Below the pieces are notes generated by a model. The model saw only the letters and a program-made list of their open reading frames with translations, did not search any database and was not told the DNA's origin. From IMG/VR virus record IMGVR_UViG_3300025450_001231: 64,000 nucleotides of DNA, one strand, 5' to 3'. Shown piece by piece: positions 1 to 64,000 of this stretch; the first letter of the stretch is position 1, and the number at the start of each line of letters is the position of its first letter. The translations under genes were made by a program, and so were the position numbers. This DNA is from a virus. Its lineage: Duplodnaviria > Caudoviricetes.

Positions 1-87
1 ACCAGCGTTGATTGATGCGTTAAGCAGATTGAATCGTGGAGAAGATGACACAAACATTCGCACACACCACTTTAACCAGGATATAGA

Positions 88-306
88 ATGAAAAAGATAC
101 CAATGTTAGAACGGTTCGCCGCACAAAGTCTTGTTGAATACGACGGTGAGTTGATATTCAGCAAAGAAAAGTTCGCCGAGTTGATTGTGCGAGAATGTGC
201 CAATCATTGTGATTTATTGTTGGATCATAGGATTAGTTCAGAGTGGTCAAGAGGAACACACGATTGTTCCAGAGCGATTAAAGAACATTTTGGAGTTGAA
301 GAATGA
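88..306 (+). CDS. hypothetical phage protein
   Basis: 72-aa ORF with AGGA upstream, first of a head-to-tail + strand run; no recognisable motif. Confidence 0.6.
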   Translation: MKKIPMLERFAAQSLVEYDGELIFSKEKFAELIVRECANHCDLLLDHRISSEWSRGTHDCSRAIKEHFGVEE

Positions 307-479
307 TTCAAGGGTTCAAACACATAGGTGAAGATCACAAGTGTAATGTATGCAGTTGTGAATTTACTGAAGATGAAGGTGGTGTACTGGGGTATTTTGG
401 TATCTTGCCTGTTGCTTTCTGTCCATTTTGTTATTCTAGTATGGTAGATATGGTTACTCAAGATTTGGAATTAGAATGA
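303..479 (+). CDS. small zinc-ribbon protein (58 aa, not in ORF track)
   Basis: MIQGFKHIGEDHKCNVC...FCPFCYSS; CxxC...CxxC; ATGA overlaps with both neighbours. Confidence 0.7.
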   Translation: MIQGFKHIGEDHKCNVCSCEFTEDEGGVLGYFGILPVAFCPFCYSSMVDMVTQDLELE

Positions 480-724
480 AAATCTGCTTTTCTGATTGTC
501 CAAGTTGGTTTACTCACTGGATAGCCGATACGTATCAAGACGAATTTCATAGTCGGGCAGTAGAATTGAACATTGAACAAGACCGTATAGCCCTGATGGC
601 CTGTGCAGTGGAATTTTTTAATAAAAAAGACGGGCTAACTGCTTGGGTCGTCGACGAAAAATTGTGGTTTGAATTTGATGCAGATACCCCAGACTGGACC
701 TATAGGATCCTAAAAAATAGTTAA
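476..724 (+). CDS. hypothetical protein, loosely like the small F-x-L-K/R-W paralog family
   Basis: C-terminus FEFDADTPDWTYRILKNS resembles the ends of the 13.5-15.7 kb array. Confidence 0.6.
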   Translation: MKICFSDCPSWFTHWIADTYQDEFHSRAVELNIEQDRIALMACAVEFFNKKDGLTAWVVDEKLWFEFDADTPDWTYRILKNS

Positions 725-754
725 AAATGTTGCATTAAAACAACACTATTTTGG

Positions 755-784
755 TTGACGAATATACCCAAACTGTAGTATAAT
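755..784 (+). promoter_or_regulatory. sigma70-type promoter
   Basis: TTGACG-18-TATAAT upstream of GGAG SD and ATG 814. Confidence 0.65.
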
Positions 785-813
785 AACAGCTTAAACACTA
801 AAAGGAGTTCAAA

Positions 814-1287
814 ATGGGAACACGTTCAAGAATTGCAGTAATGCACGGCAACAATGCTAAATCTGTTTACTGCCACTGGGATGGCTATTTGGAGCACAAT
901 GGTGCTTTACTCAATGAGTATTACGATTCAGCCAAGGCAAATCATTTGGTTAGTTTAGGCGATGTCAGCAGTCTTAATAAGACTATCGGCGAAAAACATC
1001 CTTTTAGTTATATTGGTGTTATGTCTGCAAATGAGTATGATGCACAATACGGCGAGATGACTACTTTTTATGGTCGTGATAGAGAAGAAAAAAATGTAGA
1101 CTTTCAAACTTCTACTAGTTTTGAAGACTTTTTTGAATTGTGTGACAAATGTGGTGCAGAGTACTACTATGTTATGCAAAATGGTGTTTGGTATTTTGGT
1201 ACAACCTATGTGGGCAATCAGTATTATCAAACACTTACCCCTTTGGCAGAAACTTTAGCCTCACGTAAGGAGACCGAAAATGTTTAA
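814..1287 (+). CDS. conserved hypothetical phage protein
   Basis: 157 aa, AGGAG SD; starts MGTRSRI...VYCHWDGY, a motif I recall from large phages. Confidence 0.7.
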   Translation: MGTRSRIAVMHGNNAKSVYCHWDGYLEHNGALLNEYYDSAKANHLVSLGDVSSLNKTIGEKHPFSYIGVMSANEYDAQYGEMTTFYGRDREEKNVDFQTSTSFEDFFELCDKCGAEYYYVMQNGVWYFGTTYVGNQYYQTLTPLAETLASRKETENV

Positions 1288-1423
1288 TTTCTTTCTTGGA
1301 GTCGTTGTTACTCTTGCAGTATTGTATCCATCAGTTACCAAACATTTGACTGATTCGGCAATTGATACTGCACACACCACGGTGACCACTGTTATCAAAG
1401 ATACGCCAGAATCTATTAAATGA
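1280..1423 (+). CDS. small membrane-anchored protein (47 aa, not in ORF track)
   Basis: MFNFFLGVVVTLAVLYPS...; AGGAG SD at 1268. Confidence 0.6.
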   Translation: MFNFFLGVVVTLAVLYPSVTKHLTDSAIDTAHTTVTTVIKDTPESIK

Positions 1424-1450
1424 TTTTGGCAAACCAATTCAAAAATATAG

Positions 1451-1479
1451 TTGACAAAAAAACCAAAGTCTGCTATAAT
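1451..1479 (+). promoter_or_regulatory. consensus sigma70 promoter with extended -10
   Basis: TTGACA-17-TATAAT with TG at the extended -10 position. Confidence 0.85.
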
Positions 1480-1545
1480 TTGAATATGTTCAGTAATGAA
1501 GCTGACATTTTATTTTCAACAATCTTGTTTTACTAGGAGTTTTTT

Positions 1546-1887
1546 ATGAGTACATTTACAGTTGCTGGCGTTAGTACACTCAATGGTCAAGTTAAAGTTC
1601 GTTTTGCTAACGATATGACCCGCGTTAAGAATCTGCAGAAAAGCGGTCACCTTAACATCAACTTGTTGCCATTGCCCAACGCAATGAGCAAAGCTGAAAT
1701 CGTTGCTTTTTTGAAGACTACAGATTTGTATACTGTAGTTGAGAATCGTGAAGCTATCGATTCTGCTTACACCAAGTACAATGAAGTTAATGTGGTCAAG
1801 GTTACAAAAGCCAAAGCCGCTAAAGCCGCTCCTAGCATCGAAGCTATCAAAGCTCGTGCAGCAGCCACAGACGCAGTAGCAGAGTAA
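1546..1887 (+). CDS. conserved hypothetical protein with Ala/Lys-rich tail
   Basis: 113 aa, AGGAG SD, VKVRFAND motif. Confidence 0.7.
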   Translation: MSTFTVAGVSTLNGQVKVRFANDMTRVKNLQKSGHLNINLLPLPNAMSKAEIVAFLKTTDLYTVVENREAIDSAYTKYNEVNVVKVTKAKAAKAAPSIEAIKARAAATDAVAE

Positions 1888-1922
1888 TTGCTACAAAATG
1901 GATTGTGGTGCAAGTGTGCGCC

Positions 1923-2099
1923 ACATACCATTGATAAGTGTTTGAGATGAAAAATTGGGTAGGTTAGTGGACGCACTATCTAGCGGGGCTCAACTGGCGT
2001 GGTCGGAGTCCCTGATATAACCAAGCTATACGCTGTTGCACGAGAATACGCAAGTACCGGACGCATAAATTGGCACTCAAATACTTTTCAATGGTATGT
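1923..2099 (+). ncRNA. candidate structured non-coding RNA (~177 nt), family unknown
   Basis: 24-bp terminal stem 1923-1946/2076-2099 (one U-U, one G-U); internal hairpins 1960-1982 and 1985-2012; no good ORF. Confidence 0.6.
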
Positions 2100-2151
2100 C
2101 AACTAATTTGATCAGTAAGGCGTTATATATACATACACTCTCGGAGGGTCT

Positions 2152-2283
2152 ATGTTATACAATGATACTGTTATGCAGGTTAGAGAACTTTTAGAGAGAC
2201 ATTTGGATTTAATCGAAATTGCTCATCGATTACATCTAGACATCAATTATGTAGCAGATATAATAGCATTTTTAAGTACCTAA
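2152..2283 (+). CDS. small hypothetical protein (43 aa, possible helix-turn-helix)
   Basis: GGAGG SD at 2143; MLYNDTVMQVRELLERHLDLIEIAHRLHLDINYVADII. Confidence 0.55.
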   Translation: MLYNDTVMQVRELLERHLDLIEIAHRLHLDINYVADIIAFLST

Positions 2284-2294
2284 AAATCCTACAG

Positions 2295-2302
2295 TATAAA
2301 TA
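2295..2302 (+). promoter_or_regulatory. T4-like late promoter
   Basis: TATAAATA, flanked by ACAGT/ACTGT inverted repeat. Confidence 0.7.
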
Positions 2303-2307
2303 ACTGT

Positions 2308-2397
2308 ATGTTTAATGATGATGTTTATCTAGGCTGCTTGATGGTAGCTATCGTATTCTTGTGCTGGCTTTGGGACTGGTACAACAATTATCGTTAA
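2308..2397 (+). CDS. 29-aa single-pass membrane peptide (not in ORF track)
   Basis: MFNDDVYLGCLMVAIVFLCWLWDWYNNYR; ATG 5 nt after late box. Confidence 0.45.
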   Translation: MFNDDVYLGCLMVAIVFLCWLWDWYNNYR

Positions 2398-2433
2398 ATT
2401 CCCACACTATTAAAAAATTGTAATAGTGCATAG

Positions 2434-2441
2434 TATAAATA
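2434..2441 (+). promoter_or_regulatory. T4-like late promoter of the transporter/holin/racemase operon
   Basis: TATAAATA 7 nt upstream of ATG 2449. Confidence 0.75.
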
Positions 2442-2448
2442 CTGTACT

Positions 2449-3282
2449 ATGAAAAAACTTCTACTAACCTTATTTCTACTGTTTTCGACTTTTGTCCTAG
2501 CACAAACACCGACCTCAACAGTTCCGCTACCCCCAGATATAGCTGCAATTAAAAAGCATAACGTGCTGATTGTTGCTATGACTAAAAAAGATAATCCTCC
2601 GTTTTTCAGCGGTGAAGGCGATGATATACACGGACTTGATGTTGATATCGCTCACAGTATTGCTACGGTATTGGGCGTACCGGTTCAGTTTAGACGAGAT
2701 GCCGACAGCTTTGCAGACGTAGTCGAACAGGTTAGAGATGGTCGTGCCGACGTTGCAGTCAGTAAACTGTCAGTTACCAATCCTAGATTACTCACAGTAC
2801 GATTCAGTGTACCTTATATCAAGCTCAAGCAAGCAATGATTGTGAATCGTCTTTGGTTGAGTCAAAACAGTAAAGGTCGAGAAGTGTATCAAGTGATCAG
2901 AGAGTTTGACGGTAAAATCAGTTTTATCCGCAACAGCAGTTACGATACTTTTGCTAGAATCAATTTTCCCCACGCACAGTATATTCCACAAGACCAGTGG
3001 AGCGACATTGTTGCAGATGTTATGAGTGGTAAAATTGCAGCTGCATACAGAGATGAATTTGAATTGAAGAAAATTAGTTTTGAAAAACCTGATGCTGCAT
3101 TGAGTACTAAAACCATTACCATCAGTGACAGTGTAGACAATATTGCCGTGGCAGTTAACTATCAAAGCGTTCAATTGCTAAGTGTGATTGATTATGTAAT
3201 TCGTAATCAATATGGTAATTTGGATAGTGGTAAACTAATGACACGTTATAAAGCTGAAGCATCAACCAAGGACGCAAAATGA
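2449..3282 (+). CDS. periplasmic amino-acid substrate-binding protein (family 3, PBPb)
   Basis: signal peptide MKKLLLTLFLLFSTFVLA; PPFF...GLDVDIA, GRADVAVSKLSVT..R..VRFS.PY motifs. Confidence 0.85.
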   Translation: MKKLLLTLFLLFSTFVLAQTPTSTVPLPPDIAAIKKHNVLIVAMTKKDNPPFFSGEGDDIHGLDVDIAHSIATVLGVPVQFRRDADSFADVVEQVRDGRADVAVSKLSVTNPRLLTVRFSVPYIKLKQAMIVNRLWLSQNSKGREVYQVIREFDGKISFIRNSSYDTFARINFPHAQYIPQDQWSDIVADVMSGKIAAAYRDEFELKKISFEKPDAALSTKTITISDSVDNIAVAVNYQSVQLLSVIDYVIRNQYGNLDSGKLMTRYKAEASTKDAK

Positions 3283-4556
3283 TTTCTCGATTAAAAACTT
3301 TTCTAACAAGCCCGTTGACTATATTGGGCTCTATTGTTGCTGGTGTACTCACTGGCATTTATACACCCAATACCATTGCAGAATTCGAAAGTGTGGGCGG
3401 CATTTATATTATGTTGCTAAAGGTAGTTGTATTGCCTTTCTTGTTTGCTACTATTTTAGTTGGAGTAATTAACCTTCTGCAAAAAGAAGGTAGCCAAGCA
3501 ATGATTAAAAAAATCATTATTGGTTTTATAGCCAGTATGTTTTTTGCGGCCGCAATTGGAGTTATCACTGTTGTTGCCACTGGCACCGATATGACTCCAG
3601 AAAAGAAAACACAATTGGGTGCATTAGTCAACAACAAAAGCGATGGCGGCGATCTTAATATTACATTACACGAGCCAATGCCCGTCACTCCTGCAGCAGA
3701 TCCTATGCTACTTGCACAAAAGTTTATTCCTGAAAATATCTTTGCTACCTTGGATAAAGGCGAAAGTCTCAAGATTGTTATTTTCTGTATGATATTTGGT
3801 ATTGCATTGGGTAACCTAAAAAGCGAAGGCCAAAAAATGTTGGTCAATGTACTGCAAAGTATTCAGCAAGCGAGTATCAGTATCTTTAAGTTTTTGAATT
3901 ACTTTTTGCCCTTTGCCTTATTGGCCATGATTGGTGCACAGGTTGCCAAAGTAGGTGTTGGTATTTTTGGTACTATGGTAGAGTTTATTGTTCAACAAAC
4001 AATAGGTGGACTATTAATTATCATAGCCAGTACTGTTGTAATTTGGATGCGTGCCGGTGGTAGTATTATAACAACTATCAGAGAAACTAAAGAAACGCTA
4101 ATCGTTGCTATCAGCTCACGTAGTAGTTTGGCCTGTATTCCTTATGCACAAGAAGCATTGCACAAGTTGGGATTTGAGCGTAGCGGTGTTGAGCTGACTG
4201 TACCATTGAGTTTTACTGTTAATCGTATTGGCAGTATTGTTTACTATGCTATTGCCACAGTATTCATTTCTGGTATTTACGATATGCCAATGACTGCCAC
4301 TTCATTGATTGTTGTGTTGTTTGGTAGTATTTTAGCTGGATTGGCCAGTGCAGGTACTACTGGTATACTTACTGTTGCCACCGTAGCAGTTGTTTGCGAT
4401 TTGTTAAAGTTACCTTCTGAAGCAGTATTGGTACTATTGATTGCAGTTGATCCATTGATGGATATGATTAGAACTGCTAGCCACGTACACGGTAATGTTG
4501 CGGTAACAGCATTTGTTTGCGATAAAGAAAATGAACCTCAAAGATCTACTACTTGA
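3279..4556 (+). CDS. dicarboxylate/amino acid:cation symporter (DAACS, GltP/DctA family)
   Basis: 425-aa polytopic protein; LLKVVVLP, PENIF, SSRSS, DMIRT motifs; substrate Arg retained. Confidence 0.9.
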   Translation: MISRLKTFLTSPLTILGSIVAGVLTGIYTPNTIAEFESVGGIYIMLLKVVVLPFLFATILVGVINLLQKEGSQAMIKKIIIGFIASMFFAAAIGVITVVATGTDMTPEKKTQLGALVNNKSDGGDLNITLHEPMPVTPAADPMLLAQKFIPENIFATLDKGESLKIVIFCMIFGIALGNLKSEGQKMLVNVLQSIQQASISIFKFLNYFLPFALLAMIGAQVAKVGVGIFGTMVEFIVQQTIGGLLIIIASTVVIWMRAGGSIITTIRETKETLIVAISSRSSLACIPYAQEALHKLGFERSGVELTVPLSFTVNRIGSIVYYAIATVFISGIYDMPMTATSLIVVLFGSILAGLASAGTTGILTVATVAVVCDLLKLPSEAVLVLLIAVDPLMDMIRTASHVHGNVAVTAFVCDKENEPQRSTT

Positions 4557-5139
4557 CATATTAAACTGGATAGGGCAAAGTCCGTTTAGGCTTTTTGCTG
4601 TTATTCTACTATTGATTTTAGGTATGGGCGGCTGGATCGTCTATACCGAAAAAGACAATTTCATGGCCAGCTATCGTGCTCAGCAGGCTTTACCGCATAT
4701 GAATGGCAAATATGAAGAAGCAACTACATTTATATTGAAAAATAGTAGTGCAGAGCTTATAGCAGTATTTGAAGTCAACACCTTACTGAATACTAGAAAA
4801 CTTGTTTACTTTGTTACTCGCAGTGGCGGAGTTGATAAGAGTTATAACGGATCCGATGTTGGCCTACTGACCAAAAATTACGATAATAACAATGATGTTA
4901 TCGGTCTAATGTCAGGTAAGATTCCTTGCAGTCCTTATTTGAAGCCACAGAGCTTTTTGGGATTTGTATATCGCGAAGCCGGAGTTGAATATATGTGTAG
5001 AATCAGCGTCCCTGCAGAGCCCGGAGTATTCATTGGACAGTTAAGTGTAGGATGGAAAACACCGCCTGCCGATCTCGAATCTGCACAAACAATATTAACA
5101 GTTGCTAGCTCATTGTTGTATGCTGGCAAAAAGCCGTGA
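4531..5139 (+). CDS. T4 holin T-like single-pass membrane protein with periplasmic GAF-like domain (start moved from 4513 to ATG 4531)
   Basis: amphipathic N-terminus, one TM (RLFAVILLLILGMGGWIVY), C-domain motifs SSAELIAVF, EYM...G.....W, LES resembling T4 gpT as recalled. Confidence 0.55.
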   Translation: MNLKDLLLDILNWIGQSPFRLFAVILLLILGMGGWIVYTEKDNFMASYRAQQALPHMNGKYEEATTFILKNSSAELIAVFEVNTLLNTRKLVYFVTRSGGVDKSYNGSDVGLLTKNYDNNNDVIGLMSGKIPCSPYLKPQSFLGFVYREAGVEYMCRISVPAEPGVFIGQLSVGWKTPPADLESAQTILTVASSLLYAGKKP

Positions 5140-5825
5140 AAAAATTAGGCGTACTGGGTGGGATGGGCCCAGCTGCAGGTGCAGAATTTTTAGTAAGACT
5201 TATAAATCAAACTCCCGCTAAAAAAGATCAAGAGCATATTCCCGCAGTACTTTGGAGTGATCCCACAGTATCTGATCGTAGTACCAGTTTGTTAAATGGC
5301 GATGATTTACCATGGCCCAAACTTCGAGAAGGTATATTGGGATTAAGAACCGCAGGATGCGATCACATTGTTATACCTTGTAATACCGCACATTTTTGGT
5401 ATGATCGTTTACAAGAGTTAGGAGTGCCTATTACGCATATTGTAGATAGCGTAGCGGATCAATTGAGAGCCAGTGGAGTAGTAAACACCACCATTGGTAT
5501 TATGGGAACCAAAGCTACTATCAGTCAGGGACTGTATCAAAATCGTTTGTCGGCACAAGGTTGGAATTGTATAACCCCTACCAGCAGTGAAATGAACGAA
5601 CTGGTACAACCTGCTATTGATTTGATCAAATCTGGAAAAATGTTATTGGCAGAAGGTATGCTGAACCAAGTTATGGGCACACTAAACGATCAAGGTGCCA
5701 ATGCCATTGTATTGGGTTGTACCGAGTTACCATTGGCTATTCGCAGAACCAGTTTCAAAAATCGTCCTATAGTTAACAGTATTGATAGTTTAGTCAAAGC
5801 TGTACTAAATATTCAATGCGTATAA
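5136..5825 (+). CDS. aspartate/glutamate racemase
   Basis: LGVLGGMGP, CNTAH and GCTEL two-cysteine catalytic motifs; GTGA overlap with upstream gene. Confidence 0.92.
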   Translation: MKKLGVLGGMGPAAGAEFLVRLINQTPAKKDQEHIPAVLWSDPTVSDRSTSLLNGDDLPWPKLREGILGLRTAGCDHIVIPCNTAHFWYDRLQELGVPITHIVDSVADQLRASGVVNTTIGIMGTKATISQGLYQNRLSAQGWNCITPTSSEMNELVQPAIDLIKSGKMLLAEGMLNQVMGTLNDQGANAIVLGCTELPLAIRRTSFKNRPIVNSIDSLVKAVLNIQCV

Positions 5826-6751
5826 ATGAAATAATATTAGAAAACTTTACCAACGGTAAAGGATTTGGGGACAAGCATAAAGGCCCGGATGTGAATCTAC
5901 GGGAACAAGGTGTGGCGGAAAACTATCACAGTGATTTGATGAAACAAACTTATGCAAAATTCTTCAAACCTGCTCCTCCTAAAACAGTATCAGCAGTAAA
6001 GAAGTTTTTATCTGGTGTAATAATATCATTAGGAACTGCTCAAGATAATGACTATGACGAAGAAGAACCAGAAGAAATAAGTTGGGAACAAGATCTTGCT
6101 GATGTGAGAGAAGCATATAGTAAACTACGCGGTAATAGTTCTCCAAATTGGTTTGATATTGCAGATGCTGTCTTAAGTTACGATACAGAATTTAGAGAAA
6201 GTATGCTGGAGTGGGCAGAAGAAGAGTTAGGTAACGAATTAGTTGATTTTTTATGGCATGAAGTATGGGAAGCCAAACATAAAATCTCAAGATCAGATGG
6301 ATCATATAATGTGACTTTAGGTCATCAAAATGTACCAGGACAAAAAAATGATAGAGATTCTTTCAAAGAATGGGATCCAGAAAAAGATCCTCCCAATCCA
6401 TTTGCAAACCTCAGATGGCTAGTAATGATCAACGGTGAGCAAAAGATAAAGTTTGGCGGAGTAGGTAATAGCCAAGAAGCGGCTATGAAGACTGCGACAA
6501 ACTGGGCCAACAATCATGGCTACGAGCGTGAAGTACAAGCAGGTAAAGTTAAAGTTGTGCGAGACCAACAAGGTGTGGCAGAAAACTTTGCCGATGGTAA
6601 AGGTCCCGGTAAGCCTGGAGATAGTCAACGCCATGGAATACCCAAGCACGCCACCATGGCCGAATTAGAAAAAGCCAGTCACAGTAAAGGCCGCAAAGGT
6701 CAATTGGCACGTTGGCAAATCAATATGCGTCGTGGCCATAAAAAATCATAA
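5816..6751 (+). CDS. modular late protein (probable internal virion protein) with QGVAE junctions
   Basis: TAAATA 5806-5811 upstream; N-terminus MRINEIILE; two QGVAEN junctions; basic C-terminal module. Confidence 0.65.
   Translation: MRINEIILENFTNGKGFGDKHKGPDVNLREQGVAENYHSDLMKQTYAKFFKPAPPKTVSAVKKFLSGVIISLGTAQDNDYDEEEPEEISWEQDLADVREAYSKLRGNSSPNWFDIADAVLSYDTEFRESMLEWAEEELGNELVDFLWHEVWEAKHKISRSDGSYNVTLGHQNVPGQKNDRDSFKEWDPEKDPPNPFANLRWLVMINGEQKIKFGGVGNSQEAAMKTATNWANNHGYEREVQAGKVKVVRDQQGVAENFADGKGPGKPGDSQRHGIPKHATMAELEKASHSKGRKGQLARWQINMRRGHKKS
5904..6587 (+). repeat. 21-bp direct repeat AACAAGGTGTGGC(G/A)GAAAACT flanking a 663-bp in-frame module
   Basis: copies at 5904-5924 and 6567-6587, one mismatch. 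Confidence 0.9.
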
Positions 6752-6786
6752 ACTATTATCGAAAAGATGTTTAGAATCTGAGGGTG

Positions 6787-7057
6787 TTACAATCGTCCCT
6801 TAACCAGCCCTAACTGTTGAATTTTGGGATCACCGATCTTAAGCAAAAAACTTTTAGATCCGTTGTTATACCAGTGGGTCTTTTTCTTTGATTCAAAATA
6901 ATCCACAGAACTAACCCATCCGTTGGGAATAATGTCATTAAGTTTGAATCGTTTCTTTTCTTTTGTTGTTAGATTGTAGTAAAATTTTGTCCCATAAGAA
7001 CCATTATTGCTACCAATTGTTGACAAGATTAATAGTTTTATATATAATATAGAACAT
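6787..7057 (-). pseudogene. GIY-YIG-type homing endonuclease remnant with internal deletion and frameshift
   Basis: ATG 7057 gives MFYIIYKTINLVNNW-stop (GIY-YIG-like start); another frame gives GSNNGSYGTK and HWYNNG...GLVKGRL DNA-binding-type motifs; catalytic core absent. Confidence 0.65.
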
Positions 7058-7070
7058 GATGAGTAACCCT

Positions 7071-7078
7071 TATAAATA
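7071..7078 (+). promoter_or_regulatory. T4-like late promoter upstream of tmRNA
   Basis: TATAAATA. Confidence 0.65.
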
Positions 7079-7149
7079 CAGTTGAGGACAGTCCCGAGTA
7101 ACCCCGGGGTTGGTGTTAGTTACCGCTAATACCTTACTCAATTATTTAT

Positions 7150-7540
7150 CATCGTATGAAGGAATAAGAACAATTGGCTGGACGCGGGGGGCAGTGCCCC
7201 GCCCGGTCCACCATAAACATATTAGAATCTGTAAAAAGATCGGGTTTGGTATCCCAGTCCTCTACCTGTAAGACTTAATACACCTTAGTATGTTTTTGAT
7301 GGGCCGGTCTTAGATTCGACAGTTGGTGCAGTATTTGACCAGACGATGCGGTAGGCGATGACCGTAAATCAAGCAAAACTAGTAAATGCAAAAACATCTA
7401 CAAAATTGGGTACTTTCAAAGTAACTGCAGGTAAAGGATTCCGCTTCAGCGGTTCTAAAGCTGCATCTACAAAGGAAGTAGCGTTCGTTTAATCGAACCC
7501 CACGGGGTAGGACTTACCTTGTAAAATAAACAACCAGGAC
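7150..7540 (+). ncRNA. ssrA: circularly permuted (two-piece) tmRNA
   Basis: 3' half (GAC, T-arm, CCGGUCC-A-CCA ending 7213) precedes 5' half (GGGCCGG...AUUCGAC from 7301); acceptor stem with G3.U70; P2 helices 7321-26/7174-79, 7332-36/7162-66, 7343-48/7150-55; paired intervening segment; 5' end of acceptor piece uncertain (may start near 7080). Confidence 0.92.
7388..7492 (+). other. tmRNA tag reading frame AKTSTKLGTFKVTAGKGFRFSGSKAASTKEVAFV
   Basis: GUAAAU context followed by GCA resume codon after a pk1-like hairpin; open 34 codons to TAA 7490-7492. Confidence 0.7.
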
Positions 7541-7562
7541 CCGCTTCGGCGGGTTTCTTTTT
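7539..7562 (+). terminator. intrinsic terminator after tmRNA
   Basis: ACCCGC-TTCG-GCGGGT followed by T-rich tract. Confidence 0.9.
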
Positions 7563-7590
7563 GAGTAAATACTTTTTTAATCAACTAATT

Positions 7591-8367
7591 ATGAAAATAG
7601 GTATCATCGGTTTAGGCTATGTTGGATCAGCAGTAGCCGCAAGTTACGACCCAGACCAATTATTGATCAACGATCCCGCTAAATCAAATTCTTTGCCCAT
7701 CGAAGTACTCAAAGCACAATGCGATGCAATATTTGTATGTGTGCCAACTCCGCAAAGCTCAAACGGTGCGTGCAATACCAGTATATTGGAATCTGTTATA
7801 GCACAGTTAGAAGGCTACACTGGCATTGTTATTGCTAAAAGTACTGCAAGTCCATTAGTTTATCAACAATTAGAAGCCACTTCAGGACTGAAATTGGCCC
7901 ACGTTCCAGAGTTTTTAACACAGGCTAATGCAATTGCAGATTATTTGAATCCCCATAAAATTGTAATCGGATCTAGTTCCAGTATTGCTACTGAAGTGTC
8001 AGATGTAATTATCCGCAGTAAAGTTACTTTTAATCAAAAAATAAACTACTGCTCAATTGGCGAAGCAGCGTTTTTCAAATATATGGCCAATACCTTTTTG
8101 GCCATGAAGGTTGTTATGAACAATGAGTACTATGACCTTGCTCAACAGATGAATTTGAATTGGGAAGTACTCAGCGGTATAGCACAGTACGACACTAGAC
8201 TGGGCGACAGTCATTGGCGTGTGCCCGGACCGGATGGTAGTCGTGGATTCGGTGGTGCGTGCTTTCCAAAAGATACTCAAGCATTGGCATATTTGGCAAA
8301 AGATCTAGGCGTAGATCTAGCTGTTTTAACAGCTGCTATTGACAAGAACCAAGCATATCGTATATAA
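7591..8367 (+). CDS. ugd: UDP-glucose/GDP-mannose dehydrogenase family protein lacking C-terminal domain (start moved to ATG 7591)
   Basis: GIIGLGYVG, CVPTP, KST, PEFL, GFGGACFPKD; TAAATA at 7566. Confidence 0.85.
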   Translation: MKIGIIGLGYVGSAVAASYDPDQLLINDPAKSNSLPIEVLKAQCDAIFVCVPTPQSSNGACNTSILESVIAQLEGYTGIVIAKSTASPLVYQQLEATSGLKLAHVPEFLTQANAIADYLNPHKIVIGSSSSIATEVSDVIIRSKVTFNQKINYCSIGEAAFFKYMANTFLAMKVVMNNEYYDLAQQMNLNWEVLSGIAQYDTRLGDSHWRVPGPDGSRGFGGACFPKDTQALAYLAKDLGVDLAVLTAAIDKNQAYRI

Positions 8368-8390
8368 TTGCTACTCAGTGTTTCTACTGA

Positions 8391-8398
8391 TATAAATA
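8391..8398 (+). promoter_or_regulatory. T4-like late promoter
   Basis: TATAAATA upstream of AAGGA SD of rubrerythrin. Confidence 0.65.
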
Positions 8399-8429
8399 AA
8401 TATACAGTATTCAACAAGAAGGAAAAATT

Positions 8430-8879
8430 ATGTCTATCACAATTAAAAACTTAGAATCAGCGTTTGCTGGTGAGAGTCAAGCTCACACCAAATACCGCTA
8501 CTTTGCAAAAATCGCTCGTGAAAATGGTCACGAAGATATTGCACAACATTTTGAACATACCGCAGACCAAGAGTTGCTACACGCTTGGGGTCATTTGGAA
8601 TTGCTAATTGGCAAGCCCACTACTGCAGAATGTTTGCAAAAAGCCATTGATGGCGAAACTTACGAGTTTACCACAATGTATCCAGGGTTCAAAGCAGAAG
8701 CAGAAGCTGAAGGTAATGCTCCAGCAGCCGCAGAAGCTGATACTCAAATTGCAGAATCAAAAGAACACGCAGAGCAATTTGCGGCTATTCTTGCCAAAGC
8801 AGAAAAGCGTTTTGCAGCATTGACCAAAATCGAAGCTCGCCACGCAGCTGCTTATCAATCTAAATTGGAGACACTATAA
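8430..8879 (+). CDS. rbr: rubrerythrin (ferritin-like diiron domain only)
   Basis: AFAGESQA..KY..FA..A, E..HA, E.YE...MYP, E..HA, E..HA ligand pattern. Confidence 0.9.
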   Translation: MSITIKNLESAFAGESQAHTKYRYFAKIARENGHEDIAQHFEHTADQELLHAWGHLELLIGKPTTAECLQKAIDGETYEFTTMYPGFKAEAEAEGNAPAAAEADTQIAESKEHAEQFAAILAKAEKRFAALTKIEARHAAAYQSKLETL

Positions 8880-9019
8880 TGAGCAACGAAACTACTATTA
8901 TTTGTGTGGTCTGTGGCCACGTGCACGACGAAGCTACTGAAGGTGCTTGGGACTCTCTGCCCGAGGATTTTACTTGCCCCGAGTGCGGATGCGGTAAAGA
9001 AGACTACATTACAGAGTAA
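8879..9019 (+). CDS. rubredoxin (46 aa, not in ORF track)
   Basis: MSNETTIICVVCGHVHD...WDSLPEDFTCPECGCGKEDY. Confidence 0.9.
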   Translation: MSNETTIICVVCGHVHDEATEGAWDSLPEDFTCPECGCGKEDYITE

Positions 9020-9047
9020 TACCTAAGTATTACTTTTTGTGTTGCAA

Positions 9048-9071
9048 AAAACCCACAGAAATGTGGGTTTT
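9048..9071 (+). terminator. intrinsic terminator
   Basis: AAAACCCACA-GAAA-TGTGGGTTTT then T-rich. Confidence 0.85.
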
Positions 9072-9074
9072 ATT

Positions 9075-9103
9075 TTGACTGAAATATCAAATACTGTTAT
9101 AAT
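9075..9103 (+). promoter_or_regulatory. sigma70 promoter
   Basis: TTGACT-17-TATAAT. Confidence 0.8.
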
Positions 9104-9125
9104 ATACTATCAAGTAAGGAGAAGT

Positions 9126-9473
9126 ATGTATAAGTTTTTTCAAGAAACAACAAAATGGTCGGACAGTACCCCGAATCACACATACGTTATGACTCCAGAT
9201 AAAAGTAAGGCAATAGGCTACATCAAGGCTGGCACAAAGTCTGTATTTAAGTTTAGTCAACCTATGCGTATTGACACCCGACACCGAACATTTAAGGTCT
9301 TACCCGATGACGCTTTTGCAATGACAGCGGAAATAGATCCAGCCGTCAAAACTCGGGAAGTCATAGGCTCAAAAGGTGATGTATATTATATAACCGACGA
9401 TGGTAATCAAATTACCTGTAGTTGCAGTGGATTCAAATTTCGTGGTAAGTGCAAGCACATTGTAGGAGCATAA
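9126..9473 (+). CDS. SWIM zinc-finger protein (start moved to ATG 9126)
   Basis: C-terminal CSCSGFKFRGKCKH; AAGGAG SD. Confidence 0.75.
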   Translation: MYKFFQETTKWSDSTPNHTYVMTPDKSKAIGYIKAGTKSVFKFSQPMRIDTRHRTFKVLPDDAFAMTAEIDPAVKTREVIGSKGDVYYITDDGNQITCSCSGFKFRGKCKHIVGA

Positions 9474-9474
9474 A

Positions 9475-9714
9475 ATGGCCAGTAAACCTCTTCCCGTACA
9501 CAAAGACAAATTAGGCCAGGATCTTGATTTAGATGATTGTGTGGCATTTCCTGACAGTAACACATTGTTTATTGGAAAAGTCATTAAACTTCATCCCAAA
9601 TTGGTTACTGTTGTTAAACTTGGCGGTCTTTGGCAATTTGAAACTCGTAAATATCCCGGAGATTTGATCAAACTAGAATCCGACAAGCTGACATTTTATT
9701 TGTTAAGACACTAA
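9475..9714 (+). CDS. hypothetical protein (SH3/KOW-like)
   Basis: DKLGQDL.LDD.V pattern; AGGAG SD. Confidence 0.55.
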   Translation: MASKPLPVHKDKLGQDLDLDDCVAFPDSNTLFIGKVIKLHPKLVTVVKLGGLWQFETRKYPGDLIKLESDKLTFYLLRH

Positions 9715-9721
9715 TAATCTG

Positions 9722-9750
9722 TTGACACCCTGTGCTAAATTTGTTATAAT
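9722..9750 (+). promoter_or_regulatory. sigma70 promoter
   Basis: TTGACA-17-TATAAT. Confidence 0.85.
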
Positions 9751-9772
9751 GTATGTATATTAAGGAGCCAAA

Positions 9773-11086
9773 ATGAGTAACTGTGCTGAGCATATTTGGG
9801 ATTTGGAAAGTCATCCTAGTCGCCTTAATAAAGAAGCGATCATCGAAGCCATTGCTGAATCGGGCAATGACGAGTTTTTTGAAGGTTGCAGACTAGCACT
9901 TGACCCAATGATTACCTTTGGGCTAAAAGCAATTAAGGAAAAAACAAATGAAGATGGTCCTGGTTTGTCTTGGGATAATTTTATTAGTGTTGTTGGCGGT
10001 TTTATTAATCGTACAATTACCGGTAACTCAGCAAGGAATGCTATTGATCAGATGATTGAACAGGCCACTCAAAAAGAGTGGAATGGTTGGTATCGTCGTA
10101 TACTAATCAAAGACCTGCGTTGTGGTGTTAGCGAAAAAACAGTTAATAAAGTAGTGGAGAAAAAATATGCTCGTTACAGTATTCCCGTATTTGGCTGCCA
10201 GCTTGCTCATGACAGTGCTAATCATGAAACTAAAGTCCAAGGAAAAAAACTTATCGAAGTCAAACTGGATGGTGTACGTGTTATCACAATTGTCTATCCT
10301 GATGCTCGCGTTAATCAATTTAGTCGCAACGGCAAAGAGCTGGTCAATTTTCCCCATATAGTTGAACAATTTGCTGCCATTGCACCCTCACTGACTGAAC
10401 CCTGGGTGTTTGATGGTGAGATTATGAGCAGTAGTTTCCAAGACTTGATGAAACAGGTACATCGCAAGGACAATGTCAAGGCCAATGACGCAGTACTTAA
10501 TTTGTTTGATTGGATGAAACTATCCGACTTTGAAGCAGGTATCTGTACAATGAGTCAAGATATCCGTAGTAGAGGATTGGAAGTTTGGTACAACAGTCAC
10601 CAGTCAGTGTTGCCTAATATAACCATTGTAGGGCGTGAACTAGTGGACTTGGATTCCGACGAAGGGCAAACAAGATTTCGAGAAATCAATGCAGCCGCAG
10701 TAGCCGGAGGCTACGAAGGTATTATGATCAAAGATCCTTCTGCCGCTTATGAATGTAAACGTAGTGTAGCCTGGCTCAAACTAAAACCTTTTATCGAAGT
10801 TAGCCTTACTGTAGTTGCAGTAGAAGAAGGCACTGGCCGCAATGTAGGTAAACTGGGTGCACTGGTATGTGAAGGCGTCGACGATGACAAACAAATTCGA
10901 GTCAATGTAGGCTCGGGATTTAGTGACAGTGATCGCGACAGTTATTATCAATCAAAGGATACTTTACTTGGTCAAATAGTTGAGGTACGTGCTGATGCAG
11001 TTACACAAAATCAAGATGGCACTTATAGTCTTCGTTTTCCGAGGTTCCTACATTTCCGTGGCTTCATGGCTGGCGAAAAAATCTAA
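9773..11086 (+). CDS. lig: ATP-dependent DNA ligase
   Basis: motif I EVKLDGVR, DGEI, YEGIMIK, WLKLK, OB-fold SLRFPRF. Confidence 0.95.
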   Translation: MSNCAEHIWDLESHPSRLNKEAIIEAIAESGNDEFFEGCRLALDPMITFGLKAIKEKTNEDGPGLSWDNFISVVGGFINRTITGNSARNAIDQMIEQATQKEWNGWYRRILIKDLRCGVSEKTVNKVVEKKYARYSIPVFGCQLAHDSANHETKVQGKKLIEVKLDGVRVITIVYPDARVNQFSRNGKELVNFPHIVEQFAAIAPSLTEPWVFDGEIMSSSFQDLMKQVHRKDNVKANDAVLNLFDWMKLSDFEAGICTMSQDIRSRGLEVWYNSHQSVLPNITIVGRELVDLDSDEGQTRFREINAAAVAGGYEGIMIKDPSAAYECKRSVAWLKLKPFIEVSLTVVAVEEGTGRNVGKLGALVCEGVDDDKQIRVNVGSGFSDSDRDSYYQSKDTLLGQIVEVRADAVTQNQDGTYSLRFPRFLHFRGFMAGEKI

Positions 11087-11102
11087 GTTGGGCAATTTGT
11101 TT

Positions 11103-11336
11103 ATGAATAGGCAAGCAATTAAAGATACATTGTATGGTGGCATAATTGAGATGACACAAAATCGCCGCTACTACTATACCAGCGGAATAGGTACTGCATA
11201 TAGTCATTGGACCACAGAAGGTGAAACAGAATTGCTGGCCTATATCAAAACCATGACCAAACTGATGAAAGAAGCCGAGGCAACCGATTTAGATGAACGT
11301 GCGAAAAATTTAGTAATGAAAGGACTTTCAGAATGA
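11103..11336 (+). CDS. hypothetical protein (start moved to ATG 11103)
   Basis: ORF after ligase stop, overlaps next ATG. Confidence 0.55.
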   Translation: MNRQAIKDTLYGGIIEMTQNRRYYYTSGIGTAYSHWTTEGETELLAYIKTMTKLMKEAEATDLDERAKNLVMKGLSE

Positions 11337-11515
11337 GTAAATTCAGAGAATGGTATTTGGACTACGATACACAAATCACTTGGTTTATCCTGGGTGTTAC
11401 ATTTGATGTATTTTTAACCTGCATTAGTCAGGGCGAGTGGATCGGTGCTGGCATTGAAGCACTGGTATTCTTTTTGTTAGCGTCTATGGAATATTACAAG
11501 GTGAAACCACAATGA
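11333..11515 (+). CDS. small two-pass membrane protein
   Basis: two hydrophobic stretches in 60 aa. Confidence 0.55.
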   Translation: MSKFREWYLDYDTQITWFILGVTFDVFLTCISQGEWIGAGIEALVFFLLASMEYYKVKPQ

Positions 11516-11781
11516 TAGACACAATGACCCAAGACGAAAGATACACTTACTTTAGACAACAGTTGCAGGACAACATCTGTGAAGTCACATTTACCAAAGT
11601 AAACGGTGAAGTTAGAGTAATGCCCTGTACTCTACGAGCAGATATTTTGCCTGTTGTAGAAAACAAGCAAACAAAAGTTTCGGAACCAAAAACCGAAACA
11701 ATCAGTGTTTTTTGTACCGACAAAAAAGAATGGCGTAGTTTTCGAACAATGAACGTCACAGGTTTGGTAATATTAAACTAA
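11512..11781 (+). CDS. WYL_2/Sm-like phage protein
   Basis: VTFTKVNGEVRVM.CT ... V....KKEWRSFR. Confidence 0.7.
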   Translation: MIDTMTQDERYTYFRQQLQDNICEVTFTKVNGEVRVMPCTLRADILPVVENKQTKVSEPKTETISVFCTDKKEWRSFRTMNVTGLVILN

Positions 11782-11799
11782 AAACGGCAAAACAAAGTA

Positions 11800-11828
11800 T
11801 TGCAATTAGACAATTAAACTGTTATACT
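11800..11828 (+). promoter_or_regulatory. sigma70 promoter
   Basis: TTGCAA-17-TATACT. Confidence 0.65.
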
Positions 11829-11873
11829 ATGTCTAACTGTACAAAAACAGTAATTATTTTATAAGGAATTAAT

Positions 11874-12137
11874 ATGATGTTTTCGACAAAAACTAAGACA
11901 CACAAATTGTTATCAGCACTTCAAGCTGGTGAAGTTTTGACTCCCAGCCAAATCAGCAAGCGTTTCAGCATTGGTAATCCAAGTGCAGAAGTTACACGCA
12001 TTCGTCAAGCTGGTTTCGTTGTTTATGCTAACAAGCGTAAAGCAGGCAATGGTGTAGTTGTTACCGAATACCGTACTGGTAAAGCAAGTCGTGCATTGAT
12101 TGCAGCTGGCTACAAAGCCTTGTCAATGGGCATTTAA
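11874..12137 (+). CDS. winged-helix-like DNA-binding protein
   Basis: LLSALQAGEVLTPSQISKRFSIGNPSAEVTRIR. Confidence 0.6.
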   Translation: MMFSTKTKTHKLLSALQAGEVLTPSQISKRFSIGNPSAEVTRIRQAGFVVYANKRKAGNGVVVTEYRTGKASRALIAAGYKALSMGI

Positions 12138-12155
12138 TAGTACACGGTGCTAGTC

Positions 12156-12180
12156 AAAAAGGCACTTAGGTGCCTTTTTT
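12156..12180. terminator. bidirectional intrinsic terminator
   Basis: AAAAAGGCAC-TTAG-GTGCCTTTTTT. Confidence 0.9.
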
Positions 12181-12195
12181 TATATAGGAAGAATC

Positions 12196-13044
12196 ATGAC
12201 ACTTACAGTTAATTTAATCAGCGATTTACATTTAGAATTTGCAGACTTGGAATTACCAGGCGGCGATGTCTTGATTCTATCCGGCGATGTTTGTGAAGCC
12301 AAAAATATCAAACAAGAAAACTATAACCCCAATATGGTGGTGTTGCCCACCGAAAGACCTGATCGAAGGATCGACCGTTTTGCAAGGTTCTTCAACGAAG
12401 AATGTGTAAAGTATCGGCAAGTGTTGTATGTTATGGGCAATCACGAGCATTACCATTTTAAGTTTAATAATACTTACAATTATATTACTGACAATATTCC
12501 CAGTAATGTTCGCCTGTTGGAAAAAGAAACTGTGGAAATAGACGGTGTGGTATTCATCGGAGCTACACTTTGGACAGACTTGAATGGTAATGATCCTATC
12601 ACTGATTATACTCTTAGAACTCAAATGAATGACTATAAGGTAATTACCAATCATTACAAAGATCGCGATTCGTATTTTAGGCTGCAGCCCGAAGTAACTT
12701 ATCGAGATCACCAAGCGGCTGTTAAATATATTGACGATACAGTTAAACTAAATTACAATAAACCTTGTGTAGTGGTCACACACCACAGTCCCAGTAGGCG
12801 TAGTATGAAACCAATGTATGAAGGAGACTATCATATGAATGGTGGATACAGCAGTAATTTGGAATGGCTTATGGAACAAAATAAAAATCTGCGAGTGTGG
12901 ACACACGGCCATACACACGATTTTTTCGACTATACTGTTGAACAATGCCGTGTGGTATGTAATCCACGTGGCTATGCTGGATATGAACAACGCAGCCGAG
13001 AGTTTGATCCCGGTTTTGCTTTTACTATTAATAATCAACTATGA
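12196..13044 (+). CDS. calcineurin-like metallophosphoesterase
   Basis: SDLH, GD, GNHE, THH, HGHTH motifs. Confidence 0.9.
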   Translation: MTLTVNLISDLHLEFADLELPGGDVLILSGDVCEAKNIKQENYNPNMVVLPTERPDRRIDRFARFFNEECVKYRQVLYVMGNHEHYHFKFNNTYNYITDNIPSNVRLLEKETVEIDGVVFIGATLWTDLNGNDPITDYTLRTQMNDYKVITNHYKDRDSYFRLQPEVTYRDHQAAVKYIDDTVKLNYNKPCVVVTHHSPSRRSMKPMYEGDYHMNGGYSSNLEWLMEQNKNLRVWTHGHTHDFFDYTVEQCRVVCNPRGYAGYEQRSREFDPGFAFTINNQL

Positions 13045-13508
13045 GCGACAATTTTGACGGAAATGTAATAACTATCTCAGGGTACGGCGGCATAAGCGGA
13101 CTTAGCACCGGTTCTTCAGGGCAACTGTTGACTGTTGGGTGTACCGGTTCTTCCAGTTGGAACAATATTAGTATTGCCCCGTCTTCTAGTTATTATTCTA
13201 TTGGCGGTAGCAATGGCATTAACAATAATTGGTCTAGTGCGCTAAGTGCTTCGAGTGCTAGTATTGCCAAAGTAGAAGTAAACGAAAACGGTATTACTAT
13301 GAACGAAGGCACAGATATCAAACTGGGTAATATCAGTTTAATAGATTCGCTTCAAAGAATTGAAAGTCGCTTGGCTATCCTGAAACCTGACAAAGATTTA
13401 GAAAAGGATTGGGAAGAACTCAAACGACTAGGAGATGCTTACCGTGAACTTGAAAAAGAAATAAAAGAAAAAATCATCACTTGGGATATCCTGAAAAAGG
13501 AAGATTGA
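13041..13508 (+). CDS. hypothetical protein with Ser/Gly-rich N-terminus and coiled-coil C-terminus
   Basis: 155 aa; low-complexity start, LKRLGDAYRELEKEI end. Confidence 0.6.
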   Translation: MSDNFDGNVITISGYGGISGLSTGSSGQLLTVGCTGSSSWNNISIAPSSSYYSIGGSNGINNNWSSALSASSASIAKVEVNENGITMNEGTDIKLGNISLIDSLQRIESRLAILKPDKDLEKDWEELKRLGDAYRELEKEIKEKIITWDILKKED

Positions 13509-13533
13509 CATTAATTCAAAAATGTGTTATAAT
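13505..13533 (+). promoter_or_regulatory. sigma70 promoter driving small-paralog array
   Basis: TTGACA-17-TATAAT, 5 nt before ATG 13539. Confidence 0.85.
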
Positions 13534-13538
13534 TACAT

Positions 13539-13718
13539 ATGACTACTGTAACTATAAGAGATGGTAAGACCAGCGTTTATGACGCAGTTCTTTGGTGCCA
13601 AGAACAATTTGGTGTTAAAAATTTTAATCTTGTAAATCAATTTCCCAGTTGGAATTGGGACTTCAATTTCAAGAATCCCCAACACGCAACACATTTTGCA
13701 CTGAAATGGTCACGCTAA
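13539..13718 (+). CDS. small F-x-L-K/R-W family protein (59 aa, not in ORF track)
   Basis: ends NPQHATHFALKWSR. Confidence 0.7.
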   Translation: MTTVTIRDGKTSVYDAVLWCQEQFGVKNFNLVNQFPSWNWDFNFKNPQHATHFALKWSR

Positions 13719-14017
13719 CTACCAAAGAATGGGCCGATATCTACATTCGGCTGTCCAAGGATTGTCCCCCAAGTTATCTGTTGATTAGTGAGGTCATGCG
13801 GCGTGAGTTGGGCTTTACTGTTCGCAGACATTCAGGCTACAGACCCAGGACAGCCCAAGAGCTAGATGACTACGACCGCAGTGATAATCGTTGGCATGAG
13901 ACTGAACGGGATCGTAAGTTCCACAGAGAGAATATCCAAAAGGATGTCATTTGTTTGGATTTTTACGATGATGTCAAAGAAACTTGGTTTCGTTTAAGGT
14001 ATTTAGATCGTGAATGA
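13706..14017 (+). CDS. small F-x-L-K/R-W family protein (start moved to ATG 13706)
   Basis: ends DDVKETWFRLRYLDRE. Confidence 0.65.
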   Translation: MVTLTTKEWADIYIRLSKDCPPSYLLISEVMRRELGFTVRRHSGYRPRTAQELDDYDRSDNRWHETERDRKFHRENIQKDVICLDFYDDVKETWFRLRYLDRE

Positions 14018-14237
14018 CATATTTGAAGGTTGGAAAAAGAGTCGATTTGTTCTTGCCAACGATGTATATGAGGAAAGCAAAAACATCTTATTGGTGCTGA
14101 CAGATGCAGCGTACTGGATTGATCACTATCATGAACTTGAAGAATGGTGCCAACAACATCAAGGACAGGCAGTGGGTATGACTGTTGAACTGCCCGATGA
14201 GGCCGCTCTGACATTATTCACCCTGAGGTGGTTATGA
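14010..14237 (+). CDS. small F-x-L-K/R-W family protein
   Basis: EWC...; ends DEAALTLFTLRWL. Confidence 0.7.
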   Translation: MNDIFEGWKKSRFVLANDVYEESKNILLVLTDAAYWIDHYHELEEWCQQHQGQAVGMTVELPDEAALTLFTLRWL

Positions 14238-14536
14238 CCACACATATAACAGCTGATCCTTTGTTCTCGCAAAAGTTTTGCAAGGCGTTTAATGGCGGAA
14301 AGTACAATATGGCAAGAAACAAAGTTAAAATAGAATGGGAACGACTACCCGGATTCAAATTGAGAGCGACTTGGACTCCGGGTCCCCGAGGTTTGGAAAT
14401 GGGACTAAATGAGTCAGATATGGACCCGATACAGGTCTGGAGCAAAGAAACTGGTTGTGGTGTTAGAATTAGTTTTAATATGTGGCGGTTCAGGACTCCT
14501 GAAGAAATGACTGCATTTTTGTTAAAGTGGTCATGA
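14228..14536 (+). CDS. small F-x-L-K/R-W family protein
   Basis: ends TPEEMTAFLLKWS; start uncertain. Confidence 0.65.
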   Translation: MVMTTHITADPLFSQKFCKAFNGGKYNMARNKVKIEWERLPGFKLRATWTPGPRGLEMGLNESDMDPIQVWSKETGCGVRISFNMWRFRTPEEMTAFLLKWS

Positions 14537-14736
14537 TAGCAGCCCAAGTGACTGTATCAGGTCTAAAAATCTCCAGGATGGTAGATTGGTGTTGTAAAAA
14601 TATTGGCAAGGAAGCACCCACCAAAGACACAGTTGACGACGACAGACCTTGGCATTGGAATTCGAATTTTCGTGACACCACCTTTTACTTTGCCGAAGAA
14701 AAATCGGCAACTTGGTTTAGTTTGGTGTGGTTGTAA
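14533..14736 (+). CDS. small F-x-L-K/R-W family protein
   Basis: DWC...; ends EEKSATWFSLVWL. Confidence 0.65.
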   Translation: MIAAQVTVSGLKISRMVDWCCKNIGKEAPTKDTVDDDRPWHWNSNFRDTTFYFAEEKSATWFSLVWL

Positions 14737-14757
14737 GTTGAAACTAAGGAGTTAAAT

Positions 14758-14868
14758 ATGTATATAACTAATTGCACAGGAGAAATCCGTTTACCCAATG
14801 AACCTGGCTTATTAGAATGGTTGCAGGAAAATTACCCTTACTCTAAATATAGGTTAGTCAATGTTTAA
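14758..14868 (+). CDS. 36-aa hypothetical protein (not in ORF track)
   Basis: AAGGAG SD; MYITNCTGEIRLPNEPGLLEWLQENYPYSKYRLVNV. Confidence 0.55.
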   Translation: MYITNCTGEIRLPNEPGLLEWLQENYPYSKYRLVNV

Positions 14869-15151
14869 GATTCCAATTTCAATACCACAAGCACATCTTG
14901 ATACCAGTGTGTTGCATCACCGTACAGAAGTAAAACGGCACCACTTGCAGGACAAGCATAATGCAGAAGTTTATACTTTTCACAAGGAAAAATACACTGA
15001 TTGGTATAACAATAAAATACGATTAGAGCACTTACACGAGTATCAAGACTATTTGGCTATCAATCAATACTTAAATCTAAAACGTCATATCGAGTATGGG
15101 CTATTTAGATACAGTATTACACTGGGTAATAATTTGGATGTTTATGTCTAA
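14861..15151 (+). CDS. hypothetical protein
   Basis: 96-aa His-rich ORF ending GNNLDVYV. Confidence 0.55.
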   Translation: MFKIPISIPQAHLDTSVLHHRTEVKRHHLQDKHNAEVYTFHKEKYTDWYNNKIRLEHLHEYQDYLAINQYLNLKRHIEYGLFRYSITLGNNLDVYV

Positions 15152-15410
15152 CGAATTGTATAGTGATTATTATCGCAGATTAGATACTATAATAGGCGAT
15201 GCCGATTTTTGGTATATGATGCGTCGGTGCAGGGAAACCGAGGGAGCCACTGCCTGCGAAACCAATACAGGTATGTTTGTATTTTTCCGAGACACCTACG
15301 GCATACAGTTGAGACTTGCCGACGGTGACCGTATGGAAAACATATCTAAGATAGTTGACATCGTAGATGAGCAGAAATATATGTTATTTTTATTAAAGTA
15401 TACACGATGA
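15144..15410 (+). CDS. small F-x-L-K/R-W family protein (start moved to ATG 15144)
   Basis: ends DEQKYMLFLLKYTR. Confidence 0.65.
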   Translation: MSNELYSDYYRRLDTIIGDADFWYMMRRCRETEGATACETNTGMFVFFRDTYGIQLRLADGDRMENISKIVDIVDEQKYMLFLLKYTR

Positions 15411-15670
15411 TCAGCACATTTTACGGATATGGAAGACCTAAAAACGAAGTATTAGAACACTGCTATCAATCGCATCTAAGTGATATAGCAGTACGAAAAT
15501 CCAAACTTGATTCGGATAAAATTAAAAAATGGGCCCAAGAACATTGTGAAAGTTTTATATGGATGGACGAAGATGAAGTAATGGATGTTAGTACACAATT
15601 TGATTATATCTATACTTTTTACTTTACCAAAGCCGAAGACCAAACACTTTTTGAACTGAAATTTAAGTAA
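15407..15670 (+). CDS. small F-x-L-K/R-W family protein
   Basis: ends KAEDQTLFELKFK. Confidence 0.65.
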   Translation: MISTFYGYGRPKNEVLEHCYQSHLSDIAVRKSKLDSDKIKKWAQEHCESFIWMDEDEVMDVSTQFDYIYTFYFTKAEDQTLFELKFK

Positions 15671-15674
15671 ATAC

Positions 15675-16448
15675 TTGATGAACAAGATTATTACAATTTT
15701 ATTAATGGCACTAGCAGTTAATGCTAATGCAAAACATCACCACAAAGTTTATACACCGGCACCACCGGCTGAAGAAGTAACTATGTTGGTCTATAATATT
15801 TCCACTCAGCAGGCAACAGTCAGTGCCAATGCTGACAAAATAAGACCAATGGCCAGTATTACCAAACTAATGACTGCCATGATCAGTTTGGATCTATATA
15901 GACTAGACGAAGCAATAACAGTAGGACGACATCAAACGGTGACCGTAGAGCAACTGTTGACTCGATTGTTGATCCGCAGTGATAACGGTGCCGCTGAACT
16001 ACTGGCACGCCATCACCCTGAAGGTAGAGATGCTTTTCTTACTGCAATGAACGAACGTGCACAACGACTGGGATTGGTTAATACCGAATATCATGATCCC
16101 AGTGGATTGATAAGAACCAACACTACCACTGCCAATGACTTGGCTAAGTTAATTGCCACTGCCGGTACCTACAGTTTTATCAAAGCAACTGCCAGTCAAG
16201 CCGAAGTAGTACAAGATGCTAGCAAAAAACATCCGGTGGTATTAAACAATACCAATCACACCATACTAAAAGAATTCCATAATATATTGGTTAGCAAAAC
16301 CGGCTATACTACTCCAGCAGGACGTTGTTTAGCCTTACTGGTTGACAGTTCAGGCCAACAGTATGCTATAATTATATTAGGAGAAAACACACCCCAGAAT
16401 AGGGATCGATTGGCAAGAGTGCTAATACAATCAACAAATAATTCATAA
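15675..16448 (+). CDS. D-Ala-D-Ala carboxy/endopeptidase (peptidase S11, PBP7-like)
   Basis: signal peptide; SxxK (ASITK), SDN and KTG triad motifs. Confidence 0.9.
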   Translation: MMNKIITILLMALAVNANAKHHHKVYTPAPPAEEVTMLVYNISTQQATVSANADKIRPMASITKLMTAMISLDLYRLDEAITVGRHQTVTVEQLLTRLLIRSDNGAAELLARHHPEGRDAFLTAMNERAQRLGLVNTEYHDPSGLIRTNTTTANDLAKLIATAGTYSFIKATASQAEVVQDASKKHPVVLNNTNHTILKEFHNILVSKTGYTTPAGRCLALLVDSSGQQYAIIILGENTPQNRDRLARVLIQSTNNS

Positions 16449-16462
16449 CACAAAGGAATAAT

Positions 16463-16684
16463 ATGAGTCAAGATAAAAAAGCGAAAATCAAACACAAAGT
16501 CACTCTCAGTAAACAAAGCAAGCGATATGCAGCTTTGATTTTGGATCCGCACAAGCGTGGTGCATTTATTCGTAGTCAATTGGATGCAGAAAATACTGCA
16601 TTTATGGCCAAGTTTGCCAAACCACAACGTGATAATAAACCAAAATTTGGACAAGCACCTGCGGAAACGCCAGAGAATACTTGA
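16463..16684 (+). CDS. small basic hypothetical protein
   Basis: AAGGA SD; 73 aa, Lys-rich. Confidence 0.6.
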   Translation: MSQDKKAKIKHKVTLSKQSKRYAALILDPHKRGAFIRSQLDAENTAFMAKFAKPQRDNKPKFGQAPAETPENT

Positions 16685-16709
16685 TTATTAATGGGATCTG
16701 TAGTATAAT
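16681..16709 (+). promoter_or_regulatory. sigma70 promoter
   Basis: TTGATT-17-TATAAT. Confidence 0.7.
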
Positions 16710-16734
16710 TACAGTAAGATGATTAAGGAAAAAT

Positions 16735-17094
16735 ATGAATCCGTTTAGAGATCAAGAAAAGTTTATGCGTGCCTGCGACCAAACAGTGGGCGAAGTTAAC
16801 GAAGACCAGTATGCATTGTACCAAAAGCTGATTCTTGAAGAATGCCAAGAGTTCATTACTGCACTTGAAACACGTGATCGTGTAGAACAATTGGATGCAC
16901 TGGTTGATATACTAGTTGTAACCATTGGTGCTATACATAGTGCAGGCTTTGATGCCGAAGGTGCTTGGAGAGAAGTTATGAGCACTAACTTTGCCAAAAT
17001 TGGCGAGGATGGCAAAGTACGCAAACGTGAAGATGGCAAAGTATTAAAACCGCTGGGATGGACCCCACCACAATTAGGACAATTTGTAAAATGA
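16735..17094 (+). CDS. MazG-like / all-alpha NTP pyrophosphohydrolase
   Basis: LILEECQEF, EQLDALVDILVV, SNFAK-like STNFAK, GKVLKP. Confidence 0.85.
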   Translation: MNPFRDQEKFMRACDQTVGEVNEDQYALYQKLILEECQEFITALETRDRVEQLDALVDILVVTIGAIHSAGFDAEGAWREVMSTNFAKIGEDGKVRKREDGKVLKPLGWTPPQLGQFVK

Positions 17095-17918
17095 GATCAC
17101 AATATTGGAGTTGCACAAAATTTGCAGATTACATTCGCGGTACCGCCAAGTTAAGTGCCGGGACCAGCAAAGAATGGGACGAATGGCATACTACTGCCAA
17201 AATGCGTCATAACTTTCGTTACTGGTTAGCCGAAGAAGCATTGGACGCTATCCAAAATTTTATTAACTACCCTGCGAATCGACTAAATGACGTTAGATAT
17301 TACATTAATAATCGCTGGGTATCTCGTAGCCACGCTCTTACCGCTCATCCTCGCGACATTAAACCCGGGCAATGGCAGGATGTGGGCTGGCGTTTCTTGC
17401 CTTGCCTATTTAATGAGCTTGTGGATTTTGTGGAAATAGAACAAGCGTGGCATACTTGTATGTGGGACGACGAAGCTCGCAAAAAATACAATCCGCCTTG
17501 GTGGCGCAGTGGTTGGTTGCGTTGGCGCACTTGGCGTTGTCCAGAAGCAGGCATTGCTTATTTAGATTGGGCAGCCACGTTAACTAACAAAGACTTTATT
17601 GAAGAAGGTGAAAAAGAAGAGCCAACTTACCAAGCCAAAGCCGCACAAGAAATCAAAGAGCTTTATCTATGGTGGACTCAAACATATCGTAATCGTCCAG
17701 ATCCTTATGATGCCAGTGGTTGGACTGCCTACTGTGAACTAAGCCGTTTACAAAATAATGGCAAATTATCTCTTGACTGCGACAAAGATAGCCCAGAACT
17801 TAAAAAAATTGCCGATTTGGCAAGCGAAGAACTTCGTAAAATCGAAGCTGCTTATGAAGCAGAAGATGAAGCAATGATGATTAGACTCATTAAAATCCGT
17901 AACTCACTTTGGACCTAA
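17091..17918 (+). CDS. conserved hypothetical Trp-rich phage protein (start moved to ATG 17091)
   Basis: ends MMIRLIKIRNSLWT; AELYLWW-like motif. Confidence 0.7.
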   Translation: MRSQYWSCTKFADYIRGTAKLSAGTSKEWDEWHTTAKMRHNFRYWLAEEALDAIQNFINYPANRLNDVRYYINNRWVSRSHALTAHPRDIKPGQWQDVGWRFLPCLFNELVDFVEIEQAWHTCMWDDEARKKYNPPWWRSGWLRWRTWRCPEAGIAYLDWAATLTNKDFIEEGEKEEPTYQAKAAQEIKELYLWWTQTYRNRPDPYDASGWTAYCELSRLQNNGKLSLDCDKDSPELKKIADLASEELRKIEAAYEAEDEAMMIRLIKIRNSLWT

Positions 17919-17919
17919 T

Positions 17920-18285
17920 ATGGAAGACTTTTTTGATTTTTTGTTTTATTTGTTTTGTGCGTATGCCGCAGTTAAGATTCTTGAAATGATTGTTGCCGAT
18001 CATCTTGAGAAAAAACTTGAAGCCCACAACGAATTCCGCAGTCGAATAAACGAAATCATTCACCGTGTGAACATTGAACAACACGCCGAAACCTACTACT
18101 GGTTTGATATGGATGACGGGGAATTCTTGGGCCAGGGCAAAAATACCGAAGAAATCATTGTTGTATTAAAACAACGATTTCCCGAGCATATTTTCCTACT
18201 GCCCACACACCAAAAAATACACGCTCCCAGCTGGACTCCTGAGCCCTATACTGTGCAAAATCTATCAAAATCTTTTGACAAATAA
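17920..18285 (+). CDS. hypothetical protein with N-terminal TM
   Basis: hydrophobic N-terminus; YYWFD..DGEFLGQG. Confidence 0.6.
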   Translation: MEDFFDFLFYLFCAYAAVKILEMIVADHLEKKLEAHNEFRSRINEIIHRVNIEQHAETYYWFDMDDGEFLGQGKNTEEIIVVLKQRFPEHIFLLPTHQKIHAPSWTPEPYTVQNLSKSFDK

Positions 18286-18303
18286 TGGCAATTTTGCTAT
18301 AAT
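18275..18303 (+). promoter_or_regulatory. sigma70 promoter
   Basis: TTGACA-17-TATAAT with TG extension. Confidence 0.85.
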
Positions 18304-18332
18304 TACAGTATTGGCTAATTAGGAGTATTTCA

Positions 18333-18728
18333 ATGACTATGCATCTTGCACACCCCAGTTTGAGTCTCAGCGGTAAGAAAAAAGGTAAAGTTAAGTTTAA
18401 GAGTTCAGCTGACGCTCAACGAGCCCGTCAATTAGAAGCAGATTGGCAACAGTTATTAAATTCTCACGGTGTTAGCCAAGAAGATAAAAAACGCAAACGT
18501 GCGTTGGCCGCAGAACCGTTGGTCTACAGTTTATCTACTCCAGTGGGTCGTACCAATACCAAACATATTCCCAGTCGAGACAGTGGGCATATGGGTGCAG
18601 TTTCCAGTAAACCTATCCCACAGTATACAGGTACAAAAATTATTGGTATTGGTACTATGCACAAGTCAAATGCAGTGCCAATTTTCAGCGATGACGAGGC
18701 GGTAGAAATCAGCCGTATGAGAAGGTAA
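18333..18728 (+). CDS. conserved T4-like phage protein
   Basis: YTGTKIIGIGTMHKSNAVP motif recalled from T4-like phages. Confidence 0.7.
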   Translation: MTMHLAHPSLSLSGKKKGKVKFKSSADAQRARQLEADWQQLLNSHGVSQEDKKRKRALAAEPLVYSLSTPVGRTNTKHIPSRDSGHMGAVSSKPIPQYTGTKIIGIGTMHKSNAVPIFSDDEAVEISRMRR

Positions 18729-18753
18729 ATAACTGTTTATAATAGGAGATTCA

Positions 18754-18972
18754 GTGGCTAAAGAAGAAGGTATGAAAATGAACGGCGTTGTATTTGAGGT
18801 ATTGGGCAACGCTATGTTTAGGGTTAAATTAGAAAACAGTGAACATATGGTCACTGCTTATATCGGTGGAAAACTACGCAAACACGATATCAAAGTTATT
18901 CAGGGCGACCGCGTGGTTATGGAAATGAGCCCTTATGATTTATCAAAAGGCAGAATTATGTATAGAAACTGA
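18754..18972 (+). CDS. infA: translation initiation factor IF-1
   Basis: GTG start; MAKEE...[15 protein letters not shown]...[18 protein letters not shown]. Confidence 0.95.
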
Positions 18973-18976
18973 TTTC

Positions 18977-18984
18977 TATAAATA
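18977..18984 (+). promoter_or_regulatory. T4-like late promoter
   Basis: TATAAATA 5 nt before sod ATG. Confidence 0.75.
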
Positions 18985-18989
18985 GTTTT

Positions 18990-19556
18990 ATGTCTGAAAC
19001 AAATTTACGCAATTTAATTGATCTAGTAGAAGCCAAAGGTAAACCAGAACTAAAGCTGGAGCGATTGCCCTACGGCCGTTCACAACTTACTCCTGTAATG
19101 AGCAATCGTACTGTAGAATATCACTACGGCGAATTGGCCAAAGGCTATGTTGATCGTTACAACAAAGGCGAAGGCGACCCAGTTTTCAACGAAGCTGGCG
19201 CTTATTTGCACAATATATTCTTCCCCCAACTTATGCCTCCCAAGCAGGGCAACAAGCCACACGGAGCCAGTCTTGCGCTGATTGACCGCAAGTACGGCAG
19301 CTTTGATGCTTTCAAGAAAGAAATGAAAGAACAGGCTATGAAAATCCAAGGTTCTGGGTGGATTTACTTGGCACGCAACGGGGATATCAAAACTATCAAG
19401 AACCATCAAAAGCGTACAGATATCGCACTACTAATCGACTGGTGGGAACACGCTTACAATTTAGACTACGGTTCAAACAAAAGCAAATACTTTGATAGTA
19501 TATGGCGTATTATCAATTGGGATAAAGTAAACGTTAGAATCTACGCTGGAAAATAA
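18990..19556 (+). CDS. sod: Fe/Mn superoxide dismutase with N-terminal extension
   Basis: LPY, EYHY, LHNIFF, QGSGW, DWWEHAY metal ligands. Confidence 0.92.
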   Translation: MSETNLRNLIDLVEAKGKPELKLERLPYGRSQLTPVMSNRTVEYHYGELAKGYVDRYNKGEGDPVFNEAGAYLHNIFFPQLMPPKQGNKPHGASLALIDRKYGSFDAFKKEMKEQAMKIQGSGWIYLARNGDIKTIKNHQKRTDIALLIDWWEHAYNLDYGSNKSKYFDSIWRIINWDKVNVRIYAGK

Positions 19557-19572
19557 AACACAGATAGAATAC

Positions 19573-19609
19573 TATAAAACCCGATAAATAAGTTATACCG
19601 GGTTTTATA
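19573..19609 (+). promoter_or_regulatory. late promoter TAAATA inside the loop of an 11-bp perfect inverted repeat
   Basis: TATAAAACCCG-ATAAATAAGTTATAC-CGGGTTTTATA. Confidence 0.7.
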
Positions 19610-19613
19610 CAAT

Positions 19614-22313
19614 ATGTCTTTACTTGCTAATTTATCTCTTCCATTCACTGGTGCGGCCCCAAATGACGGGTCTGGCACTACTTTACGCGATGCGTTCAAC
19701 GAAGTCAATACTGATTTATCGTTAATAGCTGCCGCAGTTGATCATCTCAATACATTAGGAATAACAAGCGGTCCGCAAGGACCAACAGGCCCAAGCGGTC
19801 CATCGGGCCCAAGCGGTGCAATTGGTCCACAAGGTCCGATTGGACCAATCGGTGCGTCTAGTACAGTACCAGGTCCGCAAGGTCCACAAGGACCAATCGG
19901 CCCATCGGGCCCTCCCGGAGGTCCACAAGGACCACAAGGCGATATTGGACCATCAGGACCAAGCGGTCCGCAAGGCCCAACAGGTCCAGCAAGCAATATA
20001 CCAGGTCCAATCGGGCCATTAGGCCCAGCAGGACCAACAGGACCAAGCGGTCCAACAGGACCAGCAGGAGGACCACAAGGCCCAACAGGCCCAGCAGGTA
20101 GTGCAGGCCCAGCAGGTCCAGCAGGTAGCACAGGTCCAGCAGGGCCAGCAGGTCCAGCAGGAACCAACGGTGCTGCAGGTCCAACAGGTCCAGCAGGTCC
20201 AGCAGGTAGTACAGGTCCAGCAGGTCCAGCAGGTCCTTCAGGTAGTCCAGGACCAAGTGGTCCAGCAGGTAGCACAGGTCCATCAGGTCCAAGTGGTCCA
20301 TCGGGAGCAGCAAGCACAGTTCCGGGCCCAACAGGACCAAGTGGTCCAGCAGGTAGCACAGGCCCAGCGGGTCCAGCAGGTCCTTCAGGCAGTCCAGGAC
20401 CAAGTGGTCCAGCAGGTAGCACAGGCCCAGCAGGCCCAGCAGGTCCGGCAGGTCCAATCGGTCCAATCGGACCAGCAGGAGGAACAGGACCGTCTGGTCC
20501 GTCGGGTAGTCCTGGTCCACAAGGACCCGCTGGTAATACAGGTCCTTCAGGTCCGTCGGGACCAAGCGGAGCAACAGGAGCACAAGGACCACAAGGTCCA
20601 ACCGGACCGTCAGGGGCACAAGGACCACAAGGACCAATTGGTCCAATAGGCACACAAGGATTATTAGGCCCAACCGGACCGTCAGGAGTACAAGGACCAC
20701 AGGGACCTCTTGGAGCACAAGGCCCACAAGGCCCGCAAGGTGCAAAGGCAGGATTAAAATACTATTGGGATGGCGCTAATAGCGGTGTAGCAGGAACTAG
20801 TGGAAACGGTAGTCTTAGAACCAGTCAAAGTAACACATATCTTGCTTGGACTAACGCCACTAATTTATATATAAGTGCATACGATGCCAATGGAGTTAGT
20901 CTAGTTAATTATATTACACAATGGGGAGCCAGTACTGGTCTTATAAAAGGACAAATCATTATGCAAGATAGTGCAAATGATTTTGTAGTTTATAACATAA
21001 CTGGTTCAGTTATCAATAATTCAACTTATTTTACTATTCCGGTTACTTCTGTCGGCAGCTCATCCACTGTTCCAGCCAACAATACCACATTATATCTTGA
21101 ATTTGTTCGTACAGGTGATGTGGGACCAAGCGGTCCACAAGGACCACAAGGAACAACAACTTACGTATATAATGTTAAAAGTCCAGTGTATGGAGCCAAA
21201 GGAGATGGCTCAACCGACGATACCGCAAGTATTCAAAGTGCAATTACTGCAGCTACTACCACTGGCGGAACAGTATTTTTCCCAGCCGGTACTTATAAAA
21301 TTACCAGTGGTGTATCGCTATCAATAACAAACGGTAGTGATCCTGGTCCCAGAGTGCACTTTCTCGGAGAAGGTATTGGAGCCAGTATAATTAAACAGTT
21401 TTCCAGTTCTAGCAATGGTATTAACATAGTTTCAACTAATGTAAACTGTTATGTTCAGATTTCCAGTTTAACCATATTAGGTGCAGGCGGCGGATCTGGA
21501 ATTAATTTTAGCGGTGGTTGGTTCTGTAGAATTAGAGATTGTGAAATATACAACTGGATCAACGGTGTTTACGCTACAAATATGATTGCATCTACCATAG
21601 ATGCTTGCTATATCAAATATAATACTACCGGTGTTGCTATCACTAATGCCGCAGGAACAGGTCAAATTGATCCTAGCGGTATCAACATTATCAATACTGA
21701 AATTGGCTGGAACACCAGTATAGGTATTAGTATAACTGGGCCCAGTAATTTTACCATGACCAGCTGTTATGTGGATAACAACGGTACAATTGGCAGCAGC
21801 ACCTATGCTGTGCAATTGTATGATAGCGGTGGAGTAGTGGCTGAAGTTGATCCAGCAGGATTTATGATACAGGGCACGCTATTTTATCAAAACGGCGGTG
21901 TAGCTGACATCTTAGTAAGACAAGATGTTGCGAGAAGCGGAGTAACTGGAACTATTATTGGTTGCGGATTCACTAGAACTCCTACTAATTATACCACTAA
22001 CAATATATCTTTGCAAGGATCTGCATCTACTACTACTTTCCCTGTTAGCATTATCAGTTGCGGATTCTATGCAGGGAATTATAGTGCAAGTCGTCCAACC
22101 ATTGGAAACTCCAGTAATTGGTGGCCAGTTTTACTACAGGCTTGTAACTTTGGTAGCAGCGTAGATCAATATGTACCACCAACTCCATCCAATGGAACAA
22201 GCCCTGGTGTATTGGGACAAACTATAGTAGATAAAACAGGTGGTAATTTGTACTTCTGTTATGCACCAAACACGTGGGCAAAGATTAGTGGTTTAGTCTA
22301 TGCTTCATTTTAA
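19614..22313 (+). CDS. collagen-like tail fibre/spike with C-terminal pectate-lyase-like beta-helix
   Basis: [13 protein letters not shown]-motif; long (Gly-Pro-X) array; YNVK...GAKGDG.TDD..IQSAI...GGTVFFPAG. Confidence 0.85.
19770..20750 (+). repeat. collagen-like Gly-X-Y coding repeat with internal longer duplications
   Basis: continuous GGT/GGA-CCA-NNN triplet repeat; unit ggtccagcaggtccttcagg(t/c)agtccaggaccaagtggtccagcaggtagcacagg occurs twice. Confidence 0.95.
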
Positions 22314-22348
22314 TTAAGCTAAATAATTTATACAAGGAACATTAAATC

Positions 22349-24217
22349 ATGTCTATCTCTTTTGCAAATGTTAACACAGGAACTACGGCCAATGACGGCA
22401 CAGGTACACCACTGCGTGATGCATTTAACATAATCAATACCAATTTTAGCTTAATTAACCAAGCTGGTGTTGGAAATTCATATAACGGCGGAACTATTAC
22501 TAACTCACTGAGTGTGTTAGGCGGTGTCCAAAATACTCCAATTGGTAATTCAAATCCCAGTACTGGTTATTTTACCAGTGTTACCACTAGCGGAGGCATT
22601 ACTTTACAAGGTCCAAATAGCCCAATCATTGAAAATGGCACAGGCGGTCAAACTGGTTATGTGTTAACTAGTACCGGCCCAACAAGTACTCCTGTATGGG
22701 CAGCTCCTACAGGTGGAAACAGTGGCAATGGCGGTGGCGGTAGTGGTGGCGGAATTACTACACTCAGTGCTAATGTATTGAACGACTTGGGCGATGTTGT
22801 TATCACATCTCCATCAAATGGTCAGGTATTGAAGTATAACGGAACAGACTGGGTCAATGGTACTGTTAGCAGCGGAGGTGGTGGTGGCAATATTAGTTTA
22901 CCATCAGATGCAAGAGGATTCTTGTATGATAACGGAGCTGGCACACTCAGCTGGGGATCTGCAGATTATACTTATAATGTAAAAACACGCTATGGTGCTA
23001 CCGGCGACGGTACTACCAATGATGCGGCTGCTATTCAAAGCGCAATTAATGCTGCTATAGCCAATGGCGGTACAGTATTTTTCCCAGCAGGTGTTTATAA
23101 TATCGGTTCAACTTCATTGACCTGTACTATTACTAATAATAGCAACGACGACACACCTAGTATGAAACGCCCACACTTCTTAGGTGAAGGTGTTGGTGCT
23201 AGTATTATTAAAGCTAGTGCTACTAGCAATGCATTAGTTATCACTGATACCGTTGGCAGTAATTTTGGTAATACATATAGTGTTATTTCAGGCCTTAGTT
23301 TTATTGGTACCGGAACTCCTAGTCCGTCCACAATAGCAGGCGGTATTGTTGTGCTCAATGACGGATTTGTTGCTATTCGTGATTGCGAAGTAGCTAATTT
23401 TACTTTTGGAATAGCTGGTTTACAAAACGTTGGTTTTACTATTGATCATTGTATAGTAAAAAATAATGTCACTGGTTTTTATTCTGCCGGTGCTATTTCA
23501 GGATCTGGCTCAGGGTTAGTTGATCCAAATAATATTAATTTTATTAACACAACTTTTTATAAAAATTCACAGTCTGGTGTCTTTATCAGAGGTGGCAGCA
23601 CTATTAATATGTTTGGTGGTTTTGTGTATGAAAATGGTATTAACGGCATATCCTTAGAAGACATCGGCGGTGACGGTGGTGGTGCGACTACTGCTGGATT
23701 TAATCTACAGGGTGTTGCATTTATTAATAACGGAACCGCAGATCACAGTGGTGCTCAATTAAATATTGTATTAGATAGTAATGCTCAAGCTAATTTAAGC
23801 TCATTTACTACAGGTATTGTAAATGCTTGTAGCTTTGGTATGAATGGCAACGTAGGCTACTCTACCGCTGGATATATAAACACTGCCACTGCTCAAGTCA
23901 ATACATATTTTCCAGTAACTGTTACTTCTTGCGGGTTTACATCTGATGCTGATCACAGCTGGCCTGCTGCATATAATTATAATCATTATTTCCCTCTACA
24001 ATTTATCGGTTGTAATTTCCAATACCAAAGTATGGAATACATTCCTCCTGCCCCATCATCAAATGTTAGTTTGGGAATTCAAGGAGAATTTAGAGCTAAC
24101 CTCTCCGGTTATTCTGACGGATCTTTTCCAATATATTACTGCTATGCTCCCAATCGTTGGATTCAAATTAGTACACAAGGTTATTTAGAGCAAGGCCCAA
24201 CCGGCGGACCTTGGTAA
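22349..24217 (+). CDS. tail spike/depolymerase-like protein paralogous to 19614..22313
   Basis: same NDG.GT.LRDAF start, same [36 protein letters not shown] and YAPN.W motifs; TAAATA at 22320. Confidence 0.8.
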   Translation: MSISFANVNTGTTANDGTGTPLRDAFNIINTNFSLINQAGVGNSYNGGTITNSLSVLGGVQNTPIGNSNPSTGYFTSVTTSGGITLQGPNSPIIENGTGGQTGYVLTSTGPTSTPVWAAPTGGNSGNGGGGSGGGITTLSANVLNDLGDVVITSPSNGQVLKYNGTDWVNGTVSSGGGGGNISLPSDARGFLYDNGAGTLSWGSADYTYNVKTRYGATGDGTTNDAAAIQSAINAAIANGGTVFFPAGVYNIGSTSLTCTITNNSNDDTPSMKRPHFLGEGVGASIIKASATSNALVITDTVGSNFGNTYSVISGLSFIGTGTPSPSTIAGGIVVLNDGFVAIRDCEVANFTFGIAGLQNVGFTIDHCIVKNNVTGFYSAGAISGSGSGLVDPNNINFINTTFYKNSQSGVFIRGGSTINMFGGFVYENGINGISLEDIGGDGGGATTAGFNLQGVAFINNGTADHSGAQLNIVLDSNAQANLSSFTTGIVNACSFGMNGNVGYSTAGYINTATAQVNTYFPVTVTSCGFTSDADHSWPAAYNYNHYFPLQFIGCNFQYQSMEYIPPAPSSNVSLGIQGEFRANLSGYSDGSFPIYYCYAPNRWIQISTQGYLEQGPTGGPW

Positions 24218-24235
24218 TAAGAGATTTAACAATGT

Positions 24236-26917
24236 ATGGCAGTTTTATGGAATACCCCAGCCGGGCTAATAGATACACTAAGTGATTTAACGACATACCG
24301 TTACACACTTAGTGCTGTCGACACCTTTGGCGGCCCGATGGAATACACATTAATTGCCGGAAGTCTTCCTGATGGAATGAGTTTTGCTGATGGCGGACTT
24401 GTTGTATTATACGGAAATGTAAATGCAGTTATTGGTACTAGTACCAGCACCTTTGTAATCAGAGCAACTTCAAATGCTGGAGTGATTGCAGATAGAACAT
24501 TTAGTTTTATTGTTAATGGTGCAGGTGAACCTAGTATACTGCCAGATACCAGTCAATTGGGCGTGTTTGATAGTACAACTTTTGCAAACATACAAATAGA
24601 ATTAAAAAACATCAATAGTACTACTCCCACAGAGTACACACTGGTCAACGGTGAGTTGCCTAGGCAACTCACATTAAGCAACACTGGTACTATTAGCGGT
24701 TACATTACTCCAGGCTATTCAGACAATTACGATTTTACAGTACAGGCCAAAAACGGCAATGTCACTGTGTTGAAATTATATTCAATTGCAACACTAGATG
24801 CAGCTCAACCTACTGCAAATTTAACCGCAGATGGAACTTCACTCCCAGATCCGTTTAGTGTTAATCTAACGTCAGACCTAGGTTCGGTAGTTGGTTATCC
24901 TTTTTCTTTTACTGCAGACGAAACACAATTAATATATCCTACATATTCTCCTATTTTATATACGCCCAGTGGTAGCATAGGAACTGCGATACAGGATACA
25001 AATTTTGCATTCCAATTGGATGCACACGATTATAACGGCAAAGAATTAACCTACGAACTAGTAAGCGGATACTTGCCACCAGGCTTTAGGTTGAATTCAA
25101 CAAATGGCTGGATCACTGGATTTGTTCCCTTGGGCAGCATCACTGAGTTTTCCTACACTTTCACTGCCAAAGTATACGAAACATTATATCCCGTAAACCA
25201 AAGTGATACAAAGACCTATACCATCAATATTGCAGTCGATGTTAACAATCAAGTTATTTGGGATACTGCGGCCAATATCGGAGAAATTTGCAACGGATCT
25301 ATTAGTAATTTTTCAGTCTCCGCACACACAGTCAGCAATCGAACATTGACTTATAAACTAAAAACTCCTGGTGCTATGCCGTATGGGCTAGAGTTGTTGT
25401 CAGATGGCACCATATCAGGCCGTGTTAGCTTTAATATGGGAACACATTATTTAGGAAATACCAATGTGTCACTAAATGACACAATTGATAGTACTGTGAT
25501 AGATATTGATAGTACACTTATTACCGTCGACTCGACCGTTTATAGTAGTTCTTTCATTGCTACTACTGTGGGTGCAAAAACATTGTTTACATTTACTGTT
25601 AGTGCGACAGATGCTTATGGCTATGCCTACGGTGAAAAGACCTTTACAATTACTGTAGATAATTGCAACCCATCTCCATATGAAAATTTATATATTCAAC
25701 TATTGCCCAACAGAGATCAACGCAACTACTACGAAAATATCGTCAACAATACTGATTTAATTCCCTGGGAATATTTGTATAGACCTAATGATCCATGGTT
25801 TGGTCTTAATAAGTTAAGAAGAATATTATTTTTATCTGGTGTTAATGTCGAGCAAACAGTATCATACCTGCAACCAATGTCTTTTAATCATTATTGGAAA
25901 CAGTTGAATTTTGGTAAGGTCAAATCTGCAATAGCACAGGATGAAAATTTTAATACCATTTACGAAGTTGTATATATTGAAATATTAGAAGACAATGTAA
26001 ATAGCCAAGGCCTAGGGCCAGCAGCAAACATTGCACTAAACCCCAATACTATTGGAGTAAATTCAGCGTATCCAAATACGTTTGCTGATATGGCTAATAA
26101 TATATCTGGCAGATTTGGATTTGAATCTACCGACTCAACTCCTTTGTGGATGGTTAGCCAACAACCAGATGGTACTGTGTTGGGATTCACAAGAGCATTG
26201 GTATTGTGCTACTGTTTACCAGGCAAATCTGCAGAAATAGCCTACAGAATTAATCAAACAAATACCAAATTTAATCTAATAGATTTCAAAGTTGACAGAT
26301 ACGAATTAGACTCATTGTTATCACGTTACTATAATAAACAAAATAACGAATTTATAGCCAGCTACGACAGCGGCCAAGGAACTATAACCTGTAGTCACTT
26401 TGGTAATACTGTTTCTTATATTGCCACAGATATTATTGGTAACGGAACTATAAGCGGTACTAAAGGATCGCTAACAATTCACGGTACAAATTCAAACTTT
26501 GATAGTCAACTTAGAGTCGGCGCTAATTTATATGCCAACACCGCCGGAATTATTACTAGTATTAACCTAGGCACTATTGTTGAAATAACAAATGCCAATT
26601 TGTTAACAGTGATAAATCCGTTGCCTGTTACAATATCTAATCTAAATTATCATATCGAAAGCATACCTACTGCGTTTACCACAGATTTACACGTGGGAGA
26701 TGAGATACTGGTTAACAATCTTAGCGTGGGAATTGTAAAAACAATAACCAACGACAGTCAATTGGTTCTTGCTGACAATGCATCGTTTGATGTAACACAT
26801 CAACCATACACACATACCGCAAGGGATCCGTACAGCATACCCGAGCAAGGAGATAAATATCTTAAATTCCCCAATGTTAGAGTTATCTCCTCTAATTACA
26901 CAATCCCGGAGTATTAA
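24236..26917 (+). CDS. baseplate/tail structural protein with Ig-like repeats
   Basis: repeated Y.L..G.LP.G..L...G.ISG....Y.FT Ig-type units. Confidence 0.7.
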   Translation: MAVLWNTPAGLIDTLSDLTTYRYTLSAVDTFGGPMEYTLIAGSLPDGMSFADGGLVVLYGNVNAVIGTSTSTFVIRATSNAGVIADRTFSFIVNGAGEPSILPDTSQLGVFDSTTFANIQIELKNINSTTPTEYTLVNGELPRQLTLSNTGTISGYITPGYSDNYDFTVQAKNGNVTVLKLYSIATLDAAQPTANLTADGTSLPDPFSVNLTSDLGSVVGYPFSFTADETQLIYPTYSPILYTPSGSIGTAIQDTNFAFQLDAHDYNGKELTYELVSGYLPPGFRLNSTNGWITGFVPLGSITEFSYTFTAKVYETLYPVNQSDTKTYTINIAVDVNNQVIWDTAANIGEICNGSISNFSVSAHTVSNRTLTYKLKTPGAMPYGLELLSDGTISGRVSFNMGTHYLGNTNVSLNDTIDSTVIDIDSTLITVDSTVYSSSFIATTVGAKTLFTFTVSATDAYGYAYGEKTFTITVDNCNPSPYENLYIQLLPNRDQRNYYENIVNNTDLIPWEYLYRPNDPWFGLNKLRRILFLSGVNVEQTVSYLQPMSFNHYWKQLNFGKVKSAIAQDENFNTIYEVVYIEILEDNVNSQGLGPAANIALNPNTIGVNSAYPNTFADMANNISGRFGFESTDSTPLWMVSQQPDGTVLGFTRALVLCYCLPGKSAEIAYRINQTNTKFNLIDFKVDRYELDSLLSRYYNKQNNEFIASYDSGQGTITCSHFGNTVSYIATDIIGNGTISGTKGSLTIHGTNSNFDSQLRVGANLYANTAGIITSINLGTIVEITNANLLTVINPLPVTISNLNYHIESIPTAFTTDLHVGDEILVNNLSVGIVKTITNDSQLVLADNASFDVTHQPYTHTARDPYSIPEQGDKYLKFPNVRVISSNYTIPEY

Positions 26918-26922
26918 AATAA

Positions 26923-28068
26923 ATGCCTAGTCAAATTAATTACACAAGCATCGACGCTACTTTTCCTATAGCAGGGCAGAATAATTCCAGCCAAGGATTT
27001 CGTGATAACTTTGCTAATATTCGAACCAGTTTACTAACTGCTTATACAGAAATATCTAATCTACAAGCCAACTCTATTGTAATCGGCGGAACAAATGATT
27101 TAACTGGCACTAACATTAATAATGCTATTATCAACGGTGGAAGAGAACTTGAATATAATTTTGGTAGTGTGAGTGGAGCTCAAACTGTTGATTATAATAA
27201 CGGTACTTACCAAATTATCACTTTGGGCGGAAGCACTGTAGTAACAAACATTGTAAATTGGCCAGCAGCATCCGAAGGCACACGTGCCAAAATGATTATT
27301 GAAGTGGATGTACCAAACGTTGCCAGTACATTTACGTTCCCAGACACAGTAAATTTGAATATGGAAACCATTGCAGGTGCCAGTGGCCATACGGTAACTT
27401 TCCAAAACATCGGAGTATTTGCTTTCGAACTTAGCAGCAATGACGGTGGTGCCAATATGTCAATTTCTGATCTAAGCAGAAATCGAAATACTGTAGAAGA
27501 TAACCTTGGTGTATATGGCAATGTTACTGCACAAAACTTTATTGGTAATTTTGTCAGCAGTGGCAGTGACTTGATGTTGTCTGGCAACATTGATGCAACC
27601 AATGTAAACGCTACCGGAATTTACGGAAACATAATGTCGCCTATTCAAACCAGTATCACAACACTGGGTAGTTTGAATAGCCTAAGTGTTACCGGTGATG
27701 CTAATGTTGGTAATGTAACTGTAACCGGCATTACTGATATGTGCGGCGGTACTGCTTATGGAGTCCAATATGTTACTCCTGCAACAGGCACCAGTGTACA
27801 ATTATTATCAAATGTAGGCGTTAGTATTATTAATCCAACCGGCACAATTGCTGCATTAACACTATTAATGCCAGCAACTCCAATGAATGGCCAAAGCATC
27901 GACGTTACTTTTGGTAATGCAGTTACATCTTTGGGATTGACCCCAGCACCTGGATCCGGTCATACAGTGATTGGACAATCATCAAATGTAAGTATTTCCA
28001 GCGGTGCAGTGGGAAGTTGGATATTCTACAACAATACTTGGTACATTTTACACGCATTACAGGCGTAA
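26923..28068 (+). CDS. tail/baseplate-associated beta-rich protein
   Basis: IDATFPIAGQNNSSQGFRDNF start, Gly/Asn/Thr-rich, in structural cluster. Confidence 0.6.
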   Translation: MPSQINYTSIDATFPIAGQNNSSQGFRDNFANIRTSLLTAYTEISNLQANSIVIGGTNDLTGTNINNAIINGGRELEYNFGSVSGAQTVDYNNGTYQIITLGGSTVVTNIVNWPAASEGTRAKMIIEVDVPNVASTFTFPDTVNLNMETIAGASGHTVTFQNIGVFAFELSSNDGGANMSISDLSRNRNTVEDNLGVYGNVTAQNFIGNFVSSGSDLMLSGNIDATNVNATGIYGNIMSPIQTSITTLGSLNSLSVTGDANVGNVTVTGITDMCGGTAYGVQYVTPATGTSVQLLSNVGVSIINPTGTIAALTLLMPATPMNGQSIDVTFGNAVTSLGLTPAPGSGHTVIGQSSNVSISSGAVGSWIFYNNTWYILHALQA

Positions 28069-28073
28069 AATCA

Positions 28074-28102
28074 TTGACTTTATTTTATTAATAGTTTATA
28101 AT
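28074..28102 (+). promoter_or_regulatory. sigma70 promoter
   Basis: TTGACT-17-TATAAT. Confidence 0.75.
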
Positions 28103-28146
28103 AGCTTGTAAATCGAGTAAATAAATTATATATTTTGGAGAACAAG

Positions 28147-28557
28147 ATGAAACAAACACTATCATCTTTAATTTTACTGTCTTTGGGCGTAACAGCATTT
28201 TCCCAAACAGTTGATGTAGCAACTGTGGTTAATGTTCAACCAAGATACGTTACTGTTAGACAACAACAATGCCAACAACAAGAAGTTGTGCGTGATAATA
28301 GTCGTGCAGACGGTACCATTGGTGCATTGGCTGGTGCAGCCATTGGCAGTACTATAGGCGGAAACAATCGAGATAGATTGGCAGGCGGAGTAGTTGGGGC
28401 ATTGGTAGGCGGAGCCATTGGCAATGATGTTGGCCGAGACAATGCTCAAGCAGAAGTCCGTAATGTATGTAGATTCGTACCAGTTACGGTACAACAAGGC
28501 AGCGTGGTGACCTTTAACTACCACGGACAGATGTTTACCCAATCATTCCAACAATAA
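28147..28557 (+). CDS. glycine-zipper 2TM exported protein
   Basis: signal peptide; GALAGAAIGSTIGG...GGVVGALVGGAIG. Confidence 0.8.
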   Translation: MKQTLSSLILLSLGVTAFSQTVDVATVVNVQPRYVTVRQQQCQQQEVVRDNSRADGTIGALAGAAIGSTIGGNNRDRLAGGVVGALVGGAIGNDVGRDNAQAEVRNVCRFVPVTVQQGSVVTFNYHGQMFTQSFQQ

Positions 28558-28567
28558 GGAGAATGTA

Positions 28568-28891
28568 ATGAAAAAAGTTTTAATTGCAAGTTTATTAGCA
28601 TTAGGATTAGCAGTAACTGCCAGTGCCCATGGGCCATATCGTGCATTTGGTTGGCACGGTGGTTACTATCACGGCGGCTATGGCTGCGGTGGATGCTGGG
28701 TTGCTCCTGCACTAATCGGCGGTGTAGTCGGTTACGAACTAGCTCGTCCTGCTCCTGTGATCGTTGAGCAGCCTAGTGTTATTGTACAGGAACCACAAAC
28801 AGTTGTACAAGCACCTCCTGCTGGTTACCACTGGCAAGCAATGATCGACCCACAAACTAATACTCAAAAGATTGTATTAGTACCAAATTAA
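28568..28891 (+). CDS. exported Gly/Pro/Val-rich protein
   Basis: signal peptide; WVAPALIGGVVGY; PVIVEQP repeats. Confidence 0.7.
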   Translation: MKKVLIASLLALGLAVTASAHGPYRAFGWHGGYYHGGYGCGGCWVAPALIGGVVGYELARPAPVIVEQPSVIVQEPQTVVQAPPAGYHWQAMIDPQTNTQKIVLVPN

Positions 28892-28892
28892 T

Positions 28893-29129
28893 ATGCACCC
28901 ACTAACTGAAGATCTATCAAGTCTCAAAGACGAAGAACTGAACAAAAAGATCAGTGATTTGTCATTGAGACTGAATCAAGCCTATAGGTTTGGCAACTAC
29001 GCATTAACCAGTCAAGTACAAATGGTACTGGAAGACTACCAATTGGAACAACAACGTCGATATCAAAAGAGTATGGACGAAATTTTAAGCAAGAGCAACA
29101 AGTTCTCAGGTATAATTGATATTCAATGA
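28893..29129 (+). CDS. helical hypothetical protein
   Basis: 78 aa, coupled to downstream dnaE-like fragment. Confidence 0.6.
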   Translation: MHPLTEDLSSLKDEELNKKISDLSLRLNQAYRFGNYALTSQVQMVLEDYQLEQQRRYQKSMDEILSKSNKFSGIIDIQ

Positions 29130-29644
29130 AGTATGATCAGTTTGGTCAGTCTTATACAACAACAGAAGAACTTTGTGAATTAATTTACAAAGATCCTACA
29201 TTAGATTTGACTAATTTTTTAGTCGAAGATTGGGATCGATTCAACACCAGTGTAAAACTCACTTACAGTGATATACCAAGTGTAAAAGAATATCACCCAC
29301 TGCCACCAGAAACTGATATCGGTGCGTTTCATCGAATGCAACAAAGTTGTTGGCATATGCCCAAAGAGTACATAGATTTAGATATTGCAGCCTATATACT
29401 AGGCTTATGCAAGTCTGAAGCAGAACTACAAAGGGCAGGAGAAGAATTACTACTATTTCAAGAACGAGACTTGTTTAATTTGTTGCGTTATATGAAATAT
29501 TTGGTAGACACACTTCGGACAAATAAAATCGTGTGGGGTGTCGGAAGAGGTAGCTCTGTAGCTAGTTATGTGTTATACTTGCTGGGAGTTCATAAAATCG
29601 ATAGTCTATATTACGACATAGACATTTCAGAATTTTTGAAATAA
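29126..29644 (+). CDS. stand-alone fragment of DNA polymerase III alpha (DnaE-like)
   Basis: WGVGRGSSVASYVLYLLGVHKID matches DnaE GRGS motif; ends before catalytic PDxDxD. Confidence 0.75.
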   Translation: MKYDQFGQSYTTTEELCELIYKDPTLDLTNFLVEDWDRFNTSVKLTYSDIPSVKEYHPLPPETDIGAFHRMQQSCWHMPKEYIDLDIAAYILGLCKSEAELQRAGEELLLFQERDLFNLLRYMKYLVDTLRTNKIVWGVGRGSSVASYVLYLLGVHKIDSLYYDIDISEFLK

Positions 29645-29654
29645 GGAAAATAAA

Positions 29655-29882
29655 ATGGGAAAAAACGTATATAAGTCTGCACAAGGCAAAATAGTAGATA
29701 TGGATAAGTTAAGACTTATTCATGAAAATGAAATTGCAGTGGGCAATATGAAAGTAAATGCCAGAGGTGATCAAATAGGAACTAACGGTAAAGTTGTTAA
29801 AAGTCGGAATGAAGTAGTTAAAGATCATTACAACAGAACCGAAGGCTTAATTCCCAGTACTACTAACAGAAAGCAAAAATAA
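29655..29882 (+). CDS. conserved hypothetical protein
   Basis: AVGNMKVNARGD motif; AAGGA SD. Confidence 0.65.
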   Translation: MGKNVYKSAQGKIVDMDKLRLIHENEIAVGNMKVNARGDQIGTNGKVVKSRNEVVKDHYNRTEGLIPSTTNRKQK

Positions 29883-30271
29883 TGGCACTTCCATATACCA
29901 ATAAAATCAAAGGATTAATCCCATTAAAGGATTATATTTTAGTCACTGATATGAGTTTCGACCAACGCACACTTAGCAGTGGTATTATTATGTTAGGCGA
30001 TGATAAAAAGACTGACGGCATTCGTCCCCGTTGGGCCAAAGTATATGCAGTTGGTCCTGAACAAACTGATGTTGTTGTAGGACAATATGTATTGGTAGAG
30101 CACGGTCGTTGGACACGTGGCAGCAGTATCGAAGTTGACGGTGAGCAGTTGACTATTCGTAGAATTGACGGCAATGCCATTATGCTGGTCAGTGATGAAG
30201 CTCCGCCCGCAGACGATAACATCAGCACTGCCGTTGACGCTCAACAGTTAACTAGAACGCAATATGACTAA
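29882..30271 (+). CDS. groES: GroES/gp31-like co-chaperonin
   Basis: PLKDYILV, TLSSGIIM, VYAVGP..VVVGQ.V. Confidence 0.8.
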   Translation: MALPYTNKIKGLIPLKDYILVTDMSFDQRTLSSGIIMLGDDKKTDGIRPRWAKVYAVGPEQTDVVVGQYVLVEHGRWTRGSSIEVDGEQLTIRRIDGNAIMLVSDEAPPADDNISTAVDAQQLTRTQYD

Positions 30272-30431
30272 TCTTAAGGCTACAGTAACTCTCGAAGAAG
30301 ATCCCGATACCGGTGATTTAATTATGCCCATACCCGATGATATTTGGAATGAAACTGGGTGGCAAATTGGTGATACAGTAGAATGGATTGATAATCACGA
30401 CGGTACTTGGTCTCTAAAGAAAAAGGAATAA
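30264..30431 (+). CDS. AbrB/MazE-like small protein (55 aa, not in ORF track)
   Basis: GDLIMPIPDDIWNETGWQIGDTVEW. Confidence 0.7.
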   Translation: MTNLKATVTLEEDPDTGDLIMPIPDDIWNETGWQIGDTVEWIDNHDGTWSLKKKE

Positions 30432-30433
30432 GC

Positions 30434-30679
30434 GTGGGATTCAAAAAAGATTGGGATCTAAACTCTATTAAGCATCAAATTTGGCTGATGCGTGCAGAAA
30501 TGAATAGTGGATACAACGACGGGTGGACTGCTTGGAGTATAAAACAAGAAATGTATCAACTCAAATGGTTACTTGACGAATCCTTGGTATCTTCCGGTGA
30601 GTTTCATGGAGAAGAAGCTTGGCTCAAAGAGCAGGAACAAAATCGTTTGGTAAAAATATTAAAAAATGAGCGACTCTAA
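30434..30679 (+). CDS. hypothetical protein (start uncertain)
   Basis: GTG 30434 follows AAGGA; helical acidic protein. Confidence 0.55.
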   Translation: MGFKKDWDLNSIKHQIWLMRAEMNSGYNDGWTAWSIKQEMYQLKWLLDESLVSSGEFHGEEAWLKEQEQNRLVKILKNERL

Positions 30680-30911
30680 AAAAACTTTTGATGATAATTT
30701 CCAAGAAATTTTTAGAAGAACTGCTGACAAAATTACCTGCGGATGTTATAATTGCATGAGCAAAATAAAAGATGAATGGAATATACCCCTAACATCTTAT
30801 ACTTTTATTGTCTGTCCAGATTGTGGTAATAAACGATGCCCAAAAGCAACTGATCATAATCTAGCCTGTACAAATAGCAATGAGTTAGATCAACCAGGAA
30901 GTAGATATTAA
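30666..30911 (+). CDS. Cys-rich hypothetical protein
   Basis: CGCYNC...CPDCGNKRCPKATDH. Confidence 0.65.
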   Translation: MSDSKKTFDDNFQEIFRRTADKITCGCYNCMSKIKDEWNIPLTSYTFIVCPDCGNKRCPKATDHNLACTNSNELDQPGSRY

Positions 30912-30912
30912 T

Positions 30913-31080
30913 ATGGAAATTCAACCCAAAGATACAAGTCAAGGACATTTTTATGTTAGCCTTGTAAAGAGTGCATTACGTATTGCCGCAGGATCTGCTC
31001 TTATTATAGGTATGATTGACGTAGGTGGCGGATTGTTTATTGTTGCCGAACTATTAGGCATTTTAGAGGAGATTGTATAA
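30913..31080 (+). CDS. small membrane protein (55 aa, not in ORF track)
   Basis: HFYVSLVKSALRIAAG...AELLGILEEIV. Confidence 0.65.
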   Translation: MEIQPKDTSQGHFYVSLVKSALRIAAGSALIIGMIDVGGGLFIVAELLGILEEIV

Positions 31081-31310
31081 TGCCAACAATTTATCAAGAA
31101 GTAGAAGTTGAAGTTGAATTAAATGATTTCGACACTGATGATTTGCTCGAAGAGCTACAACGGCGTGGCAAGTTGATCGGCAACGGGTGGGGCGATCCTA
31201 CCGACAACGAAAGATTAATTAATGCTATTTTTCACAAGCGTAGAGACGGACAAGATTTTACAAAAGAACTAGACGATTTAATTTACAACACCATTGGGAG
31301 ATTTGTGTGA
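31080..31310 (+). CDS. hypothetical protein
   Basis: DLNDFDTDDLLEEL-type acidic motif. Confidence 0.6.
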   Translation: MPTIYQEVEVEVELNDFDTDDLLEELQRRGKLIGNGWGDPTDNERLINAIFHKRRDGQDFTKELDDLIYNTIGRFV

Positions 31311-31777
31311 TATTTAATAAAGTAAAAGAACTAAGAGAAAAAGGATTAAAGATCGGAATTACATTTAGTACTTTCGATTTGCTACACGCCGGACATATCG
31401 CTATGTTGTCCGAAGCTAAAAATCACTGTGATTATTTGATTGCTGGTCTACAAACAGATCCTACCATCGACAGACCCGACAGTAAAAATAAACCAATCCA
31501 AAGCATTGTTGAACGACAAATTAGCCTTAGTGCTTGCCGTTATGTAGACGAAGTAGTTGTTTATCAAACTGAACAAGATCTAATAGACCTCTTGCTAATT
31601 CTTCCACTTAATGTTAGAATACTAGGTGTAGAGTATGAAGGCAAACAATTTACCGGAGACGAAGCCTGTTGGAAGCGTGGTATTGAATTGGTTTTTAATG
31701 GACGCGACCATAGTTTCAGTAGCAGTAGTTTGCGTAAACGTGTTGCAGATGCAGAAAACAGTAAAGGCAAAAAATGA
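31307..31777 (+). CDS. cytidylyltransferase (TagD/glycerol-3-phosphate CT-like)
   Basis: TFDLLHAGH HIGH motif, ACRYVDEV, RDH..SSS.LR. Confidence 0.9.
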   Translation: MIFNKVKELREKGLKIGITFSTFDLLHAGHIAMLSEAKNHCDYLIAGLQTDPTIDRPDSKNKPIQSIVERQISLSACRYVDEVVVYQTEQDLIDLLLILPLNVRILGVEYEGKQFTGDEACWKRGIELVFNGRDHSFSSSSLRKRVADAENSKGKK

Positions 31778-32697
31778 AAGAGTTATGGACAGAAACCTAC
31801 AGACCCACTGACATAAATGGATATGTATTCACTGATGTCAGCGTTAAGGAACAAGTAGAAGCGTGGATTACCGAAGGCAGTATTCCGCACTTATTACTAC
31901 ACGGACCTGCAGGTACTGGAAAAACAACTTTGGCTAAAATATTAATCAATCAGCTAAACATAGATCCTTATGATATACTACAGGTCAATGCCAGTCGAGA
32001 CAATGGTGTAGATTTTCTTAAAACTAAAATTGAAGGTTTTGTTAGTACATTACCATTCGGACATCTTAAAATTGTACTGTTGGATGAAGCAGACTATTTG
32101 AGTCACAATGCACAAGGTCTGTTACGTGGGCTTATGGAAACATATCAAAGCCAAGCAAGATTTATCTTAACTTGTAATTTGATACACAAAATTATTCCGC
32201 CACTGAGAAGTCGTTCTGCAGAAATACATATTAATAAAACTGATATAACTGAATTTACTGCCAGAGCTGCTACCATATTGGTAACTGAAGGTGTTGAGTT
32301 TGATTTGGATACTTTGGACAGTTATGTCAAAGCAACTTATCCAGATCTTCGCAAGTGTTTGAATTTGCTACAACCAAACAGCTCTTCAGGCAAACTTATA
32401 TCTCCCAAAGAGTCAGACTCTGGCACACAAGATTATAAACTTGCTATGGTAGACCTGTTTAAGCAACGTAAAATCAAAGAAGCAAGAGCATTGTTATGCA
32501 GTCAAGCTCGTCCAGAAGAAATGGAAGACATCTTCCGTTGGATGTACGACAATCTAGATCTTTGGAGTGCCACTGATCAAGGACAAGATGAAGCCATCGT
32601 TATTATTCGTCGAGGTTTAGCTAATCATACCTTGGTCGGAGATCACGAAATAAATTTAAGCGCAACCATTACAGAATTGGCCCGAATTGAGCAATAA
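31774..32697 (+). CDS. clamp loader subunit (gp44/RFC-like AAA+ ATPase)
   Basis: W.E.YRP, GPAGTGKTT, NAS, LLDEAD, LRSR. Confidence 0.92.
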   Translation: MKELWTETYRPTDINGYVFTDVSVKEQVEAWITEGSIPHLLLHGPAGTGKTTLAKILINQLNIDPYDILQVNASRDNGVDFLKTKIEGFVSTLPFGHLKIVLLDEADYLSHNAQGLLRGLMETYQSQARFILTCNLIHKIIPPLRSRSAEIHINKTDITEFTARAATILVTEGVEFDLDTLDSYVKATYPDLRKCLNLLQPNSSSGKLISPKESDSGTQDYKLAMVDLFKQRKIKEARALLCSQARPEEMEDIFRWMYDNLDLWSATDQGQDEAIVIIRRGLANHTLVGDHEINLSATITELARIEQ

Positions 32698-33043
32698 AGA
32701 CATACATTTGGTAGCTTTTTACCACCTTAAACCCAAGAACCCTAACAAGACTAAAGATGCAGGGTATATGACTAATCCCGACAATATTGCGATGGATGAG
32801 TCTATAAATATTACTAGAGGATTAAAAACTCGGGATCAACTGTCAGCAAGAGTGATACTGAATCTATCAAAAGAAACAGTAGTAAGAAATACTTTTAATG
32901 ATGGTAGAGACTACGCCAGTTTGTTAGCACACTATCAAGAAGGCTACCCGCAGTATATTAATCCATTGCTAGCACAACTATATCCGGAGGAAGTCAATGG
33001 CAACGTCAATGTATCTAACCAAGAAGAAGAAAAGAGCAGTTGA
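32687..33043 (+). CDS. hypothetical protein
   Basis: 118-aa ORF coupled to clamp loader. Confidence 0.6.
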   Translation: MSNKDIHLVAFYHLKPKNPNKTKDAGYMTNPDNIAMDESINITRGLKTRDQLSARVILNLSKETVVRNTFNDGRDYASLLAHYQEGYPQYINPLLAQLYPEEVNGNVNVSNQEEEKSS

Positions 33044-33236
33044 TCTTGATGCTCCTCCTCGTCCCACACTATTGGGACACGAGAAGGAAATGAAACATTG
33101 GCGAGAACAATTCGGAGAGTTGGCTGATAGAAATGTTCACCAAACCATCACTATCAAAGCATTGGAACGCAAAGTCAATAGACTAGAAGCACAGTTAGAT
33201 GCACTGAGCAGTTATATGAAAAGAAATCTTAGATGA
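32997..33236 (+). CDS. coiled-coil hypothetical protein
   Basis: AGGAAG SD; MYLTKKKK start; LERKVNRLE. Confidence 0.6.
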   Translation: MATSMYLTKKKKRAVDLDAPPRPTLLGHEKEMKHWREQFGELADRNVHQTITIKALERKVNRLEAQLDALSSYMKRNLR

Positions 33237-33424
33237 TGGATAACGATTATATAAAACAACGTATGGAAGCCATGATGGCTCCTATTGATAGTTGTATACA
33301 ACTCACCGACGACAGGCAAGATATGTTGATGTTGGCCTGTGCAATGATGCAACGTACTAGGGAAATCTTCGATAATGAAATCGGAGAAGAAGGTCGAAAA
33401 ATAATGTTCAAGGAATTAAGTTGA
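33233..33424 (+). CDS. hypothetical protein
   Basis: 63-aa helical ORF. Confidence 0.55.
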   Translation: MMDNDYIKQRMEAMMAPIDSCIQLTDDRQDMLMLACAMMQRTREIFDNEIGEEGRKIMFKELS

Positions 33425-34017
33425 AAGATTCAGTAATACTAGTAGATGCAGACGGCGTACTTTTGAATTGGGAATATGCATTTGCAATTTGGATGGAACA
33501 ACACGGATTCAATATAATTCCTGGCGGCGAGCTAAAATATGATATTGGAGATAGATACAATATCGACCACGAACAAAGTCGCACCTTAATCAAGATGTTT
33601 AATGAATCTGCGGCCATTGGATTTTTGCCACCATTGCGTGATTCAATGCATTATGTAAAAAAACTGCACGAAGAACACGGCTATGTATTCCATTGCATTA
33701 CTAGTCTGAGCACAGATCCTAATGCACAAAAACTTAGAGAAATGAATCTGCGAAAGTTGTTTGGTAAAACAGCGTTTGCTAAGATTATTTGTTTGAGTAC
33801 TGGAGCCGATAAGGATTATGCACTAGCCCCTTATAAAAACTCAGAGTGTTGGTGGATTGAAGATAAACCTGAGAATGCCGAAACTGGTCATAAATTAGGA
33901 TTGAATTCTATTCTCATTGAACACGGTCATAATATGTGGTATCAGCACGATGCTATTCCACTGGTTAAAAACTGGCGTGATGTTTACAACATCATTACAG
34001 GGAACAACCTAAATTGA
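33421..34017 (+). CDS. HAD-family 5'-nucleotidase/deoxynucleotidase
   Basis: DADGVL motif I; ITS; IEDKPEN motif IV. Confidence 0.85.
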   Translation: MKDSVILVDADGVLLNWEYAFAIWMEQHGFNIIPGGELKYDIGDRYNIDHEQSRTLIKMFNESAAIGFLPPLRDSMHYVKKLHEEHGYVFHCITSLSTDPNAQKLREMNLRKLFGKTAFAKIICLSTGADKDYALAPYKNSECWWIEDKPENAETGHKLGLNSILIEHGHNMWYQHDAIPLVKNWRDVYNIITGNNLN

Positions 34018-34037
34018 TCCCTGTAATTATTGCGCGA

Positions 34038-34781
34038 TTAAATCTCCTTGTAAATTTTTAATACTTCGATAACTGCTGGATGTCTTTGAATATCCTTGCC
34101 AGTTAACTCGACTCCGTCAACAAAGCGTGCTGCTTTGTAACTGTCAACTAATGCTTTGAAGTCTAATAGGCCATTGTCTAGGTCTGATCGGTCCGCTTGG
34201 CGAGTATCGCCAGTGACTATCATTTTACTACCTTCGCCGATCCGGGTTAACAGCATTTTCATTTGGTTAGGTGTCGCGTTTTGCATTTCGTCTGCAATAA
34301 TCCACGAATTCTTAAATGTCCGTCCCCGCATGAATGCCAGTGGAGATATCTCGATAATTTGTTCGTCTAGCATTCGGGCAATTTCTTTTCTATCGTAATA
34401 TTCAGCCAATACGTCAAATAAAGGCCTTGTCCACGGTTCCATCTTTTGATTCAAATCTCCAGGTAGAAATCCGTGCTGTTCATCATCTACACCTACTGCT
34501 GGTCTGGTTAGCACGATTTTGGTAATCGATCCTTCCTTTAGTGCTTTTATCCCAGCTAACATAGCCAACATAGTTTTACCTGTACCAGCTGGTCCTGTGG
34601 CAAAGACTATAATCTTTGTAGGATCAGTTAACAAATTAACGTATGTTTCTTGATTTAGGGTTTTTGGTAGCAGATGAACTTGACGTTTTTTGCTGCTATA
34701 GTAAGTGTTCAAACTTACAATTTTGTTGTCTACAACCATTTGTGCTTGTAGTTCTCTACGATTGCTGCTTTTTCTTGACAA
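34038..34781 (-). CDS. phoH: PhoH family ATPase (start moved to TTG 34781)
   Basis: GPAGTGKT, LTRPAV, GFLPGDL, LAFMRGRTF, DEMQN, GD..Q.D; GGAGG SD before TTG; minus-strand TAAATA at 34855-34850. Confidence 0.95.
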   Translation of the reverse strand: MSRKSSNRRELQAQMVVDNKIVSLNTYYSSKKRQVHLLPKTLNQETYVNLLTDPTKIIVFATGPAGTGKTMLAMLAGIKALKEGSITKIVLTRPAVGVDDEQHGFLPGDLNQKMEPWTRPLFDVLAEYYDRKEIARMLDEQIIEISPLAFMRGRTFKNSWIIADEMQNATPNQMKMLLTRIGEGSKMIVTGDTRQADRSDLDNGLLDFKALVDSYKAARFVDGVELTGKDIQRHPAVIEVLKIYKEI

Positions 34782-34971
34782 TGTGTCCTCCTGATTGGAT
34801 TGTGGACTTGGTGTTGTTAAAAGGACTGTAACAACACAATCCACGATAATATTTAAGACTATGAAAATAGAGCAATCAATAGCTATAATTCTTATTTTAC
34901 AGACATAAGTATTAAGCTCCGAGCAAACTTCTAAGAAACTACATCTGCTGTCAAAAATAATAAATAACTAT

Positions 34972-35526
34972 ATGGCCGCAAATATTAAAGATATCTTAGA
35001 TAACGTAAAAACCATCTATATGAGTGACAGCAGTTTAGAAACTCTGCTGGACTACGAACGTGTATTAGATGAGCTTGATCTCTATACTTTCAGTAACTGG
35101 AAAAAAGGCGAGCTGGTCAACGGCCCAGTATATGAAAAATACTTTGTAACCTGCACTTGGATGTATAACTTCAGAGAAATGCCTGATCCTGCAGGAGCAG
35201 AAAGACTATTAAATTATGGTTGCGAAATCAACTATAAAAAAGACACATTGGAATATCCTATCAAAGTTAAAAGTCCCGAAGACTTCAAACCTGGAACAAA
35301 AGTTCCACGTATGGTCAGCAAGCCAATTTGGCTAGTGGAAATTACCATTCCCAAACGTTTGATGAGTGACATACAACAGGGATCAATTGAATTAGAAAGC
35401 GAAACCCTGGATAGCGAAGAAATTGAAACCGCATACGAGCAAGGTGACGATGATGATGTTTTCCAAACCGCAAATAGCCCACAGGATCAAGCGCAACAAA
35501 CAGCGCCCAATATACCAAATGTCTAA
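34972..35526 (+). CDS. conserved hypothetical late protein
   Basis: TAAATA 34961; LLDYERVLDELD.Y..NW..GELV.GP. Confidence 0.7.
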   Translation: MAANIKDILDNVKTIYMSDSSLETLLDYERVLDELDLYTFSNWKKGELVNGPVYEKYFVTCTWMYNFREMPDPAGAERLLNYGCEINYKKDTLEYPIKVKSPEDFKPGTKVPRMVSKPIWLVEITIPKRLMSDIQQGSIELESETLDSEEIETAYEQGDDDDVFQTANSPQDQAQQTAPNIPNV

Positions 35527-36139
35527 ATTAGCTAAACTACTCGAGGGAGCAGAAAAGGGCGACTTGTTTAGAGTCGTTCATCCTAAACTTCACATTGACG
35601 AATTTAAGAGCAAAATGGGAAGTGACAGCAATATCATTGTTCTAAGTTTTAAGTTAACCAGCAAAGAACCCGCCAACGATTTGATGAATTTTATCGAACG
35701 TGGCTATCCTTGGGTATTGGATTCCGATGTTAGCTCAGGTGAATTAGATGACGGCGAGTATTTGGTATTTGTAGAACTAGAACGCGATCCCGAAGCTGCT
35801 GAACAAATAGTCAAGTTAATGAAGGATCTGCTTAATCTTACCAATCAAAAACTCAGTGACTGGCGTGTACAGTATCAAAAAAGCCGCGAAGAATACGAAA
35901 TCAGCGAAGAAAGTATTCGTACACACGTACCACTAACTCCCGAGTCGTATGATGCAAAATACAAGTCAGAAAAGGACGAAATCGAGTACGAAGTTCCTGA
36001 AATTAGTCCCGAAGATGAAGATGCCAAGTTCAACAAAGAACTAGAAGCAATGAAAGAATCCGCAAGGATTATTACACGTAAACAAGCACCAGTTAATGAC
36101 TGGACCAACAGTATCAGAGTAGCTGCCGGTTTGAAATAA
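35519..36139 (+). CDS. conserved hypothetical late protein (start moved to ATG 35519)
   Basis: LHIDEFKSKMGSD; starts MSKLAKLLE. Confidence 0.65.
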   Translation: MSKLAKLLEGAEKGDLFRVVHPKLHIDEFKSKMGSDSNIIVLSFKLTSKEPANDLMNFIERGYPWVLDSDVSSGELDDGEYLVFVELERDPEAAEQIVKLMKDLLNLTNQKLSDWRVQYQKSREEYEISEESIRTHVPLTPESYDAKYKSEKDEIEYEVPEISPEDEDAKFNKELEAMKESARIITRKQAPVNDWTNSIRVAAGLK

Positions 36140-36145
36140 GTTGGT

Positions 36146-36164
36146 TTGCTAAATACATTAGCAA
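36146..36164 (+). promoter_or_regulatory. late promoter TAAATA embedded in a 7-bp hairpin, upstream of lysis cassette
   Basis: TTGCTAA-ATACA-TTAGCAA. Confidence 0.7.
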
Positions 36165-36182
36165 CTGAACGTTCAAGGAGCA

Positions 36183-36821
36183 ATGATGGCTGACAGTTTT
36201 ACTTTCAATTTCACGCAAGACCAATTAAATCAAATAGTACCTGGCAATCCTTATATTGACCACTGGTACGAAGCATTTTGTAAAATACTTCCTGATTACG
36301 ATATCAATACTCCTGCACGTGTAGCAGCATTCTTGGCGCAGTGCGCACACGAAAGCAATGGCTTCAAGGCTATTAAGGAAAACTTAAACTATCGTCCAGA
36401 AAGTTTAATGGCCTTGTTTGGCAAACATTTTCCTGGTGGTTTAGCAGAAGCACAACAGTATGCGCACAATCAAGAAATGATTGCCAATAGAATTTATGCA
36501 AATCGTATGGGCAACGGAGACGAAGCATCAGGTGATGGATTTCGTTATTGCGGTCGTGGGCTAATTCAATTGACTGGTAAAAGTAATTACAAGCGTTTTG
36601 CAGAAAGCATTGATACACCATTGGAAGAAGTTACAGAATTCATGGGCACATTTGAAGGATGTATTCAAAGTGCTTGTTGGTTTTGGGAAACCAACAATTT
36701 GAATCGCTGGGCAGACCAAGGCGACATACTTACATTAACTAAAAAAATCAACGGCGGTACACTAGGGTTGGCAGAACGCCAAGCACACTATCAAAAAGCA
36801 GTTCAAGTACTAGGCGGTTAA
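36183..36821 (+). CDS. GH19 endolysin
   Basis: AAFLAQCAHES, ENLNY, GRGLIQLTGK.NY, SACWFW, TKKINGG. Confidence 0.92.
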   Translation: MMADSFTFNFTQDQLNQIVPGNPYIDHWYEAFCKILPDYDINTPARVAAFLAQCAHESNGFKAIKENLNYRPESLMALFGKHFPGGLAEAQQYAHNQEMIANRIYANRMGNGDEASGDGFRYCGRGLIQLTGKSNYKRFAESIDTPLEEVTEFMGTFEGCIQSACWFWETNNLNRWADQGDILTLTKKINGGTLGLAERQAHYQKAVQVLGG

Positions 36822-36822
36822 T

Positions 36823-37272
36823 ATGTGGATACTGAGTTTTTTGCCTGATAGTTTGCTGCAACTTGCAGTATATGGCACTATCATTGCAGGCGGCGTTTTG
36901 TATGCGGCCGGCTTACTAATGAATTTTTTACCTTGGTTAGTACCTTATAAAGAACCAGTACGTATTTTGAGTACTGTATTTTTGGTAGCCGGTGTATATT
37001 TTTATGGAAGTTACGACAATGAAATGAGTTGGCGTAAACGAGTAGAAGAAATTCAAGCAAAAGTAGCAGTGGCCGAAGAACAAAGCAAAACTGCAAATGT
37101 AAAAATCGATAATAAAATTCAAACTCGCACACAGGTTGTGCACGATGTCAAAGTTGTAGTCAAAGAACGTATTCGCGAAATAGCTGCAAAAGCTGATGCC
37201 GAGTGCAAAGTTGATCCAGAAATAGTTAAATCTTTGAATAAGGCTGCAGTAGGCACAAAGGATAGTCAATGA
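36823..37272 (+). CDS. inner-membrane spanin (i-spanin)-like protein
   Basis: N-terminal TMs then coiled coil, directly after endolysin. Confidence 0.7.
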   Translation: MWILSFLPDSLLQLAVYGTIIAGGVLYAAGLLMNFLPWLVPYKEPVRILSTVFLVAGVYFYGSYDNEMSWRKRVEEIQAKVAVAEEQSKTANVKIDNKIQTRTQVVHDVKVVVKERIREIAAKADAECKVDPEIVKSLNKAAVGTKDSQ

Positions 37273-37535
37273 AAAAATCAATCGTAGCATTAGTGGTGTT
37301 ATTAACAGGATGTGCAACTACTGTACCTGTTACTATGAAATTCCCCCAACGTCCTGAAACTTTATCTCAGTCTTGCCCAGACTTAAAAACCATACCCGAA
37401 GACACTGATAAAATCAGTGTGGTATCTGATGTAGTAGTTGATAACTATGCACAATATCGTGAATGTAAAATCAAAGTGGACGGTTGGTTAGAATGGTATG
37501 AAAATCAACGTAAGATTTTTGAAAGCATCAAATGA
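37269..37535 (+). CDS. outer-membrane spanin (o-spanin)-like lipoprotein
   Basis: lipobox LLTGC; Pro-rich; NY.QY..C. Confidence 0.75.
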   Translation: MKKSIVALVVLLTGCATTVPVTMKFPQRPETLSQSCPDLKTIPEDTDKISVVSDVVVDNYAQYRECKIKVDGWLEWYENQRKIFESIK

Positions 37536-37933
37536 AAAAATTACTAGTACTGTTGTCAATATTTGCATTAAACGGATGTGCTGTTTATGATGCTTACTTT
37601 ATGGCCAAATTTGATAACAACGAATACAAGTTAATAAACGACATCCGAACAAAAGCAAATCTAGGTGCAGCAAAATGCGGTACCGATGATGCAATTGTAG
37701 CAGTGGATGATTTATACAGAACTACAGTAGAATTTAGAAACTACGCAGAATATATTCCTCATAACGAAGAAGTTATAAGGTTAAGCAAAGAGTTCAGCGA
37801 AATGGCAAAAACATTCAGTGAACACTACCACACTACTCCCAAGGTTAGTACAACATACTGTACTATTAAATTTGGTAGTTTAGAGAAAAATGCGGTTATA
37901 GTACAAAACGTAGTTGGAAGGAAACCAAAATGA
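37532..37933 (+). CDS. lipoprotein
   Basis: lipobox ALNGC. Confidence 0.7.
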   Translation: MKKLLVLLSIFALNGCAVYDAYFMAKFDNNEYKLINDIRTKANLGAAKCGTDDAIVAVDDLYRTTVEFRNYAEYIPHNEEVIRLSKEFSEMAKTFSEHYHTTPKVSTTYCTIKFGSLEKNAVIVQNVVGRKPK

Positions 37934-38178
37934 GTTTAGAAACAGATTTGCACGCAATGAAAGACAGTGGAGATCCATTTTTAATGGATTTAGGAACCCA
38001 AGCAGAAAACATTAAAACAATGTTTGACAACGGAGAACTAACCAACAGTGAGTATTTAGATCTGTTAAACGATCTTATTAAGAGTAAAAATATAAATGAT
38101 GCGGTACAAGACCTTGCTGCCAAAGAAAGAGTCAACAGTATACTTAACGCATTAGTAACCTTAGCCAGCGTATCATAA
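37930..38178 (+). CDS. hypothetical protein
   Basis: 82-aa ORF coupled to lipoprotein. Confidence 0.55.
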   Translation: MSLETDLHAMKDSGDPFLMDLGTQAENIKTMFDNGELTNSEYLDLLNDLIKSKNINDAVQDLAAKERVNSILNALVTLASVS

Positions 38179-38192
38179 TAAAGGAGCACAAA

Positions 38193-38789
38193 ATGGCATT
38201 AATCGATAGCGTATTAAATCTAATCACAAAACAACCAAAAGATCCGGACGCACCAAAGCCACCAGTAGGTAGCCGTAGCGAACGTGAAGCCAAAATCAAA
38301 GACAAAGCAGGTATGGTAATCAGTGTATTTGCACTGATCCTAGCTGTTAACAGTTGGTACGGCGGAAAACTAAGCAGTATTACATTAAACAATACCATTG
38401 CAGCCAATGATGTGTGGAGTTTTTACGAAGCCAAGAGCATTAAACAAATTTTAGCTCAACAAAGTTTAGACGATGCGGTTGAGCGCCACCAAGATGAAAA
38501 AGCTGCAAAATTAAAAGCCAAAATTGATCGTTACGAAAGTGAACCCGAGACCGGTGACGGCAAAAAAGAACTAATGGACAAAGCACATAAACTAGAAGCC
38601 GAGCGTGACTATGCTAAAAAGCAAAGTCCTTGGATCGGTTTTGCCAGTACACTATACCAATTGAGTATCGTTGTATTATCAGCAAGTATTTTAGCTGTTA
38701 GTATGGAAATGTTCTGGGGAAGTTTCTTTGTTGCAGGATTAGGTTTATTGCTAAGTAGTCAAGGTGTTTGGCTTTGGTTACCAATTTAA
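38193..38789 (+). CDS. membrane protein (DUF4337-like)
   Basis: TM, N.WSFYEAKSIK, coiled coil, two C-terminal TMs. Confidence 0.7.
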   Translation: MALIDSVLNLITKQPKDPDAPKPPVGSRSEREAKIKDKAGMVISVFALILAVNSWYGGKLSSITLNNTIAANDVWSFYEAKSIKQILAQQSLDDAVERHQDEKAAKLKAKIDRYESEPETGDGKKELMDKAHKLEAERDYAKKQSPWIGFASTLYQLSIVVLSASILAVSMEMFWGSFFVAGLGLLLSSQGVWLWLPI

Positions 38790-38825
38790 CCAAAATTATA
38801 AATAACATATCAATCAGGAACTAAA

Positions 38826-39572
38826 ATGGCTGACCAAGATTATTGCGCACCAAGTGCTAGCGAAACAAAAAAAGAAGATTGGATGAACAGTAAATGGCGT
38901 CCAATGATGGGCTGGATGTATATGCTAGTCTGTACTATGGACTTTGTAGGATTCCCAGTATTGTGGAGTTTATTACAAATGATTAGTCATGGTAATGTAA
39001 GTAGCCAATGGCAACCATTGACTTTACAGGGTGCTGGATTATTTCATATTGCAATGGGTGCAGTTATCGGTATTAGTGCTTATGGACGTACACAGGAAAA
39101 ATTAGGCGGTGCGGCAGGACCTACTATGAGCTTTCCACAAGGCGCAGGGACAACTTATGTGCCACCTGGGCAGGGAATGGTCAATGTAAGCAATCAGCCT
39201 AATATGGGCAGTGGAATGGGCGGAGGGTTTGGAGGAAGCTCTAGTGGGTTTGGAGGAGCAAGTAATGGCGGATTCGGTTCATCAACAGGCGGCAGTTCAG
39301 CATTTGGCGCACCTTCGTCAGGAGGATTCGGCGCATCAACCGGTGGTTTTGGTTCACCAACAACACCCGCCCCAGCCGCAGGAGGCTTTGGCAGCAGTAC
39401 AGGCACTGGAACGGGAACGTTTGGGGCTAGTACAACACCAGCACCAGCAGCCGGAGGCTTCGGAGGGGGTTTTAATAGCGGGTGTGGAACAACAACTCCC
39501 GCAACTTCCGCCCCAGCGTTAAACGCTAAGGGCCAAAAGGTTGTTCCAACAGATCCAGATCCAATACTATAA
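38826..39572 (+). CDS. holin of the 3TM/gene-transfer-release type with FG-rich disordered tail
   Basis: KWRP.MGW.Y..VC..DF..FP, W.PLTLQG.GLFHIAMGA..G..A.GRT.EK; nine FG dipeptides in tail. Confidence 0.7.
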   Translation: MADQDYCAPSASETKKEDWMNSKWRPMMGWMYMLVCTMDFVGFPVLWSLLQMISHGNVSSQWQPLTLQGAGLFHIAMGAVIGISAYGRTQEKLGGAAGPTMSFPQGAGTTYVPPGQGMVNVSNQPNMGSGMGGGFGGSSSGFGGASNGGFGSSTGGSSAFGAPSSGGFGASTGGFGSPTTPAPAAGGFGSSTGTGTGTFGASTTPAPAAGGFGGGFNSGCGTTTPATSAPALNAKGQKVVPTDPDPIL

Positions 39573-39581
39573 AGGAAAATT

Positions 39582-39773
39582 ATGAAAAGTCTATTAATCG
39601 TTTTATTGTCAATGTCGTTAGGTGTAGCATTTGCAGAAACTACACCCGCAGTTCATAAAAAAGCCGAGACAACAAAAGCAGCTCCTGCAAAAAAAGCAGA
39701 AGCAGCTCCTGCAGTCAAGCATCATAAAAAAGTTGAAGGAACAGAAATTCCTTCTGCTCCAGCTAAAAAATAA
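39582..39773 (+). CDS. small exported Lys/Ala/Pro-rich protein
   Basis: signal peptide; AAPAKKAE repeats. Confidence 0.7.
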   Translation: MKSLLIVLLSMSLGVAFAETTPAVHKKAETTKAAPAKKAEAAPAVKHHKKVEGTEIPSAPAKK

Positions 39774-39794
39774 ATATCTTTAGCAAATGGTAAG

Positions 39795-39830
39795 AAGGCA
39801 GTTGACTACTGCCTTTTTTTATTGTATACT
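39795..39830 (+). terminator. intrinsic terminator overlapping a sigma70 promoter (-35 in the loop)
   Basis: AAGGCAGT-TGACT-ACTGCCTT-TTTTT; TTGACT-17-TATACT. Confidence 0.85.
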
Positions 39831-39836
39831 TTATCT

Positions 39837-40670
39837 ATGAATTACTATGAAACATTGGGTGTGCCAAATACTGCATCGGAAGATGAACTCAAAAGAGCTT
39901 ATCGAAAATTAGCCAGTCAGCATCATCCAGACAAAGGCGGAAATACTGCCAAGTTCCAGGAAATTCAAGAAGCTTATGCTACACTGAGTGATCCGCAAAA
40001 ACGTGCTCAATATGATAATCCTCAACCGCAAATGGGAGGGGTTCATTTTAATTTCAACGGTCATAATATAAACGATATATTCAGCCAATTTGGATTTAAT
40101 CCTTTTGGCGGCGGCGATCCTTTTGCCAATTTCAGACATCAGCAACAACGAAATAAAGATATACGGGCCAATTTAAGTGTGACGCTCGAAGATACACTAG
40201 CAGACAGGGAAAAACACCTAAACATTAGCACTGGCCCAGGACAAACACAAGAAGTTACTGTAACCATCCCACGTGGTATTACTCCACAGACCACAATCAA
40301 ATATCCTGGACTAGGTGAACAAGTATATCCAAATTTACCAAGAGGCGATCTATATCTTACTATAAATTTGATGACCAATTGGAAGTTTCAAACTGCTGGA
40401 TTAGACCTAATAACAGACTTGACATTAGACTGTTTTCAAGCTATACTAGGTAGTGAACAAACAGTAGTTGGCCTAGACGGAAAACAATTTGTAATCAAAA
40501 CACCCGCTGGTTGCCAACACGGTACCAAATTAAAAATTTCTGGTGAGGGCCTGTGGGGATTTCAACAAGACATCAAAGGACATTTATTTGCACGTGTTAA
40601 CATTACTATCCCAACCGATCTTTCGGAAGAAAAGGTAAGTATTATCCGTAATCAACTGCTCGCAGGTTAA
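39837..40670 (+). CDS. dnaJ: DnaJ-class co-chaperone lacking zinc finger (CbpA-like; start moved to ATG 39837)
   Basis: YYETLGV, HPD, G/F-rich linker, C-terminal domain. Confidence 0.92.
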
Positions 40671-40693
40671 ATATTTTATAACAACTAAATTAA

Positions 40694-42931
40694 ATGCTAC
40701 AAAACAATCCAGACATTGACTCTATTATCGAAGTTGCTACAAAAATAGCACAAAGTAAAAACCACGAATATGTAACCTTGGAACATTTATTGTTGTCTAT
40801 GGTAACGTATCAGCCATTTACAGAAACTCTATCATCATTTGGTTGTATTGTTGACGAAATGCAAAGAGAAATAGACACATATTTAGACAAACAAACATAT
40901 TTGAGCAACAAAGGGTTCGACCCGGTTCCCAAGAAAACTCATAGCCTAGAACGTGTATTCAACCGTGCATTCACACAGGTACTGTTCAGTGGCAGACAAA
41001 CAATGCAATTGGTTGATTTGTATTTGAGTTTAATGAACGAAGAACGCAGTCACGTAAGATACTTTTTACTCAAGTACGGAGTCGAGCGTGCTGCATTTGT
41101 GGAACATTGGAATAAAGTCAACGATTCACCTAAAGATGGAAAAAGCAAAAGGAGCAGATCTGCAGTGGACGGTATTTTAGAAGAACATTGCGAAAATCTA
41201 AACGAGCAAGCCGAGCGTGGGGAAATTGATCCTGTTATTGGTAGAGAGCTTGAAATCGAAGAAATCACACAGGTACTGGCTAAACGTAATAAATCAAATG
41301 TACTAATGGTAGGCGATCCTGGTGTAGGTAAAACTGCTATTGCAGAAGGCCTTGCACGTAATATTGTTAACGGCAATGTACCTGAATATTTGAAAGGGTT
41401 CGTAGTTTACAATTTAGATATTGGCAGTTTACTTGCTGGTAGTAAGTATCGCGGCGAATTCGAAGAAAAACTCAAGGATGTTATTCGTGCATTGAATACC
41501 AAAGGCAAGTGTATTTTGTTTATCGACGAAGCACATCAAATGAAAGGTGCAGGCGGCGGAGCACAAAGTAGTGTGGACTTTGCTAATATGATTAAACCAG
41601 CACTTACCAAAGGACGTATTAAAGTTATTGCTAGTACAACGTGGGAAGAATATACACAAAGTTTTGAAAAGGATCGTGCACTAATGCGCAGATTCTATAG
41701 ACTAACTGTAGAGGAACCTACCCCAGCGGTTGCTAAAGATATTCTTAAAGGATTGAAAGTGCATTTTGAAGCGTTTCACGGTGGTATGATTACCGATGAA
41801 GCCATTAACTCAGCAGTAGATCTCAGTGTGCGTTATCAAACAGACAAACGCTTGCCCGACAAGGCAATTGACTTAATCGATACTGCGGCTGCAAAACTTA
41901 AAATTGTTGCCCCAGACTTTATTGTACGCAAGAGTCATATTATCGATACACTCAGCAAGTTTACCAAGATTCCAGTGGATCAAATGGATCAACAGGGCAA
42001 CAATAGTTTAGAAAAATTGGAACCCAATATCAAAACTAAACTGTTTGGACAAGATGCTGCAGTAGATGCTGTATTAGATAAAATTTATGTAAGCCGTGCT
42101 GGACTTAAATCAATTAACAAGCCTGTGGGCAGTTTCTTGTTCTTGGGCCCAACAGGTACAGGTAAAACTGAACTTGCTAAATTGTTAGCCGAAAACTTAG
42201 GAATGAAACTGTTACGCTATGATATGAGTGAGTATCAAGAAAAGCACAGTATTGCCAAGTTGATTGGTGCACCTCCTGGATATATTGGCTACGATGATGG
42301 CAATATCGGTGGCGGATTACTGATCAGTGATGTTGAAAAGAATCCTAACTGTGTTATCTTATTTGATGAAATTGAAAAAGCACACACTGATGTCAGTAAC
42401 CTGTTGTTAAGTTTAATGGATGAGGGTATTATTACCAGCAGTAACGGCAAAAAAGCAGACTGCAGAAACGCCATTGTTATTTTAACCAGTAACTTAGGTG
42501 CTGCAGACGGGGAAAGAAATAGCATTGGCTTTGGTAGAGATCTTGAGCGCAAAGGCGAAGACGATAAAGCAGTTAAAGATTTCTTTAAGCCTGAGTTCCG
42601 TAATCGTTTGGATGCAATTATTAAGTTTAACAAGCTGAATAAAGAAAGCATTAAGAAAATTACTATTAGATTTATCAATGAGATGAATGACCTATTAGGC
42701 AACAAACAAATTACTGTTGCATTAACAGAAACAGCATACGATTATGTTATCAAAGAAGGTTTTGATAGTAAAATGGGTGCAAGACCATTGAATAGAAAAA
42801 TTAATGATTTAATTAAAACTCCGCTAAGTAAAAAGATACTATTTGAAAATATTTCAAACAGCATAATCAGAGTTGACTATACTGATAAAATTGAATTCCA
42901 TATTGAAAATCAATTTGCACCAACAACCTAA
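40694..42931 (+). CDS. clpA: ClpA-like AAA+ unfoldase
   Basis: HEYVTLEHLLL N-domain; GDPGVGKT and GPTGTGKT Walker A; no ClpB coiled-coil middle domain; 745 aa. Confidence 0.9.
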   Translation: MLQNNPDIDSIIEVATKIAQSKNHEYVTLEHLLLSMVTYQPFTETLSSFGCIVDEMQREIDTYLDKQTYLSNKGFDPVPKKTHSLERVFNRAFTQVLFSGRQTMQLVDLYLSLMNEERSHVRYFLLKYGVERAAFVEHWNKVNDSPKDGKSKRSRSAVDGILEEHCENLNEQAERGEIDPVIGRELEIEEITQVLAKRNKSNVLMVGDPGVGKTAIAEGLARNIVNGNVPEYLKGFVVYNLDIGSLLAGSKYRGEFEEKLKDVIRALNTKGKCILFIDEAHQMKGAGGGAQSSVDFANMIKPALTKGRIKVIASTTWEEYTQSFEKDRALMRRFYRLTVEEPTPAVAKDILKGLKVHFEAFHGGMITDEAINSAVDLSVRYQTDKRLPDKAIDLIDTAAAKLKIVAPDFIVRKSHIIDTLSKFTKIPVDQMDQQGNNSLEKLEPNIKTKLFGQDAAVDAVLDKIYVSRAGLKSINKPVGSFLFLGPTGTGKTELAKLLAENLGMKLLRYDMSEYQEKHSIAKLIGAPPGYIGYDDGNIGGGLLISDVEKNPNCVILFDEIEKAHTDVSNLLLSLMDEGIITSSNGKKADCRNAIVILTSNLGAADGERNSIGFGRDLERKGEDDKAVKDFFKPEFRNRLDAIIKFNKLNKESIKKITIRFINEMNDLLGNKQITVALTETAYDYVIKEGFDSKMGARPLNRKINDLIKTPLSKKILFENISNSIIRVDYTDKIEFHIENQFAPTT

Positions 42932-42940
42932 TAGACAGAA

Positions 42941-43678
42941 ATGGATAAATTGCACTGGACCCAATTAAATCCATCACTTGAAATTAAAAATACCAAGAAG
43001 AAGTTTTTCAATCGGTATCTTTATAAAGCAGTGGTGTTTATGCCAGCCGGTAGAATTATTCACGCGACTTCAAAAGAGTCAACTGACGCATTGTTGGAAA
43101 CAAGAAAAACCATTGCGTTTAGTAATAGAAATATAAATTGGGGCGGCAGTTGGCAAAAGCGTCAAGTTGAAACTATAATAAAACATCAAGGTTCAGCTGA
43201 ACAAATAGATTATTTTAGACAACTGACTATCAAATTAGGTGACGATTTTAAGTTTAGAATCGAAGAACCCTATATGTCTATATACGCACAAGATGAATCT
43301 GCTTTATATAAAATATTAATTTCGTCACCGTTGAAAGAACGAGTGACTGAATTTTATAGGCCTGAAAATCCCGAAGCTGAAAAAGTATTAAATCAAGGCG
43401 AAATCATTGTTAAAAGAAATACAGAGTACGAATACAAAGTTGTATTTCGTGAAATGTATTGGGGCAATGTAGCCGAAAAGAATCAAATATATGACTATTT
43501 AGAAAGTCTGGGCGATGTAGTTAAATTGACAAAAAGTTGTAGAAGTACACTTGCGTCAAAAAGATCCTGGTTTAACAGCATTTACTTTTATACCAAAGAT
43601 CCCAGCATATTGACATTCTTGAATTTGATTTCTCCGGGAATCGTATCAGGAATATATAAGCTGACGAAACTCGACTGA
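42941..43678 (+). CDS. hypothetical protein
   Basis: 245-aa ORF; KKKFFNRYLYK. Confidence 0.65.
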   Translation: MDKLHWTQLNPSLEIKNTKKKFFNRYLYKAVVFMPAGRIIHATSKESTDALLETRKTIAFSNRNINWGGSWQKRQVETIIKHQGSAEQIDYFRQLTIKLGDDFKFRIEEPYMSIYAQDESALYKILISSPLKERVTEFYRPENPEAEKVLNQGEIIVKRNTEYEYKVVFREMYWGNVAEKNQIYDYLESLGDVVKLTKSCRSTLASKRSWFNSIYFYTKDPSILTFLNLISPGIVSGIYKLTKLD

Positions 43679-43704
43679 TAAATATTTGTATATTCAAGGA
43701 GCCT

Positions 43705-43881
43705 ATGATGGCAAAAATCTACGAAGAATCAATTACGATTAAATTAAGTGTATTGGAAAAAGACAACACGATTGCCGACAGACAATCGCTAGTAACCGAC
43801 GACATTACATCTGCATTAGAATCAGTAGTGGAAGAACTATTAAACGACAAATCTGTTGTCGTTGAAGTATCAACAAATTAA
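43705..43881 (+). CDS. small hypothetical protein (58 aa, not in ORF track)
   Basis: TAAATA 43679, AAGGAG SD; MMAKIYEESITIKLS. Confidence 0.7.
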   Translation: MMAKIYEESITIKLSVLEKDNTIADRQSLVTDDITSALESVVEELLNDKSVVVEVSTN

Positions 43882-43897
43882 CCAAAGAAAGTAATCA

Positions 43898-44860
43898 ATG
43901 AGCAATAAAACTCCTCCAAAAGCTACCCAAGTACAACCAAAACTTACTGGGGCAACACCAATTCCAAAGCTTACAAAAGCAATTATGCCTGTACCAGGTG
44001 CCGCAAAAACACAACCGCAAGCACCAGCAGGTCAACAATTTGACTTTACAAAAGTACACGTACATTTCGCAGTTCCTTGCTACGGTGGTATGGTTAGTGA
44101 ACCAACAATGACCAGCTTCTTGAGATTTACTCTTATTGCAGCCAAAGTAGGTCTTAACTGGAGTTTGGACACAATGGTTAATGAATCATTGGTAACTCGT
44201 GCACGTAATAACTTGTGTGCTAAGATGATGACCAACGATGCAGCAACACACTTTATGTTCATTGATGCTGACATACGTTTCGAGCCAGAAGCTATTTTTG
44301 GTATGATTGCAGCTGATAAAGATGTTATCGGCGGATTGTATCCTAAGAAATCATTGCCTATTGACTATGTTATTAACTTGAAAAACGGCGGACGTATTGA
44401 AGGCCCAATCTTCCAAGTTGATACACAAGGTACTGGATTCTTGTTGTTCAAGAAATCAGTATACAAGCAGTTGTGTGACAATCATCCAGAGTGCAAATAC
44501 GTTGATGACATTGGTTTAGGCAAGCAGTTTGAGCCATTTATGTACAGTATTTTTGATACTATCATCGACGAGCGTGGTCATTATTTGAGCGAAGACTGGA
44601 CATTCTGCCGTCGTTGGCAAGCAATGGGTGGCGATATTTGGGCCGATAGCCGTGTATTGTTGAATCACATTGGACACTATGAGTTCAAGGGCGATTTGGC
44701 AGCACTTGAGCGTAAAGGTCTCAAGCGTGTTGACACCAGCACTCCAGAGGGCAAAGCTGCAGTTGAAGCACAAATGGCCGCAGCGGCTGCTGCACAAGCC
44801 GAAGCTAATGCTGCCAGTGCATCTGCTGATGCTCCACAAACAGACGAAACCCCAGCTTAA
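43898..44860 (+). CDS. GT-A-type glycosyltransferase-like protein
   Basis: PCYGG, ESLVTRARN, FIDADI (DxD), LSEDW.FC..W...GG.IWAD. Confidence 0.75.
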   Translation: MSNKTPPKATQVQPKLTGATPIPKLTKAIMPVPGAAKTQPQAPAGQQFDFTKVHVHFAVPCYGGMVSEPTMTSFLRFTLIAAKVGLNWSLDTMVNESLVTRARNNLCAKMMTNDAATHFMFIDADIRFEPEAIFGMIAADKDVIGGLYPKKSLPIDYVINLKNGGRIEGPIFQVDTQGTGFLLFKKSVYKQLCDNHPECKYVDDIGLGKQFEPFMYSIFDTIIDERGHYLSEDWTFCRRWQAMGGDIWADSRVLLNHIGHYEFKGDLAALERKGLKRVDTSTPEGKAAVEAQMAAAAAAQAEANAASASADAPQTDETPA

Positions 44861-44870
44861 CTAATTTGGC

Positions 44871-44904
44871 TAAATACTGCAATATAATTAAATTATTGCA
44901 GTAT
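44871..44904 (+). promoter_or_regulatory. late promoter plus 11-bp perfect hairpin reaching the start codon
   Basis: TAAATA 44871-76; ATACTGCAATA 44874-84 / TATTGCAGTAT 44894-904. Confidence 0.75.
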
Positions 44905-47122
44905 GTACTCATTTGAACTATTTGAAGCTGGCGCAACCCGTATAGTTGTAACCTACCCCGGACGTTTTCAACCCTTCCATCAAGGGCACGCCGGGGTTTT
45001 TCACGCACTCCAAAAAAAGTTTGGTAATGACAATGTGTATATTGTTACCAGCAATGATCAAAGCAGTGCCAAAAGTCCTTTTAATTTCAGCGACAAATAT
45101 CAGTTAATGACTGCTGCAGGTATCCCTGCCAATCATATCATTGAAGGCAATCAAATGTACAAATTGCCCGAAGGTTTTGATCCTGAGACTACAGTATTTG
45201 TTACTGCAGTGGGTGCACCTGATGCCAAAAGATTAAACCCCGATTCTTATCTAAAGCGTGATAATGCTGCTTCAGGCAAAAAAGCCGGAGATCCCAGTTA
45301 CTTTTTAACTTGGGGGAAGAATGATGCAATGCCTGCTATGGAACACGGCTATGTAGTTGTAGTTCCTGAAATCAAAAAATCAATTGATATCGACGGACAA
45401 ACATACGATGTTAGCCATGGCACTGAATGCCGTAATCTATGGCTAAGACTAAAAGATAACGAAAAAGGTCGTGCAGAATTCCTAAAACAGTTGTATGGCC
45501 GTGCTACACCAGAATTAGCACACATATTTGATAAAATACAACCTGTTAGTGAAGATGAAATGCCTGACGGCGATTACAGTACTAGTCCTATACACGGCGG
45601 TAATGTAAGAGAAGATGCCAGTGGATATATTCCTAAGAATAAAAAAGAAGCACGCGATCCACGTTGGAGCAATGCACTAACCGTAGACGTGCATCCAGAC
45701 ACTCCAATGAAGAACCTACGTGCATTTAAGTTAGCAGAAACTGTCAACCCAGACGATTTTCATATACACGACACTGACAAGCTGGATCGTGTATTGGCAC
45801 ATTTGTGTAAAATGATTATACAAGGTCAACAGGATCGTCCGGACTACTACGGTATGGTTGCATCGGCAGTAATTGATCCAAAAAATCAAATTGCATTGGG
45901 TATAAATTATCTTGCCGACGAAGGCAAACGTGTGCACGGCGAACGTGCAGCTATAGACGAGTATAATAAAAAATACGGCGAGATTCCCGAAGGCAGTATC
46001 ATTGTTACTACACTAAGCCCTTGTTGCAGTCCAATGGATGAGCGTTACGGTGAAAGTTGCACAGACCTTATCAATGATACCAATGTACACAAAGTTTACT
46101 GTGGTTACAAAGATCCTTCACAAGAAGAAACAATTAAAAAATTATTCCATACTGCAGCTACTCGAAATGATAAACTACAGTCGTTATGCAAAGACTTTGC
46201 CGATACATTCTTGGGTGTAATCAGCGAAGACGAAGAAGGCGGCCGTGCAATGATGGGCAAGTTGGCTGACACAGGTAAGATTGTGCGCATACTGCGTAAG
46301 CAATATTCAGTGCCGTTTAGCCAAGAAAAAGAATGGTTATTGATTGATACTGACCCTGAAAAAGGCAATCGCGGCCTAGGTATCAAGTGGGTACCTGCTA
46401 GTACCAAGTTTACTTGGATTCGTCCTTTTAGAGAAAAGATTGACGAAAACAAAGACAGTTGGCAAAAACATAAAAATCCACGTGCAGGTGGAATGAGTAA
46501 AAAAGCAGTAAAAAGCTATCGTCGTAGTCATCCAGGCAGTAAAATCAAAACTGCAGTTACCAAATCTCCTAAGAAGATTAAAAAAGGCAGTGCAGATGCC
46601 AAACGTCGTAGTAGTTTTTGTGCACGTATGAAAGGTATGAAAAAGAGTCGTACCAGTGCTAAAACCGCACGAGATCCTAACAGTAATATAAACAAAAGCC
46701 TGCGTCGTTGGCATTGTAACGAAAGCATCAACTCTAATAGTGATGCAGAGTTTCCAAATTTATTGGCCAAGTTTTTGCCTATAGCAATGCAGGATTTGAA
46801 ACTTGATAAGTTGCCTAAAATCAAGTTGGAGAAACACATTCAAGACAAAGACGGACAAGCAACTTTTGGACGTTTTGTCAACAACACCTGTACTATACAC
46901 CTTGCTATAGCTGATCGTCATCCAGTGGATATTTTACGCACTTTGGCACACGAATTAACACACTACAAACAATATACACTCAATGAACTAACTTCTGGCA
47001 GTGGACGTACTGGTAGTCCTGAAGAAAACCAAGCACACGTTATGGCGGGTATTATTATGCGTCATTTTAACAAGAGTTTTCCCACTGGAGTTAACTTAAC
47101 TCCAATTGAATTAAAATCTTAA
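44903..47122 (+). CDS. multidomain late protein: nucleotidyltransferase + Zn deaminase + basic module + HExxH metallopeptidase
   Basis: YPGRFQPFHQGH; HGE...TTLSPC...C; RRSSFCARMKG; LRTLAHELTH. Confidence 0.75.
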   Translation: MYSFELFEAGATRIVVTYPGRFQPFHQGHAGVFHALQKKFGNDNVYIVTSNDQSSAKSPFNFSDKYQLMTAAGIPANHIIEGNQMYKLPEGFDPETTVFVTAVGAPDAKRLNPDSYLKRDNAASGKKAGDPSYFLTWGKNDAMPAMEHGYVVVVPEIKKSIDIDGQTYDVSHGTECRNLWLRLKDNEKGRAEFLKQLYGRATPELAHIFDKIQPVSEDEMPDGDYSTSPIHGGNVREDASGYIPKNKKEARDPRWSNALTVDVHPDTPMKNLRAFKLAETVNPDDFHIHDTDKLDRVLAHLCKMIIQGQQDRPDYYGMVASAVIDPKNQIALGINYLADEGKRVHGERAAIDEYNKKYGEIPEGSIIVTTLSPCCSPMDERYGESCTDLINDTNVHKVYCGYKDPSQEETIKKLFHTAATRNDKLQSLCKDFADTFLGVISEDEEGGRAMMGKLADTGKIVRILRKQYSVPFSQEKEWLLIDTDPEKGNRGLGIKWVPASTKFTWIRPFREKIDENKDSWQKHKNPRAGGMSKKAVKSYRRSHPGSKIKTAVTKSPKKIKKGSADAKRRSSFCARMKGMKKSRTSAKTARDPNSNINKSLRRWHCNESINSNSDAEFPNLLAKFLPIAMQDLKLDKLPKIKLEKHIQDKDGQATFGRFVNNTCTIHLAIADRHPVDILRTLAHELTHYKQYTLNELTSGSGRTGSPEENQAHVMAGIIMRHFNKSFPTGVNLTPIELKS

Positions 47123-47152
47123 TAAATATAGTATCATCTGGGATAGTATACA

Positions 47153-47659
47153 ATGAACAGCAAAGATTTTTTACACGAAGGTATTGCGGAAGACGCACAT
47201 CAAATGCACATGGATCACGAAGTGCAAATGGCCCGCGAAGAGCTTTATCACGCTGCAGAACACGCAATTGCTCTGCACAAAATGTTGCAACACGTTAGCG
47301 AGCAACAGGGATTGGAAGGCTGGGTAAGTGCTAAAATTACGCTAGCCAATGACTATTTGAATACAGTCCGTGAGTATATGGAATACCAGTTAATGACACA
47401 GGACTCAACTCCTACAGATATGAGCCAAGAAGAACCAATCGACGAGCGCAACTCCATTGTTACCAAGTTAGCTAAAAATCAATTGCGCGGACATTACAGA
47501 CACGGTGTTAGAGAAAATGCCAGTGGTGGTGCAAGCAGTGCAGGCAGTGTTGCTACTGTAGTCAAAGGCGGTAGTGGCAAAACAAATTTATTAGGCGGCC
47601 CAGAGTGGAATGGTCCTAATCCATTTAAGAAAACTATTAAGAAACGAGCTGCCAAATGA
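47153..47659 (+). CDS. probable internal virion protein
   Basis: TAAATA 47123; MNSKDFLHEG; DHEV.MA..L...WV..KIT.A.DY. Confidence 0.6.
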   Translation: MNSKDFLHEGIAEDAHQMHMDHEVQMAREELYHAAEHAIALHKMLQHVSEQQGLEGWVSAKITLANDYLNTVREYMEYQLMTQDSTPTDMSQEEPIDERNSIVTKLAKNQLRGHYRHGVRENASGGASSAGSVATVVKGGSGKTNLLGGPEWNGPNPFKKTIKKRAAK

Positions 47660-48396
47660 GTTCAATGAAGCAGTTATTGGAAGCAGTCGACAAATATACT
47701 TTTGCCGGTGAGCCCGAGCAAAAGCCTGGAGACCAAGTTCGAGGCACAGACAAAGCCAAGCCAAGAAAAGATCACCGTCATCCATTTGCTGGTAAGTTGG
47801 TGGGTGGATGCGAAGAAAGCATTATGCTTGAGCTGGACAAAACTGCCAAAGCTACTTCAATGATTCGTCGTGTCAAAGAAGCATACGAACAAGTTGAAAA
47901 TTCAGAACCCAAGGCAGCTCCTAAAGACACAGTTGCTAAAACTTGGAACCAATTGAATCGCCAAGAACGCACAAGCGGTGTTAAAGGTCGCACTATTTGG
48001 AATCCGAAAATTCGCAAATATCAAGTGGTGTTTGATGTTCCTGCAAAACCACAACAAGTTAAAGAATACGGTGCAACACCAGGTGCTCCCAGTACCACAG
48101 GTGGTGCACAAAACCCAGATGCACAAACTACAGCTGCAAATGTACAAAAATCAATGATGGCCAAAAATAATCTCAGTAAGATTGCATCGGTTGATAAGAA
48201 TATCAATCCACAACAGGCCAATCAAGCATTGATGGCAATGGGCAATAGTAAAAATACCAATACACCTATTACTGGTCCACAACTAAGACAAACCAAACAA
48301 CTGGCAGACTTGGTAGGCGATGCACTCAGTGATCCTACCAAAGGTAGCCAAGTTGCTAACTTATTGCAACAAGTAGCAAGAAAGCAAGGACAATAA
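47656..48396 (+). CDS. probable internal virion protein
   Basis: MSSMKQLLEA; HPFAGKLVG; Gln-rich C-terminus. Confidence 0.55.
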   Translation: MSSMKQLLEAVDKYTFAGEPEQKPGDQVRGTDKAKPRKDHRHPFAGKLVGGCEESIMLELDKTAKATSMIRRVKEAYEQVENSEPKAAPKDTVAKTWNQLNRQERTSGVKGRTIWNPKIRKYQVVFDVPAKPQQVKEYGATPGAPSTTGGAQNPDAQTTAANVQKSMMAKNNLSKIASVDKNINPQQANQALMAMGNSKNTNTPITGPQLRQTKQLADLVGDALSDPTKGSQVANLLQQVARKQGQ

Positions 48397-50393
48397 TGTT
48401 TATTAACGATTTATTTGATAACAAAAAAATACAAGAAGCTGCTAATGCTGCTCAACAGGCTGCAATTGCCATTAATATGAAAAAACATCATCAAAAGCCC
48501 AAGGATATGAAAGAGGCTGAAGTAGATGAAATGTTTGGTTTTATGAGTCCTAAGAAACCTAGTCCCACTGACTATGCAACAAAAGTAAGCAGTGCCCCTA
48601 AGAAGTTAACTAAACAAGACTACGACGAATTAATGAAGCAGTCAGAAAGACCAAAAGGAACACAGGTTGTATATCATAACAGAGATGAATATGTTAAAGA
48701 TATGCAAAGAAGAAATATCAAGCCAGCAACCATTGAAGAAGAAGATATTGCAGAAGGCGAACGCAATATGAGTCGTGCTGCTAAAGGTGTAATGAAATAT
48801 GGCAAGGATGGTATGAAGGCATTGGCCAAAGCAGGTAGAGAAGGTGCCAGCGACGAAAAATTAGACACTATACGTGACAAGTACGACCATTATAACGAAA
48901 GTGTAGCAGAAGATTCAGAAAAACGTTGTATGCAATGTGGTATGAAAAACTGTAGTTGTACACCAGGTAAATGCAAGTGTAAGCCTGTTGCAGGTTGGGT
49001 ACCAGGCAAAGGTTTTAAGAAGGCTATGGAAGAAGCTGCATTAAACGAAAAATGGAGTCAAAAATACAAGAGCAGTATTAATTGCTCACATCCAAAAGGT
49101 TTCAGTCAAAAGGCGCATTGTGCCGGTAAAAAGAAACACAATGAAGATATAACTATGGAAATGACCTGCCCTGATTGCGGTATGTGCCAAACACACGGCA
49201 ATCTTAACGAAATTAAAAAGGGTCAAAAAGATTCAAATGGATACACCAAATGTTGGCCTGGCAAACACGCAGAAGGTACTAAGAAATCTAGTGTTACAGG
49301 TAAACAAGTAAGAAACTGTGTACCAAACAAAGGTGTGAAGGAAGGCCATGCAGACCAACAACGCAAAATCTTTAAGAAGAATGGTAAGCCAGTAGGCGAA
49401 GTTGGTATTGACCGTGAATCAAGTCCTGGCAACGGCCAATGGTATATGAAATGTTATGCTTACGACATAGACAATGCGGGCTACGATTCATACGAAGAAG
49501 CCGTTGAAGAACTAAAACATTGCTTAAAGCAAGGTGTGGCGGAAGGTGGTGCTGAGACAAGTTGGTCTAATGACACAGATACGATTACACTACAGGATAT
49601 TTTAGAATTAACCAAACACATTAAACAAATAAATTTACCGATAAACGATAATCTAAAGAGTAAACTACTTCATTGGGAAGGTAACCCAGAAGAAATAGAA
49701 AGAGTTAATCAAGTAACGGTGTCTAATCAATTTCCTATTTTAATTATGGTAAATGAGCAAGGTCAAATAGAATGGATCCTTGATGGCAACCATAGACTAC
49801 ATAAAGCAATACAGTCCCAAGCAAAAACAATACCTGCTAAACTTATTAGACCCAACAATCTTAACGACAAAGCAAAGAAAATATTTAATATAAAAGAACA
49901 AGGTGTGGCGGAAGGCCATCCTGAGGACGACGATGATCACGAGTGTTATGATTGCCGCGGCACTGGCGAAGGCCAACACGAAGGAACCAGTTGCAGAACC
50001 TGTGGTGGTACTGGCGTAGCACGCCCAGATCACGAAGAAGATGATTCAGATTATGAAGAACGCTTAAATTATCGCAGAAGATTTAGAGAAAGTAAAATCT
50101 ATTATAATGTAGTAGGTACACCTGCTGCAGCATTGCGTGAACAGTTTGGTATGAGAAAAGACCGCAATGGTTGGTACTTGAAAGAAACTGCTGGCCGTAA
50201 GCGTATACTTGAGGCACACAAAGCATTTGGTAATCCTTTGACAGAAGGTATGAATCTAGCTGCTTATAATGGCAGTACTGCTATCATCGGCGACGGTAAT
50301 GCCATTAGTCCAGTGGGCAGTAATCCACGCAGACAACAAGAATTGATCCCTACACGAAATAGTAAAGCGAAGAAAAATGGAAGAATTAGTTAA
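48396..50393 (+). CDS. modular polyprotein-like late protein with ~12 Glu-bounded modules (incl. ParB-like and DnaJ-type zinc finger)
   Basis: KGVKEG and two QGVAEG junctions; ILDGNHR; CxxCxGxG...CxxCxGxG. Confidence 0.7.
   Translation: MFINDLFDNKKIQEAANAAQQAAIAINMKKHHQKPKDMKEAEVDEMFGFMSPKKPSPTDYATKVSSAPKKLTKQDYDELMKQSERPKGTQVVYHNRDEYVKDMQRRNIKPATIEEEDIAEGERNMSRAAKGVMKYGKDGMKALAKAGREGASDEKLDTIRDKYDHYNESVAEDSEKRCMQCGMKNCSCTPGKCKCKPVAGWVPGKGFKKAMEEAALNEKWSQKYKSSINCSHPKGFSQKAHCAGKKKHNEDITMEMTCPDCGMCQTHGNLNEIKKGQKDSNGYTKCWPGKHAEGTKKSSVTGKQVRNCVPNKGVKEGHADQQRKIFKKNGKPVGEVGIDRESSPGNGQWYMKCYAYDIDNAGYDSYEEAVEELKHCLKQGVAEGGAETSWSNDTDTITLQDILELTKHIKQINLPINDNLKSKLLHWEGNPEEIERVNQVTVSNQFPILIMVNEQGQIEWILDGNHRLHKAIQSQAKTIPAKLIRPNNLNDKAKKIFNIKEQGVAEGHPEDDDDHECYDCRGTGEGQHEGTSCRTCGGTGVARPDHEEDDSDYEERLNYRRRFRESKIYYNVVGTPAAALREQFGMRKDRNGWYLKETAGRKRILEAHKAFGNPLTEGMNLAAYNGSTAIIGDGNAISPVGSNPRRQQELIPTRNSKAKKNGRIS
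49530..49915 (+). repeat. 17-bp perfect direct repeat CAAGGTGTGGCGGAAGG flanking a 369-bp in-frame ParB-like module
   Basis: copies at 49530-49546 and 49899-49915; degenerate copy AAAGGTGTGAAGGAAGG at 49329. Confidence 0.9.
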
Positions 50394-50811
50394 AGCTCTC
50401 AAAATTGCATTTAGTACTGAATTCAGTTTCTATTTGAAAAGTCACTACTTTCACTGGAATGTGGAAGGTGCAGACTTTTTTGAATATCATCAATTGTTTG
50501 AAGCTATCTATAGCGAAGTTTACGAAAGCATCGATCCATTTGCAGAAAACATTCGCAAATTAGGCAGTTATACTCCTGGCAGCTACACACGCCTAAGTAT
50601 GCTGACACAAATTGAAGACGAAACCGATATTATTCCTGCTAAAGCAATGATTGCAGAATTATTGGAAGATAATGAAAAAATAATCAAAGTATTAAAACTG
50701 GTGTTCGAACTTAGCGAGCGCGAACGCGAAGCTGGACTCAGCAACTTTTTAGCCGAAAGAATGGATGCACATCGCAAACACGGCTGGATGTTGCGTGCTA
50801 GCTTAAAGTAA
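50377..50811 (+). CDS. dps: Dps/ferritin-like DNA starvation protein
   Basis: FHWNVEG..F...H..F..Y......D..AE.IR.LG; H.KH.WML. Confidence 0.92.
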   Translation: MEELVKALKIAFSTEFSFYLKSHYFHWNVEGADFFEYHQLFEAIYSEVYESIDPFAENIRKLGSYTPGSYTRLSMLTQIEDETDIIPAKAMIAELLEDNEKIIKVLKLVFELSEREREAGLSNFLAERMDAHRKHGWMLRASLK

Positions 50812-50888
50812 GACCTTGGCCTTAGGACCGGGAGGGCGGGTGCTGCCCAGAATGAAGGAATTCGCTACTCTTTTATTCCAAAGTGACC
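50812..50888 (+). ncRNA. candidate structured RNA element
   Basis: GGGCGG/CUGCCC hairpin 50834-48 and 10-bp hairpin 50850-78 with AUUCGCUAC loop; GC-rich intergenic. Confidence 0.4.
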
Positions 50889-50916
50889 TTGACTTTCTAA
50901 TTAAATATAGTATAAT
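50889..50916 (+). promoter_or_regulatory. sigma70 promoter
   Basis: TTGACT-16-TATAAT. Confidence 0.65.
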
Positions 50917-50939
50917 CAACTATAACTTTTAATTCAATT

Positions 50940-52040
50940 ATGATCATTTGGTTCAACTGTAAAATTACCGACGTAAGACTCAACCCTAACGTAATCCCCC
51001 GATACAATCTGCGCAACGACAATAGATACGATATTGCAAAATACAGCTTTGCCAGTTACGCACCATTACTACCATTAACTACTAAATTTATTTTTAATTT
51101 AGAACTAGCAGATGCATTTGCCGGCCGTGAAGCAGATATGCAGGCCTGGTTAGAAAGTATCTTTCCAGCAGATAGACTTAGCATTCATTGGTATAGAGCC
51201 AACACAAAAGAACAATGGCAAGCAGTCAAAGACGAAATGGATCAACTGGACGATGATCTAGTGTTCCCAATGGGTAATGAAGATCATATTTTTATGGACA
51301 GCAGTATTGAGATTATGTCTCGAGGATTAGACCTATTGCTTGCAGATCCAGATCCTTTTGCAGTTATCGGCACTAGCCATTATCCTGAAAGTATTCGTGC
51401 TTCCTATTTGGGACACGGTGCATTGACTGAGTGTAAGTCATATTTGGTTTGGAATTTTCCCTGCAATGATGCAATTCGCATTATGAAAAAAGAATTTTTG
51501 CAGTATTACATTACAAACTTTCCAGTTACCACAGGTCCAGTATTTAGAACAGAAAATTGGAATTCAGTAATGTTGCCTGACAACACAATGTATACTCCTA
51601 TCAAAGAACAGTTTAGACATTTTGATGGATATCATCACGTGGGCATCAATGCAGAAACTGCTCCACCTTTGGAAATTCCTCCAGGATTTTTTGAAAGTGC
51701 AATAATTGTTCGTTATGGATTCGATGATAATGATGCTAACAGTATCAACATCAATCCATTGGCAAAGAATTTATACGCTGCAGATATCAACGGTGCTGAC
51801 TATAAATTTACACTACAAGATATGCCATTATTTTGGTTGCCTTATATCAAAGAAATATTGTCTGCAGACAACATTGATCATCAAGCAATGGCCGAAGCTA
51901 GAGATCGATACTATATAGATTTGGCAAGAGTACACTTTAATTGGCCACATTTTAATCTAAGATTTGATGACTCAAATCAAATACCTTATGATTGGATTAG
52001 TCCAGTTATGATGGTAACCGAATTTGCAGAAGTAGATTGA
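50940..52040 (+). CDS. hypothetical protein, possibly glycosyltransferase-like
   Basis: 366 aa; GNEDHIFMD; FRHFDGY.H; no firm family. Confidence 0.6.
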   Translation: MIIWFNCKITDVRLNPNVIPRYNLRNDNRYDIAKYSFASYAPLLPLTTKFIFNLELADAFAGREADMQAWLESIFPADRLSIHWYRANTKEQWQAVKDEMDQLDDDLVFPMGNEDHIFMDSSIEIMSRGLDLLLADPDPFAVIGTSHYPESIRASYLGHGALTECKSYLVWNFPCNDAIRIMKKEFLQYYITNFPVTTGPVFRTENWNSVMLPDNTMYTPIKEQFRHFDGYHHVGINAETAPPLEIPPGFFESAIIVRYGFDDNDANSININPLAKNLYAADINGADYKFTLQDMPLFWLPYIKEILSADNIDHQAMAEARDRYYIDLARVHFNWPHFNLRFDDSNQIPYDWISPVMMVTEFAEVD

Positions 52041-52065
52041 CTTACTGCAGGTATTCCTGTACAAT
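52037..52065 (+). promoter_or_regulatory. sigma70 promoter of replication operon
   Basis: TTGACT-17-TACAAT. Confidence 0.75.
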
Positions 52066-52083
52066 AATTTTTTAGGAGAACTT

Positions 52084-52344
52084 ATGAGCGACCGTACATT
52101 CAATGGCGAGGCGAAAATTAAACTTACCCAATTAATCAATGAGGGTATGACTGTACTACAAGAAGTAGAAGATCTTACTGCTGGACTTAACGACACAGTT
52201 AAAGCAATCGCAGAAGAATTGGAAATTAAACCAGCATTGCTTAAAAAAGCAATTAAAATTGCACACAAGGCTAAATTAGGCGAGACCAATAAAGATCACG
52301 ACGAGCTTAATACTATTTTGGAAACTGTAGGTAAAACCCTTTAA
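52084..52344 (+). CDS. T4 DsbA-like dsDNA-binding transcriptional regulator
   Basis: helical 86 aa, AIAEELEIKPALLKKAIKIAHK; located just upstream of polB. Confidence 0.7.
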   Translation: MSDRTFNGEAKIKLTQLINEGMTVLQEVEDLTAGLNDTVKAIAEELEIKPALLKKAIKIAHKAKLGETNKDHDELNTILETVGKTL

Positions 52345-52643
52345 TGGATCAAATATCAAATGCATTTGTCGATATTTATAAATGGGCCGAGCGAGATTAT
52401 CGCGAGTGGCCACTGAGGTTCTGTGTTGAAATATTGGCTTGGGCTATTAGTATTAGTTGTAGCCTCACCATGGCTATTACAGTACCCAATCCTCCTCTTT
52501 TGGCTCTTTACCCTGTTTGGATATCTGGTTGCGCTATGTACGGTTGGGCTAGTTGGACTCGTGGAAGCTTTGGTATGCTTGCTAATTACTGTTTGCTTGT
52601 TAGCATTGACGCTGTGGGGTTATTCAGGATGATCACTCAATGA
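52344..52643 (+). CDS. small three-pass membrane protein
   Basis: hydrophobic 99 aa. Confidence 0.6.
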   Translation: MDQISNAFVDIYKWAERDYREWPLRFCVEILAWAISISCSLTMAITVPNPPLLALYPVWISGCAMYGWASWTRGSFGMLANYCLLVSIDAVGLFRMITQ

Positions 52644-55318
52644 GTTACGTAGACGCATTATTTGATCGCAAAGGTGATCGCATACACATTGTAGAACGTG
52701 TAAATGGCGAACGGGTATACAAAGAGTATCCTGCCAACTATGTGTTTTATTACGATGACCCAAGGGGCAAGCACCGTACTATTTACGGCACACCTGTTAG
52801 TAGATTTACCACCAACAACGGTAAAGAGTTCCAAAAGGAAATGCGTATACAGGGTAATAAGCGACTATGGGAAAGCGATATCAAACCTGTATTCAAATGC
52901 CTTGAAGAAAACTATTTAGGTGCAGAACCTCCCAAGTTACATACTGCATTTTTTGACATTGAAGTAGACTTTGATCCTAAACGTGGATTTAGTCCAGTTA
53001 GCGATCCGTTCAATGCTATCACTGCCATCAGTGTGTATATGGATTGGTTGGAAAAACTAGTAACGCTGGTAGTACCTCCCAAAGGTATGAGCTGGGCCAC
53101 CGCAGAAGAAATTACTAAAAAGTTTGATGACTGCTATATCTTCGAACGTGAGGAAGATATGTTGGATACATTTCTTAACCTAATAGACGATGCAGATATC
53201 CTAAGCGGTTGGAACTCGGAAGGCTATGATATTCCCTATACCACTGGACGCATTACTCGTGTGCTCAGCAAAGACGACACACGCAGATTATGCTTGTGGG
53301 GACAATATCCCAATCAAAGAATGTTTGAACGCTATGGTACAGAAAGCGTAACATTTGATTTAGTTGGTAGAGTCCACTTGGACTATATGCAACTGTATCG
53401 CAAGTATACATATGAAGAACGCCACAGTTATAGCTTGGATGCTATTTCTGAATATGAACTAGGAGAACGCAAAACACAATACGAAGGCACATTAGATCAG
53501 TTGTACAACAAGGATTTTCCAACGTTTATTACTTATAATCGCCAGGATACCATGTTGTTATCACGATTGGATAAGAAACTAAGATTCTTAGACTTAGCAA
53601 ATACCATTGCTCACGATAACACGGTGTTATTGATGACCACAATGGGCGCAGTAGCAACAACAGAACAGGCAATTATCAATGAAGCACACAGTCAAGGATT
53701 GGTCGTACCTAACAGGAAACATAGAGAAGAAGAATCAGACACAGAGTCGCAGGCCGCAGGTGCCTATGTTGCTTATCCCAAAGTCGGAATGCACGACTAC
53801 ATCGGAGCAATTGACATCAACTCGCTCTATCCCTCGGCTATTCGAGCCCTTAATATGGGACCAGAAACAATTATTGGACAGCTGAAACCTGTAATGACTG
53901 ACCACTACATCAAAGAAAAGATGTCCAGTGGTTCTAGTTTTGCAGCTGCTTGGGAGGGATTGTTTGGCAGCTTTGAATACGAAGCAGTTATGCGTGGCGA
54001 TGCCGGAACTGAAATTACTGTTGAGTGGGAAGCGGATGGTACCAGTGATGTAATGAGTGCTGCTGATATTTGGCGACTGGTATTTGACAGCAACAAGCCT
54101 TGGACTATTAGTGCCAATGGCACATTGTTTACCTATGAGAAAAAAGGTATTATCCCGGGACTGCTAGAACGGTGGTATGCTGAACGTAAACAGATGCAGG
54201 CCAAGCTCAAAGAAGCTATTGCGGCCGGAGACAAGGCCGCAGAAGAATACTGGGACAAACGACAACTGGTTAAGAAGATTAACTTGAATAGTCTGTATGG
54301 TGCTATTTTGAATCCAGGTTGTAGATTCTTTGATCATCGTATTGGACAAAGTACTACACTAACTGGCAGAACTATTGCTAAACATATGGATAGTTTTGTA
54401 AATGAAGCTATCACTGGAAAATATGATCACGTGGGTGATGCTATTATCTATGGTGATACTGACTCAGTTTATTTTACTGCTTGGCCTGCTATCAAAGATG
54501 ATGTGGCAGCCGGTCGTATGGAATGGAATAAGGATACTTGTATTCAGGTATATGATAATATTGCTGATCAAGTCAATGATTCATTCCCAGGATTTATGGA
54601 ACGTGCTTGCCATTGCCCCCGTGAGATGGGCGCTATTATCAAAGGTGGCCGAGAACTTATTGCCACTAAAGGTCTTTTTATTAAAAAGAAACGATACGCA
54701 GTATTGATCTTTGACAAAGAAGGCAAGCGACAAGATGTTGGCGGTAAGCCAGGTAAAGTTAAAGCCATGGGCTTGGACTTGAAGCGTAGCGATACTCCCA
54801 AAGTAGTGCAAGACTTTTTAAGTGAAATCTTGTTAGATGTGCTAACTGGTACAGAAAAAGAAGACATTTATAAAAAGGTCAAAGACTTTAAGTTATTGTT
54901 CCAAGACCGCCCGGCTTGGGAAAAAGGCACACCCAAACGTGTCAACAACTTGACCAAGTATACTGCCGAAGAAGCAAGACTTGGTAAAGCCAATATGCCC
55001 GGACACGTTCGTGCTGCTATGAACTGGAACAATCTGAAACGTATGTACGGTGACAACTATAGTATGGGCATTGTTGATGGTATGAAGACCATCGTATGTA
55101 AACTCAAAGATAATCCACTGGGCTACACCAGCGTAGGATATCCCACTGATGAAACACACATTCCACAGTGGTTCAAAGATTTACCATTTGATGATAACCT
55201 AATGGAATCCACCATTGTAGATCAAAAGGTAGACAACCTGTTGGGAGTATTGAACTGGCAAATTGCCGAAAATACTGACATCAGTTCAACCTTTGCTGAT
55301 TTATTCACTTTTGAATAA
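52640..55318 (+). CDS. polB: family B DNA polymerase (gp43-like)
   Basis: exo FFDIEVD, GWNS..YD, D..LYRKY; pol DINSLYPS, KINLNSLYG, YGDTDS; no intron or intein seen. Confidence 0.97.
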   Translation: MSYVDALFDRKGDRIHIVERVNGERVYKEYPANYVFYYDDPRGKHRTIYGTPVSRFTTNNGKEFQKEMRIQGNKRLWESDIKPVFKCLEENYLGAEPPKLHTAFFDIEVDFDPKRGFSPVSDPFNAITAISVYMDWLEKLVTLVVPPKGMSWATAEEITKKFDDCYIFEREEDMLDTFLNLIDDADILSGWNSEGYDIPYTTGRITRVLSKDDTRRLCLWGQYPNQRMFERYGTESVTFDLVGRVHLDYMQLYRKYTYEERHSYSLDAISEYELGERKTQYEGTLDQLYNKDFPTFITYNRQDTMLLSRLDKKLRFLDLANTIAHDNTVLLMTTMGAVATTEQAIINEAHSQGLVVPNRKHREEESDTESQAAGAYVAYPKVGMHDYIGAIDINSLYPSAIRALNMGPETIIGQLKPVMTDHYIKEKMSSGSSFAAAWEGLFGSFEYEAVMRGDAGTEITVEWEADGTSDVMSAADIWRLVFDSNKPWTISANGTLFTYEKKGIIPGLLERWYAERKQMQAKLKEAIAAGDKAAEEYWDKRQLVKKINLNSLYGAILNPGCRFFDHRIGQSTTLTGRTIAKHMDSFVNEAITGKYDHVGDAIIYGDTDSVYFTAWPAIKDDVAAGRMEWNKDTCIQVYDNIADQVNDSFPGFMERACHCPREMGAIIKGGRELIATKGLFIKKKRYAVLIFDKEGKRQDVGGKPGKVKAMGLDLKRSDTPKVVQDFLSEILLDVLTGTEKEDIYKKVKDFKLLFQDRPAWEKGTPKRVNNLTKYTAEEARLGKANMPGHVRAAMNWNNLKRMYGDNYSMGIVDGMKTIVCKLKDNPLGYTSVGYPTDETHIPQWFKDLPFDDNLMESTIVDQKVDNLLGVLNWQIAENTDISSTFADLFTFE

Positions 55319-55325
55319 ACAGGCA

Positions 55326-55354
55326 TTGATTTTTCTAAATATATCATATACAAT
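55326..55354 (+). promoter_or_regulatory. sigma70 promoter
   Basis: TTGATT-17-TACAAT. Confidence 0.7.
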
Positions 55355-55377
55355 AACACAACATTAAGGAAATTAAT

Positions 55378-56109
55378 ATGAAAGACCACCTTTTAGACAT
55401 CGTACAACATACACACAGCCTCGGAGGCATTGATATTGCTAAAGTTACAGGCACAGAAGATAATACCATTTTAGAAGCACTTTCTGAAAATCGTAGCATC
55501 ATTCTGCAGGCCAAATTCAAAGGACCAGTAGCAGATTTTATTGGAGTATTTGGTATGCCTAATCTCAGCAAACTAAACACTATTTTGAATATTCCAGAAT
55601 ACAAAGAAGACGCAGTTATTACTGTTACTCGCCAAACCAAAGGCGAAGATAATGTACCAGTAGGCGTACACTTTGAAAACAAAGCTGGTGACTTTAAGAA
55701 TGATTATCGTTTTATGGCAGAAGCTATTGTAAGTGAGCAATTGAAAAGTGTTAAAATGAAATCTGTTAAATGGATTGTAGACTTTGTGCCTTCTAATAAC
55801 AGTTTGCAAAGATTGAAATTCCAAGCCAGTGCTAATAGTGAAGAGCCTAATTTTTCTGTAAAAACAGAAGGCACGGATCTTAAATTTTACTTTGGCGATC
55901 ACAGTAGCCACGCAGGAGACTTTGTGTTCCAAAGCGGTATCAGTGGCAAGTTGACTAAAACTTGGAGCTGGCCAGTTGCAGCAGTTACTAGCATTTTGAG
56001 CTTGCCCGGTGACAAAACATTTAAGATCAGTGACGAAGGTGTTGCAATGATTACTGTAGACAGTGGCATTGCTGACTACAACTATATGTTACCTGCACAA
56101 ACAAAATGA
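55378..56109 (+). CDS. sliding clamp (gp45-like)
   Basis: 243 aa beta-rich, adjacent to polB; clamp loader present in window. Confidence 0.65.
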   Translation: MKDHLLDIVQHTHSLGGIDIAKVTGTEDNTILEALSENRSIILQAKFKGPVADFIGVFGMPNLSKLNTILNIPEYKEDAVITVTRQTKGEDNVPVGVHFENKAGDFKNDYRFMAEAIVSEQLKSVKMKSVKWIVDFVPSNNSLQRLKFQASANSEEPNFSVKTEGTDLKFYFGDHSSHAGDFVFQSGISGKLTKTWSWPVAAVTSILSLPGDKTFKISDEGVAMITVDSGIADYNYMLPAQTK

Positions 56110-57671
56110 TCCGAGACGACTTAACCAGTAAGCAAAGCGACTATGCGGTATTTTTACCAGCACTCAGTAGCTTTTATGGCACTTACATAGGCAAACAAAG
56201 GCACGATCCCAACTACATAGATCCTGCTCGTATACCTGCACAATTTGAAAATGGAATTGAGGGCCTTAACTGGTTAAACAGTAAAGAAGGATACTTTCAT
56301 TACAAATGGGCATTGTATAGTGCAGGGCACGCCAATTTGGATGTTAATAAATTCGATCCCAAAGAAGATATGGTTCGCAATCGTGATCCCAATACCTTTG
56401 TATTGGGCGATAGTGGCGGATTCCAAATTGGTAAAGGGGTATGGGAAGGCGATTGGAAAGATCCCAATTGTCCCAAAGCTATGAAGAAACGTAGCCAAGT
56501 ATTAAGCTGGATGGATGCTTATATGGATCGCGGTATGACCCTGGATATTCCAGCGTGGGTAGCCCGTAGTCCTGCAGGCCAAAAGGCCACTGGCATTTAC
56601 TCATATCAAGATGCAGTTGATGCTACCTACATCAACAACGAATACTTTATGAACAATCGTACAGGTCGTTGCAAGTTCTTGAATGTGCTACAAGGCGAGG
56701 ATCACACTCAAGCAGATGATTGGTATGAACGTGTTAAAAAGTTCTGCGATCCCAAACAATACAACCGTCCGTTTGAAGGATGGGCTATGGGTGGACAGAA
56801 TATGTGTGACATACATCTTACACTTAGAAGATTGGTTGCACTGCGCTTTGATGGCCTGTTAGAAAAAGGTCTACACGATTGGATGCACTTCTTGGGCACC
56901 AGTAAACTCGAGTGGGCCACGTTGTTAACTGATATTCAACGTGCTGTTCGCAAATATCATAACAGCCAATTTACCATCAGCTTTGACTGTGCAAGTCCAT
57001 TCTTGGCAACTGCCAACGGACAGATCTACTATGATATCACTACTCCGGATCGTGGCAAGTGGAGCTATCAAATGCAACCCAGCGTTGATAATAAAAAGTA
57101 TGCTACAGACACAAGGCAGTTTGGTGATGCACTATTGCAAGACCGAATATTTGATACTTTTGTAGAAAGCCCAGTTAGTCTTAGAACACTAATCAAAGAT
57201 GTTTGTATATACAAACCCGGTGATCTAAATAAGATTGGTAAAGAAGGTAAAACTTCTTGGGATAGTTTCAGCTATGCCATTCAAATGGGTCATAATGTTT
57301 GGACACATATCGAAGCAGTTCAACGTGCCAATAGAGCATACGACAGTGGTAGTTATCCAAATATGTTGGTAGCCAGTAAAATGAATGGCAAAAAATTCCA
57401 ACAGTATGATCGCCATTTTTTCAGAGACATTGTTGACGCTATATTTGAAACCAGTGATCGTGGTCGTGCAGAAGAACTAATCGAACACTATAACAAATAT
57501 TGGAAAGCCATTCCTGGAACTCGTGGTTATACCGGTGAAAATACGCAAAATAGCAACACTATGTTCAATCAATTGTTTAGTACTGTTGACGATAATTCAG
57601 ATGATGTGTATAATACAAGAGATAACAGCGGATTAGATGAAACGAAACTTATAGAATTGGAGACTTTATAA
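56106..57671 (+). CDS. TGT/DpdA-like guanine transglycosylase
   Basis: GDSGGFQ, MTLDIP, GWAMGG, HFLG, SFDCASP align to TGT catalytic motifs. Confidence 0.85.
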   Translation: MIRDDLTSKQSDYAVFLPALSSFYGTYIGKQRHDPNYIDPARIPAQFENGIEGLNWLNSKEGYFHYKWALYSAGHANLDVNKFDPKEDMVRNRDPNTFVLGDSGGFQIGKGVWEGDWKDPNCPKAMKKRSQVLSWMDAYMDRGMTLDIPAWVARSPAGQKATGIYSYQDAVDATYINNEYFMNNRTGRCKFLNVLQGEDHTQADDWYERVKKFCDPKQYNRPFEGWAMGGQNMCDIHLTLRRLVALRFDGLLEKGLHDWMHFLGTSKLEWATLLTDIQRAVRKYHNSQFTISFDCASPFLATANGQIYYDITTPDRGKWSYQMQPSVDNKKYATDTRQFGDALLQDRIFDTFVESPVSLRTLIKDVCIYKPGDLNKIGKEGKTSWDSFSYAIQMGHNVWTHIEAVQRANRAYDSGSYPNMLVASKMNGKKFQQYDRHFFRDIVDAIFETSDRGRAEELIEHYNKYWKAIPGTRGYTGENTQNSNTMFNQLFSTVDDNSDDVYNTRDNSGLDETKLIELETL

Positions 57672-57880
57672 TGGTAGAAAATGCAACTAACATTTTGGCG
57701 ATGACCATACTTAGCGGATGTGCAGTAGTTTTGGCAATTATGTTTATTATCTTAATTAACAATTTGTTACATAAGTATTGGAAACCATTGGGTTGGTTCA
57801 GTGCGTGGGGTGTTGCACCAAGATTTGTGACTACCGAAGACGCCAAGCAAGACCCTGCAATGGATCCCAATCATAAATGA
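57671..57880 (+). CDS. small membrane protein
   Basis: one long hydrophobic helix. Confidence 0.55.
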   Translation: MVENATNILAMTILSGCAVVLAIMFIILINNLLHKYWKPLGWFSAWGVAPRFVTTEDAKQDPAMDPNHK

Positions 57881-58749
57881 AAGCACTTGTTGTTGGCTTA
57901 GGTATAGGACAGTTGTACAAAACTGTTTTAACCAATCTCGGTTATGAAGTAATAACTGTAGACTCCAATATTGCAAAAGGTGCAGACTTACCTACAGTAG
58001 ATTCTGCAGTAATAGCACACGCACCTTTTGATATTACATTTGTTTGCACACCAAATCATACACATTTTGAATTGGCCGCAAAGGTTGCACCCTACAGTAA
58101 AATTGTATTCATCGAAAAACCCGGAGTATCAAATAGTTTCAGTTGGACTAATTTGGTAACTGTGTTTAAGAAAACACGTTTTATGATGGTCAAGAACAAT
58201 ATGTGGCGCAGTAATATTGCCGAGTTACAATCGTTGGCCAGCCAATCTGATACAGTAAAGATACAATGGCTTAGGCATAATTGTATCCCTAATCCTGGCA
58301 GTTGGTTTACTACAAAACGATTAGCATTTGGTGGTGTTAGTCGAGACTTGATGCCACATTTGTTAAGCATATACATTGCTCTAAATCCCAATTGGCGTAA
58401 AGTGTCTGCAACCAACAGAAATGCAGTTACAAATTGGAAACTAGCAGATATCGAAAGTACAGAGTACGGCACAGTTAACTACAGTGGAACTTATGATGTA
58501 GACGACCGTTGTACTATTAACTTTGGCGATAAATGGGCTTTGGTTGCAGATTGGCGTACGCTCGAAGAGGACAACAGCTCAATCGATTTTATTGCTAATA
58601 CAAACACCAATGTGGAATTAGGTTGGTGTCCTGAAGATGCGTATACTGCAATGATTAAAGATGCAGTCGCTAATATTAATAATCATCAATTCTGGTTAGA
58701 TCAGTTTGAAATTGATACTTGGATTCACGAACAAATAGAAAATCTATGA
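57877..58749 (+). CDS. Gfo/Idh/MocA-family oxidoreductase
   Basis: VVGLGIG, VCTPNHTH, IEKPG, GGVSRDL.PH. Confidence 0.85.
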   Translation: MKALVVGLGIGQLYKTVLTNLGYEVITVDSNIAKGADLPTVDSAVIAHAPFDITFVCTPNHTHFELAAKVAPYSKIVFIEKPGVSNSFSWTNLVTVFKKTRFMMVKNNMWRSNIAELQSLASQSDTVKIQWLRHNCIPNPGSWFTTKRLAFGGVSRDLMPHLLSIYIALNPNWRKVSATNRNAVTNWKLADIESTEYGTVNYSGTYDVDDRCTINFGDKWALVADWRTLEEDNSSIDFIANTNTNVELGWCPEDAYTAMIKDAVANINNHQFWLDQFEIDTWIHEQIENL

Positions 58750-59696
58750 CCAACAGAATTTTATATACCAACGGACAAGGTGAATTTGCAGAAACCGTAT
58801 ACGATAAACCTCCAGTGGGCGAATACGAAATCGAAGTTCGATCAGTGTTAACCGGGGTATGTCGCAGTGATGTGGATATGATGACGGGCAGTTTTGGTCC
58901 GCTACCTTTGAATATGAGTGGACACGAAGGCCTTGGTCAAGTCACTGCAGTGGGCAAAGGTATCTACGACATTAAAATTGGCGATTATGTTGCCACACGC
59001 GGTGAGCCGGCTTATGCTGATTCTTATAATGTTCGAATTAACGAATTTGTGCGTGTGCCATCAGCAGAACCTAAATACATATTAGAACCTGTGGCCTGTG
59101 GTATTAATATTATACAACAACCTATTAGGGAAATAGCAGAACGCAGTGGCCCGGGTAAACGATTGGTAATATTAGGTAGCGGATTCCTTGCGTGGGTTGC
59201 GTATAACACTATTAAATTATTGCATTTAGACTTTGATATAACTGTAGTCGGTCATAGCAATAAAGATCTTTGGGGTAGTGCACTCAAAGATGACGCCAAA
59301 GTTGGTCATAGCAATAAAGAGCAGTGGAGTAGTGTACTTAAAGATACTGCCGAAGGCACTTACGATGTGGTAATTGATCTAAGTGGTAATACCAATGTAT
59401 TCGAAAGTGATATGGTAAATGCCGAAGCATTGATTGTGTTTGGTGCACAAAAAATGCTTACAACTGATTTCTCCAATGTGTTGTGGAAAGCCTGTACTGT
59501 TATATTCCCAAGTCCAAGGACCAAAAGGTTTATTCAGTGTATGGAAGATGCAGCATATTGGATAGAAATGGGCGATTTAGTCGTTGACAGTTTCTGGACT
59601 AAAGGCTATAATAGAGACACTGAGTGGCAAAATGCATTCAGAGATTCATTAACCCGCCCTGAGAATTATTCAAGGGGCTACATTTATTGGAAGTAA
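58746..59696 (+). CDS. zinc-dependent medium-chain dehydrogenase (start moved to ATG 58746)
   Basis: GVCRSD, GHEG.G, GD.V, LEPVAC, LGSG. Confidence 0.85.
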   Translation: MTNRILYTNGQGEFAETVYDKPPVGEYEIEVRSVLTGVCRSDVDMMTGSFGPLPLNMSGHEGLGQVTAVGKGIYDIKIGDYVATRGEPAYADSYNVRINEFVRVPSAEPKYILEPVACGINIIQQPIREIAERSGPGKRLVILGSGFLAWVAYNTIKLLHLDFDITVVGHSNKDLWGSALKDDAKVGHSNKEQWSSVLKDTAEGTYDVVIDLSGNTNVFESDMVNAEALIVFGAQKMLTTDFSNVLWKACTVIFPSPRTKRFIQCMEDAAYWIEMGDLVVDSFWTKGYNRDTEWQNAFRDSLTRPENYSRGYIYWK

Positions 59697-59697
59697 T

Positions 59698-60297
59698 ATG
59701 GCACTTGATACAGATAGCCGTAAGATGATTACCTACTTTGTAGGTACAGAAGTAGAAAACACCCCAATGAAGAATGAAACTACATTATTTGTAGTAGGCA
59801 TTCAACCAGTAGAAGACATCATTGCAATTGTCAATGAGTCATTAAAAGATCCTAATCCAAAAAATCATATCAAAAATATTTACTTTGGTACAAGCCAAAG
59901 TTTCCATCCCGAGAACGCATACGAATGGGCTGCGTGGGATGATATGATCAAACCTTTGTTGATCAAAGACTACTGGGTGACTTTAGACTTTGGTGTTGAA
60001 TATGCTCGAGAACTACACGAGAACGGTTGGTGCGAATACAACACATTCATCCCTATGATCAGTGTTAAGATTCCCTATATCAAGCTCTATAACTATAATG
60101 CTACACTAAAGATCGACGACAACACTTGGGGAGATACAAACCCCGGTGTTTGGTGCCATCCCTTAAACGAACTGCTAACCAGAAACGTCTACACAGACTG
60201 GCGTGAGTATGTTGGTGATACACCAGTGGGTGTGCCTGCCAAAGTTGAATTCGAAGATATTATACAACCACCTAAAATTAAGGCAAAAAAGAAATGA
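59698..60297 (+). CDS. conserved hypothetical protein in queuosine-pathway cluster
   Basis: TLFVVG, IYFG.SQSF, TLKIDD, GVWCH; no CxxxCxxC. Confidence 0.65.
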   Translation: MALDTDSRKMITYFVGTEVENTPMKNETTLFVVGIQPVEDIIAIVNESLKDPNPKNHIKNIYFGTSQSFHPENAYEWAAWDDMIKPLLIKDYWVTLDFGVEYARELHENGWCEYNTFIPMISVKIPYIKLYNYNATLKIDDNTWGDTNPGVWCHPLNELLTRNVYTDWREYVGDTPVGVPAKVEFEDIIQPPKIKAKKK

Positions 60298-60740
60298 TTA
60301 ATCAAGATCAACGTGCACAAATAGATAGAATTATGGCGGCTGCAGATCGTATGATCTCAGTTACATTCCAAAAGGAAGGCATTCACTGCTATCCAGCAGC
60401 TGCCACAGATCCAATGTTGGCTACAGGAGATATGTATGATGTTAGTTTTCTTGGCACTCCGCATCGTCACATTTTCCACTTCAGAGTCTATATTAGTGTT
60501 ACTCATAATGACCGCGATATTGAATTTATACAGTTCAAACGCTGGTTAGAACACTTATACTCTAATGGTACATTGGAATTAGATTATAAAAGTTGCGAAA
60601 TGATCAGTGATGATCTTTACTTACAGATCGCTGCTAAGTATCCTAACCGTACAGTTTGGATCGAAGTTAGCGAAGACGGCGAAAATGGTGCGGTAATCAA
60701 ATACAATACCACAAGACCCGATTTATCAGTTGTTATTTAA
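60294..60740 (+). CDS. queD: QueD/PTPS-like T-fold protein
   Basis: H.H motif (PHRHIFHFRV), SCEM, IEVSEDGENG. Confidence 0.7.
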   Translation: MINQDQRAQIDRIMAAADRMISVTFQKEGIHCYPAAATDPMLATGDMYDVSFLGTPHRHIFHFRVYISVTHNDRDIEFIQFKRWLEHLYSNGTLELDYKSCEMISDDLYLQIAAKYPNRTVWIEVSEDGENGAVIKYNTTRPDLSVVI

Positions 60741-60755
60741 TAATAAGGAAAACAA

Positions 60756-60965
60756 ATGTCACAACCAAAATGGCTTGAAAAATATCTAAGAATGAAACCC
60801 GAAGTCGATAGACTGTTTGATGACTTGGAAGGCTACAAAGATTTTTGTAGAATGAATATGTTGAAGTACGATGAGAAAGATTTATATCGCAGTGACCAAT
60901 ATCGCAAGTACGAGCGTTACAGGCACTATATGAATAAACAAGCAGAGTACAACAATCAGAGATAA
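60756..60965 (+). CDS. hypothetical protein
   Basis: AAGGA SD; 69 aa. Confidence 0.6.
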   Translation: MSQPKWLEKYLRMKPEVDRLFDDLEGYKDFCRMNMLKYDEKDLYRSDQYRKYERYRHYMNKQAEYNNQR

Positions 60966-60966
60966 T

Positions 60967-62037
60967 ATGACCATCTTCTTAGTTGATTTAGAAGCGGTAG
61001 AAACAAGGTATACGGGTCAATGGAAGACTCATATACCTGATTTACTTACAAAGGCAGGACACAATGTCACGATTATATCGGGCCCTAGAGATATTCCTAG
61101 CGCCACTACTCCTGGTGCATTTCTCAATTTTGGGGGCACTAATATCTATAAGGCAAGCCAAGTTGAACAACTTGGAAGACTTTTTTGTACAGGAGCCGTC
61201 CAGGCTGGCGATCATTTTATCTTTACTGATGCCTGGCATCCTGGTATCATAAACCTAAAGTATATGAGTGAGTTGTTGGGAATCCCAGTAACTACACACG
61301 GACTTTGGCACGCTGGCAGTTATGATCCTCAAGACTTTTTAGGACGATTAGTCGGAGATAAACCTTGGGTTAGATTTGCTGAAAAAAGTTTCTTTGAAGC
61401 GTTTGATCACAACTACTTTGCCACAGACTTTCACATCGATATGTTTTGTAAAAATCTATTACATATCGTAATGCCGCAAACAATTGAAGGTTTCAAAGAG
61501 ATTGGAAAAATTGTTCGCACAGGTTGGCCGATGGAGTATATGGACGATACATTGTCTGCATATAAAAATATGACCAAGCGAGATCTTGTACTGTTTCCAC
61601 ATCGTATTGCTCCCGAGAAGCAAGTGGAAATTTTTAGAGATTTGGCCACTCACTTGCCACAATACGAGTTTGTGGTATGTCAGGATCAACAGTTAACCAA
61701 AGATCAATATCATCGATTATTGGGCGAATCCAAATTGGTTTTTAGTTGTAGTTTACAAGAAACACTGGGAATTGGTTGCTACGAAGGTTCGCTAGTAGAT
61801 GCTATCCCTATGGTTCCAGATAGACTTAGCTATAGTGAAATGTATTACGATACATTCAAATACCCAAGCGAATGGACAGAAAGTTTCGAAGCATACGAAG
61901 CGCATTGTCCAGAACTTTGTGAGAAGATTATCCAATATATGGATAACTATCCCCACTTTTTGCCCAAATTAAAACAACAAACTGTTGCGCTAATTGAAAA
62001 CTTTTTCAGTTGCAATAATTTTCTAAATAAGTTATAA
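60967..62037 (+). CDS. GT-B (family 1/4-like) glycosyltransferase
   Basis: RIAPEKQ, QETLGIGCYEG, PMVPDRLSYSEM. Confidence 0.85.
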   Translation: MTIFLVDLEAVETRYTGQWKTHIPDLLTKAGHNVTIISGPRDIPSATTPGAFLNFGGTNIYKASQVEQLGRLFCTGAVQAGDHFIFTDAWHPGIINLKYMSELLGIPVTTHGLWHAGSYDPQDFLGRLVGDKPWVRFAEKSFFEAFDHNYFATDFHIDMFCKNLLHIVMPQTIEGFKEIGKIVRTGWPMEYMDDTLSAYKNMTKRDLVLFPHRIAPEKQVEIFRDLATHLPQYEFVVCQDQQLTKDQYHRLLGESKLVFSCSLQETLGIGCYEGSLVDAIPMVPDRLSYSEMYYDTFKYPSEWTESFEAYEAHCPELCEKIIQYMDNYPHFLPKLKQQTVALIENFFSCNNFLNKL

Positions 62038-62057
62038 TAAACAAAGTTAGGAACTAT

Positions 62058-62798
62058 ATGAAATTAAAACCAGTATCATACGACAACATAGACGAAGGCG
62101 GCTATGAAGAATCTAGTTTAGCAGATGTTCTTCGTTTTAAGATGAAACGAGAAGGCAAACGCTTTTGGGCTAACGATAACATTAGTGAATATCTAAGCGA
62201 AGATGATAAAGAACGCCTAATAGAAGAAGCAACTGAAGCATTTGAGCAAGTACTGAAAACTTTACTGATCGACACAGATACCGATCCTAGTAGTAAAGGT
62301 ACTGCTCGACGACTGGCAAAAATGTACATTAATGAGGTGATGAGTGGAAGATATGATCCAGCCCCGGACGCAACAGCGTTCCCAAATGATTCGCAAGACC
62401 GTTACGAAGGTATGCTTGTTGTTCGCAGTGAACTGCGTAGTATGTGCAGTCATCATCACCAACCTGTGGCTGGTGTGGCTTATATTGGTATTATTGCTGC
62501 CAATAAACTTATTGGCTTATCTAAGTATTCCAGAATTGCACAGTGGTGTGCAAGACGAGGCACTCTCCAGGAGGAGCTTTGTAATGAAATTGCTAAAGAA
62601 ATAGGTCGAGCCACTGGTGCAAATGATATTGGTGTTTATGTTCAAATGACACACGGATGTTGCGAGAATCGAGGCATTATGGCACACAGTAGTTTAACAC
62701 AAACATCTGTGCTTAAAGGTGCATTCAAAGATGACTCTGGTACTAAGAAAGAGTTTTTTGATAATATTAAACTACAACAGGACTTTGCCCCAAGATGA
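62058..62798 (+). CDS. folE: GTP cyclohydrolase I
   Basis: GTARRLAKMY, SMCSHHH, GLSK..R, LQEEL, H.CC..RG. Confidence 0.95.
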   Translation: MKLKPVSYDNIDEGGYEESSLADVLRFKMKREGKRFWANDNISEYLSEDDKERLIEEATEAFEQVLKTLLIDTDTDPSSKGTARRLAKMYINEVMSGRYDPAPDATAFPNDSQDRYEGMLVVRSELRSMCSHHHQPVAGVAYIGIIAANKLIGLSKYSRIAQWCARRGTLQEELCNEIAKEIGRATGANDIGVYVQMTHGCCENRGIMAHSSLTQTSVLKGAFKDDSGTKKEFFDNIKLQQDFAPR

Positions 62799-63259
62799 GA
62801 CCATTAGCCCATTTAGGAGTCGGACCTAATTCCGAAGATTATAAATTATATTTGCTAGATCAACAATTATACGATGTGCTCACTGAGAGAGGAGAAAGTA
62901 TATTAGAAGATGCCATGAAAAAATTTATGGGCCACTATTATAACAATCCACCTTTACCAACGCTAATCGAATTAAACGAAAATTTTGATAAATGGTTGAA
63001 TAACAAACAGAATTTAGAAAAATTAAAAGCTCCAAAATCTTTAATAGATATAGCTGAAGAAAACATCACCGAGCTTTATCAAGACATTCAAAATAAAAAG
63101 TACGGATCAATGTCTGATTCTGTATATAAAAAATATCGAGAAGCTTATTTTGCAAAAGAAAACGAATGGCATAATTCAAAAGAAAAAGAAAAATTGTTGG
63201 ATGAAATCTATTCGTATAACGAAACTGAATATAATAAAATTAAAAACAAAATCAATTAA
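62795..63259 (+). CDS. AT-rich hypothetical protein
   Basis: 154 aa, Lys/Asn/Glu-rich, visibly more AT-rich than flanks. Confidence 0.55.
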   Translation: MRPLAHLGVGPNSEDYKLYLLDQQLYDVLTERGESILEDAMKKFMGHYYNNPPLPTLIELNENFDKWLNNKQNLEKLKAPKSLIDIAEENITELYQDIQNKKYGSMSDSVYKKYREAYFAKENEWHNSKEKEKLLDEIYSYNETEYNKIKNKIN

Positions 63260-63454
63260 ATGATTAAAAAAGCATTTGCAAGAATAGTCAGCGAAGTGTT
63301 ATACTACTTAGGACACTGGATAAGTTTTCCAATGAGTCGTTTTGATTGGGATTGGTTATATCCTGTGTACAATCAATTGATGACGTGGAGTATCGATACA
63401 CAAGATTGGGCAGGAAATGATAAACCGTGGGAGAACGTAGATGAGCACAGCTAA
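63260..63454 (+). CDS. small Trp-rich hypothetical protein
   Basis: 64 aa. Confidence 0.55.
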   Translation: MIKKAFARIVSEVLYYLGHWISFPMSRFDWDWLYPVYNQLMTWSIDTQDWAGNDKPWENVDEHS

Positions 63455-63677
63455 AGCAATAAGCGATGATCTAATAAAAAAACTTAGAAATCCTAATGTA
63501 AAAATGTATACAGTCAAAAGACAGATGTCCAAAAAATGGTTACCAAAAGGTGTTGCACCTTTTGATATTCATATTAAAAATGGTACAGGAACTTTCGAAG
63601 TACTTGCAGAAAGTCAAGAATCTGCAGAGTCAATGGTTGATGAGTTTTTAAGCGGGCAAGAGAATCATAATGATTAA
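63441..63677 (+). CDS. hypothetical protein
   Basis: 78 aa; GVAPFDIHI. Confidence 0.55.
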   Translation: MSTAKAISDDLIKKLRNPNVKMYTVKRQMSKKWLPKGVAPFDIHIKNGTGTFEVLAESQESAESMVDEFLSGQENHND

Positions 63678-64000
63678 AAGCCTTAGTAGCAGCGGCGATT
63701 GGTTGAATATAGCTGGCTCTGGCACCGGTGCCTCAATCTACATAGACAACTACAAGTTACAGCAAGGCCTAGCTGGGCAGGTTCGATATACTGGCGACCA
63801 TTTTGAAGTCAACGATGGCAACAGTTGGCGTCCTTTGTATGACAGTTATGCTACGATAGATGTTACTCATAAAGCTGATGCTGTGTTAAAATGGGCCTTC
63901 GAAAAAATGACCCAAGAACAAGAAGCAAAAGAATTGGCGACGAAACATCCAGCAGTTCAAGATGCTTTAGACTCTGTAAAAGATGCAGAAGACAAATTAA
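63670..64000 (+). CDS. hypothetical protein, truncated by window end
   Basis: ATG 63670, open to the end of the window. Confidence 0.55.
   Translation, partial: MIKSLSSSGDWLNIAGSGTGASIYIDNYKLQQGLAGQVRYTGDHFEVNDGNSWRPLYDSYATIDVTHKADAVLKWAFEKMTQEQEAKELATKHPAVQDALDSVKDAEDKL

Follow-up and report, generated by a model that had tools for sequence, protein, structure and literature searches.

Why should one 15-base sequence, CAAGGTGTGGCGGAA, recur in the same reading frame in two distant genes of a phage? An earlier note on the window (the whole stretch of 64,000 nucleotides analysed here) read this sequence, which encodes Gln-Gly-Val-Ala-Glu (QGVAE), as a DNA-constrained junction at which late proteins exchange modules and which doubles as a protease site. 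A scan of the window finds the exact 15-mer on the + strand at 5906, 49530 and 49899, a near-copy at 6569 with one synonymous mismatch (GCA for GCG) and a degenerate copy with three mismatches at 49329, bearing out the coordinates given in that note. These five sites are in frame in two ORFs, P0001 (5816–6751) and P0002 (48396–50393), and the spacings of 663, 201 and 369 are all multiples of 3, as had also been claimed. At up to three mismatches the window holds seven matches versus 0.97 expected, and seven was reached in 0 of 100 shuffles. The additional three-mismatch match at 47177 (EGIAE) is in frame in ORF 47153–47659, directly past an N-terminal leader; another, at 59474, is not in frame and appears to be a chance match. 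The features are as follows.

5816–6751, + strand: P0001, a 311-aa carrier ORF with leader MRINEIILE, junction, 216-aa core module, junction and basic C-terminal module
5906–5920, + strand: QGVAE junction, exact 15-mer, in frame (mismatch scan)
5921–6568, + strand: cassette NYHSDLMKQ...KVKVV (homology with 12 homologues, predicted structure)
6569–6583, + strand: QGVAE junction with one synonymous change, GCA (mismatch scan)
6584–6751, + strand: C-terminal module NFADGKGPG... (homology with L056 and L147)
44903–47122, + strand: first ORF of a leader-bearing array, MYSFELFEAG..., N-terminal part cytidylyltransferase-like
47153–47659, + strand: ORF with leader MNSKDFLH, then junction-like EGIAE (47177–47191, three mismatches, in frame); N-terminus like the L073 carrier ORF by eye
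47656–48396, + strand: ORF with an N-terminus like that of another carrier ORF (L027) by eye
48396–50393, + strand: P0002, a 665-aa polyprotein of about 10 micro-modules, with pieces common to 48 other junction-bearing ORFs
48744–48755, + strand: degenerate boundary DIAE followed by G; one lake contig departs from the window close by, at 48742
48900–48911, + strand: degenerate boundary SVAE followed by D; the module after it (EKRCMQCGMKNC) stands elsewhere behind canonical QGVAE (L009, P0017)
49329–49343, + strand: decayed junction KGVKE, three mismatches; the next module, GHADQQRKIF..., stands behind canonical QGVAE in L024, and lake contigs stop at 49326–49330
49530–49544, + strand: QGVAE junction, exact (mismatch scan)
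49545–49898, + strand: ParB/Srx-like cassette (DGNHR motif; phrog_17560), 32% GC; 93% nucleotide identity with G002, L064 and L147, unrelated flanks
49899–49913, + strand: QGVAE junction, exact (mismatch scan)
50377–55318, + strand: synteny anchor of Dps-like (50377–50811), DsbA-like (86 aa, 52084–52344) and PolB (52640–55318) genes

The description of both ORFs as late genes is not borne out for P0002. TATAAATA at 2434 lies ahead of the overlapping operon 2449–6751, of which P0001 is the final gene; upstream of P0002 no such sequence occurs nearer than 38797. P0002 is situated in the replication region, before the Dps-like gene, the DsbA-like gene and PolB, and families like these (by eye) border junction ORFs in 55–68 of 211 IMG/VR loci. 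Base composition likewise follows the earlier note in part. The ParB-like module 49545–49898 has 32% GC versus 43–44% in its flanks, whereas the P0001 module 5921–6568, at 37.8%, is level with its leader, and only the C-terminal tail (47.6%) is GC-richer. Pfam and PHROGs searches with P0001 and P0002 gave nothing useful except phrog_17560, which together with the motif indicates a ParB-like identity for the 49545–49898 module. An AlphaFold prediction of P0001 with 12 homologues has a mean pLDDT of 58.5, with values of 65–85 across most of residues 41–160 and 201–250 and below 50 at both junctions; Foldseek against the PDB returned no match to this model at E ≤ 0.001.

The junction is widespread. 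Among the matches listed, the 15-mer is found in more than 120 IMG/VR contigs, often with 2–8 copies per long ORF, and well over a hundred metagenomes contributed carrier contigs. Five related jumbo contigs from IMG/VR hold 1–7 copies each. In frame within open frames of at least 100 aa are 157 of 167 copies. The carriers, numbering in the hundreds, are uncultured T4-related phages, many of them jumbo, mostly from fresh water, with both lake and ocean represented. Among cultured phages, T4-like cyanophages and pelagiphages have single micro-modules, but a QGVAE polyprotein was found in none. When GTDB was scanned with a 19-mer, 19 matches came up, with polyprotein context only in MAG contigs L236 and L237, the rest being unrelated or chance; a literature search for QGVAE returned mostly alpha-synuclein papers and none on phages. 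Eight large carrier ORFs matched only GNAT, NT5C, DUF5661 and DUF6321 in Pfam, plus one TAT-signal match under its curated cut-off. Pieces of P0002 recur in different orders in the 48 ORFs that share them, and P0001 and P0002 are best explained as members of a large phage polyprotein family.

Codon choice reveals that the nucleotides themselves are conserved. GTG GCG, described as uncommon in the earlier note, is indeed so (GCG accounts for 6–7% of Ala codons and GTG for 15–18% of Val codons in the window and related ORFs). When sites were collected by a codon-blind scan for EQGVAEG, the exact 15-mer was present in 63 of 103 sites at new loci and 88 of 133 at all loci (61–66%), versus 0.3% expected for a single encoding from local codon usage. 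Third codon positions of the junction are 91–97% conserved, and codon identity at aligned identical residues is 0.86–0.92 at the junction versus 0.47–0.75 elsewhere. These data support the proposed constraint at the DNA level, approximately 200-fold over the codon-usage expectation. The identical core spans about 19–21 bases across phages, RAG CAAGGTGTGGCGGAA GGC; flanks are random outside −3 and +17, and 156 of 158 contexts are unique. The core is not palindromic and contains neither hairpin nor promoter. Leader DNA shows no conservation, upstream or within, comparable to that of the junction.

Homology between contigs stops at the junction, showing that cassettes are exchanged there and that the junction is a module boundary, as the earlier note had it. 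Only one flank is common to 294 junction pairs, versus 14 pairs with both, and of 56 homologous modules running from junction to junction, 47 are flanked on each side by unrelated DNA, modules 96–100% identical among them. Homology to the P0001 cassette (5921–6568) in 12 homologues starts exactly past the junction Glu and ends at the next junction. The same core module is found in at least 10 different contexts; it stands alone in P0016 and P0018 behind the leader MKINE(L/I)(I/L)NE, beginning directly after the leader Glu, and in P0017 it has P0002-type modules around it. L147 combines modules from both window genes, so the same modules do occur in different genes. The C-terminal module 6584–6751 is 92% identical at an ORF end in L056 and 60% identical in L147. 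Single-linkage clustering of whole inter-junction segments produced one giant cluster because terminal segments contain several sub-modules, and was replaced by local and junction-anchored comparisons.

The ParB-like cassette appears to be a recent transfer. G002 is 93% identical to the window exactly across 49530–49914 (PolB, 69%), a 373-nt contig equals 49542–49914 with 0 differences, lake contigs end at 49526–28, 49545–46 and 49914–16, and the lake run has several different continuations immediately beyond 49914. Read 'joints' between 49545 and 49897 were rejected as deletion variants; their short side is just 20 letters, the repeated junction itself.

The encoded peptide carries signatures of its own. 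Of 501 junctions, 498 have Glu at P1 and none has Asp; P2 varies freely, and in 500 the second base of the P3 codon is T, which keeps P3 hydrophobic (mostly Val). The P1 and P3 signatures show that selection acts on the peptide itself. In T4, the CTS (MKTYQEFIAE) is followed by a single cut (PMC8442874); gp21 has L/I-X-E ahead of its cleavage point, and processing is blocked when residue 10 of the CTS, the last one before that point, is Asp (PMC9026906). Judged by motif, V-A-E fits this rule apart from V at P3. A leader pattern, M-[KR..]-x1-3-[DEQNS]-hydrophobic-hydrophobic, begins 73 of 153 junction ORFs versus 110 of 721 controls (p = 1e-16), with the reservation that the pattern is loose, start codons were assigned mechanically and the likeness to the T4 CTS is one of pattern only. 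Examples are MKTYQFITE, MKAYEFITE and MRINEIILE (P0001), and L244 contains a run of adjacent genes, most of which start with such leaders. Homologues of gp21 (PF03420) and gp23 (PF07068) are present in three of the five related jumbo contigs (G001, G003, G005). The junction is probably also cut by the capsid protease, and these several lines give the protease site of the earlier note indirect support.

We favour, at a probability of roughly 60%, a reading in which these ORFs encode internal-protein-like capsid cargo as polyproteins, the junction serving as both processing site and recombination anchor. Each polyprotein would consist of a short T4-CTS-like leader followed by between one and nine small, mutually unrelated modules, with ...(K/E)-Q-G-V-A-E and then (G/E/A/D/N) at their boundaries. 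As protein, the junction would be a hydrophobic-X-Glu site of the type cut by the T4-type prohead protease gp21; the leader would take the string into the prohead, where it would be cut into separate internal (ejected) proteins like T4 IPI–III. As DNA, the core of about 19–21 bases is the point at which cassettes are swapped in frame between genes and co-infecting phages, presumably by general phage recombination on short identity and without a dedicated enzyme. Mutated junctions would cease to move and decay in place, as at 49329, DIAE and SVAE.

Several observations count against this reading. Where the T4 rule has Leu/Ile at P3 the junction has Val, P0002 belongs to the replication region and lacks a TATAAATA box, and neither PF03420 nor PF07068 was matched in G002 or in G004 (99% complete), two of the five related jumbo contigs. 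Also, 15–21 bases is very short for homologous recombination; T4 recombination is described only as requiring small (<50 bp) homology patches (PMC2839356, citing Singer 1982).

Because of this shortness, the synonymous conservation may need a sequence-specific factor. A dedicated enzyme (nuclease, recombinase or annealing factor) that recognizes some 20 core bases and brings about the excision and insertion of cassettes, the peptide motif being tolerated or co-opted, is the least improbable alternative, though we consider it unlikely; the junction would then belong to a genuine site-specific system of in-frame cassettes. Such an enzyme would account for a core that is sharp-edged, near-perfectly conserved even at third codon positions and too short for efficient general recombination, and Arbiol et al. 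leave a targeted recombinase in PeSL shuffling open (PMC2839356). However, the core is not palindromic as typical recombinase sites are, the peptide is under selection (P1 Glu, hydrophobic P3), and among neighbour genes in 211 loci no recombinase or nuclease family recurs by carrier ORFs, the recurrent neighbours being DsbA-like, PolB, Dps-like, clamp and gp32. The cassette-shuffling interpretation of the earlier note is supported in part: the DNA constraint, breakpoints and shared modules hold, but no linked recombinase recurs among these neighbours, so 'integron' is an analogy only. Somewhat more doubtful still is a programmable 'in-frame integron' for capsid-delivered anti-defence proteins, in which a putative dedicated enzyme would cut or pair the core and one site would serve both DNA exchange and proteolytic release.

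We regard as improbable a function in RNA or translation that holds the nucleotides in place, either a ribosome pause at the Shine–Dalgarno-like AAGGUG and rare GUG/GCG that lets modules fold singly or an mRNA processing site, with the breakpoints as a by-product. The core does contain AAGG..GG..GGAAGG, as well as two codons that are each the rarest in their family, and the junction always lies between independently folding units. Nevertheless, a pause does not call for every one of the 15 bases to be fixed, and the conservation of CAA, GGT and GAA is as strong as that of the rare codons; Rfam matches no RNA family at the junctions across the entire window, the flanks have no conserved structure, and no antisense or guide copy of the 15-mer occurs in the window at up to three mismatches. 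Recently moved cassettes that end exactly at the junction on both sides would also be left unexplained. An ordinary flexible linker whose copies share codons by recent descent would suit the low-confidence, probably disordered segments predicted around the junctions, but is very improbable and already contradicted at the codon level, since adjacent homologous modules are heavily diverged synonymously (codon identity 0.47–0.60) while the junction stays at about 0.9, with copies in about 150 unrelated contexts from many metagenomes.

The favoured polyprotein reading makes the QGVAE system a variation on two T4 themes, the internal proteins with their CTS and PeSL shuffling. Like many of the junction ORFs, T4 IPI–III (Mullaney & Black 1996; Repoila et al. 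1994, as cited in PMC8442874, PMC3012670 and PMC2839356) have a short N-terminal leader of similar pattern and a cut after hydrophobic-X-Glu (after FIAE in T4, putatively after GVAE here). In both, hypervariable, unrelated cargo follows a DNA-conserved piece; T4 ipII and ipIII are identical over 32 nucleotides that run through the cleavage site, beyond which they diverge. The T4 cargo consists of injected anti-restriction proteins (PMC12373910). T4 has one gene per protein, whereas here the putative cargo comes as polyproteins and the conserved DNA lies inside the ORF, as a junction with up to eight copies; its sequence is different (QGVAE) and is common to very divergent phages (PolB 65–70% nucleotide identity). 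In PeSL shuffling (Arbiol et al. 2010, PMC2839356; PMC4122927), cassettes in hyperplastic regions, the gene 43 region among them, have short conserved repeats on either side, just as conserved repeats directly border the exchanged cassettes here. Recombination between flanking repeats, possibly through mini-circles, has been proposed for it, and its authors draw the integron analogy (PMC2839356; PMC4122927). PeSLs are about 100 bp, intergenic, carry a promoter and stem-loop and move whole genes, whereas the QGVAE junction is 15–21 nt, coding and in frame, and moves protein modules.

As in integrons, promoterless cassettes lie in one orientation behind a fixed start and are bounded by a repeated site; unlike integron cassettes, they are fused in frame into one protein, no integrase is found among recurrent neighbours (211 loci), and attC-like inverted repeats are absent from the non-palindromic core and its random flanks. 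Polymorphic toxins also possess a conserved peptide-coding stretch (VENN in CdiA, PxxxxDPxGL in Rhs) that divides a constant part from swappable C-terminal modules and through which orphan cassettes can enter by recombination; the Rhs stretch is a proteolytic site as well. They differ in being bacterial, with a single junction per protein, toxin/immunity pairs and longer flanking homology. Polyvalent proteins, defined by 2–15 conflict-related domains in one polypeptide, are likewise multi-domain; their delivery together with the DNA has been proposed, they often contain ParB-like domains, and possible cassette recombination has been noted (Iyer et al. 2017, PMC5512222). That paper does not describe a conserved linker or junction, and the polyvalent domain set (MuF, ArdC/MPTase, methylases) was not seen in the junction modules, which are many and of which Pfam names few.

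Short 'linker' exchange sites have long been proposed in the theory of modular phage evolution, and clear cases are rare and intergenic. QGVAE is a coding, in-frame linker with cassette breakpoints on it and protease-site-like peptide features. If the favoured reading is true, it would explain rapid re-assortment of probably injected proteins in a large group of aquatic T4-related phages, bring into view hundreds of short candidate modules, with exact boundaries, for host takeover or anti-defence, and supply a design rule from nature (leader, junction, cargo) by which capsids could be loaded with proteins, and the role of microhomology in phage mosaicism would become directly testable.

The 15-mer CAAGGTGTGGCGGAA, which encodes the peptide QGVAE, was recovered at all five positions at which an earlier note on this DNA had placed it, three of them exact. 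Two sites lie in P0001 (311-aa carrier ORF, 5816–6751, + strand) and three in P0002 (665-aa carrier ORF, 48396–50393, + strand).

Junctions and degenerate junction boundaries in the window
5906, + strand: exact CAAGGTGTGGCGGAA junction, in frame in P0001
6569, + strand: copy of CAAGGTGTGGCGGAA with one synonymous change, in frame in P0001
48744: degenerate boundary DIAE in P0002, read as a mutated junction
48900: degenerate boundary SVAE in P0002, read as a mutated junction
49329, + strand: decayed copy of CAAGGTGTGGCGGAA with three changes, in frame in P0002
49530, + strand: exact CAAGGTGTGGCGGAA junction, in frame in P0002
49899, + strand: exact CAAGGTGTGGCGGAA junction, in frame in P0002

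None of the window shuffles attained the observed count of CAAGGTGTGGCGGAA-like sites. The constant frame proposed earlier holds at 5/5 sites, and the site-to-site distances (663, 201 and 369) are each divisible by three. The encoded peptide is (E/Q/K)QGVAE(N/G), with KGVKE at the decayed copy. GTG and GCG, suspected to be uncommon, are indeed rare here, with 15–18% and 6–7% of their codon families, respectively. The suggestion that the modules are AT-richer than their flanks applies to the ParB-like module of P0002 (32% GC versus 43–44% outside) but less clearly to the P0001 module.

The exact 15-mer is present in at least 120 IMG/VR contigs, many with 2–4 copies at in-frame distances, and 157 of 167 copies are in frame within open frames of at least 100 aa. 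Junction loci are spread over well over 100 different metagenome identifiers, and nearly every flanking context is unique (156 of 158). The QGVAE junction was absent from the cultured phages of the collection searched and essentially absent from the cellular genomes searched, and we found no description of it in the literature. A codon-blind search for E-Q-G-V-A-E-G, which takes away the selection bias for the 15-mer, returned the exact 15-mer at 63 of 103 sites in newly found loci and at 88 of 133 overall, compared with 0.3% expected from codon usage in the same ORFs; the majority of the remaining sites are one base off. At aligned identical residues, codons are the same in 86–92% of cases at the junction versus 47–75% in homologous modules. 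The conserved DNA core is approximately RAG-CAAGGTGTGGCGGAA-GGC, with sharp edges and random sequence beyond. Even loci recovered via protein homology alone reuse the junction codons (2/2 at locus L243; variants differing by one to three bases on the 156-kb lake contig L244). The junction is under dual constraint, on its peptide and on its nucleotides, which bears out the earlier note's reading of the conserved synonymous codons.

We compared 124,497 pairs of junction instances from different contigs, scoring a flank as shared at ≥65% over 60 nt. One flank is common and the other unrelated in 294 pairs, and both flanks are common in only 14. Among 56 pairs of homologous junction-to-junction modules from different contigs, 47 have unrelated DNA outside both junctions, some of them with modules that are 96–100% identical; most of the seven same-flank pairs come from duplicate contigs that are 100% identical over their whole length. 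The related jumbo contig G002 matches the window at 93% exactly across 49530–49914, from junction to junction, and at 69% in PolB. Contig pieces from lake metagenomes stop at 49326–30, 49526–28, 49545–46 and 49914–16; one 373-nt contig equals 49542–49914 with zero differences, and the run containing it holds several alternative continuations immediately beyond 49914. The core module of P0001 (residues 36–255) has homologues in at least 10 different architectures, and its homology begins with the residue that follows the upstream junction's Glu and extends to the downstream junction. Since the homologous protein P0017 flanks this core with modules belonging to P0002 in the window, and locus L147 joins the P0002 ParB module to the P0001 tail module, modules pass between the families of two distant window genes, as had been anticipated. 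These comparisons establish that cassette boundaries coincide with the junction and that recent transfers are delimited by junctions.

Exchange would proceed by recombination on the ~20-base identity in co-infection. Such homology is very short for general recombination, and it is therefore possible, though in our view unlikely, that a dedicated factor acts on the junction instead of general recombination alone. A role in RNA or translation that holds the junction nucleotides is improbable and leaves the two-sided cassette boundaries unexplained. With recombination on short identity, only intact junctions would keep moving and therefore persist, and mutated ones (49329 KGVKE, 48744 DIAE, 48900 SVAE) would decay in place.

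In T4, the internal proteins (IPs) are cut once behind the capsid targeting sequence (CTS) MKTYQEFIAE (PMC8442874). The prohead protease gp21 cleaves after L/I-X-E, and CTS residues 8 and 10 control processing, which is blocked by Asp at residue 10 (PMC9026906). T4 injects its IPs, which are anti-restriction proteins (PMC12373910; PMC3012670). The IP loci of T-even phages are hypervariable, and T4-type phages shuffle cassettes via repeats of the intergenic linker PeSL, also around gene 43 (PMC2839356).

Junction ORFs are enriched for a CTS-like leader, M-(K/R)-x-x-(E/D/Q)-(F/L/I)-(I/L/V)-x-E (73/153 versus 110/721 controls). Examples are MKTYQFITE, MKAYEFITE, MRATEFIIE-GVAEG and MRINEILVE-QGVAEG. 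In the window, the leader is MRINEIILE in P0001 and MFINDLFDNK in P0002. The carrier leader resembles the T4 CTS in its pattern. In 501 junction instances, P1 is Glu in 498 and Asp in none, and P2 may be A, E, T, S or V. The P3 codon has T at its second position in 500 of 501, and P3 thus stays hydrophobic. Standalone genes consist of leader and module (P0016, P0018) or leader, junction and module (loci L138, L001), and the module starts at the identical residue behind a leader ...INE or a junction ...VAE. AlphaFold gives P0001 a pLDDT <50 at both junctions, flanked by better-predicted parts. On L244, a run of adjacent genes (965–12224), mostly opening with T4-CTS-like leaders (MKINQILTE, MKINEILNE, MRLLELKNLLE, MRISEILNE), stops ahead of a ferritin/Dps-like gene and resembles an expanded internal-protein locus; a smaller leader-bearing array lies in the window at 44903–50393. 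A few kilobases upstream of this array, a DnaJ-like ORF (39837–40670) precedes a 745-aa ClpA/ClpB-like double AAA+ ATPase (40694–42931, + strand; phrog_4871, 804 bits), which could bear on polyprotein handling.

The window derives from freshwater metagenomes and carries all its long ORFs on a single strand. Its PolB shares 51% identity with the PolB of Sinorhizobium jumbo phage Phosso, and PolB nucleotide identity to five IMG/VR jumbo contigs (238–525 kb) is 65–70%. These contigs each have 1–7 junction copies, distributed among several genes. Dps-, DsbA-, PolB-, sliding clamp- and gp32-like families, named by eye from representative sequences, repeatedly adjoin junction ORFs (22–68 of 211 loci), and this gene order is matched in the window. 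On the 525-kb contig G005, junction pairs at 176506–177234 and 524059–524454 have equal 381-base spacing, which may reflect a terminal repeat or the duplication of a carrier gene. The major capsid gene of this contig is immediately followed by a GIY-YIG (Seg-like) homing-endonuclease-like ORF (L215, 2669–3649).

We infer that the leader would direct the polyprotein string to the prohead core, where a gp21-type protease would cut behind each ...VAE, freeing internal proteins to be ejected with the DNA. Homologues of gp21 (PF03420) and gp23 (PF07068) were found in three of the five related contigs, and the capsid proteins of the gp23-positive ones have L-x-E sites in their N-terminal region. Weak points are the Val at P3, versus Leu/Ile in the gp21 rule, the lack of a gp21 match in two of the five contigs, and the lack of a late promoter near P0002 in the window.

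Hypothetical proteins encoded by cultured T4-like cyanophages and pelagiphages (531 records; e.g., Synechococcus phage ACG-2014f gp129, L246, and S-SM2 gp108, L219) share micro-modules with P0002 and P0017, including KYKSSINCSxPKGFSQ, CWxGYK...C, DACYxKVKxxxxVWPSAYAS and DUF6321. These proteins have neither QGVAE junction nor leader. Elsewhere in the window, a permuted (two-piece) tmRNA lies ~400 bases downstream of P0001 (7150–7435, + strand; Rfam RF04321, 80.3 bits versus a gathering score of 47); ARAGORN reported 0 tRNA and 0 tmRNA on the window. An 899-aa tail-fibre-like protein (19614–22313, + strand) with a collagen-like stretch of ~900 bases made up of 9-base (G-X-Y) repeats, noted together with a TATAAATA box at 18977, is followed by more large fibre-like ORFs without family matches (22349–28068).

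A precedent is found in T4 itself (NC_000866), where ipII and ipIII (3660–3719 and 4357–4416, minus strand) are identical over their first 32 nt and then diverge abruptly. The identity covers the CTS and cleavage site, through the ...F-I-A-E|A codons, and is thus a DNA-identical in-frame piece that ends at a gp21 site with unrelated cargo behind it; in ipI, the shared sequence is limited to the first 10 nt and scattered positions further on. The finding is best placed alongside the T4 CTS/internal-protein system and the linker-mediated shuffling of modules, both of them known, from which it differs in what is new: a junction that is internal, repeated and in frame, and that builds polyproteins.

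Follow-up and report, generated by a model that had tools for sequence, protein, structure and literature searches.

A circularly permuted two-piece tmRNA gene with a long basic tag in a freshwater T4-like jumbo phage

The locus at positions 7150-7562 is a genuine gene, to all appearances intact, for a two-piece ribosome-rescue RNA (tmRNA). The window, i.e., the whole stretch of 64 kb that was analyzed, belongs to an uncultured T4-like jumbo phage: a family-B DNA polymerase of the T4 type and a clamp loader are encoded in it, together with an ATP-dependent ligase and collagen-like tail fibers. Its polymerase is closest to that of Sinorhizobium phage Phosso (469 kb, 51% identity), then to that of Agrobacterium phage Atu_ph07 (490 kb, 47%), the next-closest polymerases being those of enterobacterial phages of about 350 kb. 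The DNA of the window can be found near word-for-word in many freshwater and lake metagenomes. The IMG/VR contigs with related tmRNAs are 36-260 kb long and rated 10-74% complete, from which a genome size of about 350 kb can be derived. With blastn and megablast, no match to the gene and the surrounding 20 kb was found in 50,697 phage genomes. A model search of phage records detects a related tmRNA (113 bits) in Phosso, the nearest cultured relative.

A preliminary description had read these positions as a phage-encoded, circularly permuted two-piece tmRNA gene, and this observation is confirmed. In a scan of the 64-kb window with tmRNA models, as had been suggested at the outset, tmRNA_permuted (RF04321, Rfam 15) scores 80.3 bits (E 8.9e-14) at 7150-7435 of the + strand, and a local scan gives 83.0 bits for the same gene, both above the gathering score of 47 bits; this is the sole above-threshold Rfam 15 match in the window. 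The match covers the full model (positions 1-213), which spans the tRNA-like domain and the tag start only, so that the leader, the long tag, and the 3' tail described below lie outside it (PMC11915505). The two lineage-specific models stay below their cut-offs: alpha_tmRNA (RF01849, cut-off 50) reaches 46.2 bits (E 8e-12) over model positions 40-236 of 355, and beta_tmRNA (RF01850, cut-off 84), a model of the same clan, has a single overlapping match, which scores below 46.2 bits and therefore cannot reach 84. A search with ARAGORN, also suggested at the outset, bore the gene out in part: nothing is reported at the default, -ps, and -ps95 settings, but a permuted tmRNA is called, with an internal resume codon at 7426, once the threshold is lowered to 90% (-ps90).

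The tRNA-like domain is encoded in two separate parts:

7150-7213, + strand: core of the acceptor piece (3' half of the tRNA-like domain), with the 5' strands of P2c, P2b, and P2a, the T arm, the acceptor 3' strand, and CCA.
7150-7155/7343-7348, 7162-7166/7332-7336, and 7173-7180/7320-7327, + strand: helices P2c, P2b, and P2a, respectively, from the cofold.
7184-7202, + strand: T arm, with a 6-bp stem (GCGGGG 7184-7189, CCCCGC 7197-7202) and the loop GGCAGUG (7190-7196).
7203-7209, + strand: acceptor 3' strand CCGGUCC, followed by the discriminator A7210 and the encoded CCA (7211-7213).
7214-7300, + strand: intervening segment of 87 nt, with an 11-bp closing stem (7215-7225/7285-7295, two G.U pairs) in the MFE fold.
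7301-7348, + strand: 5' half of the tRNA-like domain, with GGGCCGG (7301-7307), the D-loop analogue UCUUAGAUUCGA, and the 3' strands of P2a, P2b, and P2c.

The CCA-bearing 3' half thus comes before the 5' half, whose G1 is at 7301, as was first noticed, and the same permuted order is found in every complete relative among the matches listed. All seven pairs of the acceptor stem can form between 7301-7307 and 7203-7209. Among them, G7303:U7207 is the alanine pair G3:U70 that had been recognized from the start, and it is invariant in 21 of 21 distinct related genes, gathered by pattern scans of IMG/VR and by the model search in phage records. Cofolding of 7150-7213 with 7301-7390 yields 28 intermolecular pairs, namely the 7-bp acceptor stem and the three P2 helices already proposed to link the halves, and it also recovers the T stem and the first stem of PK1. 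As the cofold energy (-46.8 kcal/mol) is unremarkable compared with that of shuffled acceptor pieces (-41.4 +/- 3.2), support for the helices comes from covariation and not from energy. Throughout the 21 genes, pairing is kept with several pair types (CG/GC/AU/UA) at acceptor positions 4-7 and in the T stem, P2a, P2c, and P3 of PK1; P2b is the weakest helix, with 9-16 of the 21 sequences paired per position, a count that depends on the alignment. A covariation suspected between the D loop and the T loop was not borne out by a larger sequence set. The T arm is as previously described, its loop being of the GGCNGUN kind found in the alpha_tmRNA consensus, with G as terminal base instead of the usual A or U.

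The 11-bp stem attributed to the intervening segment is found again in its MFE fold. Overall, the stability of this segment is ordinary (z -0.79), and neither an ORF within it nor a homologue among the fetched loci was found. The spacer, which is presumably excised, measures 12-201 nt in the metagenomic family (among the matches listed) and 25-531 nt in the relatives from IMG/VR and Phosso.

Downstream of the 5' half, the coding piece continues with the following features:

7349-7374, + strand: PK1, with P3 at 7349-7352/7361-7364 (Rfam consensus and cofold).
7355-7359 with 7368-7370 and 7373-7374, + strand: P4 of PK1, read by eye.
7388-7492, + strand: tag reading frame, with the resume codon GCA (7388-7390), 34 codons (AKTSTKLGTFKVTAGKGFRFSGSKAASTKEVAFV), and the stop codon UAA (7490-7492).
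7483-7498, + strand: helix 5 (GUUCG/CGAAC), read from the sequence, with the stop codon in its loop.
7502-7522, + strand: 8-bp hairpin ACGGGGUA-GGACU-UACCUUGU that belongs to the 3' tail of this piece and corresponds to GGGG...CCUUGU in the beta_tmRNA consensus.
7537-7562, + strand: intrinsic terminator GGACCCGC-UUCG-GCGGGUUU with a U tract, kept in relatives.

Within PK1, P3 covaries and P4 covaries weakly in the 21 genes. The 29-nt PK1 core (7349-7377) can be found, letter for letter, in at least 120 metagenome contigs, and the complete genes of this family, among the matches listed, have very diverse tRNA-like domains. Matches to proteins of the window were obtained with tblastn at 35 of 120 loci with the PK1 core, among the matches listed, and PHROG scans of the ORFs flanking the core on long contigs (345-785 kb) are largely blank, with a methyltransferase and an RNase H on one of them (L230). 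The Rfam alignment places the resume codon at 7388, in the context UAGUAAAU followed by GCA (UAAAU, then GCA), 10 nt past the PK1 core; this distance is 9-11 nt in 112 of 112 complete relatives (among the matches listed), with short and long tags alike. Further downstream, a hairpin around the stop codon is kept in L116 (UUCGC/GCGAA) and L081 (GAAGCA/UGCUUC), and compensatory changes can be found in the 7502-7522 hairpin of L050 and L116. Helix 5 and the terminator, too, are maintained in relatives through changes of this kind.

The tag itself (AKTSTK...GKGFRF...AFV) is atypical, with a net charge of +6 and an end in -VAFV and not in -LAA, which makes a recognition of the ClpXP type uncertain. 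Tags of the same class, with an A-[KT]-[TA]-S-T-K start, a G-K-G-F-R-F center, and a hydrophobic end, occur in about 10 other genes (L116/L124, L081, L242, L003/L009, L118, L128/L141, L145, L268, and a truncated one in L255), which differ widely in their T loops and acceptor stems; in L003 and L081, long tags are called independently by ARAGORN. Compared codon by codon with L242, the tag is identical at 8 positions, differs only synonymously at 8, and is changed at 14; with L116, these counts are 14, 7, and 12, respectively. In these two comparisons, selection at the level of the peptide is visible. Long tags are not restricted to this class: among the matches listed, 31 of 112 members of the family have tags of at least 20 residues, all open and in phase, and in most of the 31 the additional sequence forms an N-terminal module before a canonical ANDExFALAA. 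Lake RNA libraries hold more variants of the tag, diverging at codons 2-5. A degenerate pattern for the tag start gave 80 matches in IMG/VR, mostly due to chance, few of which were kept on the basis of a tmRNA context. No mention of the tag motifs was found in the literature and supplements searched, and a look-up of the 34-residue tag in the ESM Atlas returned no usable match.

Upstream of the acceptor piece, two further features complete the gene:

7020-7048, + strand: sigma-70-type promoter, TTGACA-17 nt-TATAAT (12/12), the same in L030, L008, and L197.
7055-7149, + strand: structured leader of 95 nt with a three-way junction (MFE -27.2 kcal/mol, z -2.67), containing TATAAATA at 7071-7078.

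Transcription would start at about 7055. In five relatives, TTGAC(A/T)-N17-TATACT or TACAAT is found upstream, and the window has 16 near-consensus sigma-70 promoters (at least 11 of the 12 positions matched), each of them on the coding strand, where shuffled sequences lead one to expect 2.9; the tmRNA gene thus uses the ordinary, host-sigma-70 type of promoter of the phage. The control by a late promoter that had been put forward earlier is weakened accordingly, as the gene is driven by the perfect sigma-70 promoter, while TATAAATA sits in the folded leader and is not enriched in the window (8 observed vs 6.75 expected); it could at most be a second start. Several copies of TATAAATA adjoin ORFs on their upstream side. 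Homologues of the leader were found with nhmmer in L030, L197, L032/L044, and L008, and each of the three helices shows compensatory changes (CCCG/CGGG to CCCU/AGGG, UUAG/CUAA to UUGG/CCAA, and AUGAU/AUUAU to AUAGU/ACUAU). Other relatives have no leader, their acceptor piece beginning right at the promoter. By its position, the leader may stand in for part of the pseudoknot ring of one-piece tmRNAs. With regard to expression, contigs assembled from two lake metatranscriptome runs, each of a different study, are identical to 7350-7530 and 7351-7518, in a comparison that also took in the flanking genes; these contigs, which show neither ends nor strand and to which DNA may have contributed as a contaminant, are consistent with expression of the coding piece. 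That all RNA contigs start at 7349-7351 and do not include 7150-7348 is taken as an effect of strain variation on the de Bruijn graph and not as an RNA end.

Two-piece tmRNAs of phages have already been published, and the gene thus joins an established class. For 18,146 isolate genomes, 53 phage two-piece tmRNAs have been reported, of which 50 are aquatic, and such a gene is also present in 17 of the 47 Melnitz-like contigs (Buchholz et al. 2022, PMC9004378); the tmRNA database holds 79 phage sequences (Ghosal et al. 2025, PMC11915505). As in the OM43 phage Melnitz, pelagimyophages, and cyanophages, a complete permuted ssrA is found here on a lytic T4-like aquatic myovirus, with a promoter of early type upstream (PMC9004378). 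The two cases are also alike in being without a phage smpB, an absence that was tested in the present family only. Unlike the genes of those phages, the present one lies on a freshwater jumbo phage of the Phosso/Atu_ph07 branch, is beta-like and not alpha-like, encodes a 34-residue basic tag, and has neither a glutamine riboswitch nor any other element detected in the Rfam scan.

The relationship with the bacterial lineages is a mixed one. The gene shares with beta_tmRNA the gene order, the PK1 loop AGGCGA, the UAAAUGC resume context, and a 3' tail made of the GGGG...CCUUGU hairpin, then ACCAAA, then the terminator, and its close relatives L011, L017, and L050/L051 pass RF01850 with 92-115 bits, against the cut-off of 84. 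It differs from this model in its score, in its T loop (GGCAGUG vs UUCGAUU), in a tag far longer than the consensus of about 12 residues ending in -AA, and in the additional 95-nt leader. With alpha_tmRNA, known from Caulobacter, it has in common a T loop of the GGCgGUA type, and RF01849 is its best lineage-specific match, although this match is partial and below the cut-off; the gene of Phosso, the nearest cultured relative, is of the alpha type (108 bits). The suggestion of a phage-specific lineage therefore stands in part. On the one hand, the exact T-arm and acceptor sequence has no match in the representative genomes of 185,579 bacterial species, while it can be found in many IMG/VR contigs; on the other hand, the architecture is that of the betaproteobacterial two-piece type. 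A relaxed T-arm pattern matches nine MAG contigs among the bacterial species genomes, eight of which have the 5' end 318-368 nt upstream, i.e., the standard layout of a one-piece tmRNA, and these contigs were thus ruled out as the source lineage. It is a fair statement that this is a beta-like two-piece tmRNA that has widely diversified on freshwater phage genomes. Features of its own are the tag class, the structured leader, and an alpha-like T loop on a beta-like body, to which can be added that it is missed by ARAGORN at default settings and by blastn against cultured phages.

With its anatomy, the covariation of its helices, its family membership, its promoter and terminator, and the exact coding piece in lake RNA libraries, the locus is quite likely a functional circularly permuted ssrA gene that belongs to the phage. 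As regards partners, the earlier remark that the window has no smpB agrees with a profile search in which the best E-value was 0.68, as opposed to 3e-62 for the positive control, the latter being reached even though the alignment behind the profile included ORFs of the opposite strand. The Pfam SmpB model likewise finds nothing in the complete genomes of Phosso and Atu_ph07, in G006 (96% complete according to CheckV), and in the partial IMG/VR relatives G001 and G002. The RNA must therefore use SmpB, alanyl-tRNA synthetase, and EF-Tu of the host, and its function depends on compatibility with the host SmpB and alanyl-tRNA synthetase.

The following course of events can be proposed. Host RNA polymerase with sigma-70 would transcribe the gene from about 7055 to the terminator, giving a precursor of about 505 nt. 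RNase P would cut on the 5' side of G7301, and tRNA-processing enzymes would trim the acceptor piece to the encoded CCA at 7213, so releasing the 87-nt spacer and leaving two RNAs joined via the acceptor stem and the three P2 helices. Host alanyl-tRNA synthetase would then charge this RNA through G3:U70, and host SmpB and EF-Tu would deliver it to ribosomes stalled on broken mRNAs. Translation would resume at the GCA at 7388 and end at the UAA at 7490, whereupon the ribosome would be freed and the protein fragment would carry the 34-residue basic tag with its hydrophobic -VAFV end, by which it would be marked for proteolysis. The benefit for a phage that destroys the mRNA of its host would be that ribosomes stay available and amino acids are recycled.

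While the fate of the tagged fragments in this scheme would be ordinary degradation, the same RNA could also attach the long basic tag as a private label of the phage and not as a generic degron, fragments with AK[TA]STK...GKGFRF being routed to a phage factor, such as the ClpA-like protein of the window or an adaptor, or to a fate other than ClpXP. The conservation of the tag peptide in about 10 genes with widely differing tRNA-like domains speaks in favor of this, as do the frequent long tags of the family, mostly composed of a module and ANDExFALAA, and the loss of the -LAA end in the window. Moreover, a ClpA-type unfoldase (40694-42931; TIGR02639, 815 bits, a single stretch over the full length) and a DnaJ are encoded 33 kb from the tmRNA gene; the ClpB model matches the ClpA-like protein in two separate pieces, which indicates that it has no middle domain. 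Homologues of this protein with 66-71% identity occur on two other contigs with the same tag class. However, a ClpA-like gene is also found together with the ordinary tags ANDSLFALAA and ANDNVSTKVALAA, in G014 and Phosso, so that no specific link or co-occurrence is shown, and the C-termini are hydrophobic in every member (AFV, AFA, LAA, VMA, ILA), as they are in ordinary degrons. Long tmRNA tags are also found in bacteria, e.g., in mycoplasmas, and no candidate for an adaptor was identified. A private label is considered unlikely.

A second possibility concerns the RNA and not the peptide, namely that it mainly titrates host SmpB or blocks the trans-translation of the host, tagging being secondary. 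Such a role of competitor or decoy has been proposed for the tmRNA of mycobacteriophage DS6A, which consists of the tRNA-like domain only (PMC4131195, PMC11915505), and it would fit both the lack of smpB in the window and the relatives examined and a strong promoter of constitutive type, from which high RNA levels would be expected. A decoy would, however, need no complete mRNA-like part, whereas PK1, a fixed resume distance, an open frame under selection as a peptide, and a stop codon in helix 5 are all kept here, and this reading is very unlikely. Least likely of all is a non-functional relic, i.e., a captured host ssrA or what remains, as an attP-type fragment, of an integration into the tmRNA gene of a host: tmRNA genes are often integration sites with fragments in prophages (PMC9004378), and many looser T-arm matches in IMG/VR (the GUGCGACU loop group) that have no permuted partner may be such fragments, but the present gene has retained both of its halves as well as its promoter and terminator, compensatory changes maintain the helices across many phage contigs, the search of the bacterial species representatives gave no exact match to its T arm and acceptor, and the genome is that of a lytic-type T4-like jumbo phage.

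Rescue and tagging by a phage-borne RNA with host partners is thus the preferred reading, on which a more general idea can tentatively be built. In freshwater jumbo phages, tags extended by exchangeable conserved modules, i.e., the basic AK[TA]STK...GKGFRF kind found here and the A[KN]A[SN]TF-x-[FY]... kind found in relatives, might constitute a phage tagging code read by a phage factor, for example the co-encoded ClpA-type unfoldase, and not a mere copy of the degradation signal used by the host; this is rather doubtful at present.

Taken as a rescue RNA, the gene offers a well-supported case of a phage that brings its own ribosome-rescue RNA and relies on the SmpB of its host, and places this case in lakes and in the little-studied Phosso/Atu_ph07-like branch of jumbo phages. 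As ARAGORN at default settings misses the gene and several of its relatives, and as the tmRNA is unannotated in the deposited Phosso genome, phage tmRNAs are probably under-counted. The conserved long tag modules are the one feature that could raise a new question: if phage proteins were indeed to read them, phages would re-program trans-translation and not merely supplement it.

The nearest cultured relative of the window's jumbo phage also carries a permuted tmRNA gene, located in a 750-nt gap without an annotated feature in the deposited record:

PV764938.1 349596-350198, minus strand: alpha-type permuted tmRNA of Sinorhizobium phage Phosso (loci L049/L052), matching RF04321 (tmRNA_permuted) and RF01849 (alpha_tmRNA)

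It scores 113 bits with RF04321 and 108 bits with RF01849, encodes the tag ANDNVSTKVALAA and has an intervening segment of 410 nt. Agrobacterium phage Atu_ph07 carries no such gene. In the related loci L053, L055 and L056 (IMG/VR contigs G003, G005 and G006), about 530 nt separate the two halves of the permuted tmRNA; since Rfam returns just two sub-threshold pieces for them (42.7 and 26.1 bits), standard annotation can miss genes of this type when their spacers are long.

In some relatives (L039, L053, L008, L027 and L028), an ORF with a Shine-Dalgarno site can be found inside the intervening segment. The ORFs of L039 (359-nt spacer) and L053 (531 nt) encode products with HNH-endonuclease-like motifs, which suggests that they are homing-endonuclease genes lodged in the tmRNA spacer; for L028, the predicted product is a hydrophobic peptide of 37 aa. 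No ORF is present in the tmRNA spacer of the window itself.

Elsewhere in the window, a co-chaperone gene lies immediately 5' of an unfoldase gene:

39822-40670: DnaJ co-chaperone
40694-42931: full-length ClpA-type double-ring AAA+ unfoldase (TIGR02639, 815 bits in one stretch)

As the ClpB model matches the latter protein in two separate pieces only, this unfoldase lacks a middle domain. Homologues with 66-71% identity are found on related IMG/VR contigs and one with 45% identity in Phosso; neither ClpP nor ClpS was recognised among the scanned neighbours. Bacterial-type genes also occur, in an operon-like run:

2449-5825: SBP_bac_3 solute-binding protein, sodium:dicarboxylate symporter and Asp/Glu racemase

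Regarding transcription, the window has 16 near-consensus sigma-70 promoters (about 3 expected), 7 of them matching at 12/12 positions and all 16 on the plus strand. The phage appears to lean heavily on the host sigma-70 holoenzyme. The T4 late-promoter word TATAAATA shows no overall enrichment in the window, but the plus strand holds 7 of the 8 copies, and several sit 13-40 nt 5' of ORF starts, a placement compatible with T4-like late promoters. Examples are:

1451, 8339, 9722, 13505, 18275, 59584, plus strand: near-consensus sigma-70 promoters
2434, 8391, 18977, 38797: copies of TATAAATA

Lake metatranscriptome contigs aligned to window 7349-7402, together with metagenome loci L156-L275, reveal many co-occurring tmRNA variants with the PK1 core (the 29-nt pseudoknot sequence) in common and different long tags branching directly after codons 2-5, e.g., AKANTFKFFEVD..., AKTSTFEYFKVDFTV... 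and ANANTGEVTVSA.... This divergence points to tag modules that are exchanged modularly or are diversifying rapidly in lake phage populations.

What the first reader, a model, noticed from the sequence alone, without database searches (positions are those of the whole stretch)
55326..62798. 7-deazaguanine cluster with two dehydrogenases and a glycosyltransferase: candidate new hypermodified base
Seen: one operon runs sliding clamp, TGT/DpdA-like protein, Gfo/Idh/MocA oxidoreductase, Zn dehydrogenase, unknown protein, QueD-like protein, GT-B glycosyltransferase and FolE. Established: FolE, QueD, QueE and QueC make preQ0, and DpdA inserts 7-deazaguanines into phage DNA. The phage DNA derivatives I know of (dPreQ0, dPreQ1, dG+, dADG and a few others) are not glycosylated. 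Inference: the interleaved redox and GT genes could build a sugar- or cyclitol-decorated deazaguanine in DNA (linkage to the clamp suggests DNA) or in tRNA. QueE and QueC are not visible in this window.
Basis: partly seen in the sequence, partly recalled or inferred. Interest (0 to 1): 0.75.

Follow-up and report, generated by a model that had tools for sequence, protein, structure and literature searches.

The report
Deazaguanine DNA module with sugar transferase
A lake-water giant phage carries, next to its DNA polymerase, the gene set that replaces guanine in DNA with 7-deazaguanine. A sugar-adding enzyme is built into that set, as in hundreds of other phages, so the DNA may hold a sugar-bearing purine that no paper I found describes; the two dehydrogenases are optional passengers.

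Summary
Window 55378-62798 is one tightly packed, co-directional gene run (gaps -4 to +20 nt).

- **TGT-like gene:** the 521-aa protein has no Pfam hit, but its confident model is a TGT fold (Z 18-19).
- **"QueD-like" gene:** it is DpdL, with the signature LxxxHRHxF and 7e-11 to phiST DpdL.
- **Glycosyltransferase:** it is GT4-like, with an EX7E motif.
- **FolE and both dehydrogenases** are real.
- **QueD and QueE** lie 0.9-3.1 kb past the window end.
- **QueC** was not found in the complete genomes of cultured relatives.

The module is therefore the QueC-less, DpdL-type 7-deazaguanine (dDG) DNA system known from phage phiST, plus a glycosyltransferase. The GT stays with DpdL and DpdA in all informative relatives (71/71 and 53/53). 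It also does so, with rearranged gene order, in cultured phages PA5oct, ACP17, X1, BCSR5 and Phosso. PA5oct DNA is reported to carry an unidentified modified G. A glycosylated deazaguanine is thus a serious, untested prediction.

The two dehydrogenases are a mobile two-gene cassette. They occupy this slot in 16/62 relatives, sit about 100 kb away in others, and are 25 kb away in PA5oct. They are not a fixed part of the module.

This scan has already noted the same DpdA-DpdL-GT module on other DNA many times (135 notes, at least 95 genomes).

The parts
52640..55318 (+). Family B DNA polymerase (context; it heads the conserved gene order)
   Evidence: PF00136 1.2e-35, phrog_262 1.3e-193
55378..56109 (+). 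Putative sliding clamp (243 aa)
   Evidence: phrog_12062 of unknown function. 31% identical to a Phosso gene annotated as sliding clamp. Not confirmed by PDB sequence search or BLASTP.
56106..57671 (+). Divergent TGT-fold transglycosylase, DpdA-like (521 aa)
   Evidence: AF2 pLDDT 89.6. The Foldseek PDB top 50 are all TGT, E about 1e-6. VIA Z 18-19 over about 300 residues. The Swiss-Prot AFDB hits are all TGT. hhalign gives 96% to the X1 and ACP17 DpdA genes. D102 S103 G105 and D294 are invariant. No Pfam hit.
57671..57880 (+).
   Evidence: Hydrophobic stretch in the translation; weak DUF4395 hit below cut-off
57877..58749 (+). Gfo/Idh/MocA NAD(P) oxidoreductase (290 aa), accessory
   Evidence: PF01408 5.6e-7, over cut-off. 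GxGxxG and EKP motifs. Present in this slot in 16/62 relatives. Elsewhere in the genome in G001, G002 and PA5oct.
58746..59696 (+). Zn-type medium-chain dehydrogenase (316 aa), accessory, always paired with the Gfo gene
   Evidence: PF08240 1.1e-9. GVCRSD, GHEG and GSGFLA motifs. Paired with gfo in PA5oct, G001 and G002.
59698..60297 (+). Orphan 199-aa protein ('u199'), a conserved member of the module
   Evidence: Present in 53/53 informative loci. Homologues sit next to DpdA in ACP17 (hhalign 98.5%, HMM 1.9e-22) and next to gfo-adh in PA5oct (42% identity). AF2 pLDDT 81.9 with no significant fold match. Weak likeness to the QueE barrel (TM 0.52, Z 5.3-5.8), not backed by profiles.
60294..60740 (+). 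DpdL, a QueD paralogue proposed to decarboxylate 7-carboxy-7-deazaguanine
   Evidence: Carries the LxxxHRHxF motif that defines DpdL in PMC10516641. tblastn 7e-11 to phiST DpdL CGPG_00067. phrog_17812 2.5e-36.
60756..60965 (+). Conserved 69-aa soluble protein between DpdL and GT
   Evidence: Present in 79/80 loci; translation; function unknown
60967..62037 (+). GT4-like (GT-B) glycosyltransferase, 356 aa
   Evidence: Invariant E265-x7-E273 and R213/E217/K218. 5/12 family members hit PF00534, best 8e-12. The family profile hits the GT4 structures WlaC and GlgM. Atlas feature neighbours carry PF00534. Always accompanied by DpdL (71/71) and DpdA (53/53).
62058..62798 (+). GTP cyclohydrolase I (FolE)
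   Evidence: PF01227 8.9e-38, NF006824 2.6e-40
62795..64000 (+). Run of small unknown ORFs leading to QueD, cupin, MazG-like and QueE just beyond the window (64931-67128 in extended window coordinates)
   Evidence: The identical extended contig L089 has 0 mismatches over 11,943 nt. PTPS 2.1e-16, Cupin_2 6.4e-12, MazG 5.9e-4 (below the Pfam cut-off), QueE TIGR03365 3.9e-14.

Best explanation
This is a replisome-linked DNA-modification module of the QueC-less, DpdL type, with a built-in glycosyltransferase.

Inferred from the families:
- FolE (in the window), with QueD and QueE (0.9-3.1 kb past the window end), turns GTP into 7-carboxy-7-deazaguanine.
- The 521-aa TGT-fold protein is a very divergent DpdA-type transglycosylase that exchanges guanine in phage DNA for this base.

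Inferred from conserved gene linkage only:
- The GT4-like glycosyltransferase then puts a sugar on the deazaguanine, either in DNA or on the free base before insertion. This would give a sugar-bearing purine in DNA.
- The orphan 199-aa protein belongs to the same module. Its role is unknown.
- The Gfo/Idh/MocA and Zn-dehydrogenase pair is an optional, mobile cassette. It may tailor the sugar or its donor, or it may be an unrelated auxiliary gene pair.

The likely purpose is to protect phage DNA against host restriction.
For: Shown here:
- TGT fold of the 521-aa protein. Its family keeps the DSGG and FDC aspartates.
- Profile links to the DpdA genes of X1 and ACP17.
- DpdL motif and homology to phiST DpdL (PMC10516641).
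- FolE, QueD and QueE are present on the same contig.
- No QueC in the complete PA5oct and Phosso genomes, nor in five 212-280 kb related contigs.
- GT family assignment.

Linkage of the GT:
- 71/71 GT loci have DpdL, and 53/53 have DpdA and u199.
- Adjacency is kept despite rearranged order and GT identity down to 24-25%: ACP17 FolE-u199-DpdA-GT-DpdL-QueE, PA5oct DpdA-GT-DpdL, X1 GT-DpdA-DpdL-QueE, BCSR5 with DpdL upstream of GT-DpdA, and Phosso DpdL-GT-x-FolE.
- All 17 phage records with a strong GT hit are among the 29 records with DpdL, out of 50,697 records.

From papers:
- PA5oct DNA resists five restriction enzymes, which suggests a modified G, and it is hit by nucleases that sense hypermodified DNA (PMC12191111).
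- ACP17 DpdA plus DpdL alone gave no dDG in E. coli, so other enzymes may be needed (PMC10516641).
- A GT adds GlcNAc to N2 of a 7-deazaguanine-derived base in huimycin (PMC7439116).
Against: - No chemistry exists for any GT-bearing phage.
- phiST makes plain dDG with DpdL and no GT-family gene, so a GT is not needed for dDG.
- 7-deazaguanine has no hydroxyl group, so the acceptor atom (N2, C7/C8, or a still-carboxylated precursor) is a guess.
- The decarboxylase activity of DpdL has never been shown.
- The DNA (rather than tRNA) specificity of this TGT branch is untested, and HMMER sees neither TGT nor DpdA Pfam models in it.
- Most linkage counts come from one clade with conserved synteny.
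- More distant GT relatives sit in an amino-sugar context without annotated deazaguanine genes nearby (PhiXhv-12).
- The window's own whole genome was not available, so a distant QueC cannot be excluded.
Confidence: 0.6

Rival explanations
1. The module makes plain 2'-deoxy-7-deazaguanosine DNA as in phiST. The glycosyltransferase acts on something else, such as a protein, another DNA base or a small molecule, and stays in the neighbourhood for regulatory or historical reasons.
For: phiST reaches full dDG replacement without any GT-family gene. 7-deazaguanine offers no hydroxyl acceptor. The slots around the GT are hot spots for unrelated auxiliary genes such as 2OG oxygenases, PsiE and HIT. 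A distant GT relative sits in an amino-sugar context.
Against: GT adjacency to DpdA and DpdL survives gene-order rearrangement in at least five distant phage lineages. All 17 strong GT hits are in DpdL-bearing phages. I saw no gene for a hydroxymethyl-pyrimidine acceptor in the cluster.
Confidence: 0.22
2. The deazaguanine enters DNA through the nucleotide pool. A phosphoribosyltransferase makes the nucleotide, a MazG-like enzyme removes dGTP, and the polymerase incorporates the analogue. The TGT-like protein and the GT would then have secondary roles, for example in tRNA or in salvage.
For: A PRTase lies inside the module in PA5oct (PF00156 2e-11) and between GT and FolE in 24 related loci. 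A MazG-like gene sits beside QueE here and beside DpdL in phiST. PRTases build deazapurine nucleotides in toyocamycin and tubercidin biosynthesis (my own knowledge).
Against: No PRTase homologue was found in this window or its 10-kb extension. The TGT-fold gene is universal in the module (53/53). PMC10516641 argues that all known deazaguanine DNA modifications are post-replicative, made by DpdA.
Confidence: 0.08
3. The target is tRNA, not DNA. The TGT-like enzyme would insert the deazaguanine into phage or host tRNA, and the GT would glycosylate it as QTMAN and QTGAL do for queuosine.
For: The nearest solved folds are all tRNA transglycosylases. Another scan note reports that this giant phage carries tRNA genes. 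Queuosine is glycosylated in eukaryotic tRNA (my own knowledge).
Against: PA5oct virion DNA is restriction-resistant at G-containing sites. DpdL systems give dDG in DNA. The module always sits among replisome genes, between polB/clamp and RNase H. No QTMAN_N (PF12038) hit in the GT family at E up to 1.
Confidence: 0.05
4. The genes form a pterin-glycoside pathway: FolE, a PTPS-like enzyme, reductases and a glycosyltransferase, as for cyanobacterial biopterin glucoside. They would have nothing to do with nucleic acids.
For: FolE, a PTPS-family protein, two dehydrogenases and a GT lie in one run. Pterin glucosyltransferases are known in cyanobacteria (my own knowledge).
Against: QueE and a TGT-fold enzyme are fixed members. 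The T-fold protein lacks the catalytic Cys and carries the DpdL motif. The dehydrogenases are optional.
Confidence: 0.03

Closest known systems
DpdL-type dDG system of Cellulophaga phage phiST (FolE, QueD, QueE, DpdL, DpdA3, MazG-like; Cui, Hutinet et al., NAR 2023, PMC10516641)
   Same: FolE, QueD and QueE without QueC. A DpdL with LxxxHRHxF (7e-11 to phiST DpdL). A TGT-superfamily transglycosylase, a MazG-like neighbour, and a position next to replication genes.
   Different: The transglycosylase here is 521 aa and relates to phiST DpdA3 (259 aa) only at 66% hhalign probability over 83 columns. phiST has no GT-family gene and no u199. The gfo-adh pair and the cupin were not compared with phiST.
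Pseudomonas jumbo phage PA5oct (Wroclawvirus), the closest cultured relative
   Same: polB-clamp-DpdA-like (37% identity)-GT (40-42%)-DpdL (56%), then QueE and RNase H in the same order. It also has the gfo-adh-u199 trio (33-42% identity). Its DNA is reported to hold a modified G (PMC12191111).
   Different: In PA5oct the gfo-adh-u199 trio lies 25 kb from the DpdA/GT genes. Its module also holds a short NAD epimerase/dehydratase and a PRTase that this window lacks. The chemistry of its base is unknown.
T4 alpha- and beta-glucosyltransferases acting on 5-hydroxymethylcytosine in DNA
   Same: A phage enzyme adding a sugar to an already modified DNA base as a counter-defence is the working model here (my own knowledge).
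   Different: The T4 enzymes act on a pyrimidine hydroxymethyl group. No sequence or profile relation to them was tested here. The acceptor on 7-deazaguanine is unknown.
HuiG of the huimycin cluster (and the dapiramicins): glycosylation of a 7-deazaguanine-derived base
   Same: A glycosyltransferase encoded beside FolE, QueD and QueE homologues attaches a sugar to the exocyclic 2-amino group of a 7-deazaguanine derivative (PMC7439116). The 2026 preprint lists GT domain PF13439 in that family.
   Different: Huimycin is a free small-molecule antibiotic of actinomycetes, built on preQ0 (QueC present), with no transglycosylase. Homology between HuiG and the phage GT was not tested.
QTMAN/GTDC1 and QTGAL, glycosyltransferases of queuosine in eukaryotic tRNA
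   Same: A GT-B enzyme decorates a 7-deazaguanine base already in a nucleic acid (my own knowledge; also raised by scan note e1-5406568).
   Different: Their acceptor is the cyclopentenediol of queuosine, which this pathway cannot make. No PF12038 (QTMAN_N) hit in 12 members of the phage GT family at E up to 1.

Membership tests
TGT / DpdA transglycosylase superfamily | TGT-type (beta/alpha)8 barrel fold | tested here: met
   Model pLDDT 89.6. The PDB top 50 are all TGT (E about 1e-6). VIA Z 18-19, rmsd 4.2-4.8 over 290-303 residues. The Swiss-Prot AFDB top 30 are all TGT.
TGT / DpdA transglycosylase superfamily | Catalytic aspartates in the DSGG and FDC motifs | tested here: met
   D102, S103, G105 and D294 are invariant in 50 diverse family members. 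Mapping them onto TGT D102 and D280 rests on my knowledge of the Zymomonas enzyme, not on a residue-level structural alignment.
TGT / DpdA transglycosylase superfamily | Match to the Pfam TGT (PF01702), DpdA (PF23859) or DUF6610 models | tested here: not met
   No hit for the window protein or for any of 50 family members at E up to 0.01. hhalign to the X1 and ACP17 DpdA genes is 96%. An Atlas feature search lists TGT and DpdA clusters.
TGT / DpdA transglycosylase superfamily | Acts on DNA (DpdA) rather than tRNA | not testable with these tools
   Only indirect evidence: the replisome context and restriction-resistant DNA of PA5oct (PMC12191111).
DpdA3 subfamily (phiST, Campylobacter phages) | Detectable homology to phiST CGPG_00065 | tested here: inconclusive
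   hhalign probability 66%, E 5.6e-5 over 83 columns. BLASTP shows nothing significant.
DpdL (proposed CDG decarboxylase) | QueD-like protein with LxxxHRHxF in place of CxxxHGH | tested here: met
   The motif is present in the window protein and in nearly all of the 30 relatives aligned. PA5oct and Ahp1 have HFHYF, and a few relatives end in V or I rather than F. The definition is taken from PMC10516641.
DpdL (proposed CDG decarboxylase) | Sequence homology to phiST DpdL | tested here: met
   tblastn 7e-11, 33% identity over 81% of the query, landing on CGPG_00067.
DpdL (proposed CDG decarboxylase) | Occurs with DpdA, FolE, QueD and QueE but without QueC | tested here: met
   FolE, QueD and QueE are on the same contig. 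QueC is absent from the complete PA5oct and Phosso genomes and from five large related contigs. The window's own full genome could not be searched.
DpdL (proposed CDG decarboxylase) | Decarboxylates 7-carboxy-7-deazaguanine | not testable with these tools
   This activity has not been shown for any DpdL (PMC10516641).
GT-B / GT4-like glycosyltransferases (Pfam Glycos_transf_1) | C-terminal EX7E motif and the R/K donor-binding residues | tested here: met
   E265 and E273 (EX7E), R213, E217 and K218 are invariant in 12 sequences with down to 25% identity.
GT-B / GT4-like glycosyltransferases (Pfam Glycos_transf_1) | Match to PF00534 / PF13692 | tested here: inconclusive
   The window protein has no hit. 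5 of 12 family members hit PF00534 (best 8e-12) and 3 hit PF13692. The family profile hits the GT4 structures 6eji (2.3e-3) and 6tvp (9.3e-3).
GT-B / GT4-like glycosyltransferases (Pfam Glycos_transf_1) | Two-Rossmann-domain GT-B fold | not tested
QTMAN/GTDC1-type queuosine glycosyltransferase | N-terminal QTMAN_N (PF12038) domain | tested here: not met
   No PF12038 hit in 12 family members at E up to 1.
Gfo/Idh/MocA oxidoreductases | N-terminal Rossmann domain with GxGxxG and the EKP motif | tested here: met
   PF01408, 30.7 bits against a cut-off of 24. GLGIGQ and IEKPG in the translation.
Zn-dependent medium-chain dehydrogenases | GroES-like ADH_N domain with the catalytic Cys and His-Glu ligands, plus a GxGxxG-type nucleotide site | tested here: met
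   PF08240, 38.9 bits against 23.5. GVCRSD, GHEG and GSGFLA in the translation. The structural-zinc cysteines were not seen.
GTP cyclohydrolase I (FolE) | Full-length match to PF01227 / TIGR00063 | tested here: met
   PF01227 8.9e-38 over profile positions 3-178 of 179. The NCBIfam FolE models match but below their equivalog cut-offs.

The most novel reading that the evidence does not exclude
These phages, including cultured PA5oct, ACP17, X1 and BCSR5, carry a glycosylated 7-deazaguanine in their DNA. This would be the first sugar-bearing purine described in any DNA. It would be made by DpdL, a divergent DpdA and a dedicated GT4-type transferase, with the orphan u199 protein as a further required factor. 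In some lineages, this window's among them, the sugar would be further varied by a mobile Gfo/Idh/MocA plus Zn-dehydrogenase cassette.
Probability: 0.45. Interest if true: 0.85.

Novelty: new variant of a known kind. Interest (0 to 1): 0.65.

Why it matters
All DNA sugar decorations I know of sit on pyrimidines (hmC, hmU and base J). A glycosylated 7-deazaguanine would be a new chemical class of DNA base.

- It would extend the deazaguanine family beyond the eight derivatives catalogued in 2023.
- It would give a candidate identity for the unidentified modified G of the therapy-relevant phage PA5oct.
- It could explain why ACP17 DpdA plus DpdL alone failed to give dDG in E. coli.

The module is very common in freshwater jumbo phages: more than 595 IMG/VR contigs, and 990 sequence clusters (at 50% identity) for the transglycosylase. 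Such a base would therefore be abundant in nature. It would matter for restriction and CRISPR evasion, for defence systems that sense modified DNA, and for nanopore base-calling of viromes. The prediction can be tested directly in phages already in culture.

Tried and rejected
**Searches that gave nothing**
- Single-sequence Pfam, NCBIfam, PHROG and PDB-sequence searches found nothing for the TGT-like, GT and u199 proteins. A 50-member HMM of the TGT-like family also missed the PDB and Pfam.
- No whole genome is held for the window, so QueC could not be sought in it.
- A DNA search of the cluster against cultured phages found only a 179-nt FolE match.
- An IMG/VR scan with the PA5oct GT found nothing, so no deeper GT alignment could be built.
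- The supplement of PMC10516641 is not held.

**u199**
- No significant fold match: Foldseek PDB best E 0.04, VIA wide best Z 6.0, and AFDB returned only one unnamed homologue.
- The Atlas feature hits to relaxase fragments are at chance level.
- The repeated weak likeness to QueE (TM 0.52, Z 5.3-5.8) is not backed by a profile comparison (1%).

**Other negative checks**
- hhalign of five unknown families of the cluster (d150, d110, d131, s69b and the MazG-like gene) against unknown neighbours in PA5oct, ACP17, X1, BCSR5 and Phosso gave no match above 50%. u199 matched only the ACP17 and PA5oct homologues.
- The sliding clamp was not verified.
- Promoter and terminator scans were at chance level.
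- The seven 'bacterial or archaeal genome' hits for u199 are MAG contigs; those with enough flank carry the whole phage module, so they say nothing about a cellular role.

**Readings considered and rejected**
- A pterin-glycoside pathway and a tRNA target: see the rival explanations.
- The dehydrogenases as core tailoring enzymes: rejected because they are unlinked in relatives.

Full report
**What is there**

The window comes from an uncultured jumbo phage with a T4-like replisome. It encodes a family B polymerase, tail-fibre genes, a Clp-type ATPase and a DNA ligase. Earlier notes of this scan call it a freshwater jumbo phage of the PA5oct/Rak2 kind.

From 55378 to 63259 eleven genes run on the + strand, with gaps of -4 to +20 nt. 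In order they are:
- a clamp-like protein;
- a 521-aa protein;
- a 69-aa membrane peptide;
- a Gfo/Idh/MocA oxidoreductase;
- a Zn-type dehydrogenase;
- a 199-aa orphan ('u199');
- a 148-aa QueD-like protein;
- a 69-aa protein;
- a 356-aa glycosyltransferase;
- FolE;
- a 154-aa unknown.

A contig identical to the window over 11,943 nt extends it. On that extension lie QueD (PTPS 2.1e-16), a cupin, a MazG-like protein (below the Pfam cut-off) and a divergent QueE (TIGR03365 3.9e-14). They sit at 64931-67128 in window numbering and are followed by RNase H.

**Checking each label**

FolE and the two dehydrogenases pass the Pfam cut-offs and carry the family motifs GxGxxG/EKP and GVCRSD/GHEG.

The 521-aa protein has no hit in Pfam, NCBIfam, PHROGs or PDB sequences.
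- It heads a very large family: 990 clusters at 50% identity, none with a Pfam domain.
- A model built on 50 diverse members is confident (pLDDT 89.6).
- That model matches only tRNA-guanine transglycosylases: Foldseek E about 1e-6 for all top 50, VIA Z 18-19 over about 300 residues, and all of the Swiss-Prot top 30.
- The family keeps D102-S-G-G and D294 in an FDC motif invariant. As far as I know these are the catalytic positions of TGT.
- The family profile matches the transglycosylase genes of Xanthomonas phage X1 and Acidovorax phage ACP17 at 96%.
- It matches phiST DpdA3 only at 66%.

It is therefore a real but very divergent member of the TGT/DpdA superfamily, and I cannot place it in a named DpdA subfamily.

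The 'QueD-like' protein is DpdL.
- Cui, Hutinet et al. (PMC10516641) define DpdL as a QueD paralogue in which CxxxHGH has become LxxxHRHxF.
- They find it in phages that have DpdA, FolE, QueD and QueE but no QueC, and propose it as the decarboxylase that turns 7-carboxy-7-deazaguanine into 7-deazaguanine.
- The window protein carries that motif, as do nearly all of its relatives, and it hits phiST DpdL at 7e-11.
- QueC is absent from the complete genomes of PA5oct and Phosso and from five related contigs of 212-280 kb.
- The window's own genome could not be searched.

The glycosyltransferase has no Pfam hit itself.
- An alignment with relatives down to 25% identity shows an invariant EX7E motif and donor-site residues.
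- Five of twelve members hit Glycos_transf_1 (best 8e-12), and the profile finds GT4 structures.
- Atlas feature neighbours carry the same Pfam family.
- I did not fold it.

u199 gives a fair model (pLDDT 81.9) with no significant structural match. A weak likeness to the QueE barrel recurs, but profiles do not support it.

**What travels together**

More than 595 IMG/VR contigs encode the GT. In the 80 fetched, the order is polB, clamp, DpdA-like, a variable slot, u199, DpdL, the 69-aa gene, GT, a second variable slot, FolE, then QueE and RNase H.
- Every GT locus with enough flank has DpdL (71/71), and has DpdA and u199 (53/53).
- The variable slots hold 2OG oxygenases, a phosphoribosyltransferase (24 loci), a UDP-sugar dehydrogenase-like gene directly after the GT (7 loci), HIT, PsiE and radical-SAM genes.

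More telling, the GT stays with the deazaguanine genes in distant cultured phages whose gene order differs:
- ACP17: FolE-u199-DpdA-GT-DpdL-QueE;
- PA5oct: DpdA-GT-DpdL, then a short epimerase/dehydratase, a PRTase and QueE;
- X1: GT-DpdA-DpdL-QueE;
- BCSR5: DpdL upstream, then GT-DpdA and QueE;
- Phosso: DpdL-GT-x-FolE.

All 17 phage records with a strong GT hit are among the 29 records with DpdL, out of 50,697. DpdL phages without a GT-family gene also exist: phiST, RHph_I1_18 and Ahp1. phiST DNA is measured to be plain dDG. A more distant GT relative in PhiXhv-12 sits with amino-sugar genes and no annotated deazaguanine genes.

**The dehydrogenases**

The Gfo and Zn-dehydrogenase genes always occur as a pair, but they fill this slot in only 16 of 62 relatives.
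- In two large related contigs the intact pair lies about 100 kb from the module.
- A 79%-complete contig has none.
- In PA5oct the pair is followed by the u199 homologue, as here, but 25 kb from DpdA/GT.

The pair is thus a mobile cassette. A role in sugar tailoring is possible, given the sugar and cyclitol enzymes among its weak NCBIfam matches.

**Mechanism**

Inferred from family membership: GTP goes to CDG through FolE, QueD and QueE. CDG goes to 7-deazaguanine through DpdL. The DpdA-like enzyme then exchanges the base into DNA.

Inferred from linkage only: a sugar is added by the GT.

Three points from the literature bear on this:
[quoted passage not shown] Its base has not been identified (PMC12191111).
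- ACP17 DpdA plus DpdL gave no dDG in E. coli, and the authors suspect missing enzymes. In ACP17 the GT lies between these two genes and u199 lies just before them.
- A glycosyltransferase puts GlcNAc on N2 of a 7-deazaguanine-derived base in huimycin (PMC7439116). So a sugar on this ring system has a precedent.

The weak point is chemical. 7-deazaguanine has no hydroxyl group, and phiST needs no GT.

**Novelty**

The core is a member of the known DpdL-type system. The fixed glycosyltransferase and u199 are not explained by any described pathway. I found no paper reporting a glycosylated deazaguanine in DNA.

This scan has already flagged the same module many times on other DNA. My tests agree with those notes, which were written by similar agents and are not independent evidence.

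Specific to this window are the gfo-adh cassette inside the module and its recurrence next to u199 in PA5oct.

Noticed in passing
window 7561-8367 (+): A 268-aa ORF is 43% identical to a UDP-glucose/GDP-mannose dehydrogenase-like gene (PF00984 6.3e-23) that follows the GT directly in 7 related contigs. This phage therefore encodes a sugar-nucleotide dehydrogenase-like protein about 53 kb from the module.
   Followed up: partly
window 44903-47122 (+): A 739-aa protein combines cytidylyltransferase-like, dCMP/cytidine deaminase-like and DUF6321 regions. This is an unusual fusion in a phage with modified DNA.
   Followed up: no
window 40694-42931 (+) and 50377-50811 (+): A full-length ClpB/ClpC-type double AAA+ ATPase (phrog_4871, 3.9e-241) and a ferritin-like protein (PF00210 1.8e-19) lie just upstream of the replisome genes.
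   Followed up: no
L081 11425-12389 (PA5oct EST35_0320 and EST35_0321): Between DpdL and QueE, PA5oct encodes a short NAD-dependent epimerase/dehydratase (6e-7) and a phosphoribosyltransferase (2e-11). A PRTase also lies between GT and FolE in 24 freshwater relatives. This hints at nucleotide-level or sugar-nucleotide steps in the module.
   Followed up: partly
window 63670-64000 (+, runs off the end; 131 aa on L089 11613-12008): In this window the unknown gene lies downstream of FolE. In 31 related loci its homologue sits between the clamp and DpdA, so it moves within the module.
   Followed up: partly
L089 12310-12762 (window numbering 64367-64819): A 150-aa protein with no family match is present in 38/38 related loci with enough flank, always between the GT and QueE. 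It is another unexplained fixed member of the freshwater module.
   Followed up: partly
L093 / ACP17 record 83050-83529: The u199 homologue of ACP17 matches the family profile over positions 1-174 in an open frame of 170 aa. The deposited CDS (ASD50402, 132 aa) starts later, so the annotated start is probably too far downstream.
   Followed up: partly
L094 4335-4868 (Xanthomonas phage X1): A 177-aa PP-loop protein (PAPS_reduct 1e-13) sits right after FolE in the X1 deazaguanine cluster. It could be a QueC-like amidating or activating enzyme, which would give a different end product in that lineage.
   Followed up: no
L102-L108 (genome contigs): Contigs binned into MAGs named Haliscomenobacter, Polynucleobacter, Crocinitomicaceae, Erysipelotrichaceae, Flectobacillus and Pacearchaeota carry genes of this phage module. 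L103, L104 and L108 include polB. These are probably phage contigs mis-binned into cellular genomes.
   Followed up: partly
L111 (Xanthomonas phage PhiXhv-12, record 120910-124144): A distant relative of the GT (27% identity) lies next to GlmS and a BshB-like deacetylase. This is an amino-sugar trio of unknown target in a 228-kb phage.
   Followed up: no
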